From: an uncultured virus (IMG/VR IMGVR_UViG_3300032007_000064)
Taxonomy: Duplodnaviria > Heunggongvirae > Uroviricota > Caudoviricetes
DNA: 64,000 nt
Strand: one strand, 5' to 3'
Virus record (IMG/VR): IMGVR_UViG_3300032007_000064
Shown here: positions 1 through 64,000 of the stretch, piece by piece
How positions within the stretch are numbered: position 1 is the stretch's first letter
How the letters are laid out: every line of letters starts with the position of its first letter
Made by a program: the position numbers and the translations under genes
The notes under the pieces: model-generated
What the model was told of the DNA's origin: nothing
Databases searched by the model: none
Seen by the model: the letters and a program-made list of their open reading frames with translations, nothing else

Positions 1-1143
1 AGATTTCAGCGGCGCTCTCATATCCGTTGTGAACTTTGCCATCCATCCGGATCCTTCCATATCGTGCGGAGAATTCATGATGATATTCCGCCGATACGTA
101 CTCATCGGACCGCTTCGGTCGAGATAGTCAACTTCTGTTATGCCGTTCGTATTGCACCAAATGTTGTTTTGGTGTCGGAGAGTTGTGATATTAACACCTG
201 TCAGAGAGTAAGTAATCGGTGTTGCAAGCGGATAAACAACTTCTACAGGATGTCCTGCAGCATATTCTGCTTTAAGAAAAGCTATAAATTCTTCAACTGT
301 TGGATATAGCACTGTAAACGCAGGACGAAAATAAACCGTACCACCATCTGTCATACTGAACCGTGTCTGCGTTTGAGATGCATAACCATTGTACGAAGCA
401 TGAGTACACATCGCATTCGTTTTCGTAGTCGGGTCAGGCGGATATGCGGCAAGTAAATTGTAGCTCCGATATGTTCCAGAGTATTCCGATATCGGTTCTT
501 CACCTGTAAATGCATATTTATACCATGTGGCAACAAGTTCACCTGTTGTCGGGTTAATATATCCGCCATACATCGTCGATGGGAACGTTATATTATGAAC
601 AACTCCTTTGTACGGATATTCCCCATATGCATCTCCACTATTAAAAATCTGGAGCCATCCTGTTACAGGATAGTCTGTTCCCATAGCAGCCTTGAAACGG
701 AATTTGGTCATTTCCGTGACTGTAACGGTTTTCTTATTCTTCCAAGAAGTCTCTGCATTTACGTCATTAACGATGTATCTACTGGCATAATCCGATCCAA
801 ACTGCGAGTAGAAATCATATGTCCCGGGCGGCAAATATACATACCCTCTGGCAAACCAACTTGTGCCATCACGTTGCGTAACCGTAACAGACCCATCCGC
901 ATTTACATTTACAACCGGATTTTGCTGTTGCGTAGTTTGAGCAATATGAGGATCGAGCATATTCGCTCCTGTTTGATATAATTCCAGTCCATCCCATCCC
1001 GATATCGCCCGCACATTGCTCGGACTCGGATCACCTTCGCCCGCTTGTACAGGCGCAAAATGGCACTTCATCCCGACTAGCGGTCTTGCCAACTCCGTCT
1101 TAAAACTGCAAATATTTCCGCTGACATGATTTATACCGGCCAT
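1..1143 (-). CDS. Tail fibre/receptor-binding protein, runs off the window edge (MAGINHVSGNICSF...QAGEGDPSPSNVRAISGW...)
   Basis: Translated by hand (absent from the ORF track because it has no stop in the window); ATG at 1143 overlaps the upstream gene; shares the GDPSPxNxRxIxG and YxLxTPIxY..NNxW module with the 3477 and 9084 proteins. Confidence 0.75.
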   Translation of the reverse strand, partial: MAGINHVSGNICSFKTELARPLVGMKCHFAPVQAGEGDPSPSNVRAISGWDGLELYQTGANMLDPHIAQTTQQQNPVVNVNADGSVTVTQRDGTSWFARGYVYLPPGTYDFYSQFGSDYASRYIVNDVNAETSWKNKKTVTVTEMTKFRFKAAMGTDYPVTGWLQIFNSGDAYGEYPYKGVVHNITFPSTMYGGYINPTTGELVATWYKYAFTGEEPISEYSGTYRSYNLLAAYPPDPTTKTNAMCTHASYNGYASQTQTRFSMTDGGTVYFRPAFTVLYPTVEEFIAFLKAEYAAGHPVEVVYPLATPITYSLTGVNITTLRHQNNIWCNTNGITEVDYLDRSGPMSTYRRNIIMNSPHDMEGSGWMAKFTTDMRAPLKS

Positions 1144-1955
1144 GACATTACCACCGCCCATCCGTCCGCGATATTGATTTCATATCGCCTGTTCGTTTCA
1201 AGATCCGTCGGATCGAACCATTCCGGAAATTCCACAGTGTTCGGTATTGTCATCACAGCAACAGTGGAACCGGACGTGAATATCACATCCATCACGCCGC
1301 TCTGAGGCGGAGTAATGTTGATACTCGTAACCGTTCCGCATCTGTACATTGTGTTATTTTCACCTGTTATTGTCGGGGTTGCTCCGCTTACGTCGACGAT
1401 TTTCATACCGTCATCGACACCGATCATTGCGCGAATTGCGTCTTTTGCGGCATCGGTATATGTGCCGACAGGGTTAGAAGAGGACGACATGTCTGCACCT
1501 GCGGCTTTGGCTAGTCCGTAGAATGTGGCAATATCTTGAGTATTCGTAACAATTGGTAAATACGAAGAATTACCTGCTTTAATCTGTCCCTCATTTGCCT
1601 TGGCAATGTAAATTACACCAACATTGGATACTAGAATACCATTACCTGCGGCAGTTTTTATAACGCCGAGTGTGCCGTTATAACCAAGAGGTACATTTGC
1701 CACGCCACCGCTCAGAATACTCGTCCCATTCACCTGAACGTCCGTAACAGCACTCGCATCATTCGCCCATTCCGTATCGTAGTCCGTTCCGGATTTTTTC
1801 TTCAGAACCTGCCCAGTAGAACCGCCCGGAATGAGACCACGTCCGGTATCGCCCTTATCGCCTTTTTCACCGGGCGCCCCTCGAAATATATCAAGAGAAT
1901 CATACGTGCCGTTGTCTTTGACATGTATGATCCTTTGAGTTAATTCTACACTCAT
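1131..1955 (-). CDS. Collagen-like tail fibre/adaptor protein
   Basis: Short collagen stretch GAPGEKGDKGDTG and GGSTGQVLKKKSGTDYDTEW, a motif common in phage fibres; GAGGAGG RBS favours ATG 1955 over the track start at 2021. Confidence 0.65.
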   Translation of the reverse strand: MSVELTQRIIHVKDNGTYDSLDIFRGAPGEKGDKGDTGRGLIPGGSTGQVLKKKSGTDYDTEWANDASAVTDVQVNGTSILSGGVANVPLGYNGTLGVIKTAAGNGILVSNVGVIYIAKANEGQIKAGNSSYLPIVTNTQDIATFYGLAKAAGADMSSSSNPVGTYTDAAKDAIRAMIGVDDGMKIVDVSGATPTITGENNTMYRCGTVTSINITPPQSGVMDVIFTSGSTVAVMTIPNTVEFPEWFDPTDLETNRRYEINIADGWAVVMSWPV

Positions 1956-2069
1956 TTTACACCTCCTCGCATAAAACGGGATCGGCAGACTGTTTAGATC
2001 TGCCGACCGCGTGTGAATCAAACTAGTTTTTTATTTGTCATTTATAATTTCAATTGATGTTAACGTATC

Positions 2070-3068
2070 TCATGCTATATGCTGCTCGTATGCGGCCTTT
2101 ACATGTTCGTTGGTCAGTGTGATATACCGCATGGTCGTGCTGATACTGTTGTGACCCATAAGTCTCTGGATATCCTGTATAGCCATACCTCTAGCTGCCA
2201 TGCCAGTAGCAAACGTCCGTCTGAACCTATGAGGATGTACATTGACTACCCCGGACCGTTTTTCCAGATCCTTCAGAATGGCACGAATACCACCTGTACC
2301 AATTCGGTCACTTCTGTAATTGGTAAACAGGGCTACATCGTTGTCCTTGCGACTCTTGAGGTACATCTGTAGGTGCATCCTTGCTACATCAGTGATATAG
2401 GTCAGTCTTTCTTTGGAACCTTTGCCATGTTTTACGTGAACAGTCAGTGTTTGCATATCAATGTCATCCACGTTCATCTCTGCCAATTCCGCAACACGTA
2501 TTCCAGATGTAAGCAGAACTTCTATCAATGCTCTCTCTTTCATGCGTTTGCATGATGCTTTCAGCAAATCAAGTTCTACCGGAGAGAACGGCTGACGCAA
2601 TTCTTTTGGAGTTTTGATCGGCTTAATGTTGGAACATGGATTTTTCTCGATGACCTCTTCATCCACTAACCATTGATAAAAAGCGTGTATGTACGTTCTG
2701 ATGTTTTGCAGCGTGCTGTTCGCAAGACCACGCTCTTTCAGTACAGCCAAATAACACCGGATCGCATATATATCACGTTCAGTCACAGGCGAACCATCTG
2801 AGTCGGCAAAGCGAAGCAGCTGTCTCTGATACTGGTAAACCGTACTTTTGGATTTACCATCTACAATGAGACAGGCGCAGTATCTTTTAATCAGACGTTC
2901 GTTGCCGTCATCATATACTACAACATCGGTGCATCTTTTTGTAATTTCGTAGTCACTCAGGACACACAGCACTTTTCTGGAAACTGCATCCAGCGTATCC
3001 TGGTCGAGAATAGTGGTTAAGGACCGCTCAATGGATTTGACAAGATCGTCACGATAATCTTGAGACAT
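2070..3068 (-). CDS. Tyrosine recombinase (XerD/integrase family)
   Basis: SGIRVAEL (R), HGKGSKER (K), HPHRFRRTFAT (HxxR), LMGH...TTMRY catalytic signature; GGAGG RBS. Confidence 0.95.
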   Translation of the reverse strand: MSQDYRDDLVKSIERSLTTILDQDTLDAVSRKVLCVLSDYEITKRCTDVVVYDDGNERLIKRYCACLIVDGKSKSTVYQYQRQLLRFADSDGSPVTERDIYAIRCYLAVLKERGLANSTLQNIRTYIHAFYQWLVDEEVIEKNPCSNIKPIKTPKELRQPFSPVELDLLKASCKRMKERALIEVLLTSGIRVAELAEMNVDDIDMQTLTVHVKHGKGSKERLTYITDVARMHLQMYLKSRKDNDVALFTNYRSDRIGTGGIRAILKDLEKRSGVVNVHPHRFRRTFATGMAARGMAIQDIQRLMGHNSISTTMRYITLTNEHVKAAYEQHIA

Positions 3069-3081
3069 AAAAAAACCTCCT

Positions 3082-3176
3082 TTGCAAAATGCTCAGAGGT
3101 ATGCTAAGATAAGCATACCATTAATTTGGTTTGGAGTCGTAGTTGCGTCTGGTAAACCTCTACGGCTCCTTTTGTT
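3082..3176 (+). ncRNA. Candidate antisense small RNA opposite the recombinase leader
   Basis: TTGCAA-17-TAAGAT (with extended -10 TG) followed ~20 nt later by hairpin GGAGTCGTAG...CTACGGCTCC and TTTT. Confidence 0.45.
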
Positions 3177-3184
3177 ATGCCTTA

Positions 3185-3213
3185 ATTATCTCAGATAGTA
3201 TACGATCTGTCAA
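3185..3213 (-). promoter_or_regulatory. sigmaA-type promoter for the recombinase
   Basis: TTGACA-17 nt-GATAAT with extended -10 TG on the minus strand. Confidence 0.6.
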
Positions 3214-3245
3214 ATAAAATTAGTGATTAATTGTCCACATTTTAA

Positions 3246-3464
3246 TCAGTCAGCGGTCGGTTCGTGAGTGATAAATTCCTTGTACCCTTCCACACAGTCA
3301 AGCTGTTCATCAACAATCATGACCTCTGCTGTGATAACATCTTGTGCGTTCCATAGTGTCTGGCACAGACCGTGGAACTGTGTTTTTGCGAATGCCTTAT
3401 CTGTGATGCCCTCTGCATGGATAAAGTAATTGCCGTTGATAACTTTGATTATTGCGTATTTCAT
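3246..3464 (-). CDS. Small hypothetical protein following a fibre gene
   Basis: 72 aa ORF with AGGAG RBS, tightly packed. Confidence 0.7.
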   Translation of the reverse strand: MKYAIIKVINGNYFIHAEGITDKAFAKTQFHGLCQTLWNAQDVITAEVMIVDEQLDCVEGYKEFITHEPTAD

Positions 3465-3476
3465 GATTTATCTCCT

Positions 3477-5291
3477 TTACGATAATGCTGTGAACAGTTC
3501 TGCCGCCACCGTCGTGACTTCGTAGTTAGTGCCAAGTGTGAACGTCGCTCCGCTTGCGATTGCCGTTTTCGCCTTGCAGAAAGAGCCGTTGCGGTAGAAG
3601 AACTTGCCTGTTGCGTATGCCTGACTTGCCGTTGCACCGTCCTCTATCGGAGCGATTGTGTTTCGTATATCAAGCTGTTTACCGTCAATGTACAGCTTTG
3701 TGTCTGCTCTGTATGTGACATCTACATTCCCACCTACGTTTGTCCAGACATTGTTGTAGCCTTTGAGGAGTTCGATGGTAGCAGGGGTTATGTCATATTC
3801 GATGGGTGTTTCAAGTTCATAACACACCTGAAGAGGATTGCTAGCAAGCCACGCATTTATAGCACTTTCGGTTGTTAATCCTTCAACAGCAACACGGATT
3901 GCAAACGAATGGTCTTGACCCGGAACAGTGGTTATACCAACCGATCCGTTATAAATTGACGAATAATTATTCCCTACCATCCTATCGCAAATCGGAACGG
4001 AGTATGTTTTGGGTTGCGCTATTGACTTACTCATAAGCCACGCACTCGTTCCAGTTGTGGGTCTCCAATTTGTTAAATTGATTGGCTGTGTGCCATTCAG
4101 AATAATAGACTGCCATTCCGCAACCAGTTTCCCCCTCACAGCATCCACATATCCCCCGAATACTTCTCCTGCTTCGGTCTGCCATGAGATAGGGGTGGTT
4201 GTACCGTTGTAAGGTTCGTAGGGAGTAGATACTAAGCCGATTTCAAGCTGAATGTCTTTAACGATGTAATCGCCTACTTGTTGCCTTGTAATTCGACATC
4301 CAAGCCATTTTCCGACATGTTCCTCCGTTATAATTCCGTTGACAATACCTGTTCGATTTTGTCCATCTTCTGAGCATGATAAAACAAAGTCATTTACATT
4401 TTTTTCATTATTATTAAAAGAAAATTGCATTCCCAACATAAAAGGCAATATCTTAAATGCTTTTATAACAACGAAGTTTGAACCCTCTGTTTCAACATGA
4501 AAATTTATTTCGTGATTTTCAATGGTATAAGATACATTCCTACCTAAATTTGCATATACTACATTATCTTGAATTACATTAACTAAATTTTTCCCTTTTG
4601 CAAAAATATCCAATCCCGTCCATCCATGTATCGGACGAATGTTCTCAGGAGAAGCATCACCACTCCCCTCCTGATACGGAGCAAACTCAGCAGTCAACCC
4701 TACAGCATCATACTCAGCACCGTCCGAAAACGATGCCACTGTGCCGCTTGCGTTGCTGATAATGATGTCTGCTTTATCATTCTGTAACTGATTAATTTCA
4801 GCCTTTAAGTCACTGACATCATCCGCAACTTCTTCAAATTCTTCCATCGTCGGCAGCTCGATCGTCGTACCCTCGTCCTCGATCCAGATCACGTTATGCG
4901 AACTGGAAGGCTGCGTATGAGAAACGACTGCGATATTGCCGACATCGTTCCAAGTGACCTCGCCGTTTGTAACGACGAAAGTTGTCGTTGATCCATCTGT
5001 GTATGTAATTGTGTACGTATCTTCATTGTCATGCGTACTTGTCTTTGAAATGTCGCTGATACCAACACCAACCGTGCCATCAACGACGTCAAATGTGTGA
5101 GCACCATCACGATCAGTTATTGTTATACGATGCCCCCCAGTTATCACCTCGACATCGACAGTGGGAGAGTAGCCATCCTTTCCGTTGCCAGTGTCGAGGT
5201 CTCCACTTAAATTTATCGTAGTGGGGTGCAACGATCCAGTTAGTGAGGTTGGTGATATTTGAATATCACCAGATATGTTCAGATCAGCCAT
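3477..5291 (-). CDS. Tail fibre/receptor-binding protein
   Basis: N-terminal GKDGYSPTV/GHRITITD adaptor repeats; GSGDASPENIRPIHGW module shared with neighbouring fibres; AT-rich variable middle. Confidence 0.75.
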   Translation of the reverse strand: MADLNISGDIQISPTSLTGSLHPTTINLSGDLDTGNGKDGYSPTVDVEVITGGHRITITDRDGAHTFDVVDGTVGVGISDISKTSTHDNEDTYTITYTDGSTTTFVVTNGEVTWNDVGNIAVVSHTQPSSSHNVIWIEDEGTTIELPTMEEFEEVADDVSDLKAEINQLQNDKADIIISNASGTVASFSDGAEYDAVGLTAEFAPYQEGSGDASPENIRPIHGWTGLDIFAKGKNLVNVIQDNVVYANLGRNVSYTIENHEINFHVETEGSNFVVIKAFKILPFMLGMQFSFNNNEKNVNDFVLSCSEDGQNRTGIVNGIITEEHVGKWLGCRITRQQVGDYIVKDIQLEIGLVSTPYEPYNGTTTPISWQTEAGEVFGGYVDAVRGKLVAEWQSIILNGTQPINLTNWRPTTGTSAWLMSKSIAQPKTYSVPICDRMVGNNYSSIYNGSVGITTVPGQDHSFAIRVAVEGLTTESAINAWLASNPLQVCYELETPIEYDITPATIELLKGYNNVWTNVGGNVDVTYRADTKLYIDGKQLDIRNTIAPIEDGATASQAYATGKFFYRNGSFCKAKTAIASGATFTLGTNYEVTTVAAELFTALS

Positions 5292-5623
5292 TACAACACC
5301 TCCTCGGTGAGGGTGAATTTACCTTTGATAAACGTATAGACGTCACCATCTGCTGTAGTAATCTGAACATCATAAACATAGGTAGTACCCATTTTCAGAT
5401 CCTTAGTATCTGACGGTTCGATTGCCAACGTCATAGTGTCATGCGGCACTGTCTTGTTGATCAGTACGTTTGCGTCCGAATCAGTATATCTGTGTTTCAT
5501 AGCAAAACGTATAACATCGCCTTCGGCAGGTGTATATGCGGCACCATCCTGAATGATATTGATCTTCATGCTCAGAGAGTCGCCGCGAGTAAGAGAGATG
5601 TCATTACCATTAATTGAATACAT
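5291..5623 (-). CDS. BppU-like baseplate/fibre adaptor
   Basis: ISLTRGDS...YVYDVQI...TFIKGKFTL pattern typical of BppU N-terminal-like proteins; position among fibre genes. Confidence 0.6.
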   Translation of the reverse strand: MYSINGNDISLTRGDSLSMKINIIQDGAAYTPAEGDVIRFAMKHRYTDSDANVLINKTVPHDTMTLAIEPSDTKDLKMGTTYVYDVQITTADGDVYTFIKGKFTLTEEVL

Positions 5624-5655
5624 ATTGTCACCCCTTTGTTTTTCATATTTAAAAT

Positions 5656-5676
5656 GGAGCGGTTTTGCACCGCTCC
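5656..5676. terminator. Hairpin, possible terminator
   Basis: GGAGCGGT-TTTGC-ACCGCTCC in an intergenic gap. Confidence 0.45.
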
Positions 5677-5711
5677 CGTGTTTATAAAACTATCCTTTTA
5701 TTTTTCAGAAA

Positions 5712-6113
5712 TCATTTAATCATGAAGGATAACATCGATACTTCGTCGAAAGTGAGAGAGTCGTATTCATCAAGATCACACTTCTCAATATCTTCAACGG
5801 TAATGAAGTCAATATGAACGTCAATTTCCGTGTCGAACATTTCGGCAAGCTCTTTATTTACGCCATCAAGATCATCAATGTGAACGTTTCCTTTTTCATC
5901 CTGAATCGTTTCGCCATTCTCATCTTTTTCTGTATATTTCATAATGATGTTCATACGTTCTGTTTCGATGTCATCGTACACACTTTTTAAATTGTTCATA
6001 TTACGATTAATCATAAGTGATACGCGTGTCGGAAATTTCCGTTTTTCTTTAGTGCAAGATTCTTTAAACTTATACAATCCTTCATAACTATTTTTAATTT
6101 CTAAAGCAATCAT
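5712..6113 (-). CDS. Hypothetical acidic protein, possible fibre-assembly chaperone
   Basis: 133 aa ORF directly after an S74-containing fibre; AGGAG RBS. Confidence 0.6.
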   Translation of the reverse strand: MIALEIKNSYEGLYKFKESCTKEKRKFPTRVSLMINRNMNNLKSVYDDIETERMNIIMKYTEKDENGETIQDEKGNVHIDDLDGVNKELAEMFDTEIDVHIDFITVEDIEKCDLDEYDSLTFDEVSMLSFMIK

Positions 6114-6134
6114 TTATCCTTTATCTCCTTTGTG

Positions 6135-9080
6135 TTAAGATATTGCCTGTTTAAGGCGTTCAATTTCTTCGTGCTGTTCCTGAATGAGCATTAACATAGC
6201 TGGCAATAAACGGCGTTCATCCCAACTCTCAATCTTACCATCTTTAGTGATAGCAGCAGCAGGATATATTTTTGCGACATCTTCCGCTATAAATCCAGGA
6301 AGTGTTTGTCCACGCATATCATCATATTGTACATTCTCTAAATCATCATTGAATACAAACTGTTTTGCTTTAAGATGATATAATTTATGAGCATCAAGAG
6401 ATTTATCAGATAACTCCTTTATGTCATGCTTATATCGTAATGATGAAGAACTTGCAGCTGCTGCACCTATACCAGACCTCCATGCAGCCTGATTTGATAC
6501 ACCAATCCAGTTTGTTCCACTCTGGTTGGCACCAATACGAAGATATGCATATGTACTACCTGACGGATGCTTAACGTCAATGTCAAGTGTGCAATAACCA
6601 TCAGATGTCATCTTACAAACAGCATACGCTGTTTGTTTGCCACTATTTACTGAAAAGTCAATATAGTTATTACCCTGTGTCGTTGATGATGGTGCTGAGT
6701 CTGGCAAATTACTTGATTGTATTCGTAGTCTCGATGACAATGTGCCACCAGTAGTAGGTAATGCTCCTATTGCTGCACACATATTATCTTTGGTTACATA
6801 TCCAACATTACCGCCATCCCCATACGCTTGGGCAAGACCAAGGAAGAATGGCATGTTTGTTCCGCAACTCGTCAGCCCACCAGTAAACGCCATACCGCTA
6901 TTAAATGTAAGTTTGCCAACAGTATCGCCACCTGATTTATTCACGGCATTGAGACCAGTTCTCCACGCATCACGACTCGCAGTTGTTGGAAAAGTTGTTC
7001 GCACTGTTCCATCCTGGTCAATACGCAAATAGAAACCATGAGCAGTATTACTTGATGCATCTCCAGAATACCTTCTAGTTATAAAAGATGTATATTGTTG
7101 TCTATCAGTTGTGAAAAATGTTTCTGTATAGAAAACAACATTATTACTATTATTACTATCCAAGTGAATTAATCCGCCAATTTTTCTATTTGCAGAAGGA
7201 GCGGTTGCATTAAAACGAGTGCTTACATCTTCGCTTTTCAATTTAATATTTGAGTCATATGTTTTAGTTACACAAACGTCTCCTGTAGCCCAGCCACCAG
7301 CAGCAGGATATGCACCAATTGCATTACGCCAAGCTGCTGCCGTACCAGTAGCATTTCCGCTAAGACCGACATAAGCAGAACCGTCTGTAGTAACACCAAG
7401 AGCAAGACCATTATATTTATTAGTGCCGCTGATTGGATTTCCCCATGCTAGCATTCTAATACCACTTACTGCATTTCCATTTACAAAACCGTTTAAATAT
7501 CCGAGAACTTGGTTTCTTTTATCAGCAAACAAAAAATGACTACTTTCTTGATATCCGCCAGTACCCACGCCACGTTCAATGTCTGTATTTTTAATAACCA
7601 TATTTGTACTAGAATTAGGAGCAATAATAGTCATATTACTATTATGATATGCTGGCATACTGACATGAAAACCATCCTCAATTGCAGCTCCGCCAAAATG
7701 AATACCTTTGCCACCCTGTTTTACATCGATTACAAAGTATGCAGTAGGCAATATAACATTTTTTGTAGAAGTCACAGAAGTCTGTGTAACCTCAGTGTTC
7801 GTAGCACTAACCGTCACGGTAAATGTGTATCTTATATCTATATTACAGCCGCTAGCCCTAGCGACAAATGTTCCAGATAGTGTAGATGAACCTTTTGTCG
7901 CCTGATATGTAACTAATGTAACTGTTGGAGTTGTTCCAGTATCTGCTGTACATGTAACACTCATTGTTACGTTACCAGCAGCCGGACCCGTAACAGTATA
8001 AGGAACAGTAATATATGCATGTTCGCCTTCATCACTTTCCGTTGTGCTTGTGCTTGAAGCAACTCGAATAGCTTTTGAATTACCAATAGTTACTGCTGAT
8101 ATAAGTTTTTCCCAAACAGCGTATAATGTAATATTTGCACCATTTGCTGCATACGTTCCGCCCGAATTATATGTTGTTCCAGTACCACTCGAATTAGTAT
8201 TCCAAGATTTAAATCGATACCCGTCTCTTGTAGGTTTCGTAGATGATAATGTAATAGCACTTGTTTTTAATGCGGTTTGAGCTGATGGAGCACCAGAACC
8301 ACCATTTGCGTTAAATGTAACAGTATGATTCCATCTCGCATATAATGTAACTGATGCATTATTAGCAGCGTATGTTCCGCCAGATGCGTAAGTCGTACCA
8401 GTGCCATCAGATTTAGTATTCCAATCTTTAAAAGTAAATCCGGTGTAAGTTGGCTTCGTTGTTGAAAGTGTAATAGCACTTGTCGCAATTGCCGTTTGAG
8501 CTGATGGAGCACCGGAGCCACCATTAGCATTATATGTAACAGTTCTATTCCATATTGCATATAATGCTAATGCAGCATTCCCAGTATAACTAGCGCTAGC
8601 ATTATAACCAGTTCCAGTGTCATCACTTTTTGTGTTCCATCTTTTAAATGTATATCCAGTTGCGGTGATACCAGCACGCAAAGTCAATGCAGTATTATAA
8701 TACTTTGTTTGATTAGATGGCGCAGTGCCATGTCCATTTGCGTTATAAGATACGGTATAACTTGGTAAAGCTGGTATTGTAATATTTACTGAATTATCAC
8801 CACTTCCCTCTGCCTCACTACTAACACTAATACCAAGTGTAACAGTGCTAGCAGACGTCGATCTGTTAAATGTTTTTGTTAATACAGATTTAGTTACAGT
8901 ACCAACAAACCATTCGTACAACAACGTACCACTCACACTTATCCTGCAAAGTTGTACCCTCGCTTCTGGAATGATGGTAACATATTTTGAAACAGATATA
9001 GTTGTTTGTGTGTTGGTGGAAGTGACCGTATATTCACAAGACGCAGACATATATCCATGAGTAACACTTAATGTTGACAT
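6135..9080 (-). CDS. Tail fibre with InlB-B/Listeria-Bacteroides repeats and a C-terminal peptidase S74 intramolecular chaperone
   Basis: Three (Y/F)NANG(G/H)..AP...G(Y/F)xFKxWNT..GTGT.Y....LYAxW repeats; C-terminal SSLRYKHDIKEL...GFIAEDV autocleavage motif. Confidence 0.85.
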   Translation of the reverse strand: MSTLSVTHGYMSASCEYTVTSTNTQTTISVSKYVTIIPEARVQLCRISVSGTLLYEWFVGTVTKSVLTKTFNRSTSASTVTLGISVSSEAEGSGDNSVNITIPALPSYTVSYNANGHGTAPSNQTKYYNTALTLRAGITATGYTFKRWNTKSDDTGTGYNASASYTGNAALALYAIWNRTVTYNANGGSGAPSAQTAIATSAITLSTTKPTYTGFTFKDWNTKSDGTGTTYASGGTYAANNASVTLYARWNHTVTFNANGGSGAPSAQTALKTSAITLSSTKPTRDGYRFKSWNTNSSGTGTTYNSGGTYAANGANITLYAVWEKLISAVTIGNSKAIRVASSTSTTESDEGEHAYITVPYTVTGPAAGNVTMSVTCTADTGTTPTVTLVTYQATKGSSTLSGTFVARASGCNIDIRYTFTVTVSATNTEVTQTSVTSTKNVILPTAYFVIDVKQGGKGIHFGGAAIEDGFHVSMPAYHNSNMTIIAPNSSTNMVIKNTDIERGVGTGGYQESSHFLFADKRNQVLGYLNGFVNGNAVSGIRMLAWGNPISGTNKYNGLALGVTTDGSAYVGLSGNATGTAAAWRNAIGAYPAAGGWATGDVCVTKTYDSNIKLKSEDVSTRFNATAPSANRKIGGLIHLDSNNSNNVVFYTETFFTTDRQQYTSFITRRYSGDASSNTAHGFYLRIDQDGTVRTTFPTTASRDAWRTGLNAVNKSGGDTVGKLTFNSGMAFTGGLTSCGTNMPFFLGLAQAYGDGGNVGYVTKDNMCAAIGALPTTGGTLSSRLRIQSSNLPDSAPSSTTQGNNYIDFSVNSGKQTAYAVCKMTSDGYCTLDIDVKHPSGSTYAYLRIGANQSGTNWIGVSNQAAWRSGIGAAAASSSSLRYKHDIKELSDKSLDAHKLYHLKAKQFVFNDDLENVQYDDMRGQTLPGFIAEDVAKIYPAAAITKDGKIESWDERRLLPAMLMLIQEQHEEIERLKQAIS

Positions 9081-9083
9081 TTA

Positions 9084-12000
9084 TTAATCACTTCCAATCC
9101 ATTTTAATGCTAAATTACTGTTACTTCTGCTTTGCCATCTCCACATACCAAAGAACAAATCCTGAACGACAATTGCTTTTGTCATATAAAACACAGAATC
9201 ATTCGTCTCCGGATCAATAGATACGTAAGCAACTTCATTATCTCCAACCTGAAACGATAATCTGTCACTTGACGCATTAAGATGTGCACCATCAGTTTTA
9301 CCAATAATTACCGTTTCTCCAAAGCTTGCAAGTACGTCTTGTCCATTTCTAATATCTATAGAATCATCATCTATGTAAACATTACGTATACCTTCTGAAT
9401 CTCCTTTACCTATATAAGCTGAATTTGAACCACTTTGAAAATTAAACCAATCTGTTCGCAATCCATTTTTATCCCACTCTCCAATGACGTTATTATTTTC
9501 GTCAAGCATACTAATGCTTCCACGTTGACCACCAGAACCACCCAGAGTTAATGTGCCACCAAAGATATAATCCGCATTTAATGTGCCAGAATTAATATAG
9601 CTTGCATTAATATAGATGCCATTTGTATCTTCGTCTAAAAACAAACCCTCTATATTTCCATTGTTTGTCAATCGATCGAATACACCACGAGGATCTAGGC
9701 TATTATCCAGATCGTCTAACGCCTCTGAAACATCATTGATTTCTTCGGCAACATCTTCGGGTGCAGGAGTCCAGTCTGATAACCGATTACTATGTTCAAC
9801 TAATATATGTGCTTTTTCATCACCAAACGTTCTATATGATACACGCATGTAATTAGCTGTAGATGGTGCAATAATATTCTGTAATGAAATATATACTTCA
9901 CCATCAGTTCCTGCGTGTTCAACTCTTGATTCAATATATGTTGACATATCTTCATCTGTGTAGAAAGCGTATCCAATCCAAGGATCAAGTTGTGATCCGG
10001 CATTTTCAGGAGTCCACGCTTGAATTGAATATGGATCACCAGCAATTACAGGTATAAAGCCACTCGTTACTGCCTTTGTATTAGCTGATGGAGGATTAAT
10101 AGTTGATGGAGTTGTGTCCAAATAACCATCAACTTGATCGCGAATAATATATAGATTACGACTACCAATCGTAAGATTGTCGATATCGTCTTGCGCAGCA
10201 GCTGCAGCTTCATCAGCTTTCATAGTCAAAACTTCTGAATATTTTCTGAATTCACCTTTATAAAATTGATATGGCGTATTTTCAACATTTAGATATACTT
10301 GATAAGTACTATATGAATCACCAATGTAAACATATATTTTGCCGTCTTCTGTTGAAGGAATTGTCTGAGTATACCAAGGATTATCAAGATAGAACAAACC
10401 ATCAGTACTATTTATCGTTCCAACTAAATATACTGCTTTATTATTTGTTAACGTTGTTCCACAATTAGTTGAATATCTAAAATCACACGCATAACTATCA
10501 TAAGGTGTGCCAGCATTTACACCAGGTTTATAGTTGTAATAATCGTCCTGCCCTTGAGTTGTAGTTTGTGTTCCATCACCTGTGATATATAAAATCGGGC
10601 CAAGAATAAACCCACCTTGATATACAGTTTTTGTAGTGGCTGTACCTTTATATGCATCTTGATAAAAACAAGTCCACGTATCCTGTGAATCCTTCATCAC
10701 GAGCGAACGACCTCTGATGCCGTTTGCACCAGCAACTACATAGTTTGAGTGTCTTGTATAAGATGTGTCACTATAATAGTTTGCATCAGCCCACCATCCT
10801 CCTGGTACGCCCGACACAATGTTTGCCTTATATGTCAAACGAATACTATTTTTTGCACCATAGTGAGTTGTAAGACGTGTAGTACCGCCATAATAACACG
10901 GCACCCATGCTGTCGTTGTGCCATCTGCAAGTGTGAGTTTTAACCATGTGTTAGAAGATGCCGATGTAACAGTTTCTGTTGGATTTAATTCGGCAGCAGA
11001 TATACCTTTACTTTGCGCTGTTTCAGATTTACTTGCATACGGAAGCCAATATGTTATTTGTAATCCATCGGTTAATTCCGTAATAGAAGAGGATGTACCA
11101 GTCCAGAAACGCGTTGATGCAGCTTGTGTACCACTTATGAATTCTGCTCCAGGTCCGGTTTCACCAGTTTCGCCATACGTGCCTGTAATATACGGGATAC
11201 CAACAGTTTGTCCATTATAATATCCAACAGTTACATCTCCAGTATCAGCCCAAATATTATTCTGTCCTTGTAAAAGAGCAATTTGATACGGTGTCACATC
11301 GTATTCTATAGGATCTGCGAGTGGATAAACAAACTGTTTACCTGTAACATAAGTTTTAAAACTCGCCGCAGACAAATCGTTCGTAGCTGCATAAGTATCA
11401 TAAATGGCAAACCTTGAATTAATAGAAACACCTATGCAATTTTCTATTCTATTGTCATATGGGTCCATATATGATCCAACAATGTAATCAGAACAGTAAG
11501 CACCAGATATAATAGTGCCATTTGTAGGCGCAGGTTTTGCATCAGATTTGTCAAAATAATAATAATGTCTTGTGTCATGCTTAACCCAATCTATATTGCC
11601 CAAGTCGATACTTGCTCTGTCTACTATAAGTTTACCTCGTGTCACATCAACATAACCGCCATATACTATCCCAACATCCGTTTGCCAATCGATAGAATAC
11701 ATAAATGCATTTTCATAACATCCTATCGAAGCATAAAGTGGAATACTAAATCTTATATATGATGCATCTTGTGAGGCTGTCCATATAGCAGAAAAATTAC
11801 CTTTTAACGCAAAATCAACATACACCTGTCTTAACCATGTTTGATTACTATCATATTCATGAACTCTTAATCTTGCTTCGCCACCAAAACTTATAATTGC
11901 TTGCACGGCATAATCCACACCAGGCGTAACAGGGATGTATTCATTTGTCTTTTTTAAATTATTAGATGATTTTGCAGAACCATCAGCATCGTAATAGCCA

Positions 12001-15000
12001 CTACTAAATGTTATATCACTTAACAAATCAGAACCTGCATTATATATATGAACACCAGTGTATCCAGATATAATACATGGATTACTTGGAGATGGATCAC
12101 CGGTCCCACCCTGAACAGGTTCTATATTAGTAATTAGCGAATCAACTGGAGATGGGTCTCCAGAATATTCAAACGACGCAACATCTCCAGTAACTGTAAT
12201 AAGTTCAGGCTGCGATTCACCTTCGCCATATCTATTAACGTAATATACCCAGAGATATTTGTTCTCCGCAGTGATCGTTTGAACTTCTCGCGTCCAACCT
12301 GGATCAGAAGTGGTAACTCCGGTCGCCCTGTTTGTAGCTAGATAATACGGTATCATCTCTGATAGAGCCATAGCATCTTCGCCTTTAATTTTAGCCCACG
12401 TATAATCGCCAACGTCCGTACTATCTTCCTGTACATTATTTGTATATGTACCAATCCAACTACCCGGATCTTCACCAGTATTACCAGTAAAAGTTTGACC
12501 ACCATCATCAGAGTACTTAACATGAAAATATGAATTAACACCATCAGATCCGGTCGCGCCGGTTGTTCCCTGTTCACCTTTGATGTTTTGTTCGTATATC
12601 CATTTTGCTGTAGAAGCATCGCCGCCAGTTGTACAAATATATACGTTTTGATTATTTGTATTTAAATAATGATCGCCGACAATTGCATCGGCGATTCCAG
12701 TTGCATATGAAGTTGGTGATGTCGATTGACCATCAATTGCTATGCCAGAGTACCACGTTGTACCTCTGTTTCCAGTTGCACCTGTGGCGCCAGTCTGACC
12801 AACTTTTCCACCAACAGTGTATGTGACAGCTGTACTCCCATCAGAGAATGTAGTCGTAGTTCTAGTCCACGCAAATTGAGTTGTCGTCGGAGCTTGCGGC
12901 GTATTTTGCCATGTACCCGTAGGTATCGTCGTTCCGTTTGTAGAAAGCTGATAAGCATATACAGTAGACGATACAGTAACTGATGTGCCAGTTGCTCCAG
13001 TAGCACCTGTTGTACCAACCTTACCACCGACTGTATAAGTTACAGCTGTACTTCCATCAGAAAACGTTGTTGTTGTACGAGTCCATGCAAATTGTGTAGT
13101 AGTAGGAGCTTGTGGAGATGTCTGCCACGTTCCGGTAGGAATAGTTGTTCCACTCGTTGATAATTGATAAGCATATACAGTAGACGATACAGTAATTGAA
13201 TCTCCTGTATCACCTTTGTCGCCTGTAGCTCCAGTAGCACCTGTGTCACCTGTATCGCCAGTTAATGATAGTGACCATGTAAATATTTTTGTAAATGACT
13301 TACCATCAGCAACAACTGGCACACTTACAGTACCACTTTTAGTTGTTAATGACGTAGTCGCACTAAATGTTAAAGTAACATTTTGTGAATTGTTATTTGT
13401 TATAGCGCAAGTTAACCCAGTTGTACCTGTAGATATTGAAGTTGCAGATGAAGATGAACCAGCATAACACGAAATTTGTGTAGCTCCTTTATATGATATC
13501 ACTTTACTTGTCGCAGTACCTGCTATAGCAGCACTAGTACCAGCTGCAAATGTATGCGATTCATTTGATAAAATAATAGTATAAGCATCTTTACCATCTG
13601 CTCCAGTTGTTCCAGTAGCACCTGTAGCACCAGACTCTCCAGTATCTCCTTTTGCTCCATCATGAACAATAGGAACTGTTTGTTGATCCAGTAATGTGGT
13701 TGTGTCTCCGGCTAAATATAAACTACACCTAATAGCAATTATATCGTCTGGTACTGTATATGTTTTAGAAGATTCATCACTTGATGATGTATATTCTACA
13801 TTCCATGTGCTATTGTTTGTCGTTGTTTCTATTTGAAAACGACCAGAGTAACTTGCAGGAGCGGTTGTTGTACCTTGACCACGCGTTGCAGTAAGAACTA
13901 TAGATGCGGGATTATATTCACCAGCCTCACTTTTCGTTATAGCTGCATGTGATACAATTAAATCATAACTATATGCTGCGGCACCAGCAGCACCGCGCAA
14001 AGATGTGCGATTACCGGCAAGTACCGTTGTTGAACCAACAGATGTAATTGTATACCTATAATACGATCTCAATATAATATCACCAACTCTAGGTTCTCCA
14101 GTTCCACCTGTTAGAGCTGAAATATTAAATGTATAATTCGGAGCAACGGCATCGGCTGTTGAAGTCCAAATATTTGCGTCAAGACCTGTATCTCCAGTAT
14201 CACCCTTATCGCCTGTACGACCAGTATCTCCAGTTTCACCAGTTGCGCCAGTATCACCATATGTACCAATAATGTGTTTATCGCTTTTAGACGTTGACGA
14301 ATCCGTATATGTAATTAATTCATAATTCCATAAATATTTATTTGTCGGCGTCACTACTTTAACCGTTGTGTCAAATGCCGAATCTGATGGAGCCGTAGTA
14401 TTTGTGCTCAAAGCATAGTATTCAGTAATAGATGAAATGCCAACACCATCATTTCCAGTGCTACCTGTTTGACCAGTGTTACCATATACAGCAACAATGT
14501 GTTTGTTTAATTTTTTTGTACTTGCATCTGTATATGTGATAAGCTCATAATTCCATAAATATCTATTTGAAACTGTAGGAGTTTTGACAGTCGTAGAAAA
14601 TTCACTATCTGCCGGAGCCGATGTACTATTGTTAACAGCATAGTACTCTGTAATTGTTGAAATACCTTTTCCGGTATCACCAGTATCACCTGTGCGACCA
14701 GTATCACCTGTAGCGCCATGTACACCTATAATTCTCTTTATCGAATCTTCCGGGCTTCCAGATGTATAAGTAATTGTTTCGTAGTTCCACAAGTATTTAT
14801 TAACTGGATCTGTTACGACCATTGTGTCAGACCAAGTTGCAGGTGGGGTAGAAGATGAGTTTGATTTTTGGTAATGTTCTGTAATGCTAACAATACCACG
14901 TCCAGTTCCACCTGCTTCACCATCTTTACCAAATCTTCCTATTATAGTAGGATCAGACTCACTAATAGCAGATCCATTAGAACCATTAATTGTTTCGTAA

Positions 15001-16004
15001 TTCCATAGATACGGCTTATTCGCATCAATAGTTTGAATTGATATAGTCCATCCTGTTGTGCCTTTAGTTACGCCACTTGATGCGTTCGTTGCAAGATAAT
15101 GATTAACAACACCGGTAATACTTATACCAGTATCACCTTTCGGACCCGTAGCACCTGTATCACCAGTTTGTCCAGTGTCGCCAGTGTCACCTGTTGCTCC
15201 ATGAACACCTATGATTCTCTTAGTTGTATCTTCTGGATTGCCTGATGTATATGTTATTGTTTCGTAATTCCATAAATACTTGTTTACAGGATCAGTTACA
15301 ACCATTGTATCCGACCATGTAGATGGAGGTGTAGAAGATGAACTAGATTTCTGATAATGTTCTATTATACTTACGATTCCACGTCCAGTACCACCAGATT
15401 GACCATCTTGACCATAACGCCCTATAATGATAGGATCCGTTTCACTGATAGTCTGTCCATTCGATCCTGTAATTGTTTCGTAATTCCACAGGTATTGATT
15501 TGTTGCTGTCATTGTCTGCACAGTTATTGTCCACCCCTGTGTATTCTTAGTCACGCCACTAGAAGCACTTGTTGCCAGATAATGGTTGGTTACACCTGTA
15601 ATACTGACACTATCAGCAATCTCACTGTACTTTTTCGGAGGTGTAAATAACTGCGATGAATAGATTACGAGTCCATCTGATATCATATATTGCGACAGAA
15701 TAATGTCATCGCTTTCGCTCCAAGTCCATGTAGACCTTGCTGATGGCACACCTGAAGCAGAGTACGTATTTGCCTCCCACAATCCAGTAGAAGAATTTAA
15801 TGCGATATCATGAAATTTTGAATCAGTCAAACTAAATACGTTATATATCACCGTATAGAACGGCATAGTATTTCCAGGATTAAGCCACAATCCATGAGGG
15901 ATAGTCACAATTTCGCCGTTCCATTGAACCCATCCATCTAATGTATAATCCGCATTTCCTTCTTCATCAAATCCATGATAGGAATAGTTTATTGTGGCGC
16001 TCAT
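9084..16004 (-). CDS. Large tail fibre/host-specificity protein with collagen-like GxT segments
   Basis: Repeated YLWNYE(T/L)IT domains, many GDTGATG runs, GDPSP module, INASYINSGTL beta repeat; RBS favours ATG 16004 (track start 16025). Confidence 0.85.
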   Translation of the reverse strand: MSATINYSYHGFDEEGNADYTLDGWVQWNGEIVTIPHGLWLNPGNTMPFYTVIYNVFSLTDSKFHDIALNSSTGLWEANTYSASGVPSARSTWTWSESDDIILSQYMISDGLVIYSSQLFTPPKKYSEIADSVSITGVTNHYLATSASSGVTKNTQGWTITVQTMTATNQYLWNYETITGSNGQTISETDPIIIGRYGQDGQSGGTGRGIVSIIEHYQKSSSSSTPPSTWSDTMVVTDPVNKYLWNYETITYTSGNPEDTTKRIIGVHGATGDTGDTGQTGDTGATGPKGDTGISITGVVNHYLATNASSGVTKGTTGWTISIQTIDANKPYLWNYETINGSNGSAISESDPTIIGRFGKDGEAGGTGRGIVSITEHYQKSNSSSTPPATWSDTMVVTDPVNKYLWNYETITYTSGSPEDSIKRIIGVHGATGDTGRTGDTGDTGKGISTITEYYAVNNSTSAPADSEFSTTVKTPTVSNRYLWNYELITYTDASTKKLNKHIVAVYGNTGQTGSTGNDGVGISSITEYYALSTNTTAPSDSAFDTTVKVVTPTNKYLWNYELITYTDSSTSKSDKHIIGTYGDTGATGETGDTGRTGDKGDTGDTGLDANIWTSTADAVAPNYTFNISALTGGTGEPRVGDIILRSYYRYTITSVGSTTVLAGNRTSLRGAAGAAAYSYDLIVSHAAITKSEAGEYNPASIVLTATRGQGTTTAPASYSGRFQIETTTNNSTWNVEYTSSSDESSKTYTVPDDIIAIRCSLYLAGDTTTLLDQQTVPIVHDGAKGDTGESGATGATGTTGADGKDAYTIILSNESHTFAAGTSAAIAGTATSKVISYKGATQISCYAGSSSSATSISTGTTGLTCAITNNNSQNVTLTFSATTSLTTKSGTVSVPVVADGKSFTKIFTWSLSLTGDTGDTGATGATGDKGDTGDSITVSSTVYAYQLSTSGTTIPTGTWQTSPQAPTTTQFAWTRTTTTFSDGSTAVTYTVGGKVGTTGATGATGTSVTVSSTVYAYQLSTNGTTIPTGTWQNTPQAPTTTQFAWTRTTTTFSDGSTAVTYTVGGKVGQTGATGATGNRGTTWYSGIAIDGQSTSPTSYATGIADAIVGDHYLNTNNQNVYICTTGGDASTAKWIYEQNIKGEQGTTGATGSDGVNSYFHVKYSDDGGQTFTGNTGEDPGSWIGTYTNNVQEDSTDVGDYTWAKIKGEDAMALSEMIPYYLATNRATGVTTSDPGWTREVQTITAENKYLWVYYVNRYGEGESQPELITVTGDVASFEYSGDPSPVDSLITNIEPVQGGTGDPSPSNPCIISGYTGVHIYNAGSDLLSDITFSSGYYDADGSAKSSNNLKKTNEYIPVTPGVDYAVQAIISFGGEARLRVHEYDSNQTWLRQVYVDFALKGNFSAIWTASQDASYIRFSIPLYASIGCYENAFMYSIDWQTDVGIVYGGYVDVTRGKLIVDRASIDLGNIDWVKHDTRHYYYFDKSDAKPAPTNGTIISGAYCSDYIVGSYMDPYDNRIENCIGVSINSRFAIYDTYAATNDLSAASFKTYVTGKQFVYPLADPIEYDVTPYQIALLQGQNNIWADTGDVTVGYYNGQTVGIPYITGTYGETGETGPGAEFISGTQAASTRFWTGTSSSITELTDGLQITYWLPYASKSETAQSKGISAAELNPTETVTSASSNTWLKLTLADGTTTAWVPCYYGGTTRLTTHYGAKNSIRLTYKANIVSGVPGGWWADANYYSDTSYTRHSNYVVAGANGIRGRSLVMKDSQDTWTCFYQDAYKGTATTKTVYQGGFILGPILYITGDGTQTTTQGQDDYYNYKPGVNAGTPYDSYACDFRYSTNCGTTLTNNKAVYLVGTINSTDGLFYLDNPWYTQTIPSTEDGKIYVYIGDSYSTYQVYLNVENTPYQFYKGEFRKYSEVLTMKADEAAAAAQDDIDNLTIGSRNLYIIRDQVDGYLDTTPSTINPPSANTKAVTSGFIPVIAGDPYSIQAWTPENAGSQLDPWIGYAFYTDEDMSTYIESRVEHAGTDGEVYISLQNIIAPSTANYMRVSYRTFGDEKAHILVEHSNRLSDWTPAPEDVAEEINDVSEALDDLDNSLDPRGVFDRLTNNGNIEGLFLDEDTNGIYINASYINSGTLNADYIFGGTLTLGGSGGQRGSISMLDENNNVIGEWDKNGLRTDWFNFQSGSNSAYIGKGDSEGIRNVYIDDDSIDIRNGQDVLASFGETVIIGKTDGAHLNASSDRLSFQVGDNEVAYVSIDPETNDSVFYMTKAIVVQDLFFGMWRWQSRSNSNLALKWIGSD
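12800..13200. repeat. Tandem duplication of a ~73-codon domain in the fibre gene
   Basis: Two near-identical copies of TVSSTVYAYQLST.GTTIPTGTWQ..PQAPTTTQFAWTRTTTTFSDGSTAVTYTVGGKVG. Confidence 0.85.
14700..15610. repeat. Duplicated two-domain block in the fibre gene
   Basis: SITGV.NHYLAT..SSGVTK...YLWNYETI...GGTGRGIVSI.EHYQKS...RIIGVHGATGDTG occurs twice. Confidence 0.8.
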
Positions 16005-19000
16005 TATGACACCCCTTTCTTCCATCCTAATCCATATGATCCGGCAGTATTCATAATCGCTCGCGTCGTCTTCTTAGACAAACTCTGCATTAAATTATAT
16101 GTAGAATCGCCAGCTGTAATCACAAGCGAACTACCGGATATTCTTACTCGTCCTTGATTGTCTATGTATATGTATCGTGTTGCTGTACCATCGCCATTAT
16201 CACGCTGCACAGTAAACACGTTTTGATTTGCTCCAGTATCGCCAGTTTCTCCGGCGACAGCTGTAATTGTTACACCTTCATTATTTGCAATAAACGAACC
16301 TGATTCGTTATAAATTCCCAAGTCATTACCCAAGATGATGTTACCGACGATCTTCTCAGCAATGACACCATATCCTTCTCTATAATCACCTTCATACGGA
16401 TCATAATAAGTAAATGCACCGACACCAGCTTTAGCTGTAAGCCAATTATCATTTGTGAAATACAGACCTTTGTTAATGATTTTGATTTGTTCTGGAGAGT
16501 ATTCATCTGTATATTCACCCATTTGTCTCATAAGCAAACCAGTATCATCAATCAATAAGTTCTGATTATCAGCGTTTGCAATTTTTTTATTTGTCAAATA
16601 CAATCCATTTTCGATCATATTTGTAATTGCTGCATTTGCTTTTTGACCGCTGCCTGCTTGCCTTGCGGTTGTAGAATAGGATGTTGCCATTGATTTCGAC
16701 TTCGACAAAATATCCTGAATATCTGACATCGATCCCAATCCATATGTCACATCAGAAAATTCAACATCGATTGTTTGTAATTCATCATATGTAACTACGT
16801 AATCAGTCATACGAAGTTTGAATATTTTGCCATCAATTTCAATTCGCAGCCAGTTACCAACTTTAAAGCGAGAAAGGAGAGGAGAGAAGACTGAATCTTT
16901 GTTAATTGTGTAGCTGTGACCGTTGATATAAATCATTTCATCATCGTCTACAGTCGTGTCGTCTTCATTAAATAAAAGAAGGTTGTTCAAACTGCATGTG
17001 ATCGTATGCTGAAGGGTAGCAGCCTTTACAAGATCGCGCTGAGCACGCTTCAAAAACTCCTGTGCATTCTCAACAATCTTTTCATCCGACAAACCATCGG
17101 AGATATAGTTATTGTTTGAATATTCATCATCTCGTCTAAACGAACAAAACTCACCCCACAGTTCTTCTCCAAGATACGTCCTCAGATCAAGTACAGCGCC
17201 TATACGTTTTCTTTCTTCTTCAATAGCTTCGAGAGCATTATTGGTTATATTAACTTCGCCTTCACGCTCAGCTAACTCAAGCTCAATGAGAGTGCTCTTA
17301 TTATAATAAGGAAGATAAATACTCGTGTATGTATCTCCATATATAGAAGATCCCTCTGTAGCACATCCCTGTTCGATCAAAACATCAAGACAAGAACGAG
17401 CGATTGCAGAAAGCATCGCAAGATTATCCTGACTATATAAAGAAAGCGCTGATGCAAATGCTGCATCATTCAATTCAAAAAGAGCTACCGTTCCGGTAGC
17501 ATCTTTGCCGTCTTTCTTCATCGTCTTCTCTAGAAGGGTCTTCAAATAATCTATTGTCGCTCCAGTAACTTGTATTGTGATCTGTTCTGTATCCGCTGTA
17601 TCATTTGAGTCAGCATACATTGCCAGCGTAAGTACACCCGTCCATACGTGTGTGGTTGCGTTATAAGATGAAGATTTAACTTTTACGCTACATGCTGAAG
17701 AGTTAAAGAATACTTTCGAATAATTAATTACAGCAGAATTAACTGTAGACGCAGAAGCAATCTCAGCATTTTGAATACCCATCGGAGATAGAACAGAAGA
17801 TGTAAGCTTCGCGGCCTCAGCCTCAGCGGTTGTATTTTCAGAAGGCGGTGCAGTCGGAAACAATGATGTTTTCAAATATGAATTGAGCGATACTGCTTTG
17901 TAATAGAAATCAGTTAAGTTCTTAAAACCAATAATTGGATAGTCTATCGGTTCAAGATCTGTTTTGATAGGACTGTATTTCGTTATCAAAGCATTGTACG
18001 AAGTTACGATACCTTCAGGAATAGACATCGTTTCAGTATCTTCATAAGCCGCAAACTCTGCATCATATGCCTCAATTGCAGAACGCAAACTCGGTGACAT
18101 ATCATTTTTCAAATCGTCACTAAAGTACCACACATATTGCGAACGAGCAGGATTCACATTTCGGACCGCTGCCGTCATCACATCATCGCCAGCCTCAAGC
18201 CTGAAACAATTCTTTACATCATCTGCGTTCGATTCATATGAAATCTCAGACGTGAAATTATCTTTGTTAATAAAGATACCGCTGTTTTCGCCATATCCAG
18301 GTTTGATGTTAGTCGAACCGCATTTCGTACACACGCCATCAGAAAACGACCCGCGTTCACCACAATCCAAACATACGTCGTTCAAATCGTAAAGTGAGAT
18401 AGTACGATGTATCTTACCATCATCTAGCGTAGATAAACCATATATGAAGAGGCACTCAACTTCTTCGGCTATGTCATCAAACGCGCCTTTTATATCTGAA
18501 TCTTTCCAAGAGAACTGTCTTTGAAGCATCGCAATAGATCCATCAACGTGATGAATAGAATAGTGTGACGCCTTATCTTTCAACAGTCTATCCAAAAGAG
18601 ATGCTTCTGGATTGTTCTCATCGTATATCTTTGTCTGCACGTAATCAGGACGTGCAATATCATCTTCTGTATTGATTTCAATATCATGCAAAGAGAGTTG
18701 ACTTAATTCAGTTTCCTGAATGTGAAAACACTCACAGTGCTTTATAGTTTCATTGTTCTCATCAATTGTTACATGCAGTTCATACCAAGGATTAAAATCG
18801 CTTGAATCAAGAGCAGGTACATAAATCAATCTAAAATCTTTGACATCATCCCAAAGATCACAAACAGTCCCATCAGTTTCTTTGTGGACATCAAATGAAA
18901 GCTCTGGTGCTTCCATCAAATGATTGGAATTAACCAGAGCATTAACATTTTGAAGTACACCAATTTTACTTCCGCTTCTATAAGCGATGACCACATCTGG

Positions 19001-19057
19001 ATAAACTGGATTGCGATGTTCGTCAATCTCTATGATGTCGCCATATAAATTATTCAA
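16004..19057 (-). CDS. Tal-like tail tip/baseplate hub protein
   Basis: 1017 aa, directly after Dit; TTG start; NKGLYFTNDNWLTAKAGVG and GVIAEKIVG motifs typical of siphophage tail-tip proteins. Confidence 0.7.
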   Translation of the reverse strand: MNNLYGDIIEIDEHRNPVYPDVVIAYRSGSKIGVLQNVNALVNSNHLMEAPELSFDVHKETDGTVCDLWDDVKDFRLIYVPALDSSDFNPWYELHVTIDENNETIKHCECFHIQETELSQLSLHDIEINTEDDIARPDYVQTKIYDENNPEASLLDRLLKDKASHYSIHHVDGSIAMLQRQFSWKDSDIKGAFDDIAEEVECLFIYGLSTLDDGKIHRTISLYDLNDVCLDCGERGSFSDGVCTKCGSTNIKPGYGENSGIFINKDNFTSEISYESNADDVKNCFRLEAGDDVMTAAVRNVNPARSQYVWYFSDDLKNDMSPSLRSAIEAYDAEFAAYEDTETMSIPEGIVTSYNALITKYSPIKTDLEPIDYPIIGFKNLTDFYYKAVSLNSYLKTSLFPTAPPSENTTAEAEAAKLTSSVLSPMGIQNAEIASASTVNSAVINYSKVFFNSSACSVKVKSSSYNATTHVWTGVLTLAMYADSNDTADTEQITIQVTGATIDYLKTLLEKTMKKDGKDATGTVALFELNDAAFASALSLYSQDNLAMLSAIARSCLDVLIEQGCATEGSSIYGDTYTSIYLPYYNKSTLIELELAEREGEVNITNNALEAIEEERKRIGAVLDLRTYLGEELWGEFCSFRRDDEYSNNNYISDGLSDEKIVENAQEFLKRAQRDLVKAATLQHTITCSLNNLLLFNEDDTTVDDDEMIYINGHSYTINKDSVFSPLLSRFKVGNWLRIEIDGKIFKLRMTDYVVTYDELQTIDVEFSDVTYGLGSMSDIQDILSKSKSMATSYSTTARQAGSGQKANAAITNMIENGLYLTNKKIANADNQNLLIDDTGLLMRQMGEYTDEYSPEQIKIINKGLYFTNDNWLTAKAGVGAFTYYDPYEGDYREGYGVIAEKIVGNIILGNDLGIYNESGSFIANNEGVTITAVAGETGDTGANQNVFTVQRDNGDGTATRYIYIDNQGRVRISGSSLVITAGDSTYNLMQSLSKKTTRAIMNTAGSYGLGWKKGVS

Positions 19058-19896
19058 TCGAACACCGCCTTTGCTATTGGATTGTATGTGATTTCGTATT
19101 CACATGGCAGACTAAATGTTAATTCATTTTCACTTGTATCATATGAATTATGGATACGGACAAACTTATAATTGAAGCAATCGTATATTGCATGGTTTGC
19201 ATCACTTGTTGAAATTTGAAGAAAGTGATTCATATGAATCACTTCATCCTGTGTGCAATCTGTAATCAAAGTTGTCCTACCGTCAAATGAATTTGTTATT
19301 GAAAGATCACCATCTTCCAAAACTGTCAGTTTAATATCTGGATAAATAAATCCTTCCTCATCGCTTGTGTCTCTGATAAGGATTGCTTCTTCACCTGTGT
19401 TCCCCGTAGCTCCAGTTTCTCCTGTATCTCCGGTTGTACCAGAAACAGTACCGGAAAGAATAACTTTATCTCTATAACCCCACGGAGCTACAGAGTTAAA
19501 TGTCAAATTAAATCCAAGAATATCTCCGCCGAAACGGTATTCTTCTACATTAAATGTGCCTTCCCAAAACACGTTGTAATAATCTTCGTCAACAATCCTG
19601 AAAACTTCAGGCTTTGGTGATTCAAGCCAACGTTTAAGTCTAACCGTTTCATATTGCGAAACAAATGGGTCAGCTGTATCTGGGTCTTTACAAATAGAAA
19701 TTTGAATCACAAGACCAGCATCGTATGTATAATAAAGTATCGGGGTTCTACGTCCACCCCTCATAGACATGGATGTAAATGTACGCTGGGAGTCTGTTTG
19801 AACACCGCCTGCGGAAGAACCGCCGTTGAAATCACACATCACATATCCATGATCTTGCAGGGTCTCTCCCCTAAAAATAAAATCACATTTATCCAC
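19054..19896 (-). CDS. Distal tail protein (Dit)
   Basis: Position after the tape measure; DFIFRGE..LKRWL..FNSVAPWGY..IYPDIK pattern; internal GTTGDTGETGATGNTG insertion. Confidence 0.7.
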   Translation of the reverse strand: MDKCDFIFRGETLQDHGYVMCDFNGGSSAGGVQTDSQRTFTSMSMRGGRRTPILYYTYDAGLVIQISICKDPDTADPFVSQYETVRLKRWLESPKPEVFRIVDEDYYNVFWEGTFNVEEYRFGGDILGFNLTFNSVAPWGYRDKVILSGTVSGTTGDTGETGATGNTGEEAILIRDTSDEEGFIYPDIKLTVLEDGDLSITNSFDGRTTLITDCTQDEVIHMNHFLQISTSDANHAIYDCFNYKFVRIHNSYDTSENELTFSLPCEYEITYNPIAKAVFD

Positions 19897-19908
19897 GTCA
19901 AATACCTC

Positions 19909-20196
19909 TTATTTCTGTTTTTTAATTCGTTTAAGTTGTTCCTTAAATTTCTTTGTATATTCAGCGCCAGTCTCCATTACTTTGTGTAATGAGTCATTAT
20001 ATCTATCACGCATATCCCTGACTTCTTCGATAAGCTTCTCATATTCAGCACGAGCATCTTCAGCGATATTTAATTTCTCTTTTAGCTCTGCATTTTTTTC
20101 TTCAAGATCCTTCTTTTCCTTTTTCAAAGAATCAACTTGATTCTGCAGCATTTCGATATGGCGTCTTAATCTTTTTATTCTATAATCTTTATCCAT
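19909..20196 (-). CDS. Small coiled-coil hypothetical protein
   Basis: Heptad-rich ORF; RBS favours ATG 20196 (MDKDYR). Confidence 0.6.
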   Translation of the reverse strand: MDKDYRIKRLRRHIEMLQNQVDSLKKEKKDLEEKNAELKEKLNIAEDARAEYEKLIEEVRDMRDRYNDSLHKVMETGAEYTKKFKEQLKRIKKQK

Positions 20197-20212
20197 CCTT
20201 TTACCCTCAATA

Positions 20213-20243
20213 TGTGAGAGGGGAGAAGATCTCCCCTCATCAC
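20213..20243. terminator. Hairpin after the tape-measure stop
   Basis: GAGGGGAGA-AGA-TCTCCCCTC stem. Confidence 0.4.
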
Positions 20244-22552
20244 TTACCATTTATACTTGTTCTTAGCTAAGCTGCTGCGACCGACCATTTGATCAATCGT
20301 CATAGATTGAACCATTCTCTCAAACTTTCCGTCGCTACGCATTTTATTCACAAAGTCATCATAGTTCTCAACATGGTCAATCGGTATATTGAATTGATAC
20401 GTTATATCGCCGAACAAATTGTTGCGCAAGCCACTCGGTTTAGATATACCTGTGATACCTGCGAACAAATCGATTCCATGATTTCCATTATGAATAGCTT
20501 TGTTTAAAACATCTTTTAGAATTGTGAAGTTACGTGTGTCTTCAGCGTTAAGGAACGATTCAGGCTTGCCTGGAGTACCATCAACTTGTGCTAAACCAGT
20601 ATAATCAACAATACCACCGCCCTTAAACTTGTTATATGCATACTTCGTCAAATCGGTGATACCATAGTATTTGCCGACCCACGCACCTGAGTATACATAT
20701 CCGTCTTTCCACATCTGACTAACAATACCTTGTACTTCATCGTAATTAAAACCTTTTGCCTCAAGCTTTTGTTTACGATCAGCACCAGCACCCCAGCCTT
20801 GCAAACCATTGATAATAGCAAGAGCCACACCATACTTTTCCTCAGTAGTTCTTCCGGTTTGTTTTGGAGTTTCTACTTTTTTAGGAGTTGTAGTTTTTGT
20901 TTGAGTGACAGGTTTAGCTGCTGTATTTGTTTTTGTTGTTGTTGTTGTGGATTGAATGGTAGTTTTTGCTATAGCACCACTTTTAGTTGCCATAGCAGCC
21001 ACGTTTGTTGCGATGCCAGAAAGTGTATTGTTTACAGATGTTGCTAATGTTGTATAATCTTTAGGTTGATACATGGAAATAATCTGTCCAGCCTTACCAC
21101 CATTTGACCAAATATCGCTTAATTCATCGCTAACTGTATATCCGACTTTAAATGCTTCCGAAATAATAGTATCACGAATACTACCATCGCCACCTTTAAC
21201 AACACCCATTGCAGCCGTAATAGCAGAATTTGCTAAATTAAAACCACTATCAACTTTGGTACCAATTGAGGTTGCTGTTACACCGTTTGTAGTGAGAATT
21301 GACGACATACCAGTAAGAGATGATAATGCAGAAACAGCTGATGTACCAAGTCTATTTGACATAGCATTAATGGATGAGTTCGTTGTGCTTGTATTTTGGT
21401 TAATTGCTGTAGCATTTTGAATAGCAGCAGAATTAATTGCACCACTTGTTATAATAGCATTTTGATTTAAAGCGGTAGTATTTTGAATAGATGCAGAATT
21501 AGCAGCAGAATTAATTGCACCGCTTGTAATAATAGCATTTTGATTTAAAGCAGTAGTATTTTGAGCTGCAGCAGAATTAATTGCATTACTTGTCGATAAT
21601 GTATTTTGACCAATAGCAAGTGAGTTCTGTGTTGCAGCAGAACTAATTGCACCACTTGTTGTCGCAGTGTTTTGTGCAATTGCATTGTTTACAGTATTAC
21701 TTGTCATAATTGCATTTTCTGCAACAGCAACATTACTTGCGTTTGCACAAGCATTAATGACACTTATCATATCACTAATAAGAGCATCAATATTATCAAG
21801 TCGTTGATTTAAAATAAGTTCATACTCATCATACAAATTGCTAAGCATTTCTTTTGTCTCAGAAATCTGCCGATTGTACTGAGTCTCCTGAAGTTTTTCC
21901 ATTGCATCGTCCAAACTCACTGTGAGCTTCTGTACTCTAGCGCGAGATTCTTCAGAGTTATCACCGCTGTAAGCGGAGAGTTGTTTCTGAATCTTAGAAA
22001 TGTTATCAGCCTGTTCTTTAACTTTTTTCTGATAATCGTATAGACTCTTTGCGGAATCCATCGATTCTTTATATTTATTAATAAGGTCGTTTAATGCTTG
22101 AAGTTCTTTTTGGATTCCTTCATCGATAAGGTCGACGATGGCTTTCTTTTCCTCTTCGGCATTCAATATAGATTCGCGCTGTGCTTCGATCCATTCTTGT
22201 CGCTGTTCAAGTAGAATAGTGTTATTCGGATCATTAGCAAGTTCTTTGTTGAGTTTCTTGACTTCGGCAGCATAACGATCTGCCTGGTTCATAAGAACAT
22301 TATAGTTCATACCATGCAGACCCATCGTTGCCAGACCAGTGTTCGTTAGCATACCAGAATCTTCGTACAGTTTTCCATAACTCATCAGGTCGATAAGGAA
22401 CTGTGCTTCGTCTGTAACTTGCGAAATGCGATCTTGCAGATAGTCAAAGCGATCCCAGAGTACCTCTTTAATTTTGTTACCAAGATCAATAACGGAAGTT
22501 TCTGCTTCTTGAATCGCCTCTTTGACACCATTGATCTCTTGTTGCATGTCAT
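20244..22552 (-). CDS. Tape measure protein, exon 2 (contains a Cpl-7/CW_7-like repeat)
   Basis: Splicing T(23947)+AT(22552) gives ...SQAW-Y-DMQQEING in frame; spliced product ~3060 aa. Confidence 0.85.
21330..21740. repeat. N/A/T-rich peptide repeats in TMP exon 2
   Basis: QNTTALNQNAIITSGAINSAA and degenerate copies. Confidence 0.75.
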
Positions 22553-22615
22553 CATTTGTATTTAGTTGGTTCACTACGCCAACCCGAGTTTCCTCGCTCA
22601 TAGTTTCCTATGAGA

Positions 22616-23650
22616 TTAGACTATATCTTTTACCTGTAATATTTCGTTTAGCTTATTATCGATTAATTGCGACACATTATGCCCATCCAAATATGATATT
22701 CTCAGTAAATGGATTCCGTGCGCCATGCAATAATCATTTTTTATTTTGTCATGTTTTTGTGTGTATTTTAAATGTTTTTCGTTCCATACCTTCTTAAAAT
22801 GATGCGGACCGTCAAACTCAATAATTAAATTATATTTCGGAAGATAGAAGTCAAATGGTAGTTGTCTTTTGTCTTTGCAATCTGCGAATTTCTTTTCACG
22901 AATAAAATCTATTCTAAGCGATGTAAGATAATCTGCGATAATCTTTTCGCCAGAACTTTCATACGAAGAACAAGAATGACACTGATGTTGTTTATTCCCA
23001 ACATAGTCATCAAAACTCACTATATATGTGTGTACACCATTGCATTTGCCACATTGTATTTTGAGGTTTCGCGTATGACTACTAATATAATCTTCTTTAT
23101 TAAGAAGCTTATTGTCATTAAACATTGCAACAACTGATGCAACATAGTCTGGTGTATGCTTACACTTATTTGCCCTTTCTTCATATGAACAAATTCTGCA
23201 TTTATGCCCACTTTGTAAATTATACATTTTCATAATTTGCTTGCCATGTTTAGGGCATATGAATTCAATATTCATATTGCAGTTCACATATTCACTTTCA
23301 TCGGTAATAATTGTATATCCATTCTTCTTACACGCTTCGTATAGTTTAGCAAACTGTTCATGCCTACGTTGATCCTTAGATTTTGAATATCCCTTATTTG
23401 CAGCGCATGATCTGCACAAATCTTTTTCCTCGGAATTCATACGTTTTATGTGTCGACAGTATGGTGTTTCAAACTCAATTCCACATTCGTCACAAATTAC
23501 ACGAATGTGTTTACCGTATGTTTCTGGAAGATCTGTAACATCAATTTCAAATGGATCATCCTTTTTCGTAAAAATAAAACCTTTAGATTCGTAATGACGT
23601 TTATTCCTACCGTTCCAACAGACTTGTATCTTTTGATTCGGAACTAAAAT
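22616..23650 (-). CDS. Intron-encoded homing endonuclease (zinc ribbons plus PD-(D/E)xK/DUF559-like domain)
   Basis: CxxC repeats, ESSGEKII, LPFDFYLP..IIEFDG..HF..HD.IK; the frame is open 70 codons upstream of the track ATG (23440), back to an ATT at 23650 behind an AAGGA RBS. Confidence 0.85.
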   Translation of the reverse strand: MLVPNQKIQVCWNGRNKRHYESKGFIFTKKDDPFEIDVTDLPETYGKHIRVICDECGIEFETPYCRHIKRMNSEEKDLCRSCAANKGYSKSKDQRRHEQFAKLYEACKKNGYTIITDESEYVNCNMNIEFICPKHGKQIMKMYNLQSGHKCRICSYEERANKCKHTPDYVASVVAMFNDNKLLNKEDYISSHTRNLKIQCGKCNGVHTYIVSFDDYVGNKQHQCHSCSSYESSGEKIIADYLTSLRIDFIREKKFADCKDKRQLPFDFYLPKYNLIIEFDGPHHFKKVWNEKHLKYTQKHDKIKNDYCMAHGIHLLRISYLDGHNVSQLIDNKLNEILQVKDIV

Positions 23651-23673
23651 AGTATCACGTCCTTTTTACATAA

Positions 23674-23700
23674 TAAAAAAACTAGGCTGTAAGCCTAGTT
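23674..23700 (-). terminator. Intrinsic-terminator-like hairpin inside the intron, just upstream of the endonuclease
   Basis: ACTAGGCT-TAC-AGCCTAGT followed by TTTTTT. Confidence 0.55.
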
Positions 23701-23946
23701 GATAATTACAGGTAATTCACCTTTTCGAACTGCCAATCGTTTGCAGTTCTACTCCCAAAAGGGATAGTCGTTGAGCGTTCCCCTATTCGGGGCTTCGTTG
23801 CTGATTGTCCAATTCTCACAGTTTTTGAACCATCACGTTTATACATATTTCATTATTGCGTTGTGGTCTGTGAGACTCTAAGGATTTTCCAGCAATTAAA
23901 TGAATTTATATTTACATGCATTACTGCATGGCGAGGCTAGATATTA

Positions 23947-26900
23947 ACCACGCTTGGCTGTACTCCTTGATCTCACCAGAGTTTACAGCTTGCGACATCT
24001 TCTCGATAAGCGCGTCGAGTTCTTTTTGCATCACAGAAATGTTCTGCTTCTCGACTTTTTGCATAGCTTTATAATACTCAGTGGTCATTAGATAACCGCG
24101 AGCCTCGATATCGTCCATGCCATTTTCGTAAGTCTGGGTGAGATGTTTCAGAAGTGCGAGTTGAGCATCAAAGTCGTCTTTTGTATCGTTGAAGCGATCT
24201 TCGTAAAGTTGGCCTAAATCTTCGTGAAGCTGAAGAATAGCCTCATCGCAATCAAGCGCTTTTTCATACCATTCTTGATAGTCATTTATAAGATCTTGAG
24301 TTTCTTTGCTATATTCATTAATATCAATCGCGCCGTCACGTACACGTTGCGCAAGATCCTCAGAGAGTCCAACAGAATTGGCCTCCTGAATATAACGATC
24401 ATATGCCTCAGCTTGAAGTTCGATTTCCTCTGTTACACGAACAATTTCATCGCCAGTATTTCTGAGTCGTGTAGTAAGAGTTTGGAATGTACTTTTTGCA
24501 ATAATTCCAAGTTGCTTGATTGCCCTTTCAATGCGGTCAATAGCAATTTCTATCCAATCGAACTTTTCCGAATCGTCATCTTCTGAATTATTTCCGCTGT
24601 TCCTACTACTGCCTCCTCCAGAAGATTTGGATTTTGACCCAGAAGAAGATTTACTACCAAGACTAGTCGTTGAACCTCCATTTGTTCTTCTTTTGGCTGC
24701 GCTACCCAAAGTATATGCGTTTGACAATATACTGCCGTCCGCATAAGCATGACCATGTCCTGACGCCTTACCTGTTTGAATTAAAGCTTTAGTCTGAGCA
24801 GCTGATAATATTATATCTCCCTTTCTAAGAGCCTCCTGATGCATACCACCAGGAAGGAGCATCCATTGACCATCACGTATTATAGATTCAGTACCAAGCT
24901 CATTCACTAGGGCGAGTTCATCTCGATCTAATGCAACTTTTCCATCAGCGTATGCATGTTTCCAATTCCACGGAGCGTTTACCATAGACCCGTCTGCTCT
25001 AGCGATTGATGTCATTGTACCAGACGCCTTTGTAAGTCTTCCGCCACCAACGGTATGAACACTGTATGTTACACTTCGCTGAAGATTCGGATAGTTTGGA
25101 GCTGGAGGTGCATTAACTTTATAGTTTACAGATGGATTTTGGTTTGGATAATTAGGTGCTGCGGGAGCATCTATACCGTATGTGACCTGTGGATTTTGAT
25201 CGGCATATTCAGCCTCTGGGTCTGCATGGACCGTATAATTAACTGGTATATTTATTGAGTTATCTGCAAATTGACTTGCTATACCGGTAGGATCGCCTAA
25301 ATTTTCTTCGGTGACTCCAATTGCAATTTGCACCTCAGTTGGAAGGGCAGCAATATCAGCTGCAATCTGCTGAACCTCAGTGCTTCCTTCAACAAATGTA
25401 TGAACATTAATACCTTGACTGTTTGCTTCAGCTATTAGCTGATTAACCCTCTCAATCTTTTGAACCGCAGAATCAAGTCCGCCACCAGTTTCAGTATTTA
25501 ACTTAATATAGTATTCTTGATCAAGCAAATACTGAAGCGCTTCCATCATTGCAAGTGCATCTTCGCCACCATCAGCTTCGATATCTATCTCTGCTGTAAG
25601 ACCATCTAATTCATTGATTTTCGCTTGTAGTTCTCCAGCAGACATTTCGCTAATATCAAAATCCAAACTAATACCAGCGCTATCAAGAATACCAGTTTTT
25701 TGATTAAGATTCTTTAATGACCCAGTCAATATATCGAGATTGCTATTATCAAAAATAACAGCACCGCCTGTATCAACAAGTGCTCGCTCAAAAGATTGTA
25801 TTGCCTCTGTCGACAGGCCAAACATATCTGAGACTTCTTGCAATTTGTTACCTGTGAAATCCCAAACATTGTATCCATCTCTTACTGTTGAATATGCATC
25901 TCCAAAAACGTGATTAACATCGTCCAAAAACATGAACAATCCGTCGGACACTAGACTTCCGTTTGAATCATATTGCCAATAATCTAATATGCTATGACCT
26001 GTATCCGCAATTGTCTGTCCAAGACGTGCCCAGTCTGCTTCTGCATCACCAGTTCTAGCAGATGGATTAAGAACTAAATCTAACCAAGCGTTTAATGCTG
26101 GGTCGCCATACCACCCGGCGTCTTTTATCTTTTCCATCTCGCTGAAGCCAGAACCGATTCCTTCGTAAGTATCTCGTTCTTTCGAACCTGATTTGGCACT
26201 TATCCATGCGTTGTATGCAGATGCTAATCCTTCATATTGAGCCATTAATTGCTGTGTTGCAGCTATTTCAGCTTCAATTGCAGATGTATCAGCACCCTGA
26301 GATCTCAAGTCTTTATACTGGGCATATTGATCTGCCAATTGTTTTGCTAGATCTGTCAGCTTAGACTGTTCAATTTCCGCATTCAGACGTTTTAATTCTT
26401 CGTTATTAAGGTGAACACCGTTTAATGTGTTTTCAAATAATTTTTCAGGATCAAAGCTCTCAAGATCTTTATATGCAGCTGTAAGTTTTTCAATTTCTTC
26501 TGTAGATAAACCTGTTGCACTCCTTGAGCTATTAATTGCAGATGATAATGTTGATTGATATTCGCTAAAAGATTCGAAGGATGATGATACATCATCAATT
26601 TGTTGAGATACATCTTCAGACACTATACCGAGAGTGACCAACTGACCTATGACATTTTCGATACTAGAAGATGAAGCATCTGAAACCAGTCCAGCATCAA
26701 CCATTGCATCTACTAATGCCTTTACTTTTGCCTGTGGACTACCTGCTACAATACCGACACCATCTAAAACATCTTGATATGCATTAAGAAAACTAGATGT
26801 TGTTAATCCAAGCTCTTTTACATCATTACTATATGTTTGAAGTCTTTTATCAACAGCAGATGCATCTTTCCCAGTAAAAGCTTTTGTAAATTTATCCTGT

Positions 26901-29900
26901 TGTAGAGCTGCCTGAACAATTTGATTTCCAATGTCTGTGAAGATAGAGGCATATTGTTCTAATGCTCCGCCTGGTGCTATTGCTTCCTGTATTATTGGGT
27001 TAAGTGATGAATATTTGTCTAACGCAGATGCTAATTCCTCTTTATTGCCAGACAAAAATGCCTCATTAACATCGGCAACAGCTTTTGCATATTCATTCAT
27101 CCATTCTGCAGCGGTCTGAGCATCACGACTACGATCAAGCTGTAGAGGATCATCGTCTGTAATTATTTTTGCTTGTTTATATTGATCGTATATTTCTTGA
27201 TATTTGCCAATTCTTTCATTGGCAATACCAATAAATGTGTCGCCCATTTCACGTATATAATCTATAGTATCTGTTGTTGTAAGACCTTCTTCGGCATTAC
27301 GAAGATCAGTCATAAAATCAGTCAGGCGTTGTACATCTTGTGCTGTTCCTTTAAAATACAGGCCACTTTTTCCATAATTTAATTCTTGTATTTCGAAAAG
27401 ATCCTCGTAGTCTTTGGCGACTTCTCTGATTACTTTTCCTTCTTCTGTCCACTGATAAAATTCACCTAAAAACGCAGCCTGATTGGAACTAATGCTCCTA
27501 GCCCCAATCATATTTTCCATTGCGTTAATAGCGTCTGAGAGACCAGAACCCTTTACTCCAAGTCCATTCTCAGTTAAGAATGTTTCGGCATTTTGTTTTA
27601 ATAAATCGCGAACCTGTTGTACATTTCTTTCCATAGAGCCATTAAACAAGTCTAAGTTTTCTGCTCCCTTGCTGTATGACTCATTCAATTGATTTTGTAT
27701 GTCAAGAAGTTCCTTTTTTGCAGAATACGCATCGGATTCCGAAAGCGATCCCTCGTCTAGTTTTGTTCGGAGATCAGTTATTTTGTTAGCGTAATCATCT
27801 ATTGCTGCGGATTGTTTTTCAAATGCCTGAGCACCAGACTCTGCTTTTTGGCGTTGTTCTTCCTGCACCTTCTGATATTGCTCATAAATAGCAATAGCAG
27901 CAGTTATACCGGCTGAAATGCCAAGCATTGCGAGATTTCCTTTATTATGAAAAGTCTCGCTCAAAGACCACTCAAGATCATTCTCACTTTCTTTCATGTT
28001 TTTCATGAAAGATTTCATTATTTTTCCGGTTGCTAAAGTAGTTAGTGTAGTGCCAAGAACACCAACGTGATCAATTATGCCATCAATTGCATTTAATGAC
28101 CCTTTGCCAAAATCCACAACACCCTTCATCAAGGAGCCGCTAAATATATCATGTGACAATTCTTGGAATGCGGCTTTAAGCTGTCCAACATGAGCAGCTG
28201 TTGTATCCATATAAAGAGCATTTGCTTCCATTGCTGTACCTGCAGAGTTCTGTGCGTCAGCAAAAGCGCCCATAGCATCTTTAATATTAGTGATTGTCGA
28301 CATAATACCAGACAATTGTCTAGTACCACCTAATATTTCAGCAACTCGTGCTCTAGCTGGATCGCCATTAATATTATCCCAGACTTGAGCTAAACCAACA
28401 AAAATATCATAGAGATTTTTATAGTTTCCAGTTGCATCTTGAATGTCAAACCCGGTCAGTTGAAGAAGTTCATCACGATATTTCGAGAATCCAGTTGCGA
28501 GATCATCCGTAGATTCACCCAACTCCTGAAGTTCAGTTTTAGAATTTCTAATTCTAGCACTGACCGTCTTCCAAAGAGTACCTGTGGTCGCTGCATTTTG
28601 AAGCGACGCATTAGTTGCTGCAAAAAGAGCTGCAGACTGTTCAAAACTAGTCCCGGACGCACTCATTGCAGCACCGCCACGTTGGAATGCTTGCATTAGT
28701 TCAGATGCAGAAATAGCATACTTTTGACCAACTTCAATCAGAACATCACTAACATGTTCCGCGCTGGAGGCGTCCATTTGGAAGCCTTTGATAATAGATG
28801 TAATACCGGTAGTTGCCTCGTCTACACTTACATCACCAACATTCGCCATAATATTTGCAAATTTTGATAATTCAGTAGCTTCACCCAATGAATAACCAAG
28901 ACGACTGAACACCTCAATTGATCCTGCAACCTCTGTTATACTTTTGCCAAGATCTTGCGCTTGCGATGAGGCAGTATTAAAAAAATGAGTCATTTGTGTG
29001 TCAGTAGCACCGGTAACAATTTGAATACGAGTCATAGCGCTTTCTATTTCCATAGAAGCCTGCGCCATTTGTTTGACTGTTTCAATTCCTTTTTGCATTA
29101 CCATATATGGCGTTATGTAACGACTTAAATTGGAAAATGCATTTTTAAATTTATCGCCAAATGATAATGTGTCTTTATTAAAATGCTGAATATTACTTTC
29201 AGCCTCTAATGCGGCTTTTGAAATATTTCTAAATTCATTAGTATATTCACCATTAGATAATTTTCCAACATTTCTTTTATATTCAAGTTCACTAAGTGCA
29301 TTACTAGCTTTTTGTAAATTCTTATAGCTTTCAGCAGTTCTTTGATCGCGTGACGCAGCTGTCCAATTTGCTAATTCCTTATCTATTTGTGATCTTCGTG
29401 ATAATATACTTTGCTGCGCTTTATAATCAAGTTCTGGATTATCTTTTAATAACTGATTATATTCTGCTTCTTTTTTGTTACGTTCTTCTGCTTCTTTGAT
29501 TTGGCGTTGTGTCTCTTGCTTTTCGCGTTTGGCTAATTCTAACTGGACATCATTACTCCAGTCATTTATTCGTTTTTCTTCTTCCGCCTGTCTCTTTATT
29601 TCTTCATTGTGATTTTTTCTTTGCTCTTCTAATTGCTTTTGTGTTTCCTGGCGATCGCCTTTTGTTATAACATCTTGTACTTCTTGTTCCCATTTAGCCC
29701 TTTGTTCTGCAGAGTTCTGAGCATCTTTTAGCTGCCTTTCAGTTTCTTGATGTTCGCCTTTAGCTATTTGTTGCGTTACTTCGTTTTGCCATTTAAGATG
29801 TTGTTCAGTTTGCCGTTTATATTCTGCATCTTGCTCTTTTGCTTTATCGCGTTGTTCTTTTAATTGCCTTTCAGTTTCCTGTCTGTTGCCCTTAGCAATA

Positions 29901-30826
29901 GTATCTCTAACTTCTTGTTGCCATTTAGCATGTTGATTTTCGACATCCTGTACTTCTTTTAGTTGTCTTTCTGTTTCTTTGTGTTCACCTTTAGCAATCT
30001 CTTTCGCAACATCACGTTGCGCTTTTTCGCGCATTTTATTGATTTCTTTTTGGGCAGATTCTTCTCTAGCAGCGCGTTCTTTTACTTCACGGATTCCTTG
30101 GTCTTCATATGCTTTTTGTTCTGCAGCGCGTGCTTTTTCTAAATCGCGTTCACGATTTGCCTCTATCCTTGATTCTTCTTTTGCACGTTGTTCTGCTGCT
30201 TTAAGTATATCGTCATGACCTCGTATTATTTGATTTGTTACTTCATTTGAGTATTCGCCATTTTTCTTTATCGTTTCGAGACTTAATTCAGCAGATTCCG
30301 TAATGTTTCTAAAATTTCGATTGAATGAATTGTTTGTTTGATTTCCGTGAGGGTCTCCAAGTTTATTCCTCAAAGATTTCATATCTGTGAGTCGCTTATT
30401 ATAGTTTTCCCACTCTTTACGAGATTTTGCATCTCCTAAACTAGCGTCTTGCATAGAAGAGAGATTTTTTTCCATCTCCTTCACAGCTTTATTAGTTGCT
30501 TTTAAAGCAGATCTATATTCGTTCGAATCTTTTATAATACGTTGACTACTAGCATGTAGTACGTCCGTATTTTTTGCTGCTTGTTTTATACTAGTAGATG
30601 CACTATTAGCGCCAATAGACGTTTGTTTAAACGCATTTTTTCCAGCTTTGTCTAAACCTTTTATTAAGTTGTTCAGACCTTTTTGACCTTCTGCATCTTC
30701 TACTTTTATTTTTATAATATGAGGTCTATCCTCAAGTTCTGATAATGTTGCTTTAATATCATCAAAACCAGAACCAACTAATTCGGGTTTAATTTTAATA
30801 ATAGCACTACCGGCATCTCCGGCCAT
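23947..30826 (-). CDS. Tape measure protein, exon 1 (TP901-like core)
   Basis: Long helical protein; IESAMTRIQIVTG, FSRLGY, SDVLIEVGQKYAIS, GTLWKTVSARIR core; N-terminal KGEHQETERQLK repeats; RBS favours ATG 30826. Confidence 0.9.
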
Positions 30827-30848
30827 ATTCTTCACCTACCTTTACATA

Positions 30849-30878
30849 AAGAAAAGGATTGGCGAAGATGCCAATCCT
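30849..30878 (-). terminator. Intrinsic terminator upstream of the tape measure
   Basis: AGGATTGGC-ATCTTC-GCCAATCCT followed by TTTCTTT. Confidence 0.6.
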
Positions 30879-31368
30879 AACCTCCAAATCTTCCACTTGG
30901 TTGAACGCTTATAACTTGATAATCGCCACCACCGCTTACTTGAAATACGGCCAATCCAGTTTGAACAAATTGCGCCGGTAATCTAGCTGGTCGTGATTTT
31001 TTTACTTCATTTGTATTTGGATAATATACAGTTAATTGATTAGCTACGTATCCATTATTGAATAGTGCAGCCATATCGTCTACACCACCATAAATTTCAG
31101 GCATTAACGATGGTCTAAATTGTGCAGGGATGTTTACACCAATTTCATATATTCCATTTCCACATTTTGTAACACCTCCTGGAGTAGCAAATCCAACTGC
31201 AGCCATCTCATTGCCAAACAAAGCATTTGAAATTGCATCATTCACACAACTAGCCAAATGGTTTGCAGCTTGAGCAGCAATGGCATCACCATCGGCACCA
31301 ATCAAAGAAGAGCCGTCACCGATTTTTGAATGTACTTCAGCCATAATACCAGCCATATTCAAAGGCAT
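30877..31368 (-). CDS. Putative tail completion/neck protein
   Basis: Position; RPSL..YGG.DDMAALFNNGY motif. Confidence 0.5.
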   Translation of the reverse strand: MPLNMAGIMAEVHSKIGDGSSLIGADGDAIAAQAANHLASCVNDAISNALFGNEMAAVGFATPGGVTKCGNGIYEIGVNIPAQFRPSLMPEIYGGVDDMAALFNNGYVANQLTVYYPNTNEVKKSRPARLPAQFVQTGLAVFQVSGGGDYQVISVQPSGRFGG

Positions 31369-31973
31369 TACTCATCACCTTCTTTGTTCTGCGATTCTTT
31401 GTAACGCATCATAGCTCTAGTAATTTCTTCATCGCTAACAGAACCATCATTCATACCTGCAAACACCTTCACAAGGTTTGCAAGCTCATCAGGCGACATT
31501 TCGGAATACATTTGAGATACCTGATCTGTAAGCGACATAAGAGAAGAGTAGATCTCATCGATTTTTTTCTTATACTCACGATGTTCTACGCTTTCTACAG
31601 ATTTGAGCTTTGCATCAATTGCCTGCATAATGTTTTTAAATTCGTCGTGGCAAATTGCTTCGTCAATAATCATAGGTACGAGATCAGATCCATAAACAAA
31701 ATTATATTGATCTTCATAACTTTCAGGCAGTTCGATGTTAGTATATTTTTGTATAACTGCAACGCGTACAAGAAAATCTTTTAATTCAGGAAGATATGTC
31801 TCGTTGTCGTCTTGAAAACAATTGTTTACAACAAAATCAACAAATCCGATCATCTCATCTATAGAGATATGTCTGCGCACTGTTACATCAACACTGCCAA
31901 CAGTAATCACTTTTGTTTCAGGGAAATAATCATTCATATATTCACTAAAAGCTTCCGCTTTAATTCTTTCCAT
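31368..31973 (-). CDS. Putative tail assembly chaperone
   Basis: Acidic 201 aa protein with YLPEL..KYTNIELP, between the tail tube and tape measure genes. Confidence 0.55.
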   Translation of the reverse strand: MERIKAEAFSEYMNDYFPETKVITVGSVDVTVRRHISIDEMIGFVDFVVNNCFQDDNETYLPELKDFLVRVAVIQKYTNIELPESYEDQYNFVYGSDLVPMIIDEAICHDEFKNIMQAIDAKLKSVESVEHREYKKKIDEIYSSLMSLTDQVSQMYSEMSPDELANLVKVFAGMNDGSVSDEEITRAMMRYKESQNKEGDE

Positions 31974-32004
31974 AATTTTAGCTCCTTTATCTCAAACATG
32001 TGTT

Positions 32005-32592
32005 TTATTCATACTGAAAACCTCTAATCGAGTGACCGCACCGTATATCTGGATCAGCCCATATTACATATCCAGCATTTCTAGCTTGCGAACAGAAATA
32101 CAAATCTTCAGAAAGAAATGCACCGCCGTCATATATTACATATTTAAACCACGGATATGATAATTTTCTTAATACATTTACATTGATTAATATACATCCA
32201 AAACCACAACCCTTTATTTTAAATCTTTCGTCGCTTTGTAGTTCGTCATATGTATACCTATCAACATAATCCTTCGGTCCGATTTTAAATAATTCAGTTT
32301 CTTTGCTTTGTGTGTTTTTTCGTGGATATACACCTGTGCAAATATCAACAGGGTCAGCAAGCATTTTATCCAATGTATTTGCTGGTATAATCACATCACT
32401 GTCAACCATTAACACATAATCATAATTACTATTAATGGCTTTTTTAACTATTTCATTTCGTGCTCTTGCACAGTCATACCCTTTAACAAATTCAAAATCT
32501 GCGTTTTCATATTTATGACATGCATTATAAACAGACCGGAATGTATCCGGTAATATATTTTCAAACGTTGGTATTGCAACCAGTATTTTCAT
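32005..32592 (-). CDS. GT-A fold (GT2-like) glycosyltransferase
   Basis: MKILVAIP, ARARNEIV, YVLMVDSDV (DxD), GCGFGCILI, SEDLYFC, DPDIRCGH. Confidence 0.9.
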   Translation of the reverse strand: MKILVAIPTFENILPDTFRSVYNACHKYENADFEFVKGYDCARARNEIVKKAINSNYDYVLMVDSDVIIPANTLDKMLADPVDICTGVYPRKNTQSKETELFKIGPKDYVDRYTYDELQSDERFKIKGCGFGCILINVNVLRKLSYPWFKYVIYDGGAFLSEDLYFCSQARNAGYVIWADPDIRCGHSIRGFQYE

Positions 32593-32598
32593 TTTTAA

Positions 32599-33171
32599 TT
32601 ACCCCTTTTTCTCCGTATACTTTTCACATATGCCATCATGAATCTCTGGTTGAATTCGACCCTCCATCGCTTTATTAAAAATGCTGCAATTACGTCCAGA
32701 TCTTGTACAAGAAGAGCAGTGCAGCTTAAAATCTTCATATTCATTTTCATTGGCAAAAACGCCTATATATTCTACTGGATGTATTGTCAATTCAATTCTG
32801 GGATTCTGTGTATCAAAATATATTCCTTGAGCACGTTCACACACAGTGTCATCGTCTTTCCAAACAACTTGTGTCTTTGAAATCGTGTCCAATAAAACTT
32901 TCCAATAGTTATTACAGTCCATCCGTTTTCTAGGAAAATAAAACACCCCATCAACATAGACATGTTTGCTTCCATCGAGTGGTACATCCCACCCTTGTTC
33001 GGCGACTGCATCTTTTACAATCTTAGAAAAATCTCTACAAAAAAAGACGGCGTCCGCCGTCTTATAAGGAACATCAATTGGCTTTCCATTTTTAAGTATT
33101 GCCCGATGCCCCATATAATGATTAACACTAGGAGGGAAGGGGGAAGTAATATGTAATTCGTAATTTGCCAC
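32599..33171 (-). CDS. rusA: RusA-like Holliday junction resolvase
   Basis: PPSVNHY, FYFP..RMDCNNYWKVLLD, VWKDD, NPRIELTI. Confidence 0.8.
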   Translation of the reverse strand: MANYELHITSPFPPSVNHYMGHRAILKNGKPIDVPYKTADAVFFCRDFSKIVKDAVAEQGWDVPLDGSKHVYVDGVFYFPRKRMDCNNYWKVLLDTISKTQVVWKDDDTVCERAQGIYFDTQNPRIELTIHPVEYIGVFANENEYEDFKLHCSSCTRSGRNCSIFNKAMEGRIQPEIHDGICEKYTEKKG

Positions 33172-33186
33172 CGCAATTTCCTCCTG

Positions 33187-33807
33187 TTAAATTTTTTCCT
33201 TCAATATAATATATCGGTACATATTACTGCCTTCTCTAAGATAATTGTAGTAATATAATGGTGTTTCCATATGTGGCAATCCTATGTACGTTGTTCTCGT
33301 ATATCCAGCTTTGTGTAGTACCATATCCATAAATGCATCATCTTCAGCAGGCTGAATATGTGGAAAGCGAAACTCGTTAATATAATCACGTTTCAGTAAA
33401 TATTGCCAGACCATCGAAAAATATCGCCACGGAAATTTATTCGTATCAAACGGAATCCGTAAAATATCTAAATTCTGACTATATGCTTTATCGAGTACAT
33501 CTTTAATCGCAGTATTCGAAAGAAGCCAGTCATCGCCATCCATAAACCAAATATATTCGCCCTGTGCTACATCCATTGCTACATTACGTGCGGGACCGCA
33601 TCCCTGTATTTCACATTGCATGATCTTACAATTAAGGCAACTTTGTCGAATTTTCTCTTCGCTATTATCTGTACAATTATTTAGAACGAAAATAATTTCC
33701 ATAGTATAATCGCCAATATCTTGTTCTTTTAAAGATTTCAGCATAGGGTCAAGAAACTGCTCAAGATTATATATAGGAATAATTACGCTAATATTTAAAC
33801 TATCCAT
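33187..33807 (-). CDS. GT2 glycosyltransferase
   Basis: ISVIIPIYNLEQFL, EIIFVLNNCTDNS, GCGPARN, GEYIWFMDGDDWL, AEDDAF, YYYNYLREGS. Confidence 0.92.
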   Translation of the reverse strand: MDSLNISVIIPIYNLEQFLDPMLKSLKEQDIGDYTMEIIFVLNNCTDNSEEKIRQSCLNCKIMQCEIQGCGPARNVAMDVAQGEYIWFMDGDDWLLSNTAIKDVLDKAYSQNLDILRIPFDTNKFPWRYFSMVWQYLLKRDYINEFRFPHIQPAEDDAFMDMVLHKAGYTRTTYIGLPHMETPLYYYNYLREGSNMYRYIILKEKI

Positions 33808-34529
33808 TCCTCGATATCTCCTTTACTCTGTTCAAACGGCATGTAAGAATTTGCACGATTTGTTGTGTCACAGAATTTACATAGTTTACATGGCTGTTTG
33901 ATAAACGCCTCAATTTCTTCAGCAGTATGATCAAATATATCTATACTTAAATCTTCAGGCGTAATTCCCCAGTCCAGTCCGAAGTGATCCCAAAAGTCAT
34001 GAATTGTACCAGCGATGCAACATGGATAAAAGCGACCATCCTGAAAGAAGTACCATTCATTCTGTTTGATGTCACAATTTGTATAAGCTTTAATTTCATC
34101 CTGACTTCCAGTAGGATCGAGCGAAATATTATATAATCGTCCTTTTTCATGCCATTCTGTATAATTAAAGCCAAGCTGTTTATCGAGATGATAATTACTC
34201 ACAGTTATATTAATATGTAACGCATTTAACTCTTCGATATGCGGAACCATTCTTTCCCACAATAATCCGTTCGTTACTAGAACAATTTTGCTATGTGGAA
34301 AATATCGTCTTGCAATACGTAAATATTCCATAAAGTTTGGATTAAGAAGCGGCTCGCCACCCATAAGACGAATGGTTTGAACTTCTTCGATTTCTGCAAG
34401 CCGTTCAAACTCCCGTTGAAATTCAGTAATGTCTTTGTGCTTCGGTTTAGCAAATACTGAGAAGTGGGAGCATCCGCGACATTTTAAATTACACGCCTCA
34501 GTAATATGTGTTTCAAAATATGGTATCAT
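33795..34529 (-). CDS. Radical SAM protein
   Basis: CNLKCRGC (CxxxCxxC), LMGGEPLLNP, VTNG, C-terminal YPCC...CKLCKFC auxiliary cysteines. Confidence 0.9.
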   Translation of the reverse strand: MIPYFETHITEACNLKCRGCSHFSVFAKPKHKDITEFQREFERLAEIEEVQTIRLMGGEPLLNPNFMEYLRIARRYFPHSKIVLVTNGLLWERMVPHIEELNALHINITVSNYHLDKQLGFNYTEWHEKGRLYNISLDPTGSQDEIKAYTNCDIKQNEWYFFQDGRFYPCCIAGTIHDFWDHFGLDWGITPEDLSIDIFDHTAEEIEAFIKQPCKLCKFCDTTNRANSYMPFEQSKGDIEEWIV

Positions 34530-34552
34530 TTAATTACCCTTCTCCTTTAACT

Positions 34553-34598
34553 CAAAAAATGGCAACCCAGGGCGGCATACGCACACCCCGAATTACCA
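34553..34598 (-). terminator. Hairpin plus U-tract ahead of the radical SAM gene
   Basis: TGGTAATTCGGGG...CCCTGGGTTGCCA followed by TTTTTT. Confidence 0.45.
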
Positions 34599-34603
34599 CA
34601 TCT

Positions 34604-34879
34604 TCACTGTTTGTCGTCTGTGATAACAGATTCGTCTTTCGTCACTTTAACCTCTTTTTCTTTAACCTGAGATTCGGCAGCCATTTTCTTAGGCTGTTTC
34701 TTTTCCGGTTTATCAACAGATTCCTTCGCTCTGGATGCTTCAATCTCGGCAAAATATTTGGCACCACATTGCGGCGAACAAGCTACATCTTGATACCGGA
34801 ACTTATCAGTAGAAAGCCAAGTTTTACAATATTCATATTCTTTTCCACATACTTTACATATGCGAGTTCCTTTTGCCAT
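34604..34879 (-). CDS. Small zinc-binding protein
   Basis: CKVCGKEYEYC...ACSPQC followed by a Lys/Glu-rich tail; follows the tail tube gene. Confidence 0.7.
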   Translation of the reverse strand: MAKGTRICKVCGKEYEYCKTWLSTDKFRYQDVACSPQCGAKYFAEIEASRAKESVDKPEKKQPKKMAAESQVKEKEVKVTKDESVITDDKQ

Positions 34880-34898
34880 GATTACACCTCCTTTAACT

Positions 34899-34931
34899 GA
34901 AAAAATACGGTGGGAGAAAAACTCCCACCGT
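34899..34931 (-). terminator. Intrinsic terminator after the major tail gene
   Basis: ACGGTGGGAG-TTTTT-CTCCCACCGT followed by ATTTTTT. Confidence 0.65.
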
Positions 34932-34947
34932 TACTGTTTGTGATTTA

Positions 34948-35778
34948 TCAGGTTGTGCCAGTTGCGCCAGTTGTGCCAGTTGCGCCAGTATCGCCAGCAT
35001 TAGCGCCGAACACAGTGTAAGTCCACAGCAGAGCGGAGTTACCTGCTACGCAAGCGCCAGCAAGGGACTGAGCTTCGAAGTCATGCACAGTCTGGTTATC
35101 GCCCATCTCGATGGTGAATTCACCAGAGAAGTCAGCCTTCGGAACATAGAACTGAACACGATAAACGTTTGCACATTTATCTTCAGCCATAGCGTCGATG
35201 TACAGAGTGGCTTTCTTGGAATATTTATCAGAGATATTGGACAAAACGTCTGCCTGAATCCGTCTCTTATAGAAGACAGCAATTTCTGTATTATCTGCAA
35301 CACCAGAGAATGTCAGAGATTTTGTGGACGGATTGTAAGCAAATTTACCAGCAGCCGCAGCAGAATTCTGAACAAGCTCATCTCCCAGAGTGCCATCAGA
35401 ATTCTTGATATACAGAGCGTCAATTTCTGCACCTGCAGTACCAACAGCAACATACTGTGTAGTAGCAGCATTGCTCGAAACTGTCAGATAATCAGTCCAC
35501 GAAACTTCAGTAGCTTTATTCTCAAAAGCACCGCCAGTCTGAACTGCAAGCAGTCCACCAGACAGCATACCGTTCGTTCCGCTAATCGTAACAGCTTTAT
35601 TACGTTTCAGCTGAGAAAGCAGACGACCACCTTTACCGGTGATTTCCTGAACTTCCTGAGTATTGGCGATGCTAGCATTCTGCAGCTCATCGAGCACAAA
35701 AAGCAGTTCACCAGTAGCAATATCAAAACCAGTAATGGTCTCCAGACTTGTAATTGTAAGATCTGAAACAAAACTCAT
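34948..35778 (-). CDS. Major tail (tube) protein with a C-terminal GxT tag
   Basis: Strong codon bias, position, followed by a terminator; ends GDTGATGTTGATGTT. Confidence 0.8.
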   Translation of the reverse strand: MSFVSDLTITSLETITGFDIATGELLFVLDELQNASIANTQEVQEITGKGGRLLSQLKRNKAVTISGTNGMLSGGLLAVQTGGAFENKATEVSWTDYLTVSSNAATTQYVAVGTAGAEIDALYIKNSDGTLGDELVQNSAAAAGKFAYNPSTKSLTFSGVADNTEIAVFYKRRIQADVLSNISDKYSKKATLYIDAMAEDKCANVYRVQFYVPKADFSGEFTIEMGDNQTVHDFEAQSLAGACVAGNSALLWTYTVFGANAGDTGATGTTGATGTT

Positions 35779-35798
35779 TTGTGATTTCCTCCTGTTAT

Positions 35799-36512
35799 TT
35801 ATTTATGGATTAACCAGTTTAATTCATCTGGTTTCAATCCTTTTGGATCAATAGTCCCGGCGTATACGCCATTCATCTTATGCTCATAATCGATTTTGCT
35901 TACAATTTGTCTAACGCTTTCGTTAAACTGATAAATTGTTAAGTCTTTGGTGGTTTCATAGTTATACTTATATTGTTCAGTATTAACCATAGCGACTATG
36001 AGACTTTCGAGCTGAGAATCCATCTTGCGATTTTTTTGCCGCTTTTGTTTTTTTCTAGCTCGTTCAATCATATATTTGCGTGCTTCTTCGTTACCAGGTT
36101 TTCTTTTATCCCTTTCAAGATGATTAACCCTACGAAGAGTAGAAGCCATCATTGCATGAATAATTCGATCGATAATAATTTCGTTTTCCTGATCAATTAA
36201 AAACGGAAGACCACCTTCATCTGGTTCTGAGAAATCAAATTTTTTTAAATTCAAATTACCAAAAAGCAGGTGTGTATCGAGTTCTTTTAATGCTCCAAAC
36301 ATAAGCAAAAAAAGTTCGTAATCATTGATCTTAGAAAAATCTATTCCTATATCATCGAGTTGAACCATAAAATCAATTGGAGCAGATACAACAAGAGAGA
36401 GGGCGGAATAATAACCGTCCTCATCTTCTAAAATCTCTTCAATTGTTGGTATGTAGATTTGAATCTTTTCATTAATAGGAAGCTCATGTGCATACAATAA
36501 GCTTTGCGTCAT
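35799..36512 (-). CDS. Conserved virion-morphogenesis protein
   Basis: 237 aa; DLTIYQF and GVYAGTID motifs; neck/tail region. Confidence 0.55.
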   Translation of the reverse strand: MTQSLLYAHELPINEKIQIYIPTIEEILEDEDGYYSALSLVVSAPIDFMVQLDDIGIDFSKINDYELFLLMFGALKELDTHLLFGNLNLKKFDFSEPDEGGLPFLIDQENEIIIDRIIHAMMASTLRRVNHLERDKRKPGNEEARKYMIERARKKQKRQKNRKMDSQLESLIVAMVNTEQYKYNYETTKDLTIYQFNESVRQIVSKIDYEHKMNGVYAGTIDPKGLKPDELNWLIHK

Positions 36513-37048
36513 CCTGATTCAGCAGATGTATAATCGGTAATAACCGGAACATCTTCCTTCCTATTACTAGGTATGGCCTGTTTCGGATTATGCTGCCTAT
36601 TAAATTCTTTCATCGTAAACGTCATGCATTTACCATTGTAGTCTGTAACTGGTGCAGATCTTTGCATACCGCTTAGATTCAATTCACCCAAGCCATAGTA
36701 TCGACTACCGTTGATGACTTTACATATTTCAGAGCAAATCCTGTCTGTCCTTACGCCGCCACCATCGGGTAAGCGCAATCTGCTCCTATGTGCTAATACC
36801 CACACGCGAAGTACGGGTATCAAAAATGTTTTATTAGGTACATATTGCAGATCAACATCAAACATTATTATTGTGCTTCCGTCATGCAAAGTTTCAGGTA
36901 TAAACTCTGCAGGAAATACCTGTGTGTATGCAAGCTTATCTGCCTGTTCAAGTGGTACCTCTTCATTGATTAAATGCACAATAGTTTTATTTGTTAAAAT
37001 CTCTTTCATTAATTGATTTTTATAACCGAAAATATCTTCCAATTGCAT
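36509..37048 (-). CDS. Putative tail terminator/neck protein
   Basis: Position; GVRTD...NGS..YGLGEL; ATG at 37048 overlaps the upstream stop. Confidence 0.55.
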   Translation of the reverse strand: MQLEDIFGYKNQLMKEILTNKTIVHLINEEVPLEQADKLAYTQVFPAEFIPETLHDGSTIIMFDVDLQYVPNKTFLIPVLRVWVLAHRSRLRLPDGGGVRTDRICSEICKVINGSRYYGLGELNLSGMQRSAPVTDYNGKCMTFTMKEFNRQHNPKQAIPSNRKEDVPVITDYTSAESG

Positions 37049-37371
37049 TACAACCACGACCCCTTTCTGTCGATCGGATCCGTGTTGTCATCGATCGGTT
37101 CTTTCGGAAAGTGTTTATAATAATCTGCAATTTGTAATTCAAAATTATCGTCGCCAGTTGCTGTTACTTCTTGTAATACGAATTTAAAAACACCATTACC
37201 GTTATAAACATTATTAAGTTTAATCGGCTTAGTAAGTTGGAACGCCATCATCCTATTGGAGAGTGGATCGTCTACAATAAATCTGTTTTCGCGGTTTAGC
37301 TTCGCCGTATGTTCATTTCTAGCAATAGTAATTGCTATACGTGCATCACCGCGAGTGACGACAAATTGTCT
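37048..37371 (-). CDS. Head-closure (stopper)-like protein, exon 2
   Basis: Splicing yields ...YLTGELED|RQFVVTRGDARIAITIARNEH...MMAFQLTKP in frame; 246 aa in total. Confidence 0.8.
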   Translation of the reverse strand, partial: RQFVVTRGDARIAITIARNEHTAKLNRENRFIVDDPLSNRMMAFQLTKPIKLNNVYNGNGVFKFVLQEVTATGDDNFELQIADYYKHFPKEPIDDNTDPIDRKGSWL

Positions 37372-38352
37372 CTGTTTTGTTTGTGAATTAAGTTGTTAAT
37401 GCTTTTTCTATGTCCCATCCCATATGAAGTCGCTTCCATAGTTTTTTATACTTCATATGAAACAGTTCTGCCCATTCAGCAATACAATGTTTCTCGCCAT
37501 TGTATTCGTACATCTGCAATGAACGTTTGTTATAATTTTGCTCTTTAATTGTAGACCATCTACAATTCTCAGGCGTATAATCGCCATTATAATTAATACG
37601 ATCTATAGTAAGCGAATCATTATATCCATTGTGAAACGCCCATTCAGCAAATTTTTCGAATGAAAGCCATTCATCGCAAACTTTTATTCCCCGAGCACCA
37701 TAATTCTTATAGCTTATATCATTTGGATTTATACACCTATTTAAAATATGTCTATGTATTCTGTACAAACGTGTATTGGTCATACCATGAGTAGTTTGAC
37801 GTGTTCTTGCTCCTTCGTGCATTTTCCTCATTCGTTCACATCCACAACAAGTAGACTTCCCACTTCTTAGACTTTGCTCCTTTACTGCACGTTCTGTACC
37901 ACAATCACATACACAATTCCAATATCTTATATGTCTATTACCCTCAATGATTTTATCTTCGGCTCTTGACATAACAGTCCACATTCCGAATCTCATTCCG
38001 CATAAATCTCGTATCATGTAAATCCTTTCTATTCATTAACAACTTATCGGGTCGCTACTCCCGTCACGGTTTTCACCCTCTATTTCTCAATAGAGCACGG
38101 ACTATATCTTCACCCTCATATGTAGGGTGTCTGCCACTTCGACTGCGCTTACAGTCTACTCCTATATCGGATAGTCTCTGAACCCTCCCTTGTGGGGATT
38201 GGCTGCTGATTGTCAAATCCATATACTTTTCAAGCATTCACGCCTATCCATATCTCATGATTACGTTGTAGCGTATATGGCTATAATGAGTTTCCAGCAA
38301 TTCGACAGATTGTTTTTCAAGCACATTTCTGCGCAAGCGGACTCAAGTTAGA
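37372..38352 (-). mobile_element. Group I intron (981 nt) with an HNH-type ORF after P9
   Basis: P1 GGAU/GUCC; AAUUGCUGGAAA, AAUCAGCAGCC, UUCAGAGACUA, AAGAUAUAGUCC; ends ...AACAG. Confidence 0.9.
37388..38017 (-). CDS. HNH-family homing endonuclease
   Basis: WNCVCDCG, STCCGC, HGMTNTRLY, YGARGIKVCDEW, LTIDRINYNGDYTPENCRW. Confidence 0.9.
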   Translation of the reverse strand: MIRDLCGMRFGMWTVMSRAEDKIIEGNRHIRYWNCVCDCGTERAVKEQSLRSGKSTCCGCERMRKMHEGARTRQTTHGMTNTRLYRIHRHILNRCINPNDISYKNYGARGIKVCDEWLSFEKFAEWAFHNGYNDSLTIDRINYNGDYTPENCRWSTIKEQNYNKRSLQMYEYNGEKHCIAEWAELFHMKYKKLWKRLHMGWDIEKALTT

Positions 38353-38769
38353 ATCCTCTAACTCCCCTGTAAGATATTTGGTCCCGTCTTCTACATAACA
38401 CCACTGCTCATGTATCATGTCATCTTCCGACACCCACTTCAGAAGATAATTACATTGATGCAATTTTGCTCGTGTGTACAGTGTTCTATTCGCATCTTTT
38501 TCTATAACAAGCCAATGATTATCCATCCATTCGACGAGACCGCCGTGTTTGATATCTTCTCCTGGCAATGATAATATTGTTTTCTCGTCCAAATTGTCCG
38601 AGTTAATTATCGCAACAGTTTGTGCGATTCCATCTATCGTTACATCTGTATAAGACATATTATCAGGGAGATACTTAAATATATTATGTTCTTCCCTACG
38701 TTTGATAGCATTTCGTTTATTTCCTCCCCGGACATCAATCCTGTTTTCATATATATTCCATGCATTCAT
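38353..38769 (-). CDS. Head-closure (stopper)-like protein, exon 1
   Basis: GGLVEW..NHWLV, CNYLLKW motifs; neck-region position. Confidence 0.75.
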
Positions 38770-39110
38770 TTTTCAGCACCGCCTTTCCAGACTTGTGCCT
38801 TGATTCTATTGCAAATAGAAATAGCTTTGAAAACCTCACGCTTTGTTTCTTTGACCGTTATTTCCGGGGAATCTATTAAATATTGCAATATACTGACGAG
38901 AGATATAAACAATGGGTTGTCGTTTAATTCTACTATGACATGATTGCACCCGAGCAACTCTGAACGAAGACTTTCCAAATAAACAGGAAGTGAATCTTCT
39001 TTATTTTCTCGCATCGGGAGTATCTTAAAAAATTGATTTACGAGAACACTGAAATAGTTGTCAAGCATTTCAGCGTCCAGCTCGGTGCCTATAATTGTTT
39101 CAGCCATCAC
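38766..39110 (-). CDS. Hypothetical protein (neck region)
   Basis: 114 aa, overlaps both neighbours; FFKILP..KREVFK. Confidence 0.65.
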   Translation of the reverse strand: MMAETIIGTELDAEMLDNYFSVLVNQFFKILPMRENKEDSLPVYLESLRSELLGCNHVIVELNDNPLFISLVSILQYLIDSPEITVKETKREVFKAISICNRIKAQVWKGGAEK

Positions 39111-39562
39111 AGATGAAGCGAAGTTAAATCTCCGTGATTGTAACTATATTCACGAATGTGTTGAATATAGTCTTTATGAGCTTTTGAATATGCGTTCCCG
39201 ACACGCAACAAAAGTTCAGCAGGAGAGTAAAGTGTATAATCTCTAGTAGAAAGTATCTGTTCTAGGTTTTCTTGCCGATATACATACGGTTTCAACCATT
39301 GCTCAATCATACCATCTGAAACAATGTCAATGAGCTCATCAATCGTCTCTTCGTCAGCGTCAACCTCATATGTTCTAGCATTGTCATCGGCTCCACCAAA
39401 GAAGTCGATCTGGCAGACTTTCTTAAAGGTTGTGTTCGAAAGTGCCTTTTTCATATAATCTTCGACAATGCTATGTCTAATATCTTCATCTAAACTTAGA
39501 AGATCATATTCGGTGATTTTTGCTAAAAATGCGCCTATAAAGGCATCATAAGGAACGGTCAT
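39107..39562 (-). CDS. Putative head-tail adaptor
   Basis: Position after the capsid genes; FLAKITEYD, WLKPY, YSPAELL. Confidence 0.6.
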   Translation of the reverse strand: MTVPYDAFIGAFLAKITEYDLLSLDEDIRHSIVEDYMKKALSNTTFKKVCQIDFFGGADDNARTYEVDADEETIDELIDIVSDGMIEQWLKPYVYRQENLEQILSTRDYTLYSPAELLLRVGNAYSKAHKDYIQHIREYSYNHGDLTSLHL

Positions 39563-39573
39563 GATTCCCCTCC

Positions 39574-40125
39574 TTATCTTTCGATTAGCTCAATATTAAG
39601 AGCCTCCTCAAGGGCAGAAATGACCTTTCGTGAATCTATCTCACCGCTGGATACGAGTTCTCTAGTTCTGTATGACAAAGATTTTTTCTGACCAACTGAC
39701 ATTCCGTCTACAACGCTTTTAATCTCTTCAGGATCCTTAGAATAGATATCATCAAAATCTTCTAATTTAATTGCGTATTTATAATATTGGTTCAGACCAA
39801 GATATTGTACAACCCATGAATCTTCGTCATTAAACATAAACCAGTTATTAGCGAAAAACTGTTTTGCAGAACTTTTTGCATTACGCAGTTCACGCAGTTC
39901 CATCTCTTGTTCGTCGCCAAATGAATCCCAAATATAAGTCTCTTTAGTACGTGAACTCGTATATACTAACTTCCCTTGAAAACCATTTTTAACGGTAATG
40001 ATAGTGGTCGGATCAACGTCCTTGGGAATAATTGGCTTTTCTTCTTTAACAGCTGTGTCTACAATAGGCTCTTTAATATTGTTCTTTGTCGGTCGCTTCG
40101 TAGCGGCCTGTCTGCTTGTTGCCAT
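39574..40125 (-). CDS. Conserved hypothetical protein after the major capsid gene
   Basis: 183 aa ORF with AAGGAG RBS. Confidence 0.7.
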   Translation of the reverse strand: MATSRQAATKRPTKNNIKEPIVDTAVKEEKPIIPKDVDPTTIITVKNGFQGKLVYTSSRTKETYIWDSFGDEQEMELRELRNAKSSAKQFFANNWFMFNDEDSWVVQYLGLNQYYKYAIKLEDFDDIYSKDPEEIKSVVDGMSVGQKKSLSYRTRELVSSGEIDSRKVISALEEALNIELIER

Positions 40126-40142
40126 AAAATACTCCTTTCACT

Positions 40143-40174
40143 CAAAATGGTGGGAGAGTAGTAACCCTCCCACC
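40143..40174 (-). terminator. Hairpin/terminator after the major capsid gene
   Basis: GGTGGGAG...CTCCCACC followed by ATTTT. Confidence 0.55.
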
Positions 40175-40186
40175 GACTAAACTCTA

Positions 40187-41197
40187 TCAGGTAGTTTCAT
40201 AACGACCGATACCGGTATTAGTGTTCATAACAAAACCAATACCCATGTTCTCGGCGCAGAAATATTCCTGAGTCAGATCCATGTTTTCGGTAGCGTCACG
40301 CTGAATGATCAGCGGATTACCTTCGCGGACAACCTTGATCGGTTTGCTATCGCCAGCAATAATCGTCAGAACGTTGTCAGGATATACGAAATCGGTCGTT
40401 CCAATTTTATGACGCTGCGGAATCTTCACACACGGTGTGCCGAAGAAATATCCATAGAATCCCTGCTCATGCAGTTCTTCTTTAGCGCTATCACCCTGGA
40501 TAGACTCTTTCAGCTGACGCAGAGCTTTAGCAGTACCAGAAATAACAGCCTGTTTTCCGCCAGCAGCAGCTTCGATATGAGCGATCAGCTCAAGCAGAGC
40601 ATCCTCATTATAAGTACCAGCAGTCGGGAAATAGGTAGCACCACCAAGATCATCAGCAGTAGCAGTCGCCCAAACAGCATAGATGTCGTCCATCAGCTTG
40701 TTCTGGAAAGAACGACCAACGACATTAATCAGATGATTGAAATCAACACGTCCAGCCAGAATGCGGCTCAGCTCTTCATAAATACGAACAGCTTTCACGC
40801 TCGTCGGAATGACGATTTCTTTCTGACCAGCAATACGCTGACGACGAATACCCTGGTTACCACGAGCAACATCATCAACAACAAACAGTGTGTCATCTTC
40901 AACGATGAACAGATTCTCATCGCCTTCACCGACATTTCTATATTCAACAAGAGCGTTGAAGAAATCGGTGTTCATAATACCTTCCATAACGGTTTCTTTC
41001 AGAATCTCTTCGATAATCGCAAAGAGACCGACACATTTGCCGTCACGGATTGCTCTATAATCAAGCTTGGTGCTTCCGTTGTTAGCTTCAATCAAAGCTT
41101 CACGAAGAGTATCCTGAGACTGTTTTACAGAATACTTCTCAACGTTGCCTTTATAGCCGTCAACGCCAAGCTTAACAATATCTTTGTAATCAGCCAT
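40187..41197 (-). CDS. Major capsid protein
   Basis: 336 aa, highly biased codons, strong RBS, follows the protease and decoration genes and precedes a terminator. Confidence 0.85.
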   Translation of the reverse strand: MADYKDIVKLGVDGYKGNVEKYSVKQSQDTLREALIEANNGSTKLDYRAIRDGKCVGLFAIIEEILKETVMEGIMNTDFFNALVEYRNVGEGDENLFIVEDDTLFVVDDVARGNQGIRRQRIAGQKEIVIPTSVKAVRIYEELSRILAGRVDFNHLINVVGRSFQNKLMDDIYAVWATATADDLGGATYFPTAGTYNEDALLELIAHIEAAAGGKQAVISGTAKALRQLKESIQGDSAKEELHEQGFYGYFFGTPCVKIPQRHKIGTTDFVYPDNVLTIIAGDSKPIKVVREGNPLIIQRDATENMDLTQEYFCAENMGIGFVMNTNTGIGRYETT

Positions 41198-41224
41198 TTT
41201 TGCATTTCTCCTTTCTATATTTAA

Positions 41225-41779
41225 TTAGCCGGTCACGCCGGTATTACCCGTGTTACCGGTATCGCCAGTGTCACCGGTATCGCCAGTGACAACGTCTCCG
41301 CCGACTTCGATTACCCAGTATGTGTAACGTCCAACAATATTCTTATCGATAATTGCGCCAAATCCATCAGACGCAACTACCTTCAGCGTGGACTTACCAT
41401 TATCAATGGCAACCATCTTGCCAAGTTCGGGAGTGGTATCAAAAGCTTCCTCGGTAACGGAGAAAATGTCGTGTTCATGCAAACGATAACCACGAGCAAT
41501 CGTACCTGCCTTGTTATAGAAATTCTCAATGCCATATTTCCGTTCGTCATATACGATTTCCGGAGAAGCAATCAGAACAACATCAGCGATAGTATCGCCG
41601 GTAGCCGGAGTTTCACCGACATACACAGTGCGGGAACCCTCTTCAAGATTTCCCAGCGTGACAATATTGCCATTGTCAATATCAGTCATAGTGCCGCTCG
41701 GCTGATAACGCACAGAGACAAGTTCGCTGCGACCATCAGTGCCGAGAAGCAGATCAGTTCTAACAACTGCATGTGCCAT
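41225..41779 (-). CDS. Capsid decoration/auxiliary protein with a C-terminal GxT tag
   Basis: IDNG.IV.LG, ASPEI.YDE, FYN.AG..ARGY.L..DIFS; ends TGDTGDTGDTGNTGNTGVTG. Confidence 0.7.
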   Translation of the reverse strand: MAHAVVRTDLLLGTDGRSELVSVRYQPSGTMTDIDNGNIVTLGNLEEGSRTVYVGETPATGDTIADVVLIASPEIVYDERKYGIENFYNKAGTIARGYRLHEHDIFSVTEEAFDTTPELGKMVAIDNGKSTLKVVASDGFGAIIDKNIVGRYTYWVIEVGGDVVTGDTGDTGDTGNTGNTGVTG

Positions 41780-41802
41780 AATATTCTTTCCTCCTATTAG
41801 GT

Positions 41803-43350
41803 TTATTCATTGCCAAGATACTTCTCGACGATTCCGCCGTAGGGATTCTTGGTTTTGTCTTCTTTAAAAACTTTAAGTTTCGGAGTTTTCTGTTCATCGG
41901 AAGAGAACTTAGCCTGAGTCGTATTTCTTCCACGAATCGCGAACAGTTTCTCTTCAAGAGATTCCAGATCAAACTCACTATTGTCTTCGCGCAATTTTTC
42001 AAAAGCTTCTACACCTTCTAGATCAGTAAACTGACTGAACAGTTCGTTTCTTTCATTCTGATCGGCTGCAGCTTCTGTATTGGATTTGAACTCACGAAGT
42101 TCGCCAAGTTCAGTTTCCATAGACGCAATCGTTTCGGAGGCGGTATTGTATTTCGCTTCCCATTCGGCATTGTCTTTAATCACCTGTTCTGCGCGAGCGA
42201 AAACAGGAGCAACCGGAGAATCAAGATCCCCACCATCGAAATCAACAATCGCAAATTTCTTACGAGTCTTAGAATCGAAATCAATGGATATTGCGTCACC
42301 ATTCTTTGTATATTTGAAGCCATATACTTTCCAGTCAGTAATGTCATATGCAAATACTTCACTGGATTCCATATCACAATCGATGTAACAATATCTGCTT
42401 TCAACTCCCCAAGCAGTCTCGACTTTCTCATCGTAAAGCTGCCCGCGAATCTCTTCGAGAACCTGCTCGGTCAGCGCAAAGTTCTCACCAGCATTGTCGT
42501 CGTTTACATCGATGTCTTCCGGCTCGTTCATAGCTTCTTTCATTTCTTCGAATTTCTCTTTAAGTTCTTCTACAGAGAGATCCTCGATAGAGAACGGAAG
42601 AATATTAACATCGATGCCATATTCGGCAATCAGTTTTGTCTTATCGTCCAATACCTCGTTTCCTCCTTCCATCGAATTTTTTTGTGGGTGTATATCTTCA
42701 ACGCCGTTAGGCGTATCGACCTTAGAAAATGATTCCTTGAAATCCTGCATCATCTCAGACATTTTTTGTTTGAAATCATTAGAGAATACTTCGAGAGCAC
42801 TTGACTCAAAACACGGAGTCACATCGTCTCCAAGCAAACAGAGTGCGGTGAATTCAAAATCATCAATTACAAAAACGTCACCATCGTTATGTCCTTCTTT
42901 GATATTGATTTCCATTGAATGACCTGTGATGCCGTCTCGTTTGATCTTGTTGTAGACCGACTGTCTTTTCCAAAGTAAAACGTCTGTATACAGATAATGG
43001 TGAATAGTTCCATCTTCTTCCTCTACATCTGCAAACCACTGTCTTGCAGAACTTGGAACCACACCAAGTGGATCTGTAAAATTAATGAGACGAAGTTTTC
43101 CTTCGTTGTCCTTGACGACTCCCATGTCGTGAGCGCCGATGCTGTCATCTTCAATGCTGTAGTTTGCTACGACAGGGACGTTCTGAATTGTTGGCATAGC
43201 TCTTTCAAAAGCCTCATGCGAAATGGATGAACCATTTCGATTCTTGCCTTCATATGCCACACGCAATATACCAGAATCAAACGACGAATTAACCTCGCAT
43301 ATATCGGTTAGAGATGACGCGTATTGTAAACAAACTGTCTTTGTTTTCAT
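41803..43350 (-). CDS. Prohead protease/scaffold
   Basis: GKNRNGS, VLLWKRQ, HSMEI, FEFTALCLLG...PCFES; acidic coiled-coil C-terminus. Confidence 0.8.
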   Translation of the reverse strand: MKTKTVCLQYASSLTDICEVNSSFDSGILRVAYEGKNRNGSSISHEAFERAMPTIQNVPVVANYSIEDDSIGAHDMGVVKDNEGKLRLINFTDPLGVVPSSARQWFADVEEEDGTIHHYLYTDVLLWKRQSVYNKIKRDGITGHSMEINIKEGHNDGDVFVIDDFEFTALCLLGDDVTPCFESSALEVFSNDFKQKMSEMMQDFKESFSKVDTPNGVEDIHPQKNSMEGGNEVLDDKTKLIAEYGIDVNILPFSIEDLSVEELKEKFEEMKEAMNEPEDIDVNDDNAGENFALTEQVLEEIRGQLYDEKVETAWGVESRYCYIDCDMESSEVFAYDITDWKVYGFKYTKNGDAISIDFDSKTRKKFAIVDFDGGDLDSPVAPVFARAEQVIKDNAEWEAKYNTASETIASMETELGELREFKSNTEAAADQNERNELFSQFTDLEGVEAFEKLREDNSEFDLESLEEKLFAIRGRNTTQAKFSSDEQKTPKLKVFKEDKTKNPYGGIVEKYLGNE

Positions 43351-43464
43351 CCCAAACCTCCATTAAAAAAGCTCCGCGTTAAGCAGAGCACTAGTAGTAT
43401 AATGGCAGGGAACCCCTGCCGTTCGGTTGACCAGGATCTTTCGATCAGCCTATTAACATATTGA

Positions 43465-43644
43465 TCAAAATGTCAATGTGCTAGATTCCATGTATTCTTT
43501 TACATCAGATAGGGCAAAATTCAATTCTGTTGAAGAATTAAATATGTAAATATCATTGCGTTCATCAGACTTTAACAATTTGTATCCAACATTAACAAGA
43601 TAATCTCTATCTTCTTTAGAAAATACATAAATAAATTTAACCAT
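43465..43644 (-). CDS. Small hypothetical protein
   Basis: MVKFIYVF...GYKLLK ORF between the portal and protease genes. Confidence 0.55.
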   Translation of the reverse strand: MVKFIYVFSKEDRDYLVNVGYKLLKSDERNDIYIFNSSTELNFALSDVKEYMESSTLTF

Positions 43645-43657
43645 AAAAATCACGCCC

Positions 43658-45202
43658 TTACTCAAGTTCGCGATTCGATTCTCTAGAATCGCTTAAATCG
43701 CCGATATCTTTAGTTGGCGCACCACCTTCATCGGTGGCCGCATTACTATCGAGATCATCAGAACTCATTTGTGTAGAGCTTACAATTGGTTTAAACATAT
43801 TTTGTAAACCAAGTACCTCTGATTCGAGGAAACTCATCGAATCGATTTCAGCTTGACCAACGCCAACGGCTGCACTAAATGCGGATATTGTAGGCATACC
43901 ATATGTTGCCGCCTTCAAATACAGATCAGCCATTTCTTTCTGGTTGTATACACTTATATTCAAAGGTTCAACACGGAAGTTCTTTCCATAGCTCTGACTT
44001 TGAATGATACGGTTGATTGCATCAAACACGCTTTTTACAATTTCAAATGTCAGATTTTGATCTGCTTTAATTGAAAGCAGAAGAGCATTAGCACTAGCCC
44101 TAGCATTACCAAATAAGAGCGATGAGACACCGGCAGTATTGTATAGACTTTCTTCTGCCTCAGTCACTTTGTCAGTGTCACCAGTATTTGATTTTTCAAA
44201 TGAAATTTTATCCATCTTCATTGGTGTCAATACAGATCCAACTTCTTCAGGAAGGACTTCATCGAGGTTACGCCAGAATTCTTGCGCTTTATTGAAATCG
44301 ATTAACCACTCACCAGTTTCTTCATTCATAGGCAACGTCATGGCAATCATCGCATAATTTTCCAAAGCAGCTTTCGTTTTCTTCAAATCACGATAATCTT
44401 CTATATCATATACATCACGTAACAAACCTAAGAATGGCGGAAGAGAATAGTCCAAAATATCAGAATTGCATTTAATAGCAAATGAATACGGAGCATCAAG
44501 TTCAATCCATCTGTTCATCTGTTGCTTTTTGTATTGATTATATTTAGTTCTGAATTCCTGTGGATAATAGTCCAACATAGATTCATAAATATCGAAATAT
44601 GAAAAATCGAAAGTAACATTCAGTACATTTCCTTCAATACTTGAGATTGCACAATAATCACTAGGCAATTGTTGAATGGTTATGCTGTCAGGCTGCACCC
44701 ATGTCGTTCCATAAAATGTATCCTCACGAAGACAAACGGTAAGTATTTTCGGAAACTGTGTTTTAATATTCATAGATGATAAAATGTTTAACACCTTACG
44801 ATAGTTATTGTTAACCGTTTTGATGTTTGCTTTGCGTGGATCTATACGATATGGTTCAACAATATAAGACCAGTTTGTCAGTCCAACAAAGTACTGTATA
44901 ACTCTTCTAAAATGTGTACTTACAGCATATATATATAAAATTGCTTTACGAAGCTGCTTTTCATATCTATACGGATTACCGATATACTCTTTAATGTTAT
45001 CCTTTTTATATAGCGAGAATGTAGGTATATTACGATAATTATTCAGATCGCGAGTAATAAGCTTTGCCAAATTTATATATCTTTGATTAATAAGATCAAA
45101 ATTTTGTGATTTAACAACTTCGGCCTGTTTAGCAGCCTGTTGCTTTTCTTGCGGTTCATTCGAACCAGCTCGTCTTGTTCTCCTTCTTGCCAAACCCCAC
45201 AC
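43658..45202 (-). CDS. Portal protein
   Basis: 514 aa immediately after terL; QQLPSDYC.I, AGVSSLLF, acidic GGAP tail. Confidence 0.8.
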   Translation of the reverse strand: MWGLARRRTRRAGSNEPQEKQQAAKQAEVVKSQNFDLINQRYINLAKLITRDLNNYRNIPTFSLYKKDNIKEYIGNPYRYEKQLRKAILYIYAVSTHFRRVIQYFVGLTNWSYIVEPYRIDPRKANIKTVNNNYRKVLNILSSMNIKTQFPKILTVCLREDTFYGTTWVQPDSITIQQLPSDYCAISSIEGNVLNVTFDFSYFDIYESMLDYYPQEFRTKYNQYKKQQMNRWIELDAPYSFAIKCNSDILDYSLPPFLGLLRDVYDIEDYRDLKKTKAALENYAMIAMTLPMNEETGEWLIDFNKAQEFWRNLDEVLPEEVGSVLTPMKMDKISFEKSNTGDTDKVTEAEESLYNTAGVSSLLFGNARASANALLLSIKADQNLTFEIVKSVFDAINRIIQSQSYGKNFRVEPLNISVYNQKEMADLYLKAATYGMPTISAFSAAVGVGQAEIDSMSFLESEVLGLQNMFKPIVSSTQMSSDDLDSNAATDEGGAPTKDIGDLSDSRESNRELE

Positions 45203-45752
45203 TCACCGCCTTTCCGTTAGATGGTGGCTTAATTACAAACAAGTTTGTATTATTAAGATTCATATTGTATCTTTTGTTTAACTTTGTCTCCAACTGTGTA
45301 GCGACATAATAGTTGTATGCGAGAGAAGAGTATCTATCCTTACGCATTCCAGATCGTTCATACACACGAACTTTTCCATTATTTTCTTCATGACGCAGTT
45401 TGATAAGCTCGTCTATAAGAAGCGTTGTTTGTATATATGGAAGTTGATATTGCAAACGTTCTTGTGGATTTAATGATTTAAATCCACGGATGTCTTTCAA
45501 TAAATCTTCGGCATCGTATTCAGTTTCAAGCAAACGAATGCGACCACTACGAAATCCCTCTCTAAGATGAAATGCAACATCACTGTTAAACTGTGCAGAT
45601 GCCTTAATTGCCCATATAACTTTATCTGCTCCTGGAACTGTACATCGTGCAGCCATTTCCGTATTATTACAACAAGAAAGCGCAGGATATATTTCTCCAG
45701 AATCAGGATCGACCATGTCTCTAGCTAATGCATCATATACTCCAAGTCCTAT
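45156..45752 (-). CDS. terL: Terminase large subunit, exon 2
   Basis: Splicing restores LVLDCQG|IGLGVYDALARD; C-terminal RKDRYSS nuclease motif; 599 aa in total. Confidence 0.88.
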   Translation of the reverse strand: MGLGVYDALARDMVDPDSGEIYPALSCCNNTEMAARCTVPGADKVIWAIKASAQFNSDVAFHLREGFRSGRIRLLETEYDAEDLLKDIRGFKSLNPQERLQYQLPYIQTTLLIDELIKLRHEENNGKVRVYERSGMRKDRYSSLAYNYYVATQLETKLNKRYNMNLNNTNLFVIKPPSNGKAVSVGFGKKENKTSWFE

Positions 45753-46034
45753 CGATTTTTGTTATCCTAAAAGCTTTTTATCTTTTAGCTCTTACCGTTG
45801 TTATTCCGGTAAGTTCAGCATACCTTTTTACCTGAATTAAATAAAAATTCACATATGTAATTCCTTTATTTAATCAGGTAGCGCGACCTCGTGGGTGGAT
45901 TATATCTTTTCACCACCTATGCGTTGCCCCTGACTATGCTTTGCATAGCCTTCGGTTCGGGTTGGCATTTCAGCTTTCCCGCTTAATTTCGCGCTTCAAA
46001 TTATATGTCACCATATAAACGGGCATATTTGTTT
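45753..46034 (-). ncRNA. ORF-less group I intron (282 nt) in terL
   Basis: 5' exon ends CAAGGU, intron ends AAUCG; AAUUAAGCGGGAAA/AACCCGAACC core; variant P7 GCAUA/UAUGC; P8 UACCUGA/UCAGGUA; removal keeps the frame. Confidence 0.85.
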
Positions 46035-47237
46035 ACCTTGACAGTCGAGTACAAGATAATCACACTGGTATTCATCAAACAGCTGTCTGATAATTAATGA
46101 TTGATCGTCAGTTCTTAACCCCTCATAAGAATCGGCAAAAACAATATTGCTAATATATCTGCCAGATTTTGTTCTGGACAATTGATTTATAAAAATAGCC
46201 GTTGCATCATTGTTATGCTTACGGCTGGACATCAACGCTATATCAGCTGATAGTATTCGAATTTCACCATTTTGTTTAACTGGTATTTTGATTAAAGACG
46301 AATTATTAAGTTTGCTAGCCAACTTGTCAGGAAGCATTGGATATTTAATTTTTCTATTTCTTGATATTGATTCGAAATCGAAAAACGATCCATCATCTGA
46401 TCCCCAAAACTCAGCACACATTTCCATTGCAAACTTGATCTCTGAGAAATCTTGTTCTGCCATTTCATCCTGTACAAGTTCTGGATCGAGCAACCCTTCC
46501 TGAATAGATAGTTCATATGGAAACCCACATACGAATTGTTTTCTTGCCGGATTTATCATTGCCTTTAAAGTATCTATACACTTTGTGTATGCCCAATGAT
46601 CCTTCCAATAAGCAGAAGATAAGTATAGTGTTAAGTTTTTCTCTTTTGCATATTCCCTCTTTCTTTCTTCATCTGTCAATTCGGAATATCGAGGCATACG
46701 ACGCAAAGTTAAAAACTTTCTAAGAACTGTATCGATCGTATTCTTTGATATTAAACGAAATTCATCTAACAATAATACGTTACAGCGGTTTCCTCTCGCT
46801 GTGTCGCTAGCTGTTACAACTTTGATCATAGATGAATTTTTAAATGCAACTTTGATTTCTGTTCCATTGAATTTACTTTCTTTCTCATCTATTTCTGCGC
46901 ATAATTCTGGAGATAACGGTTTTAGTTCATATAGTATTTTTTCGACTACATTTGCAGCCTGTCCACGTCTACCTGATGCAATACATATCTTAGTTCCGGG
47001 ATATAAAATACAACGTATACAAATATAAACTGCACTTAAAAAGCTTTTTCCTTGGCCTCTCGCGGCAATATATACGAACACCGTACTCCAAAACATCATT
47101 ACCAGAAGAATCCTTTGGAATAGCCTGAGTTTTATATGAAGATAATCTTCAGCAAATTTATCTGGGTTATGTCTATAAAAGGCGCCCCAATAAGCAGCGC
47201 CTTCTAAAACACGTTCATATCTACTCATCAGAGTCAC
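46035..47237 (-). CDS. terL: Terminase large subunit, exon 1
   Basis: AARGQGKS Walker A, ARGNR..LLLDEF Walker B, LSSA, SADIA. Confidence 0.92.
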
Positions 47238-48258
47238 CGCCCATCAACAGTTCCTCAGTGGTCATATCATCGTTTAAGTCACCATCTGTCATGACATCCA
47301 TTAAAAATGCTTCATCGTCATCACCATCATACTCAGGTTTCTCAACGCGTAATCTGTTTATTTCATCTTGATATAATTGTTCATAAGCATTTTTCAAACC
47401 GAGCATTTTACATAGATGACCCATCCACGTAAATACATATCGTCTCAAACCATTTACATCTTTACAATCTTCATCTATTTCAGGAAGAGGGCGCTTATTT
47501 TCATAACGATATAACCATACGCCTAATGGTGTTCTTTCCAAACCCATTTCATCTTCTTCTTGTTTCTTTTGAACTGGTTTCAGATTCGCACTGCCAAGCA
47601 GAGTATTATATGCATTAATAAGCTTATCTGCGGATTTACCCGCAGCACGCATCTTATTCATTTCAATTTCAAGGAAACAAAGTTGCTTAATAATCGCTTC
47701 TGTACTAACATCGATGCTACTTGGGTCTGCAAAGCTTGCCATCCAGTTTGCCTTGTGTTGTTCAAGATCTTTGTATGTTTCCGCTTGATATCCAGAACCC
47801 CAGTATCGAATGTACTTCTTTGGTATGTTTTCTGCATTTTCTGTTACTTCTTCTTCCGTTTCCTCCGGTATATCTAGTTCTTCTTCTGCAAAGTTCCACA
47901 GCGTACCTTCTTTTTCAAGAGTCGTATCATAACTCTTACCTGCATACGCCGAAGCTGTTATTCTTTGCAAATATCCAGATAAAACGGATCTTGTTGTTGA
48001 TTTAGCGATAACGTACTCATAAATCTTTTCATCCCAATATAGATCGAGCTTCCTACATAACTGCCGCATGGCAAGCTTTGGATCATTACATTGTGATAGG
48101 TAGTTATCGTATAGTCGCTCGGCACATTGCTTACATATTGGCAAATAGCCGAGACCCTTGTGCTGGATGGCATAACTTACTGAAAAGAACCCTTTTCGTC
48201 TTTGATAAGCCGTTCCACACATGTGGCAGTAGACTTTGTTCTCAAGTTCGAAGCCCAT
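47221..48258 (-). CDS. Putative terminase small subunit
   Basis: Directly upstream of terL; N-terminal CxxC...CxxC, WG.GY, LKP.Q, E..RP.P motifs. Confidence 0.6.
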   Translation of the reverse strand: MGFELENKVYCHMCGTAYQRRKGFFSVSYAIQHKGLGYLPICKQCAERLYDNYLSQCNDPKLAMRQLCRKLDLYWDEKIYEYVIAKSTTRSVLSGYLQRITASAYAGKSYDTTLEKEGTLWNFAEEELDIPEETEEEVTENAENIPKKYIRYWGSGYQAETYKDLEQHKANWMASFADPSSIDVSTEAIIKQLCFLEIEMNKMRAAGKSADKLINAYNTLLGSANLKPVQKKQEEDEMGLERTPLGVWLYRYENKRPLPEIDEDCKDVNGLRRYVFTWMGHLCKMLGLKNAYEQLYQDEINRLRVEKPEYDGDDDEAFLMDVMTDGDLNDDMTTEELLMGGDSDE

Positions 48259-48270
48259 AAGACCACCGCC

Positions 48271-48735
48271 TTACTCGTCTGTTGGAGCAATATCATCATA
48301 TCTGTATTCGATTTGTTGATTTGCCTCATCAGTTTTCATATCAAATATTTTTGCGGCAATTTTTAATTGCTTGCCAGCAAAAAGCTTTGGTACATTATGG
48401 CCCGGAAGGAAGAGGTATTCACCTTTATTGACGAGGTCATTTCTTACATGTCGCCCCTTCCTGTATTTAAGACCAATGGATCCATATCCTGAAAAATTTA
48501 CATTGTCGCCGTCTTTCAATGCATCTACTATGACATCGAGAGCAGCAGTAACAAAACGTTCCACATCTTCTTCTGTGTAGATGTACTCTCGTTGATTTGC
48601 TTTGATTATGAAGTCTTTAGAATTTCCTTCGTCATCAGATATGTGAAAGACGTGTCGGGGAGACCGTATAGGCTTCCTTAAATTATTGTCACGAAGGTTT
48701 GCTGTAACCTTACGTATAAAGTCTTTTCGATTCAT
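48271..48735 (-). CDS. HU/IHF-like DNA-binding protein
   Basis: MNRKDFI, DALKDGDNVNFSGYGS, VPKLFAGKQLK. Confidence 0.8.
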   Translation of the reverse strand: MNRKDFIRKVTANLRDNNLRKPIRSPRHVFHISDDEGNSKDFIIKANQREYIYTEEDVERFVTAALDVIVDALKDGDNVNFSGYGSIGLKYRKGRHVRNDLVNKGEYLFLPGHNVPKLFAGKQLKIAAKIFDMKTDEANQQIEYRYDDIAPTDE

Positions 48736-48760
48736 ATCTATCCTTTCTTTCCATAGATCA

Positions 48761-49786
48761 TTAGAGATCTGCTAAACTCTTTTGCTCAGGAGCTGTAATA
48801 CCATCTTTGGTAAAATACATACTCAATTGTTCATCTGCTTGAAGATCACTATATACGCCAACCATAGATATATCAGCCCATCCAATGTATTGCTGAATAA
48901 CAGAGTCAGGTATACCAGCTCTTTTAAAGTTAGTCACACAAAGGTGTCTCAAAGCATGTAAATAAACCGGAACACCTAAAATCCTGGTAAACGAATTTGC
49001 CCAACTATTTAATGTTGGTATGCCTATATGTTTTGTAGAATCTAAAGAATCTGGAAATAACCATTCACTTTGAATTCCATTTTCCTCTCTGAATTCGAGC
49101 CATCTATCTAGATACGGCTTAAACTGTTTTGCCAAGCAAAAACACTCAAGCATTTTTCCCTGAGCGCCACGACCCTTCGTTTTAATTGGGGAGCTTTTAT
49201 ATAGTGCTCCATCACAAACTAATTTATCGTCATCGAAATCACTTACTTTAAAACGGGGGAGTTCGGCTTTACGTCTTCCAGAATATACGGCAAGCGCAAC
49301 AAGACATGCCTTGTCGTATTTTTCTGAATCTGTCAATGTTTTCAACAATGTTTCAATTTGCTCATCGGTGAGAACAGTCTTTTCTCGCACGGGTTGATTC
49401 ACAGGACTTTCTATTTTATTTATGATATTTCTGAACATTGGATATTCATCATCTAAAACAGACTCTATGAAATTACTCAAAGATGAGAGTGTTGCTTTCA
49501 ATCTGCGCACCCTTGCAGGACTATTTCCATTTTCATTAATGAGCCAATTTTGATAAGCTACAATATTTCGTTTTGTCCAGTCAACAAAGAATTTATTATT
49601 GTTGTATTTCAAACACCAAACCCAAGCGATTTGAATATCATTCTCATATGAATGAATAGTACCTTCACTTTTCTGCACAGACTTTAGATAATCCATAAAG
49701 TCATGCAGCAGCTGCATGTTCTCAGGATTAACTTGCTTAAGCAGTTCAGGTGAAGTAATGCTGTTCATTTTTGTTTTTCTGCCCAA
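48761..49786 (-). CDS. Tyrosine recombinase
   Basis: YSGRRKAEL, KTKGRG, LHALRH, IGW...Y; TTG start. Confidence 0.85.
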   Translation of the reverse strand: MGRKTKMNSITSPELLKQVNPENMQLLHDFMDYLKSVQKSEGTIHSYENDIQIAWVWCLKYNNNKFFVDWTKRNIVAYQNWLINENGNSPARVRRLKATLSSLSNFIESVLDDEYPMFRNIINKIESPVNQPVREKTVLTDEQIETLLKTLTDSEKYDKACLVALAVYSGRRKAELPRFKVSDFDDDKLVCDGALYKSSPIKTKGRGAQGKMLECFCLAKQFKPYLDRWLEFREENGIQSEWLFPDSLDSTKHIGIPTLNSWANSFTRILGVPVYLHALRHLCVTNFKRAGIPDSVIQQYIGWADISMVGVYSDLQADEQLSMYFTKDGITAPEQKSLADL

Positions 49787-49802
49787 CGCAAGTCACCCCA
49801 TT

Positions 49803-51026
49803 TCACTCAACAATTAATTGGTATTCAGCATCTAAACCATCACGATTAAAAATCATGAGCAGTTGAGACGGATTTGAATATAGCCGTTTACTATTTGCAT
49901 ATTCGTCTGTTCCACAAAGTGATCCACAAATAATTGATGTGACACCGAAAGCCTCACTACTTTCTCTGTGGTGCTTATCACCAATAAGAATATACTCAAG
50001 ATCCCTTCCGTACACTTTGTGCATTAAGGTTGTCAACGTCTTCTGAGAAGAGGCAATCGGATCGAGATCTCCATGTACAGCGCAAATATCATGTCCGAAA
50101 ACATCAAACAAAACGAATTCATTCGTCATGCACGTATAAATTTCGATTCTCTTATTGTTAGCAAGTCTTTGCGTAAGCCACCACGGAATTATTCTCTCCA
50201 TGTTATCAGCATGGATACTTTCTTTCTTTTCTGGAATTACTCTGGCGTGATTGCCATATGTCGAATAGACGTAGACACGATTTGTGTATTTAGACAGCTC
50301 ATTAATAGCTTGAGCTAAGATTTCTGACGCATTCATCAATTGGTCAATTGTAAGCTCTTCAGATGCAACTCTTGTAGACGCTCTAAGCGCACCATGTATG
50401 AAATCTCCAAGAAGTAGAATGTGCAGTGTATTACATTGATGTAACATTATACGCTCAATGGCTTTTTCTACAACGAGTTTTACGCGAGCTTTGCAAATCT
50501 CTGTGTTATATGTGTTATATATATTGTCTGTTACCATTCCATAATGCCAATCGCTAAATACAAGTACCGCCTCTGTGTCAGATACTTCTGGCGCAAAATA
50601 TGGCTCCGTATACATATTCGTCATATCAAGCGACGATATGGCATTTGTAAGAATTTCATCAAGATGTTCTGACCGCGCCTCATGCATGAGCATCTTGTTT
50701 AATTCACGGCGTTGGTCATAAAACTTTTGTTGCTCCTTGCGTAAATCCATTAAGCGTCTGTCTATATCAGATATTATTTCTGAAGATCCAGCCTGTTCTA
50801 TTTCTGCAGCCTCTTGGCTTAACAGATCAAGTGTGCGCTTACTGCCATACATCAAACGTCTTGCTACATCCGTAGAGAACTCTTTGCCGTAAGCATACTT
50901 TGACAGTTCAGCGTAGTCGTAGTCGGCCAGTGTTTTATCTTCAAGCTTTCCATATATCAAGCGTTTATGATATTGGAAGTTGCTTTCATCATCACGCTGC
51001 AGGAGCGGAGTTTCGTTTTCAATCAT
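49803..51026 (-). CDS. Calcineurin-like metallophosphoesterase/nuclease
   Basis: SDWHYG, GDFIHG, GNH, HGD, GDKHH, GSLCG; RBS favours ATG 51026. Confidence 0.85.
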   Translation of the reverse strand: MIENETPLLQRDDESNFQYHKRLIYGKLEDKTLADYDYAELSKYAYGKEFSTDVARRLMYGSKRTLDLLSQEAAEIEQAGSSEIISDIDRRLMDLRKEQQKFYDQRRELNKMLMHEARSEHLDEILTNAISSLDMTNMYTEPYFAPEVSDTEAVLVFSDWHYGMVTDNIYNTYNTEICKARVKLVVEKAIERIMLHQCNTLHILLLGDFIHGALRASTRVASEELTIDQLMNASEILAQAINELSKYTNRVYVYSTYGNHARVIPEKKESIHADNMERIIPWWLTQRLANNKRIEIYTCMTNEFVLFDVFGHDICAVHGDLDPIASSQKTLTTLMHKVYGRDLEYILIGDKHHRESSEAFGVTSIICGSLCGTDEYANSKRLYSNPSQLLMIFNRDGLDAEYQLIVE

Positions 51027-51059
51027 ATAAAAAATATCTCCTTTAATCCCATAGTGAAC

Positions 51060-51086
51060 GAAAAAAGCGCGGCCATGAGGCCGCGC
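51060..51086 (-). terminator. Intrinsic terminator
   Basis: GCGCGGCC-TCAT-GGCCGCGC followed by TTTTTT. Confidence 0.7.
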
Positions 51087-51169
51087 AAACATCATATCTT
51101 TCATTATTAGTGCTTTCTTAAATAGCCAGCAAACCCTTTATTTATAAGGGTTTGAGCGAAATGCTTTAT

Positions 51170-51946
51170 TTAAACATTTTGCATACTAGGCATTTTTCTC
51201 TTCCGCATAACTGAATCTATTATCTGTTGTAACTGTATTTCCTTAGCGCAATTAGGGCAATATTTCTGTCTTCTGCCAACGCCTGGATGGTTAATCTTTG
51301 TGACTATTCCACAGTTTTCACATACGAAGAATGGATCCCCATGATACATCAGATATTGATAACCAAGATTCCTAAAGTCATTAACCGTTAAAACAACCTT
51401 CGATGTGTCATCGCTAAACAACACACGTACATTTGTGTTATCGACTTTTCTCGAAAACTGAATTAATCCGAGTTTCCACAACTGATGGAACATATCGCTT
51501 TGACGTTTAATCGATGTACTGATATTTGCCATCCGCATTATTTCATTGTCTTCGCTGTTTACCCAATGATCGCCATTTGAGCTAATTGTGTCGAAGTATT
51601 TAGATAGACAGAGTAGTGTAAATGCAAGCCGTCTAATCTGTTTGCCTTGCAACGCGTCAATGGTTTCCATTTCCTTTTTGGTTATCTGTATTCCGTCAAT
51701 TTCTACTGCCGGATGTTTGTACGCATATTTGATTGCGTAGTCGATTGTCTCTGACCATTTCGGCAGCGAAGCTTTTGGGTCACAACGCATGATAAAACTC
51801 TCTAACGATTTCCGCGTTTTCTGTTTCGTATATCCGTCGTGTATGTAGTACTTCGCAATGCGACATAGTGTTTCATATGGTTTATTTCCAAGTGAGTTGG
51901 ATAGGAGTGCATCACGCGCCCAGTCAATCTCGTTCAAAACTATCAT
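51170..51946 (-). CDS. Conserved hypothetical protein coupled to the RNAP gene (C-terminal Zn ribbon)
   Basis: Overlaps the RNAP stop; CENCG...KYCPNC. Confidence 0.75.
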   Translation of the reverse strand: MIVLNEIDWARDALLSNSLGNKPYETLCRIAKYYIHDGYTKQKTRKSLESFIMRCDPKASLPKWSETIDYAIKYAYKHPAVEIDGIQITKKEMETIDALQGKQIRRLAFTLLCLSKYFDTISSNGDHWVNSEDNEIMRMANISTSIKRQSDMFHQLWKLGLIQFSRKVDNTNVRVLFSDDTSKVVLTVNDFRNLGYQYLMYHGDPFFVCENCGIVTKINHPGVGRRQKYCPNCAKEIQLQQIIDSVMRKRKMPSMQNV

Positions 51947-54680
51947 CCTCTACCTCTATTTCTTTCTCTTCAATAGTGAATCTTTCTCCGCCGTAATATA
52001 TTTCGCCATCGGCACAAATCGTCGGATAAGACATTATTCGGTTATTCTTATTGAGCAAGTTTTCTATGATTTCTCTTCCGCACATATTCCATGCGAATCT
52101 CTTTGTTGAACTGCGTTTGTAGCACAGGTCTAAAACGATGTCACACAATTCAAATCTGTCAGGGCATATCTTGTAACATTCCCTTTTAAACTCATCATTG
52201 ATTAGTGAGAGATCGGAGAGAGAATCGTATTCATCAACGCGCTCATATCCAGACTTAATCGCATAACTCTGCAGCCGTCTGTTATATTCTTCATACAAAC
52301 TTTTAATCTTATAGAATTTGTTCTGAGTATATTCGATACCTTGCTTCATAATCGTATAATCAAATTTTGTTTCAGCATTGTGCCGTCCGATGTATCCATC
52401 AAACTCTTGCTCGAATTTATGGCATATACGATTTGTCACACAGTTTCCAATGCCAACAGGAAGATGGAAGTAATAGTGAATCAGAAACTCTTCCTGACGT
52501 TCTGTTTTGTCAGGCAAGGCTATAAGCTCATCTACTGTCATCTGAAATTCACGCAGAGCATTTCGATCTGCTCGTTTGGTGTACGTGCGATACTCCTTAC
52601 GAAGTGATGGGTAGATGTACTGCATGTAATATGGTTTCTTGTCGGCGACAATCTCGCGATAAAACAATCTTATGGATTCATCCTCGATTTTATTAACGGA
52701 ATGTCTGTCGTGCCAGTTTCGCGGCATCGGATTTGAGACTATGCCCTTTATTGAATCAATCGCATTTTGTTGATATTGCTGACCTGCCTGAATACGGTAT
52801 TCAAGCATCTTGTGCTCTGTGCTGTCTTCTGGATATCCAGACTGTATATCAAACATGCTCGTAATCCAGTTTGTGATTTGACCAATTTCATTACCAAAAC
52901 CGGATATATTCGATGTGATGAAGTCTTCTTCTGTAGGAACAGTTTTGACCGCCTTCTTTTGCAAACACATCAATGTTCGCTTTGGCCTGAAGTTTCTAAT
53001 CAACGGTCTATTGTCTGTCAGAAATACCAAGTCTCCGTCAAAATCCATTCCGTTAAGAGCAGCTGCAATTGTATCCCACGCATTGAAAATCGTACATGTC
53101 TGCATGTACTGATACCAATGGGTTATTTTATTATCATCCACCGGATGCACTAACTTGATATTATTTGCCGAACTCATCGGACTACGGAAGCAGAGCAGTT
53201 CTTTCGAACCTTGGTCGATCCAGTATTTATTGTAAATCTCTCCAGCTTTTAGCAACCCTGTCTTCTCCAATCCGAAAATGCTCTGGCAGAGCAAATACGG
53301 ATCACCGCTACAGATAGAATAATTACCGTGCATCTTCAATACACCCACCTTTGCCTGGTCAATTCTATTCTTGATCAGTCCGTAGATTGTACTCTGTACA
53401 TATGGATCGCACATAATATGACGGTCGACCGATATAGCCTTGATGAAGTCGTCAGGAGTATGGTCAACATTTTCATATGTCATACCAGCGCCGCGAAGGA
53501 AGAGTAGTGTCTTACGCCAGTCGCCGTTCAGCACGTCCTTGAACTCGTTGAGCGTCGGCGCGATCAGCTCGTCGATATCATCGTCAGATATCCAAGAGAA
53601 TGGATTGAGATACTGGTAATTGCTGCAGCGTTCATTCTCTAATTCTTTTGGGCAAGTTTTTGTAACCGCAAATGTATATCCATTTTTCTGTGACTTTTCG
53701 AGATAATCTGCGCAACTTTTATAAGAATCCCACAACTTTAGCATAGATTCTGTAAGAATTAGTTCAACATTTCGAATGTCAATTGTATCTCCCCAAACAT
53801 CAGTTATGTAATACTTTCCAGCAACGTTTTCGGCAAAATCCAGAAAGTCAAAAGTAAACACCATGCCTTTCTCGAAACTTGCCCGCGTATTACAGCCGGA
53901 TACGAGATAGTCCAACCCCAATTCATCGCTCCATCTTTGGGCGAGAGAGGGGAGCATCAAACCGAAACCATCCGATGCATTCATCTTAATCAATTCGTGG
54001 TCTGCATCTCTCATAACAGGTTCACCGCCATCTTCATCTGATAGATACGTGATGTCTTCAAAGAATTGAGTCTCAGCATCTTTCACAACACAAATACCAT
54101 GTGGCATCGAAACCGGAATCGATGCACTGCATGTCAATGCTTTATATGCTTCAAGTTTTGCTGTGACAAATTCCTTAGATAAATCGCGATCGTTGTTAAT
54201 CCGTCTATCTAATTCATCATGAAGACGTTCGCTGACAAACACAATTGTTGAATTCTTAATCCCACCATTTGTACCAAGCAGACGTTTATACTTCACACCG
54301 TTGATACTGAAACCACGACAGGCTCGCCAGTAATCCTTCTCTTTGTCAATAACCAAACTCATGTAGTCTGGCTGAAACTGTAGTTCGTCCAATTCTTTAT
54401 ACAGTTTCCTGATCTGCCGTTTAATCTGTGCCGTATTTCCCTCTTTACGTAAATATCGGATCTCAGACTTTATCTCTTTAGCTTTCTCATCCGCATCGTG
54501 TATGTCGTTTAATTCATCGATCCATCGAAGCATCTGTGATGATGCCAATGCTATAACTTCATCGTTTCTTCTGGCTTCCTCAAGCGTTAATTCTAATTTC
54601 CATCTCTCTTTTCGCAGCCTGCTGCTATGTATTTTGAATATGTATTTCTGACATGATTGCTGCTTACTTATAGCAACCAC
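51924..54680 (-). CDS. yonO: Single-subunit two-barrel RNA polymerase (SPbeta YonO / cellular RdRP-like)
   Basis: SDGFG, KGM, FRSP, ALNGMDFDGD catalytic loop, IGQITN, Q..IDS.K. Confidence 0.88.
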   Translation of the reverse strand: MVAISKQQSCQKYIFKIHSSRLRKERWKLELTLEEARRNDEVIALASSQMLRWIDELNDIHDADEKAKEIKSEIRYLRKEGNTAQIKRQIRKLYKELDELQFQPDYMSLVIDKEKDYWRACRGFSINGVKYKRLLGTNGGIKNSTIVFVSERLHDELDRRINNDRDLSKEFVTAKLEAYKALTCSASIPVSMPHGICVVKDAETQFFEDITYLSDEDGGEPVMRDADHELIKMNASDGFGLMLPSLAQRWSDELGLDYLVSGCNTRASFEKGMVFTFDFLDFAENVAGKYYITDVWGDTIDIRNVELILTESMLKLWDSYKSCADYLEKSQKNGYTFAVTKTCPKELENERCSNYQYLNPFSWISDDDIDELIAPTLNEFKDVLNGDWRKTLLFLRGAGMTYENVDHTPDDFIKAISVDRHIMCDPYVQSTIYGLIKNRIDQAKVGVLKMHGNYSICSGDPYLLCQSIFGLEKTGLLKAGEIYNKYWIDQGSKELLCFRSPMSSANNIKLVHPVDDNKITHWYQYMQTCTIFNAWDTIAAALNGMDFDGDLVFLTDNRPLIRNFRPKRTLMCLQKKAVKTVPTEEDFITSNISGFGNEIGQITNWITSMFDIQSGYPEDSTEHKMLEYRIQAGQQYQQNAIDSIKGIVSNPMPRNWHDRHSVNKIEDESIRLFYREIVADKKPYYMQYIYPSLRKEYRTYTKRADRNALREFQMTVDELIALPDKTERQEEFLIHYYFHLPVGIGNCVTNRICHKFEQEFDGYIGRHNAETKFDYTIMKQGIEYTQNKFYKIKSLYEEYNRRLQSYAIKSGYERVDEYDSLSDLSLINDEFKRECYKICPDRFELCDIVLDLCYKRSSTKRFAWNMCGREIIENLLNKNNRIMSYPTICADGEIYYGGERFTIEEKEIEVEDDSFERD

Positions 54681-54713
54681 CTCGTTCCAAGTTCATTAAA
54701 CTGTATTGACCAA

Positions 54714-54899
54714 TCAAAAAAATATATCATCGTCGTACTCCTTCACATATGAAAACCATTCATCGTAATATTCTTTTCTTCCGTTCTCTATTACATCATT
54801 CATGTATTCATTATCATCTTCAGAATAGTAGTTGTCGCATTTATTCATGTTTGCATCACATACCTCCATAAAAATGCAAGATTTGCATGTTCCTGTCAT
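54714..54899 (-). CDS. Small Cys-containing acidic protein
   Basis: CKSCIF..C....C; start overlaps the helicase stop. Confidence 0.6.
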   Translation of the reverse strand: MTGTCKSCIFMEVCDANMNKCDNYYSEDDNEYMNDVIENGRKEYYDEWFSYVKEYDDDIFF

Positions 54900-56155
54900 T
54901 AATCGTCTGCACCTCCTTCCTCCAGACTGGTGATCCAGTCATTTAGAATTCTGCGCATCCGGCTGCTCGGCAAGTACAGGTGTATTTTCTTTCCATCTCG
55001 TATTGCCGATCTCCATATCCACTGCACAAGAGTGGAGAGTGCATATGCCTCTTCATCAACTGAGAGGCCGTGTTTATAAAAGAACTTCTTCTCGTTTACG
55101 TTCATATATATATTACAGATATAAGCTAAATATAATCTGTCTCGCAGTTCATTCGTTGCACGTTGGTTTAACACCGTAAATGAATCGCTGTAGCCTCGTC
55201 CTTTGATCGACTCCTTTACATCCTTAAACGTAGCCCACATCCTGTCAGCAGCATTTGATTCATTCCATATGTTTCTGAACACATTGTATGTATTCCTCTT
55301 CAGCTGTCCAATATCTTCCTTATTGGCTTTGCTGAACCAGTTTAGAGAGAGAGCATTTTCATCCATGCCAATAGCATTCAGCTTCTTATCATCTACAATT
55401 TTAATCATATCCCTTATATGTCCAACATAATCAGGTATATACTGTTCATTCTCACTAAATCTATATATATACTCATCGTTCTTTATATCTCTTGTAATTC
55501 CTATATTCGTATATGGAATATCATACATCTGCAAGAAGTTATACATACTTTGTCCTTTAAACAAGTACGTGAGTATAAACACATCTTTAAACGATGTCAT
55601 AAGCTCCGGAGAGAGTATCCAATAGAAAAACGGAGAATCTGTATCAACGTTACTTCCTCTAGTCCTCATCAGCTGTCTAGTCCTCATCAGCCGTAATACG
55701 TCCATAAACTTCTTTCCCTTATAATTATCGTTTACCAATGTATATATATCATCCTCACGTTCTACATATCCCCCAGCAACCAATAACTCAACGTCATCTT
55801 CTTCAATCTCATACTGTTCCAGAAGTTCTACGCTTTCATCAATTATAAGTGTGTACTCCTGTTCTCTTACTGCATCCAACATAGCGTATGTATATAATTT
55901 AAATGCCTGGTGTGTTGTGGCTATATTTCTGCCCTGCATTACTAACTCTTGTGTATGGGAGACTTTGCTGTTCCCATGTATCCAATCTTTGTTTGGTTCT
56001 ACAAAATGCAATTCTCTGCAAGCATCGTGTATGCGCTTTGCTTCCTCCAAATATGGAGTAATGTATATAAACTTCTGATCTGCATGTTCGTTCATATACG
56101 TAATAGCGCTACTGCTTTTCCCTTGCCCCATAATTGCATCACATACATATATCAA
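54899..56155 (-). CDS. SF2 helicase-like/P-loop protein
   Basis: VCDAIMGQGKS Walker A, YITPYL, TTH, LIIDE, QWIWRSAIR; TTG start with GAGGTG RBS. Confidence 0.75.
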   Translation of the reverse strand: MIYVCDAIMGQGKSSSAITYMNEHADQKFIYITPYLEEAKRIHDACRELHFVEPNKDWIHGNSKVSHTQELVMQGRNIATTHQAFKLYTYAMLDAVREQEYTLIIDESVELLEQYEIEEDDVELLVAGGYVEREDDIYTLVNDNYKGKKFMDVLRLMRTRQLMRTRGSNVDTDSPFFYWILSPELMTSFKDVFILTYLFKGQSMYNFLQMYDIPYTNIGITRDIKNDEYIYRFSENEQYIPDYVGHIRDMIKIVDDKKLNAIGMDENALSLNWFSKANKEDIGQLKRNTYNVFRNIWNESNAADRMWATFKDVKESIKGRGYSDSFTVLNQRATNELRDRLYLAYICNIYMNVNEKKFFYKHGLSVDEEAYALSTLVQWIWRSAIRDGKKIHLYLPSSRMRRILNDWITSLEEGGADD

Positions 56156-56497
56156 TAAATCACCTCACTTTCTACTATTTTCCCTGTCCAAAAATGTAAA
56201 GTATATTTTACATTTATGGAGTTAACGCGTTTTTGGCTGCCCGTTTCACCTCGTTGCGAGTGTTTATAAGTCGATATAGCTAAGGGTGTTTAAGAGCTTT
56301 TTTTATATATAACTTCCTTTATAAGGGGTGAAGAGAAGAATGTTGAATCTACGCGGTTTATCGGGTGTAAAAAATCAATTTTAGCACGGGGGGTGTGCTA
56401 AAATGTGTTTTTGGGTGCTAAAAATTGTGTCTGATATCTGTCGATCTCCAAGATAAAAACATGTATTAAATTGTCAAAGTACGTTCATACAAATGTA

Positions 56498-56526
56498 TTG
56501 ATATGATCTATAAATATCAATAGAAT
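56498..56526 (+). promoter_or_regulatory. Divergent sigmaA-like promoter inside a palindrome
   Basis: TTGATA-17-TAGAAT; TTGATAT...ATATCAA inverted repeat. Confidence 0.4.
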
Positions 56527-56540
56527 GTATTGATACTATT

Positions 56541-56569
56541 ATAATACCATAACATAATTGTGTTGTCAA
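56541..56569 (-). promoter_or_regulatory. sigmaA promoter towards the helicase/RNAP operon
   Basis: TTGACA-17-TATTAT with extended -10 TG. Confidence 0.6.
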
Positions 56570-57014
56570 CACATAATTTGTAACAATTACGTAATATTTA
56601 TATCTGTTTATGGAACGTGAAATTCTGTGCTTTGTTATTGTTTTGGATACTAAAAAGTACAGAAACAATAGTTTCACATGAGCAACCGTTCATACGTTGT
56701 TATGGATCACACACACTAGATATAGTGGGTGAGTGTGGTTTAAGTGGTAGATGTTGTGGGATGTGGGAGAGAAGGCAACATAGTGGTCTGGGAAAAATCG
56801 AACACACGTTCGAACCATAACCACGCCCCTACACGTTCCATAGGGATAAAAGGGAACATGTAGAAAACAGGCAGAGACAGACAGAAGAAAATCAGAACAG
56901 ACGGCACACAGACAGCACACAGACGGACAGCAATTATTAAATATTTCTAAAATTAGCAAAATGTAAAATATATACGACAAAATGTAAACTCATTAGAATG
57001 TATCCACTTGACAC

Positions 57015-57043
57015 TTCGTGTTACACTATAGGTGTAACACGAA
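57015..57043. promoter_or_regulatory. Perfect 12-bp inverted repeat (operator or hairpin)
   Basis: TTCGTGTTACAC-TATAG-GTGTAACACGAA next to a TTGACA hexamer. Confidence 0.5.
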
Positions 57044-57118
57044 AACACAAAACACAGACAGCCGCAAACGCAACGCGGCACACATTCACAGCGCAGACAG
57101 CGCAGAAAGGAACAGAAC

Positions 57119-58723
57119 ATGAAAAAGCAGAACACTCAGAACACAGCGAACACACAGAAACAGCAGTCAACACAGTTCAATGTTTCACGTGAAACATTGA
57201 AGCAGAAACAGCAGACAGCACTGCATACTAGCCGCACACTGTATGCCATGCAGAAGGACGCACAGCAGAAAGCAAAGGCACAGACACAGAAACAGGCACA
57301 GGCAGAAGCACAGACAGATGCAGAAGAACAGAACACTTTCATTGGATATGCCGACAGATATGCACAGGCGGCAGAGACAGTACGCGACACACATTTTCTT
57401 TTGTCATTGGATGCTGTAAAGCACTGCTCACAGCTTGCCAACAGCTACAGAGACAGACAGCGCACAGCATGGACAGAAGCAACAGAGACAGCGCGCACGC
57501 TTGCATCAATTATTGCCGCGTCTGTGATAAAGAAGTGTGATAACGTGGCCGCGTCTGAAATGACAAGACAGCTACGCAACAGCCGCACACAGGACGTTCA
57601 CAGGATGGAAACAGCCGCGGCGCGTATCGCGGAACAAATCACAGTAAGCACGAACAAAAACGGCGATACGGTCACGGAGTATTCTGAGGACTACGCAAAA
57701 GTAGCGTCTGACGTTTTCGAGACTATTCTGGACGGCGCTGACCTATACCAGACAGCATACGAAACTATTATGGCAGAAGGCGCGGACGGCATAGACTTTG
57801 AATATACCGAACGCGTACTTGACAGGCGCGTTGCTATCCGTAAAGAGGATAGCGCCGCATGGAAAGAAGTTGAAATGACAGCAGGACAGAAAGCACATAA
57901 GGCAGTACGCGCTTTGATTGAAAACAGCCGCGCCGCTGTCGATAATAACCGCTATTGCTATCTGTCTGAAATAGTGAAGGACAGCGAAAACAGCACAGAA
58001 GCAGACGCGGCAGAAGCTGTCTTATATCACAGACTGCCAAAGTTCTTTTCTGAGATGGACACGGCACAGGATAGCGGCTTTAACTCTCATCCTGTCCCCG
58101 TCACAGTGTCAGAAACAGACTTTGAAGAATATGAAACACTGTGTGAACAGTCAGCAGAAACTTTATCGGAACAGTTTAATCTGTCAGCACAGCAAAAGGA
58201 TATACTTTCAAAGCTGTTCCTTGGATATGGTAAACAAGCTACAGCAACATATATCGGTACTAATATTGGTAACGTATGTAACCAGATAACACGCACAAAA
58301 CAGAAAGTAAAAGCGTCTGACTGGTATGCAGAACACACAGCGGCAACAGCACAGGCAGAAGCAATTCTTTTCCTTTTGGAAACAGAAGCAGAGGACAGCA
58401 AAACAGCGGCACAGCGCGCGACAGAAGCAACAGACAGCGCACGCAAGGCGGCACAGGCGGCAGACGCGGCACAGAAAAATGCCTTCCGCGCCGCACAGCA
58501 CGCGGCAGAGTATGCACGCACAGCGGCACGCACAGCACGCACAGCGGCAGAGAAAGCAGAACAGGCGGCGGCACTTTCTGACTTTTGGAAAGCGGCACAG
58601 GCGGCACAGGCGGCAGACAAGACAGCACGCACAGCACAGGCGGCGGCACGCATAGCACAGAAACAGGCACAGGCGGCACAGGCGGCGGCACGCGCAGAAA
58701 GAAAGGAACGTCTGCACAGATAA
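57119..58723 (+). CDS. Sigma-factor-like/LuxR-type HTH protein with Ala/Gln/Thr-rich termini
   Basis: LSAQQKDILSKLFLGYGKQATATYIGTNIGNVCNQITRTKQK resembles sigma70 region 4; ADLYQTA resembles region 2; AAAGGA RBS; followed by a terminator. Confidence 0.6.
   Translation: MKKQNTQNTANTQKQQSTQFNVSRETLKQKQQTALHTSRTLYAMQKDAQQKAKAQTQKQAQAEAQTDAEEQNTFIGYADRYAQAAETVRDTHFLLSLDAVKHCSQLANSYRDRQRTAWTEATETARTLASIIAASVIKKCDNVAASEMTRQLRNSRTQDVHRMETAAARIAEQITVSTNKNGDTVTEYSEDYAKVASDVFETILDGADLYQTAYETIMAEGADGIDFEYTERVLDRRVAIRKEDSAAWKEVEMTAGQKAHKAVRALIENSRAAVDNNRYCYLSEIVKDSENSTEADAAEAVLYHRLPKFFSEMDTAQDSGFNSHPVPVTVSETDFEEYETLCEQSAETLSEQFNLSAQQKDILSKLFLGYGKQATATYIGTNIGNVCNQITRTKQKVKASDWYAEHTAATAQAEAILFLLETEAEDSKTAAQRATEATDSARKAAQAADAAQKNAFRAAQHAAEYARTAARTARTAAEKAEQAAALSDFWKAAQAAQAADKTARTAQAAARIAQKQAQAAQAAARAERKERLHR
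57181..57196. promoter_or_regulatory. parS: parS centromere-like site (perfect consensus)
   Basis: TGTTTCACGTGAAACA, embedded in a perfect 26-bp palindrome at 57176-57201. Confidence 0.75.
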
Positions 58724-58746
58724 AACACAGATAGCACACAGCACAG

Positions 58747-58779
58747 AAAGGCGGCATTTTTGCCGCCTTTTTCTTTTTT
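58747..58779 (+). terminator. Intrinsic terminator
   Basis: AAAGGCGGCA-TTTT-TGCCGCCTTT followed by TTCTTTTTT. Confidence 0.8.
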
Positions 58780-58788
58780 GGACAGGGC

Positions 58789-59052
58789 ACACAGGACACG
58801 CTGACAGGCACGCAGGGCGCGCTGTAGCGGCTTGTAAGAGGGTTTCCGATAGGAAGTGAGGGAACAGCTACACAGGACACGCTGACAGGCACGCAGGGCG
58901 CGCTGTAGCGGCTTGTAAGAGGGTTTCCGATAGGAAGTGAGGGAACAGCTACACAGGACACGCTGACAGGCACGCAGGGCGCGCTGTAGCGGCTTGTAAG
59001 AGGGTTTCCGATAGGAAGTGAGGGAACAGCTACACAGGACACGCTGACAGGC
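58789..59052. repeat. Perfect 81-bp tandem repeat, 3.26 copies
   Basis: Units start at 58789, 58870, 58951 and 59032 (ACACAGGACACGCTGACAGGC...). Confidence 0.95.
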
Positions 59053-59086
59053 GCTAAAAAATGGAAATCAAAACGGAGGAAATCGG

Positions 59087-59302
59087 ATGAAAGCTGATTT
59101 TTATTCTGTGATAATGGAAGAAGAAATCGACACAGGATGCTATTGTAGCTTAGTACCATGCACTCTTGCTACATTTCCTACATTATCATCTGCAAAATCA
59201 TACGCAAGATATATTAAAAAAATATATGTTGAGACTCATGTATTTGTTGTTCCTCAAACATGGGGACAATATACATACAATAATAGAAATCATATGAGAT
59301 AA
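59087..59302 (+). CDS. Small hypothetical protein, paralog of 62961
   Basis: GGAGG RBS; MKADFY...VPQTWG. Confidence 0.7.
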   Translation: MKADFYSVIMEEEIDTGCYCSLVPCTLATFPTLSSAKSYARYIKKIYVETHVFVVPQTWGQYTYNNRNHMR

Positions 59303-59463
59303 ATGGGTAATTAAAGCATGTATGCTATGAATTTTTCTCTGGTGTATGTGTTTTATGTAACAAATCCACTTCTCCTTATCGGTTTAATCATTCAAACATA
59401 CTCGCAAATTAGTTTGTTAGTATGTCTGGGTGATTAAACTGTATTTATGAAAGGAGAAATATC

Positions 59464-60219
59464 ATGGCACAGAAAACTAAAGCCGAAATCATGAAGGAAC
59501 TGAAGGAACTGAGAGCTACTGCTGAGAAACTTGTTGATCAGCGTAATGAGCTGAATGAGGACGGAGAGTCTGAGAAGGCCAGAGAAGTTGAAATTGAGCT
59601 TATTGAAACTGTCAACAAGTACACAAGCGAAGCTAAGAATCTTGCATACAATGAGTGCAAGAATTCGAAGAATCCGATGGTTGCTGGCTGCAAAAAATTC
59701 AATTATGATACTATCCGTGTCAAGGAAATCAGGATTGAAGGTTCTACGCAGACAACGCTCGAGATTGACGATGCTGTCAAACCTATCAAACTTCGTGAAC
59801 TGCACAACAAGTGCAACGGAATCGGTAAGGATCAGAAGTGGATTTATGCTGTTGAGAAATTTAATCAGAAGATGACAGCAAAGGTGTGCAGCATGTTGGG
59901 AATCGACCCGACAAAGGTTTATAACTCATATTATATGAGTAAACTTGCTAAGGATGTCCAGATTGATGCAACGGTACTCAGTGACGAATCCTGCTTCGAG
60001 GATATGAACAAAGTTGTACATAAGATGCTCGGTGATAAGTTCAATATCACGAAGGAAGATTATAACCGTATGTTTATCACATATGCTTCTGCAGATAAAG
60101 TCAAGGCACTTAAGACAATCTGCTCTAATCATGAGAAGATCACACGCAGCTTCCAGTCTATCTGCAACCGGCTTATCACTAATGGTCAGTGGGAAGTGGA
60201 CTTCCGTGAAGATAAGTGA
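59464..60219 (+). CDS. Hypothetical protein (probably highly expressed)
   Basis: AAAGGAG RBS, biased codons, N-terminal coiled coil. Confidence 0.85.
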   Translation: MAQKTKAEIMKELKELRATAEKLVDQRNELNEDGESEKAREVEIELIETVNKYTSEAKNLAYNECKNSKNPMVAGCKKFNYDTIRVKEIRIEGSTQTTLEIDDAVKPIKLRELHNKCNGIGKDQKWIYAVEKFNQKMTAKVCSMLGIDPTKVYNSYYMSKLAKDVQIDATVLSDESCFEDMNKVVHKMLGDKFNITKEDYNRMFITYASADKVKALKTICSNHEKITRSFQSICNRLITNGQWEVDFREDK

Positions 60220-60287
60220 TATAATGATCAGGTAATAAACCGGGTTGCGTCGGTTTATTATGCACAGTCAATTGGCTGTGTTCTGAG

Positions 60288-60318
60288 TGGGGGAATTCCT
60301 TCGGGAATTCCCTTTTTA
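60288..60318 (+). terminator. Intrinsic terminator
   Basis: GGGAATTCC-TTCG-GGAATTCCC followed by TTTTT. Confidence 0.75.
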
Positions 60319-60445
60319 ATTATGAACCTGTTTATTTTCAATTTTACGTCTCTCACACCCATCGTAGCATTGAAAATGAAGGGAAAATACATTATTCACC
60401 GCGGGCCGGGAAAACCGCCTCCATAATCGCTCTCGGCCTGCACAT

Positions 60446-60513
60446 CGCATGAACTCAGGCGAGGAATCTTGTCTATCGGCAAGGTTTTACAGGTTCGAAT
60501 CCTGTTCATGCGT
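60446..60513 (+). ncRNA. tRNA-like element A
   Basis: 7-bp acceptor CGCATGA/TCATGCG, T-arm ACAGG-TTCGAAT-CCTGT, minimal D-arm, extended anticodon-position stem. Confidence 0.55.
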
Positions 60514-60636
60514 CTCGAAGCGCCAGATTGATCGGCGTGGAATCTCTTAGAAGTGCGGGGAATATCACAACGATAATGCGTAGAAGTGATGTGATATTGT
60601 GCAGGAAAGGTGGGAATCCTGTACGTCTAAATCGTA

Positions 60637-60712
60637 TCATGTGCAAATCGGCAGGGAATCGCATCCTCCTCCTGTGCGGTTCCCTGAATTGGTTCGAATC
60701 CAATCTCATGAA
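60637..60712 (+). ncRNA. tRNA-like element B
   Basis: Acceptor TCATGTG/CTCATGA (one mismatch), T-arm ATTGG-TTCGAAT-CCAAT, 12-bp stem with a TCCTCCTCCTG loop. Confidence 0.5.
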
Positions 60713-60722
60713 TTTGTAACTG

Positions 60723-61142
60723 ATGGCAAGGAATTATAGGGAGAGGACAGTTATGACGGTAAGTGAAATTTTAATGGCGATATGGTGCGAGAATCCAAAC
60801 CGGGAAATTGTGTCCATTACAAACGAAGGAATCGTATTTGGTGATACCGGAGAAGTGACTTCATTGGAGCAGGGAATTAAACGTTATAAAGCAGAGATTC
60901 TTGGTGAATGTTATGCAAGCGATCCAGATACATATCCGGATTTTGTGAGGAATGCATTCGGTTATTTTGATGAATTTCGCACGAAAAATCCGCAGGAAAA
61001 TGTCGATACGATTGCTCGCATTGCAGCACGTTGTTATGCGGAATCCAATGAACAATACGAATTTATATTGGATTGTTTTTGCGTATCGTATCCGGAATTC
61101 AAAGGTCAGGAATTTATGATTAGGAGATATGAGGAATCATGA
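60723..61142 (+). CDS. Hypothetical protein
   Basis: ORF; GGAGAGG RBS suggests a start at ATG ~60753. Confidence 0.65.
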   Translation: MARNYRERTVMTVSEILMAIWCENPNREIVSITNEGIVFGDTGEVTSLEQGIKRYKAEILGECYASDPDTYPDFVRNAFGYFDEFRTKNPQENVDTIARIAARCYAESNEQYEFILDCFCVSYPEFKGQEFMIRRYEES

Positions 61143-61353
61143 AACATATTATCTGGCGCAGTCATTCAACTGGCGAAATAGTCGAGGGAATCTTAAACGT
61201 AATCAAATGTTCAATCGAAAATTTCCGGACAATCAGTCCGGTCACAGGAAAACGAATCGTGTGTCTCTTGTGGATACCGTGGAAATTCGGGAATTTGTAA
61301 CATCAACACCCAGCACGCATCTCATAAGAACTGCGGACCAAGCTGTGTCTTTT

Positions 61354-61447
61354 AGTACAGTGGGCAAAATGGTTAAAGCCAGCGCTCGCAGAGTAGCGTG
61401 GGGAATCTGATCAGTTTCCTCTGCAGGTTCGAATCCTGCCTGTACTG
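61354..61447 (+). tRNA. Class II (long variable arm) tRNA-like gene with an aberrant 8-nt anticodon loop; pseudo-tRNA or non-decoding
   Basis: Acceptor AGTACAG/CTGTACT, D-arm GGC..TGGTTAAA..GCC, stem GCGCT/AGCGT with loop CGCAGAGT, V-arm GGGGAA/TTCCTC, T-arm GCAGG-TTCGAAT-CCTGC; no encoded CCA. Confidence 0.7.
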
Positions 61448-61604
61448 CACATCAAGGATAGCAACCTTGAGTTTGATGAAAGACTCAAATCTGGATTTTG
61501 TATAGGGTTCGCAACCCATAGGGGTCGGGGAAAATGGGATTGCCCGACAGCACGATTTGGTGGGAAACGTGCGTGATCACGAGGAATCACAAAAAGGAGG
61601 GCTT

Positions 61605-61817
61605 ATGAGTTTTCAGGAATTTGTAGACGGCATTATTGAACTTGCCGCAAAATGCGGGGAAAATGTCACAGTTCATTTCGATTATGATGAAAAAGCCGGG
61701 AAGTATGTAGGAATTGCATCTAATGGTATGCAGTTCACAGGGAATTCGTATTCGTTAAAAATAACTGCACGATGGGGAACAGGTCATCAGGCGCAATTTG
61801 AACTGACTGCAGCGTGA
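61605..61817 (+). CDS. Small hypothetical protein
   Basis: AAGGAGG RBS before MSFQEF. Confidence 0.75.
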   Translation: MSFQEFVDGIIELAAKCGENVTVHFDYDEKAGKYVGIASNGMQFTGNSYSLKITARWGTGHQAQFELTAA

Positions 61818-61828
61818 GGTGCAGGAAA

Positions 61829-61999
61829 ATGAGTATGATAATCGGAAAATATCATATTACATATCGAATCGGCGACGATTACGCCGAGGTCAGGAAAATC
61901 GGATATGTCGACAAGTTCGGCAGGGTTTTGAATCAGGAATTAGTGTTCCGTGGAACGTGGTCTGAATGTATAGCGTATGTGGCGTGGAACGTGGTCTAG
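61829..61999 (+). CDS. Small hypothetical protein
   Basis: GAGGTG RBS before MSMIIG. Confidence 0.55.
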   Translation: MSMIIGKYHITYRIGDDYAEVRKIGYVDKFGRVLNQELVFRGTWSECIAYVAWNVV

Positions 62000-62036
62000 C
62001 GATCTGAATGTATAGCATATGTGAAAGGCGGGGAAA

Positions 62037-62555
62037 ATGAAAAAGCGGAAATCACACGCGTTCGGAAAAGATGTATATCTGCTTGGTGCAGATAGTGAGG
62101 GAACTTTATATTGGCTCGAAGAGCCTGTATGGGATTGTAATTGGTACTGGGGATTTGGGTATATTGAAACATACACAAACAACAGAAATCCGGGAAATTC
62201 AAGCGATATTGAATCACATGAGCATTTTGATGGGTTGAAAAACATAGGGAATCAGAGAACAAATTTACACACAGGATTTTTGAAAAAGTTTACTGAAACT
62301 CCACTGACAGATTCGGAAATCTGGCAACTGTGTGAACTTATGGAAAGCTATTACATATGCAGGGATTATTCAGATTTCATCTTTTGTACCGGAGCACATT
62401 ACACTGGCAATAATCCTGTAAAAGATTTAATTAAAAACACGACGGAATATGACAGGATTAATCAAGTTGTTCTTCCTGAAATCTTTAATGAAGTTAGGAA
62501 AATTCTTGATCCGGAAAGTGAGGTGTCGACAAGTTATGTGGATGGTAACAGGTGA
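62037..62555 (+). CDS. Hypothetical phage protein
   Basis: Aromatic-rich YLLG.D..G..YWLE..WDC.WYWGFGY; RBS present. Confidence 0.8.
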   Translation: MKKRKSHAFGKDVYLLGADSEGTLYWLEEPVWDCNWYWGFGYIETYTNNRNPGNSSDIESHEHFDGLKNIGNQRTNLHTGFLKKFTETPLTDSEIWQLCELMESYYICRDYSDFIFCTGAHYTGNNPVKDLIKNTTEYDRINQVVLPEIFNEVRKILDPESEVSTSYVDGNR

Positions 62556-62766
62556 AAATTACGAAGAGTTGTTTTATAACAAAAAAGAAAATGCTATAAA
62601 AGGTGCTAAAGAACTTTATAAACATTTAATGGAAGATGAATTTGGTTCAATAGAATGTTACGAAAAACATTATGGTTCTATTGAAGAAGACTATAAGAGG
62701 ATAGAAGAAATAGAAAATTATCATGATGATTGGATTACAATAAAAGAAATAGTGACAGAAGATTAA
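62536..62766 (+). CDS. Small acidic hypothetical protein
   Basis: GAGGTG RBS before MWMVTGEN. Confidence 0.6.
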   Translation: MWMVTGENYEELFYNKKENAIKGAKELYKHLMEDEFGSIECYEKHYGSIEEDYKRIEEIENYHDDWITIKEIVTED

Positions 62767-62781
62767 AAACGAGGTTTTGCG

Positions 62782-62964
62782 ATGTTATACGATTTACTTT
62801 GGGCTTTATACACAGCCAAAACAGACAAGGAAAAATCGAAGGCTTTTCGAAATTTAGAAAAGCTCGGTATGGATCGTCAGACTGCAACAATGATGGTAAA
62901 TGAAATCAAAGATGAAATATGGGTATCGCTTGGATATGATCCATATGTGAGGGAAATCGGATGA
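62782..62964 (+). CDS. Small hypothetical protein
   Basis: GAGGTTTTGCGATG leader. Confidence 0.7.
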   Translation: MLYDLLWALYTAKTDKEKSKAFRNLEKLGMDRQTATMMVNEIKDEIWVSLGYDPYVREIG

Positions 62965-63164
62965 AAGCGGATTTTTATGCGGTACAAGTTGAAGTTGACG
63001 GATACGGTAACACGATTACATTAGCGATTTTTAAAACGAAGAATGAAGCTCAGAAATATGTAAAAACACGCGACTTCAGCTGGATCGATTTTTCAGGCTG
63101 TTTTAGCGACGAACCTGTTAGGATAGTTCCTCAAACATGGGGAAAATACAAATCTGTATTTTGA
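62961..63164 (+). CDS. Small hypothetical protein, paralog of 59087
   Basis: MKADFY...VPQTWGKY. Confidence 0.7.
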   Translation: MKADFYAVQVEVDGYGNTITLAIFKTKNEAQKYVKTRDFSWIDFSGCFSDEPVRIVPQTWGKYKSVF

Positions 63165-63185
63165 TTATGAAACGGAGGTTTTGCG

Positions 63186-63470
63186 ATGAAACTTTACATA
63201 GGGCTTATAGATTTATGTGAAAGTTATGGAACCGATTTACATTGTGCAGGGATTTTCGATTCAGCTGAAAAGAGAGATTTGGCTGTGAAAAAATTGCTCC
63301 GTGCATATGGAAAGGATTCTGAAAGCCAAGATGATTCTGAGGATAAAATTGAGATCGACGGCAAGGAATATCAGGTATTTGAAAATGATGACGAAGAGCA
63401 ATCATATGAGTTTGATGTGTTCGAGCTTAATAAGGAATGTGATATAACACTCACATGGTATGAGGAATAA
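63186..63470 (+). CDS. Small acidic hypothetical protein
   Basis: GGAGGTTTTGCGATG leader. Confidence 0.75.
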   Translation: MKLYIGLIDLCESYGTDLHCAGIFDSAEKRDLAVKKLLRAYGKDSESQDDSEDKIEIDGKEYQVFENDDEEQSYEFDVFELNKECDITLTWYEE

Positions 63471-63488
63471 TAATACGGAGGTTTTGCG

Positions 63489-63659
63489 ATGCCTTACAAT
63501 CAAGTAAGAATAACAGTCGAAGCTGGTGGGTTTATTCCGGAATTCAAAGCGATAATTTGCATTCCAGAAAATGTTGATGAAGAGGAATATATTGATGACA
63601 TTCTAGAAGAAATCATAAAAGAAGAGGTGTGGGAAAACACGATTTGGGATTTTTGCTGA
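63489..63659 (+). CDS. Small acidic hypothetical protein (56 aa, MPYNQVRITV...)
   Basis: GGAGGTTTTGCGATG leader; shorter than any ORF in the track. Confidence 0.7.
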   Translation: MPYNQVRITVEAGGFIPEFKAIICIPENVDEEEYIDDILEEIIKEEVWENTIWDFC

Positions 63660-63674
63660 AAGTGGGTATACAAA

Positions 63675-63866
63675 ATGATTGAACAAATAAAATTTAGAGA
63701 CAAGGAAAGCGGATTAATTCATGGCGGAATTCTTCTTGAAGACGGCGGAATTATTTGTGCTTGCTGTGGTGGGTATATAGAGCCAGATGAAGACTCTGTT
63801 GAAATCTTAGAAGTGTACGATGATTGGATCGATTTTTCGGAGAGCATTTGCAAAAGGGGAATATAA
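63675..63866 (+). CDS. Small hypothetical protein
   Basis: GGILL..GGIICACCGG; tightly packed. Confidence 0.7.
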   Translation: MIEQIKFRDKESGLIHGGILLEDGGIICACCGGYIEPDEDSVEILEVYDDWIDFSESICKRGI

Positions 63867-64000
63867 AATGTTGTTAATTCAGATGGGGATTTTCGCAGTC
63901 GTTCCGACTGCTTTTTTGATTCTGTCAAAAACAATTAAGGAGGAGTTGTAATGGGATTGAGTTTTGATGAGTCACTTGCTATTGAGTCGGAAAGATCCGC

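What the first reader, a model, noticed from the sequence alone, without database searches (positions are those of the whole stretch)
16230..41290. Candidate virion O-glycosylation system: Gly-X-Thr tags on five structural proteins plus an in-operon GT2/GT2/radical-SAM cassette
Seen: short (G-x-T)n tracts sit at the C-terminus of the capsid decoration protein (41228-41290, TGDTGDTGDTGNTGNTGVTG) and of the major tail protein (34951-34995, GDTGATGTTGATGTT). They are also inserted in Dit (19393-19440, GTTGDTGETGATGNTG) and Tal (16230-16253, GETGDTG), and recur many times in the big fibre (GDTGATG). Two GT-A glycosyltransferases and a radical SAM gene (32005-34529) lie between the tail-tube and chaperone genes. 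Established: Thr in the GxT repeats of the spore proteins BclA (B. anthracis) and BclA3 (C. difficile) is O-glycosylated, and some mycobacteriophages glycosylate capsid and tail-tube subunits with phage-encoded GTs. Inference: tracts of 2-7 triplets, some on normally hexameric tube/Dit proteins, are too short for collagen helices. They may be portable glycosylation acceptor tags that coat the virion from head to tip, with the radical SAM enzyme tailoring the sugar.
Basis: partly seen in the sequence, partly recalled or inferred. Interest (0 to 1): 0.88.

Follow-up and report, generated by a model that had tools for sequence, protein, structure and literature searches.

The report
Phage Gly-x-Thr tags with dedicated glycosyltransferase
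An uncultured gut or rumen phage carries short Gly-x-Thr tails on several outer virion proteins together with a small sugar-transferring enzyme that, across many unrelated phages and archaeal viruses, is found almost only next to such tails, so the particle is probably sugar-coated, though no sugar has been measured.

Summary
(G-x-T)5-6 tracts end the capsid cement-like protein and the YomU-type tail tube protein. One is a clean 15-residue insertion in Dit, and a 2313-aa fibre carries many more. The Tal tract (2 triplets) is weak.

The tag-enzyme link is supported for GTA195 only.
- 53 of 103 dereplicated GTA195-family loci carry a (GxT)≥3 tract, and in 27 the tract gene is directly adjacent.
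- Controls give 1 of 116 loci.
- A blind search of IMG/VR for C-terminal (GxT)4-stop found 40 tagged ORFs, 23 of them with this enzyme nearby.
- The tagged proteins are major head proteins (five PHROG families plus small phrog_909 head proteins) and tail tube proteins (two families).
- 96 of 97 relatives of this phage without the enzyme in the fetched locus lack tags.

The rSAM-GT2 pair is a separate mobile module, found mostly in head-morphogenesis modules. It shows no tag association (0 of 19 loci) and is absent from all 155 other GTA195 loci. Its role in the glycan is inferred only.

Verdict: probable virion O-glycosylation via a portable tag, a new variant of a known kind, with no biochemical evidence.

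The parts
41225..41779 (-). Capsid cement/decoration-like protein (184 aa) with a C-terminal (GxT)6 tag at 41228-41284
   Evidence: Tag located. PHROG 4147, unknown function. The nearest ESM-feature cluster is Phage_cement, score 0.92, which is a lead only. Homologues in 78 of 79 relatives lack a tag.
40187..41197 (-). Putative major capsid protein (336 aa), untagged
   Evidence: Assigned by position and size. PHROG 4088, 7e-80, unknown function. No GxT tract.
34948..35778 (-). Tail tube protein of the YomU_Tube family (276 aa) with a C-terminal (GxT)5 tag at 34951-34995
   Evidence: Homologues carry PF27173. The Atlas structural match covers residues 1-265 at TM 0.92, and some relatives carry a C-terminal Big_2 domain at this end. 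Tag located. Only 5 of 120 homologues are tagged.
34907..34931 (-). Terminator-like hairpin after the tube gene
   Evidence: 10-bp stem followed by a T-run. An equivalent hairpin lies at the contig break between L005 and L104.
33795..34529 (-). Twitch/SPASM-type radical SAM enzyme (244 aa), whose 3' end overlaps the GT2 start by 13 nt
   Evidence: Pfam Radical_SAM 1.5e-14. Invariant Cx3Cx2C motif plus C152, C170, C171, C217 and C220. Best PDB sequence and fold match is SpeY.
33187..33807 (-). GT2 glycosyltransferase (206 aa, soluble, contains the motif DGDD)
   Evidence: Pfam PF00535 1.4e-21. PDB sequence matches to the N-terminal GT-A domains of TarS, RmlT and TarP. No transmembrane segment. 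A CxxxCxxC ORF ends at the GT2 start in 12 of 14 homologous loci; the other two could not be judged.
32599..33171 (-). RusA-like resolvase (190 aa). An intervening cargo gene, not part of the proposed system
   Evidence: Occupies the same slot in 7 of 79 viral and 5 of 18 metagenome relatives that lack the GTs.
32005..32592 (-). Minimal GT-A glycosyltransferase 'GTA195' (195 aa, PHROG 1574), the enzyme linked to the GxT tracts
   Evidence: PHROG 1574 1.3e-24. Invariant D64/D66, E162-D163 and H187. AlphaFold2 pLDDT 90.9. GT-A fold, closest to STIV A197. Co-occurrence statistics.
30877..31973 (-). Two putative tail assembly chaperone genes (201 and 163 aa) upstream of the tape measure gene
   Evidence: Assigned by position only. 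No family match.
19054..19896 (-). Dit (DUF6558 N- and C-terminal domains) with a (GxT)5 tract inserted in the interdomain linker at 19393-19440
   Evidence: Pfam domains at residues 1-134 and 169-271. The tract is a 15-residue insertion relative to the 60% identical Dit of G002.
16004..19057 (-). Tal-like tail protein with GETGDTG at 16232-16252 (weak)
   Evidence: Tract located. It is a 5-residue insertion relative to the G002 protein. Two triplets alone are not beyond chance.
9084..16025 (-). 2313-aa tail fibre with interrupted collagen-like G-x-T runs
   Evidence: Pfam Collagen 27.4 bits against a cut-off of 27.2. PHROG tail fibre families. 14 G-X-Y runs of 3-10 triplets.

Best explanation
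The window is the late structural operon of a large SPbeta-like siphophage from a gut or rumen community.

Proposed mechanism: the 195-aa soluble GT-A enzyme (GTA195) takes a host nucleotide sugar. In the cytoplasm it O-glycosylates threonines in exposed Gly-x-Thr tracts. The tracts act as a portable acceptor tag. They are appended to the C-termini of the capsid cement protein and the tail tube protein, inserted into a Dit linker, and repeated along the fibre. The result would be a virion coated with glycan from head to tail tip.

The rSAM-GT2 pair is a second, independently mobile module. In this phage it most likely extends the glycan (GT2) and oxidises or tailors it (SpeY-like twitch dehydrogenase).

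Shown:
- the tracts and the enzyme folds and motifs;
- the genomic coupling of GTA195 with GxT tracts.

Inferred:
- that Thr is the acceptor, and the identity of the sugar;
- the order of steps and the participation of rSAM and GT2;
- the biological benefit (protease, antibody or adsorption shielding, or adhesion).
For: Forward association:
- A (GxT)≥3 tract lies within 10 kb in 34 of 82 viral GTA195-family loci and in 50 of 73 species-representative genome loci.
- After dereplication at 90% enzyme identity there are 103 clusters. Of these, 53 have a tract, 27 have the tract gene at most 300 bp away on the same strand, and 25 have a C-terminal tag on a protein under 500 aa.

Controls:
- 1 of 79 viral loci of the tail-tube family.
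- 0 of 18 metagenome loci.
- 0 of 19 rSAM/GT2 loci.

Reverse association:
- A blind IMG/VR search for (GxT)4-stop gave 68 loci. In 40 the tag is in frame at an ORF end, and 23 of those 40 have a GTA195 HMM hit. These form 17 clusters at 90% identity.
- Only 336 confirmed family members exist among 2.9 million contigs.

Convergence:
- Tagged proteins are major head proteins of PHROGs 422, 10, 212, 29 and 544, small head proteins (phrog_909) and tail tube proteins of PHROGs 117 and 885.
- Hosts range from Clostridia to Methanobrevibacter. They include the public Methanobacteriales virus vir323.

Within the family:
- The tags are insertions or appendages absent from relatives.
- A relative with GTA195 but without rSAM and GT2 (L104/G002, probably the same phage as L005) has a tagged cement protein only.

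Enzyme:
- The DxD, ED and His motifs are invariant.
- A197 is suspected of glycosylating the STIV capsid protein (PMC10551542, passages).

Precedent:
- Glycans sit at the C-termini of mycobacteriophage capsid and tail tube subunits. I saw this only as cited in PMC12619734.

Other support:
- The enzymes have no transmembrane segments, and the genes are tightly packed in the late operon.
- rSAM: SpeY is the top match by sequence (1.4e-8) and by fold (E 6e-9, TMq 0.65; the next hits are at about 1e-5 and TMq below 0.5).
Against: - No glycan, mass shift or enzyme activity has been observed anywhere in this family.
- About half of the GTA195 loci show no (GxT)≥3 tract within 10 kb: 50 of 103 clusters overall, and 24 of 63 among representatives of at least 12 kb.
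- More distant PHROG 1574 members (27-30% identical: L089, L100, L101) sit beside untagged head and tail proteins. Cyanophage homologues (about 30% identical) are not next to GxT genes in the one case examined.
- 17 of the 40 blind-search tags have no GTA195 nearby. These are mostly long collagen-like fibres, all-repeat fragments or odd repeats such as GRT and GYT. One phrog_909 case lies on a truncated contig.
- rSAM and GT2 homologues are absent from all 155 other GTA195 loci. One rSAM-GT2 pair lies in a replication module (L096).
- The best sequence matches of the GT2 are wall-teichoic-acid transferases.
- Long proteins carrying a GTA195-like domain contain other GT and methyltransferase domains but no GxT tract (0 of 48). 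The domain could therefore be a chain extender rather than the initiating enzyme.
- The control loci are mostly from one phage family and do not reach the fibre genes.
Confidence: 0.62

Rival explanations
1. The GxT tracts are structural. They would be mini collagen triple helices or flexible spacers that trimerise or project domains. GTA195 simply travels with collagen-like fibre genes as part of a host-range cassette and modifies something else, or only the long fibres.
For: - The fibre reaches the Pfam Collagen cut-off (27.4 against 27.2 bits).
- Many GTA195 neighbours are long collagen-like fibres.
- Cement proteins and Tal are typically trimers (general knowledge), so six triplets could pair.
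- Some GTA195 phages have untagged capsid proteins but collagen-like fibres (L109 and L110).
Against: - Tags of only 3-5 triplets sit on major head and tail tube proteins, which form hexamers and pentamers. This occurs in at least seven PHROG families.
- Tags this short, without proline or hydroxyproline, are unlikely to form stable triple helices (inference).
- In the blind search, short tags on non-fibre proteins almost always had the enzyme nearby, whereas long collagen-like proteins often did not.
Confidence: 0.15
2. The glycosyltransferases, especially the GT2 with its rSAM partner, modify a host surface polymer such as wall teichoic acid or another glycopolymer. This would happen during infection, for superinfection exclusion or to prevent released virions from re-adsorbing to debris. 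The virion would not be the target.
For: - The best PDB sequence matches of GT2_206 are TarS, RmlT and TarP. PHROG labels its relatives 'GtrB-like O-antigen conversion'.
- The rSAM-GT2 pair shows no tag association (0 of 19 loci; 0 of 155).
- The slot between the tube and chaperone genes is a general cargo hot-spot that also holds RusA.
Against: - The genes lie inside late structural operons, in head-morphogenesis modules in L084, L089 and L093. They are not near the integrase or a lysogeny module.
- There are no transmembrane segments, and only the roughly 200-aa catalytic core is present, without the acceptor-binding C-terminal domains of TarS and TarP.
- For GTA195 the coupling to tags is strong.
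Confidence: 0.13
3. The enzymes glycosylate phage DNA (base hypermodification) to evade restriction.
For: - Phage GTs often modify DNA (search listing and abstracts of bioRxiv 10.1101/2023.12.21.572611 and PMC13326640).
- One rSAM-GT2 pair lies between topoisomerase and recombination genes (L096).
Against: - No hydroxymethylase, TET-like or DNA base-modifying gene was found among the window ORFs scanned.
- The location in the structural operon, and the tight and specific coupling of GTA195 to a peptide motif, are not expected for a DNA enzyme.
Confidence: 0.04

Closest known systems
SgtA-BclA3 of Clostridioides difficile (and BclA of the Bacillus exosporium)
   Same: A GT-A-fold enzyme is encoded next to a protein with Gly-x-Thr collagen-like repeats. 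[quoted passage not shown]
   Different: SgtA has a TPR domain and is 358 aa long. GTA195 is a bare 195-aa catalytic core. The substrates here are virion proteins, many carrying only a 3-7 triplet tag rather than a long collagen-like region. No sequence comparison with SgtA was possible because its sequence was not at hand.
Mycobacteriophage virion glycosylation (Che8 and cluster F1; Freeman et al. 2023)
   Same: Phage-encoded glycosyltransferases. Glycans at the C-termini of the capsid and tail tube subunits (seen only as cited in PMC12619734 and PMC11256854).
   Different: The original paper could not be read, so the acceptor sequence and enzyme families there are unknown to me. In Maravista the GT genes lie near the 3' end of the genome. 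Here and in related cases they lie inside the head or tail operon. Hosts here are anaerobic gut Firmicutes and methanogens, and the acceptor is a Gly-x-Thr repeat.
STIV A197, a minimal viral GT-A glycosyltransferase
   Different: Sequence identity is 18-21%. The virus is a crenarchaeal PRD1-type virus. No Gly-x-Thr acceptor is known for it, and its donor and acceptor remain undetermined.
Collagen glycosyltransferases (human COLGALT1/LH3, mimivirus R699/L230)
   Different: They glycosylate hydroxylysine, not threonine, and no hydroxylase is present here. The matched LH3 segment (residues 296-519) may be its accessory, non-catalytic domain. That domain assignment is recalled, not tested.
SpeY and BtrN twitch radical SAM dehydrogenases
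   Same: Best sequence match (7wzv, 1.4e-8) and best fold match (E 6e-9, TMq 0.65). Cx3Cx2C motif plus C-terminal auxiliary-cluster cysteines. Both known enzymes oxidise a hydroxyl group on a sugar or aminocyclitol; the chemistry is recalled from memory.
   Different: Those are antibiotic-pathway enzymes. This one is 244 aa and phage-encoded, and it is translationally coupled to a GT2. The model has only pLDDT 74.9, and the substrate is unknown.

Membership tests
GT-A fold, metal-dependent glycosyltransferase (GTA195) | Single Rossmann-like α/β/α GT-A fold | tested here: met
GT-A fold, metal-dependent glycosyltransferase (GTA195) | DxD motif, downstream acidic catalytic pair and C-terminal His | tested here: met
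   D64 and D66 (DSD), E162-D163 and H187 are invariant in 28 sequences. The assignment of roles to these residues is by analogy.
GT-A fold, metal-dependent glycosyltransferase (GTA195) | Reaches a curated Pfam family cut-off (GT2 PF00535 or Anp1 PF03452) | tested here: not met
   21.6 bits against 23.3, and 25.2 bits against 28.8. Some homologues carry these families in precomputed annotation.
SgtA-type protein O-GlcNAc transferase of collagen-like repeats | Gene adjacent to a Gly-x-Thr repeat protein | tested here: met
   27 of 103 clusters have the tract gene directly adjacent, and 53 of 103 have one within 10 kb.
SgtA-type protein O-GlcNAc transferase of collagen-like repeats | C-terminal TPR domain | tested here: not met
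   The protein is 195 aa and is entirely GT-A core.
SgtA-type protein O-GlcNAc transferase of collagen-like repeats | Transfers GlcNAc from UDP-GlcNAc to Thr | not testable with these tools
   Needs an enzyme assay.
Mycobacteriophage-type virion glycosylation | Acceptor at the C-terminus of capsid-associated and tail tube subunits | tested here: met
   Tags end the cement-like and tube proteins. In other GTA195 phages they end major head and tube proteins.
Mycobacteriophage-type virion glycosylation | Homology of the glycosyltransferases to those of Che8 | not tested
   Sequences were not at hand and the paper is not held.
Mycobacteriophage-type virion glycosylation | Glycan detected on virions | not testable with these tools
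   No isolate is available and no proteomics were done.
Collagen triple helix (Pfam PF01391) | Long uninterrupted Gly-X-Y run that reaches the family score | tested here: not met
   For the tags on the cement, tube, Dit and Tal proteins there is no Pfam hit, and the tracts are 2-6 triplets long. The fibre alone just reaches the cut-off (27.4 against 27.2 bits).
Twitch/SPASM radical SAM dehydrogenase (SpeY/BtrN-like) | Cx3Cx2C motif plus auxiliary-cluster cysteines | tested here: met
   C13, C17 and C20, and C152, C170, C171, C217 and C220, are invariant in 9 sequences. Paralogous partners of GT2 homologues hit Pfam SPASM. The window protein itself has no Pfam SPASM hit.
Twitch/SPASM radical SAM dehydrogenase (SpeY/BtrN-like) | Closest fold is SpeY or BtrN | tested here: met
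   SpeY E 6e-9, TMq 0.61-0.67. BtrN 8e-6. EpeE, viperin and MoaA match only the N-terminal half. Model pLDDT 74.9.
Twitch/SPASM radical SAM dehydrogenase (SpeY/BtrN-like) | Oxidises a carbohydrate hydroxyl group | not testable with these tools
   Needs anaerobic reconstitution.
TarS/TarP wall-teichoic-acid glycosyltransferases (GT2_206) | N-terminal GT-A catalytic domain | tested here: met
   phmmer 1.2e-14 to TarS residues 2-117.
TarS/TarP wall-teichoic-acid glycosyltransferases (GT2_206) | C-terminal acceptor-binding or trimerisation domains | tested here: not met
   The protein is only 206 aa, and the matches cover only about residues 5-117.

The most novel reading that the evidence does not exclude
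Gly-x-Thr would be a portable glycosylation 'sequon' for viruses of anaerobes. A 9-20-residue tag could be appended to any exposed virion protein: major head, cement, tube, Dit, connector or fibre. A dedicated minimal GT-A enzyme family (PHROG 1574) would read it, and the system would be shared by bacterial and archaeal (Methanobrevibacter) viruses. In this phage a mobile radical SAM dehydrogenase plus GT2 module would elaborate the sugar into an unusual keto or modified glycan, giving the whole particle a programmable glycocalyx.
Probability: 0.4. Interest if true: 0.85.

Novelty: new variant of a known kind. Interest (0 to 1): 0.72.

Why it matters
Virion glycosylation in phages has been shown only for mycobacteriophages. 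My searches found no report of it for phages of gut or rumen anaerobes or for archaeal tailed viruses. They also found no report of a defined peptide tag.

If the tag-enzyme pair works as proposed, several things follow.
- A widespread family of 'unknown function' genes would be explained. PHROG 1574 has 261 representative clusters at E ≤ 1e-30 and 5311 at E ≤ 1e-10.
- Glycosylated virion proteins could be predicted from sequence alone.
- A short genetically encoded tag and a 195-aa enzyme would become available for site-directed O-glycosylation of phage particles or other proteins.
- It would bear on phage stability, antibody recognition and adhesion in gut ecosystems.

The pairing of a radical SAM enzyme with a GT2 inside head-assembly modules is unexplained and may hide new sugar chemistry.

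Tried and rejected
- No match for the region or the tube protein among 50,697 public phage records. The window's own assembly is not held.
- The metagenome scan for close tube relatives found 18 loci, none tagged and none with the GTs. It added controls only.
- I looked for proteins that fuse a GTA195-like domain to a GxT tract, which would tie enzyme and substrate together. None was found among 48 long proteins out of the 150 best representatives. These proteins instead combine GT1, GT2, GT8 and methyltransferase domains (20 of the 48 scanned). Their GT2 domains are only generically similar to GT2_206 (22-31% identity).
- L348 first looked like a tagged tube protein without the enzyme. It shares no homology with window proteins and is a collagen-like fibre piece.
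- Cyanophage homologues (about 30% identical) are not beside GxT genes in S-SM2, the one case examined. I did not pursue them.
- The Freeman et al. 2023 paper could not be read. A search for the PDB code 7WZV in papers found nothing.
- Complex prediction was not used, because enzyme-substrate pairs are poor targets for it.
- No sequencing-run or expression analysis was attempted.

Full report
**What is in the window.** All genes between 9 kb and 56 kb lie on the minus strand and form a late operon. The order is:
- portal;
- a 515-aa protein;
- a 184-aa protein;
- a 336-aa putative capsid protein, followed by several small proteins;
- a 276-aa tube protein;
- a 91-aa zinc-ribbon protein;
- four cargo genes;
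- two putative chaperones;
- a 2304-aa tape measure protein;
- an HNH endonuclease;
- a 785-aa protein with a CW_7 repeat;
- Dit (DUF6558);
- a 1017-aa Tal-like protein;
- a 2313-aa fibre.

A YonO-like RdRP-fold polymerase and the YomU_Tube family of the tube protein mark this as an SPbeta-like siphophage. A near-identical 39-kb IMG/VR record exists. No public phage record matches.

**The observation.**
- They are far beyond chance for the three long non-fibre tracts and for the fibre. Eleven tracts of at least 3 triplets were seen, against 0.008 expected.
- The two-triplet Tal tract is not significant on its own.
- Codon choice inside the tracts is mixed, so the repeats are kept at the protein level.
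- The cassette holds four genes. The third is a RusA-like resolvase, not a glycosyltransferase.
- None of the three enzymes has a transmembrane segment. Intergenic gaps are at most 74 nt, and the rSAM and GT2 genes overlap by 13 nt.

**The tags are add-ons.**
- Of 120 tube homologues (2759 in the family), only 5 end in GxT repeats. The rest stop at a conserved ...FGANAEDAA.
- Some family members carry an Ig-like Big_2 domain at this same end. This argues that the C-terminus is exposed (inference).
- Against a 60% identical Dit and a 68% identical Tal from a relative (G002), the tracts are clean 15- and 5-residue insertions. The Dit insertion falls between the two Pfam domains.
- Among 79 related viral loci, only L005 has a tag of at least 3 triplets, and it is on the cement-like protein.

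**Test within the family.**
- None of the 79 viral and 18 metagenome relatives has the rSAM, the GT2 or GTA195 within 10 kb of the tube gene.
- Only one of them, L005, has a tag.
- L005 ends in half of a terminator hairpin. L104, from the same metagenome, starts with the other half.
- L104 continues with p91, RusA, GTA195 and the chaperones, and has no rSAM or GT2.
- If these are one phage (probable, not proven), it has GTA195 alone, a tagged cement protein, and untagged tube, Dit and Tal proteins.

**Test across families: from enzyme to tag.** GTA195 belongs to PHROG 1574. An alignment of 28 homologues shows invariant DSD, ED and His motifs.

| Set of loci | Loci with a (GxT)≥3 tract |
|---|---|
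| Viral GTA195-family loci | 34 of 82 |
| Genome-collection GTA195-family loci | 50 of 73 |
| Control: tube-family viral loci | 1 of 79 |
| Control: tube-family metagenome loci | 0 of 18 |
| Control: rSAM/GT2 loci | 0 of 19 |

After dereplication at 90% enzyme identity there are 103 clusters:
- 53 have a tract;
- in 27 the tract gene is at most 300 bp away on the same strand;
- 25 have a C-terminal tag on a protein under 500 aa.

At 70% identity the figures are 27, 17 and 9 of 53 clusters.

I scanned 29 tract-bearing proteins, 17 of them with short tags. Among those 17:
- nine are major head proteins from five PHROG families;
- four are tube proteins from two families;
- two are neck proteins.

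The other 12 are collagen-like fibres. The genome hits are rumen and gut MAGs, many labelled Methanobrevibacter. One Methanobrevibacter locus has the enzyme followed by Pfam Collagen proteins with a phage tail-tip domain. The public Methanobacteriales virus vir323 shows the same arrangement.

**Test across families: from tag to enzyme.** I made a blind pattern search of IMG/VR for four GxT triplets followed by a stop.
- It gave 68 loci. In 40, the tag ends an ORF of at least 60 aa.
- 23 of those 40 have a GTA195-family HMM hit in the locus, usually in the next gene. These form 17 clusters at 90% identity and 6 at 70%.
- One of the 23 is the window's own near-identical record.
- The family has only 336 confirmed members in 2.9 million contigs, so this is a very large enrichment.
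- I scanned 16 of the tagged ORFs. Six are small head proteins (phrog_909), one is a major head protein and two are tube proteins. Three are collagen-like fibres and four have no family.
- The 17 tags without the enzyme are mostly long collagen-like proteins, all-repeat fragments or odd repeats (GRT, GYT). One phrog_909 case lies on a contig that ends 740 bp downstream.

**The enzymes.**
- *GTA195.* The model is confident (pLDDT 90.9). Two independent aligners put STIV A197 first. GT-A(-like) domains of the collagen glycosylation enzymes follow (mimivirus R699, the LH3 chain of the LH3/COLGALT1 complex, and COLGALT1 itself in Foldseek), with yeast Mnn9 among them. Generic GT2 enzymes come after. 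A197 is an essential minimal GT-A enzyme of a virus whose capsid protein is glycosylated (PMC10551542, passages).
- *GT2_206.* It is an ordinary GT2 catalytic core.
- *rSAM.* It has the canonical cluster motif and five further invariant cysteines. It is closest to the twitch dehydrogenase SpeY by sequence and by fold. The model is of moderate quality (pLDDT 74.9).

**The rSAM-GT2 pair is a separate module.**
- In 12 of 14 loci with a GT2_206 homologue, a CxxxCxxC ORF ends at the GT2 start. The other two loci could not be judged.
- Five of these upstream ORFs were scanned and hit Pfam SPASM.
- The pair lies between terminase and portal (L084), or between minor head protein and scaffold/capsid genes (L089, L093). 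In one case it lies in a replication module (L096).
- L089 has three GTs plus the rSAM around its capsid gene. L100 and L101 have an rSAM and a distant PHROG 1574 enzyme flanking the protease and capsid genes.
- None of these loci has GxT tags.
- None of the 155 other GTA195 loci has this rSAM or GT2.
- The late-operon location therefore suggests a virion-directed role, but nothing ties the pair to the tags except co-residence in this phage.

**Comparison with what is known.**
- SgtA of C. difficile is a GT-A enzyme encoded next to BclA3. It puts β-O-GlcNAc on Thr in short synthetic peptides taken from the collagen-repeat region (PMC7157674, abstract and passages).
- Mycobacteriophages carry glycans at the C-termini of capsid and tube subunits. 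I saw this only in citing papers, because the original is not held.
- The present case combines both ideas: a Gly-x-Thr acceptor, used as a short tag on virion subunits, with a different and much smaller enzyme family.
- Earlier AI notes of this scan describe phage collagen-like fibres next to other glycosyltransferase families, and one Gly-x-Thr motif case. They are leads only and were not re-tested. Long multi-domain proteins that carry a GTA195-like domain together with GT1, GT2, GT8 and methyltransferase domains resemble the 'polyprotein' enzymes in those notes.

**Verdict.**
- The tags are real and are lineage-specific insertions.
- They are strongly and reciprocally coupled to one enzyme family across unrelated virion protein families and across host domains.
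- The most likely mechanism is O-glycosylation of tag threonines by GTA195 (confidence about 0.6). Elaboration of the glycan by the rSAM-GT2 module is plausible but unsupported by comparison (about 0.35).
- No chemistry has been observed.
- Weak points:
  - about half of the enzyme loci show no tract within 10 kb;
  - the controls are dominated by one phage family;
  - the enzyme could be a chain extender rather than the initiating enzyme.

Noticed in passing
window 38078-38362 (-), with HNH ORF 37388-38017: Group I intron (Rfam RF00028, 99.9 bits, full length) next to an HNH homing endonuclease. It overlaps the 3' end of ORF 38317-38769. The 150-aa and 182-aa structural ORFs may therefore be exons of one spliced gene.
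   Followed up: no
window 20244-30835: The tape measure gene (2304 aa) is followed by a 480-nt gap, an HNH endonuclease ORF (22616-23440) and a 785-aa ORF. The N-terminal part of that ORF matches the C-terminal part of a tape-measure PHROG, and it carries a CW_7 cell-wall-binding repeat. A relative has the same arrangement (L104). This may be a tape measure gene split by a homing element. No Rfam intron was found there.
   Followed up: partly
window 32599-33171: A RusA-like resolvase with a Cys-rich C-terminal tail lies inside the tail operon. It occupies the same slot between tube and chaperone genes in 7 of 79 viral and 5 of 18 metagenome relatives. That gap is therefore a cargo hot-spot.
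   Followed up: partly
loci L083, L087, L088, L091, L092, L098, L099, L102: IMG/VR contigs repeatedly end within a few hundred bases after the rSAM or GT2 homologue. Most contigs holding GT2_206 homologues are short. This suggests strain-level cassette variability that breaks assemblies.
   Followed up: no
L089 8251-12835; L093 7515-11331: Unrelated phages place GT2 (about 330 aa), a SPASM rSAM and GT2 (about 210 aa) between the minor head protein and the scaffold and major head genes. L089 adds a PHROG 1574 enzyme after the head gene. Their head and tube proteins end in short Ser/Thr tails (…KKASSTT, …PTVSTT) rather than GxT tags.
   Followed up: partly
proteins P0363-P0509: 48 of the 150 best representatives of the GTA195 family are long proteins of 288-2239 aa. 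In the 20 I scanned, the domain is variously combined with GT1, GT2, GT8, FkbM and class-I methyltransferase domains; one of the 20 had no Pfam hit.
   Followed up: partly
L198 9722-14474 (Methanobrevibacter MAG contig): A 288-aa form of the enzyme is followed by Pfam Collagen proteins, one of them with a phage tail-tip domain. The cluster lies in a small island flanked by cellular genes, an Abi-like gene and an integrase.
   Followed up: partly
window 51924-54680 and 61354-61448: A YonO-like RdRP-fold RNA polymerase (Pfam PF05183, 1.7e-12). ARAGORN also reports an odd tRNA-like gene with a four-base anticodon loop call.
   Followed up: no
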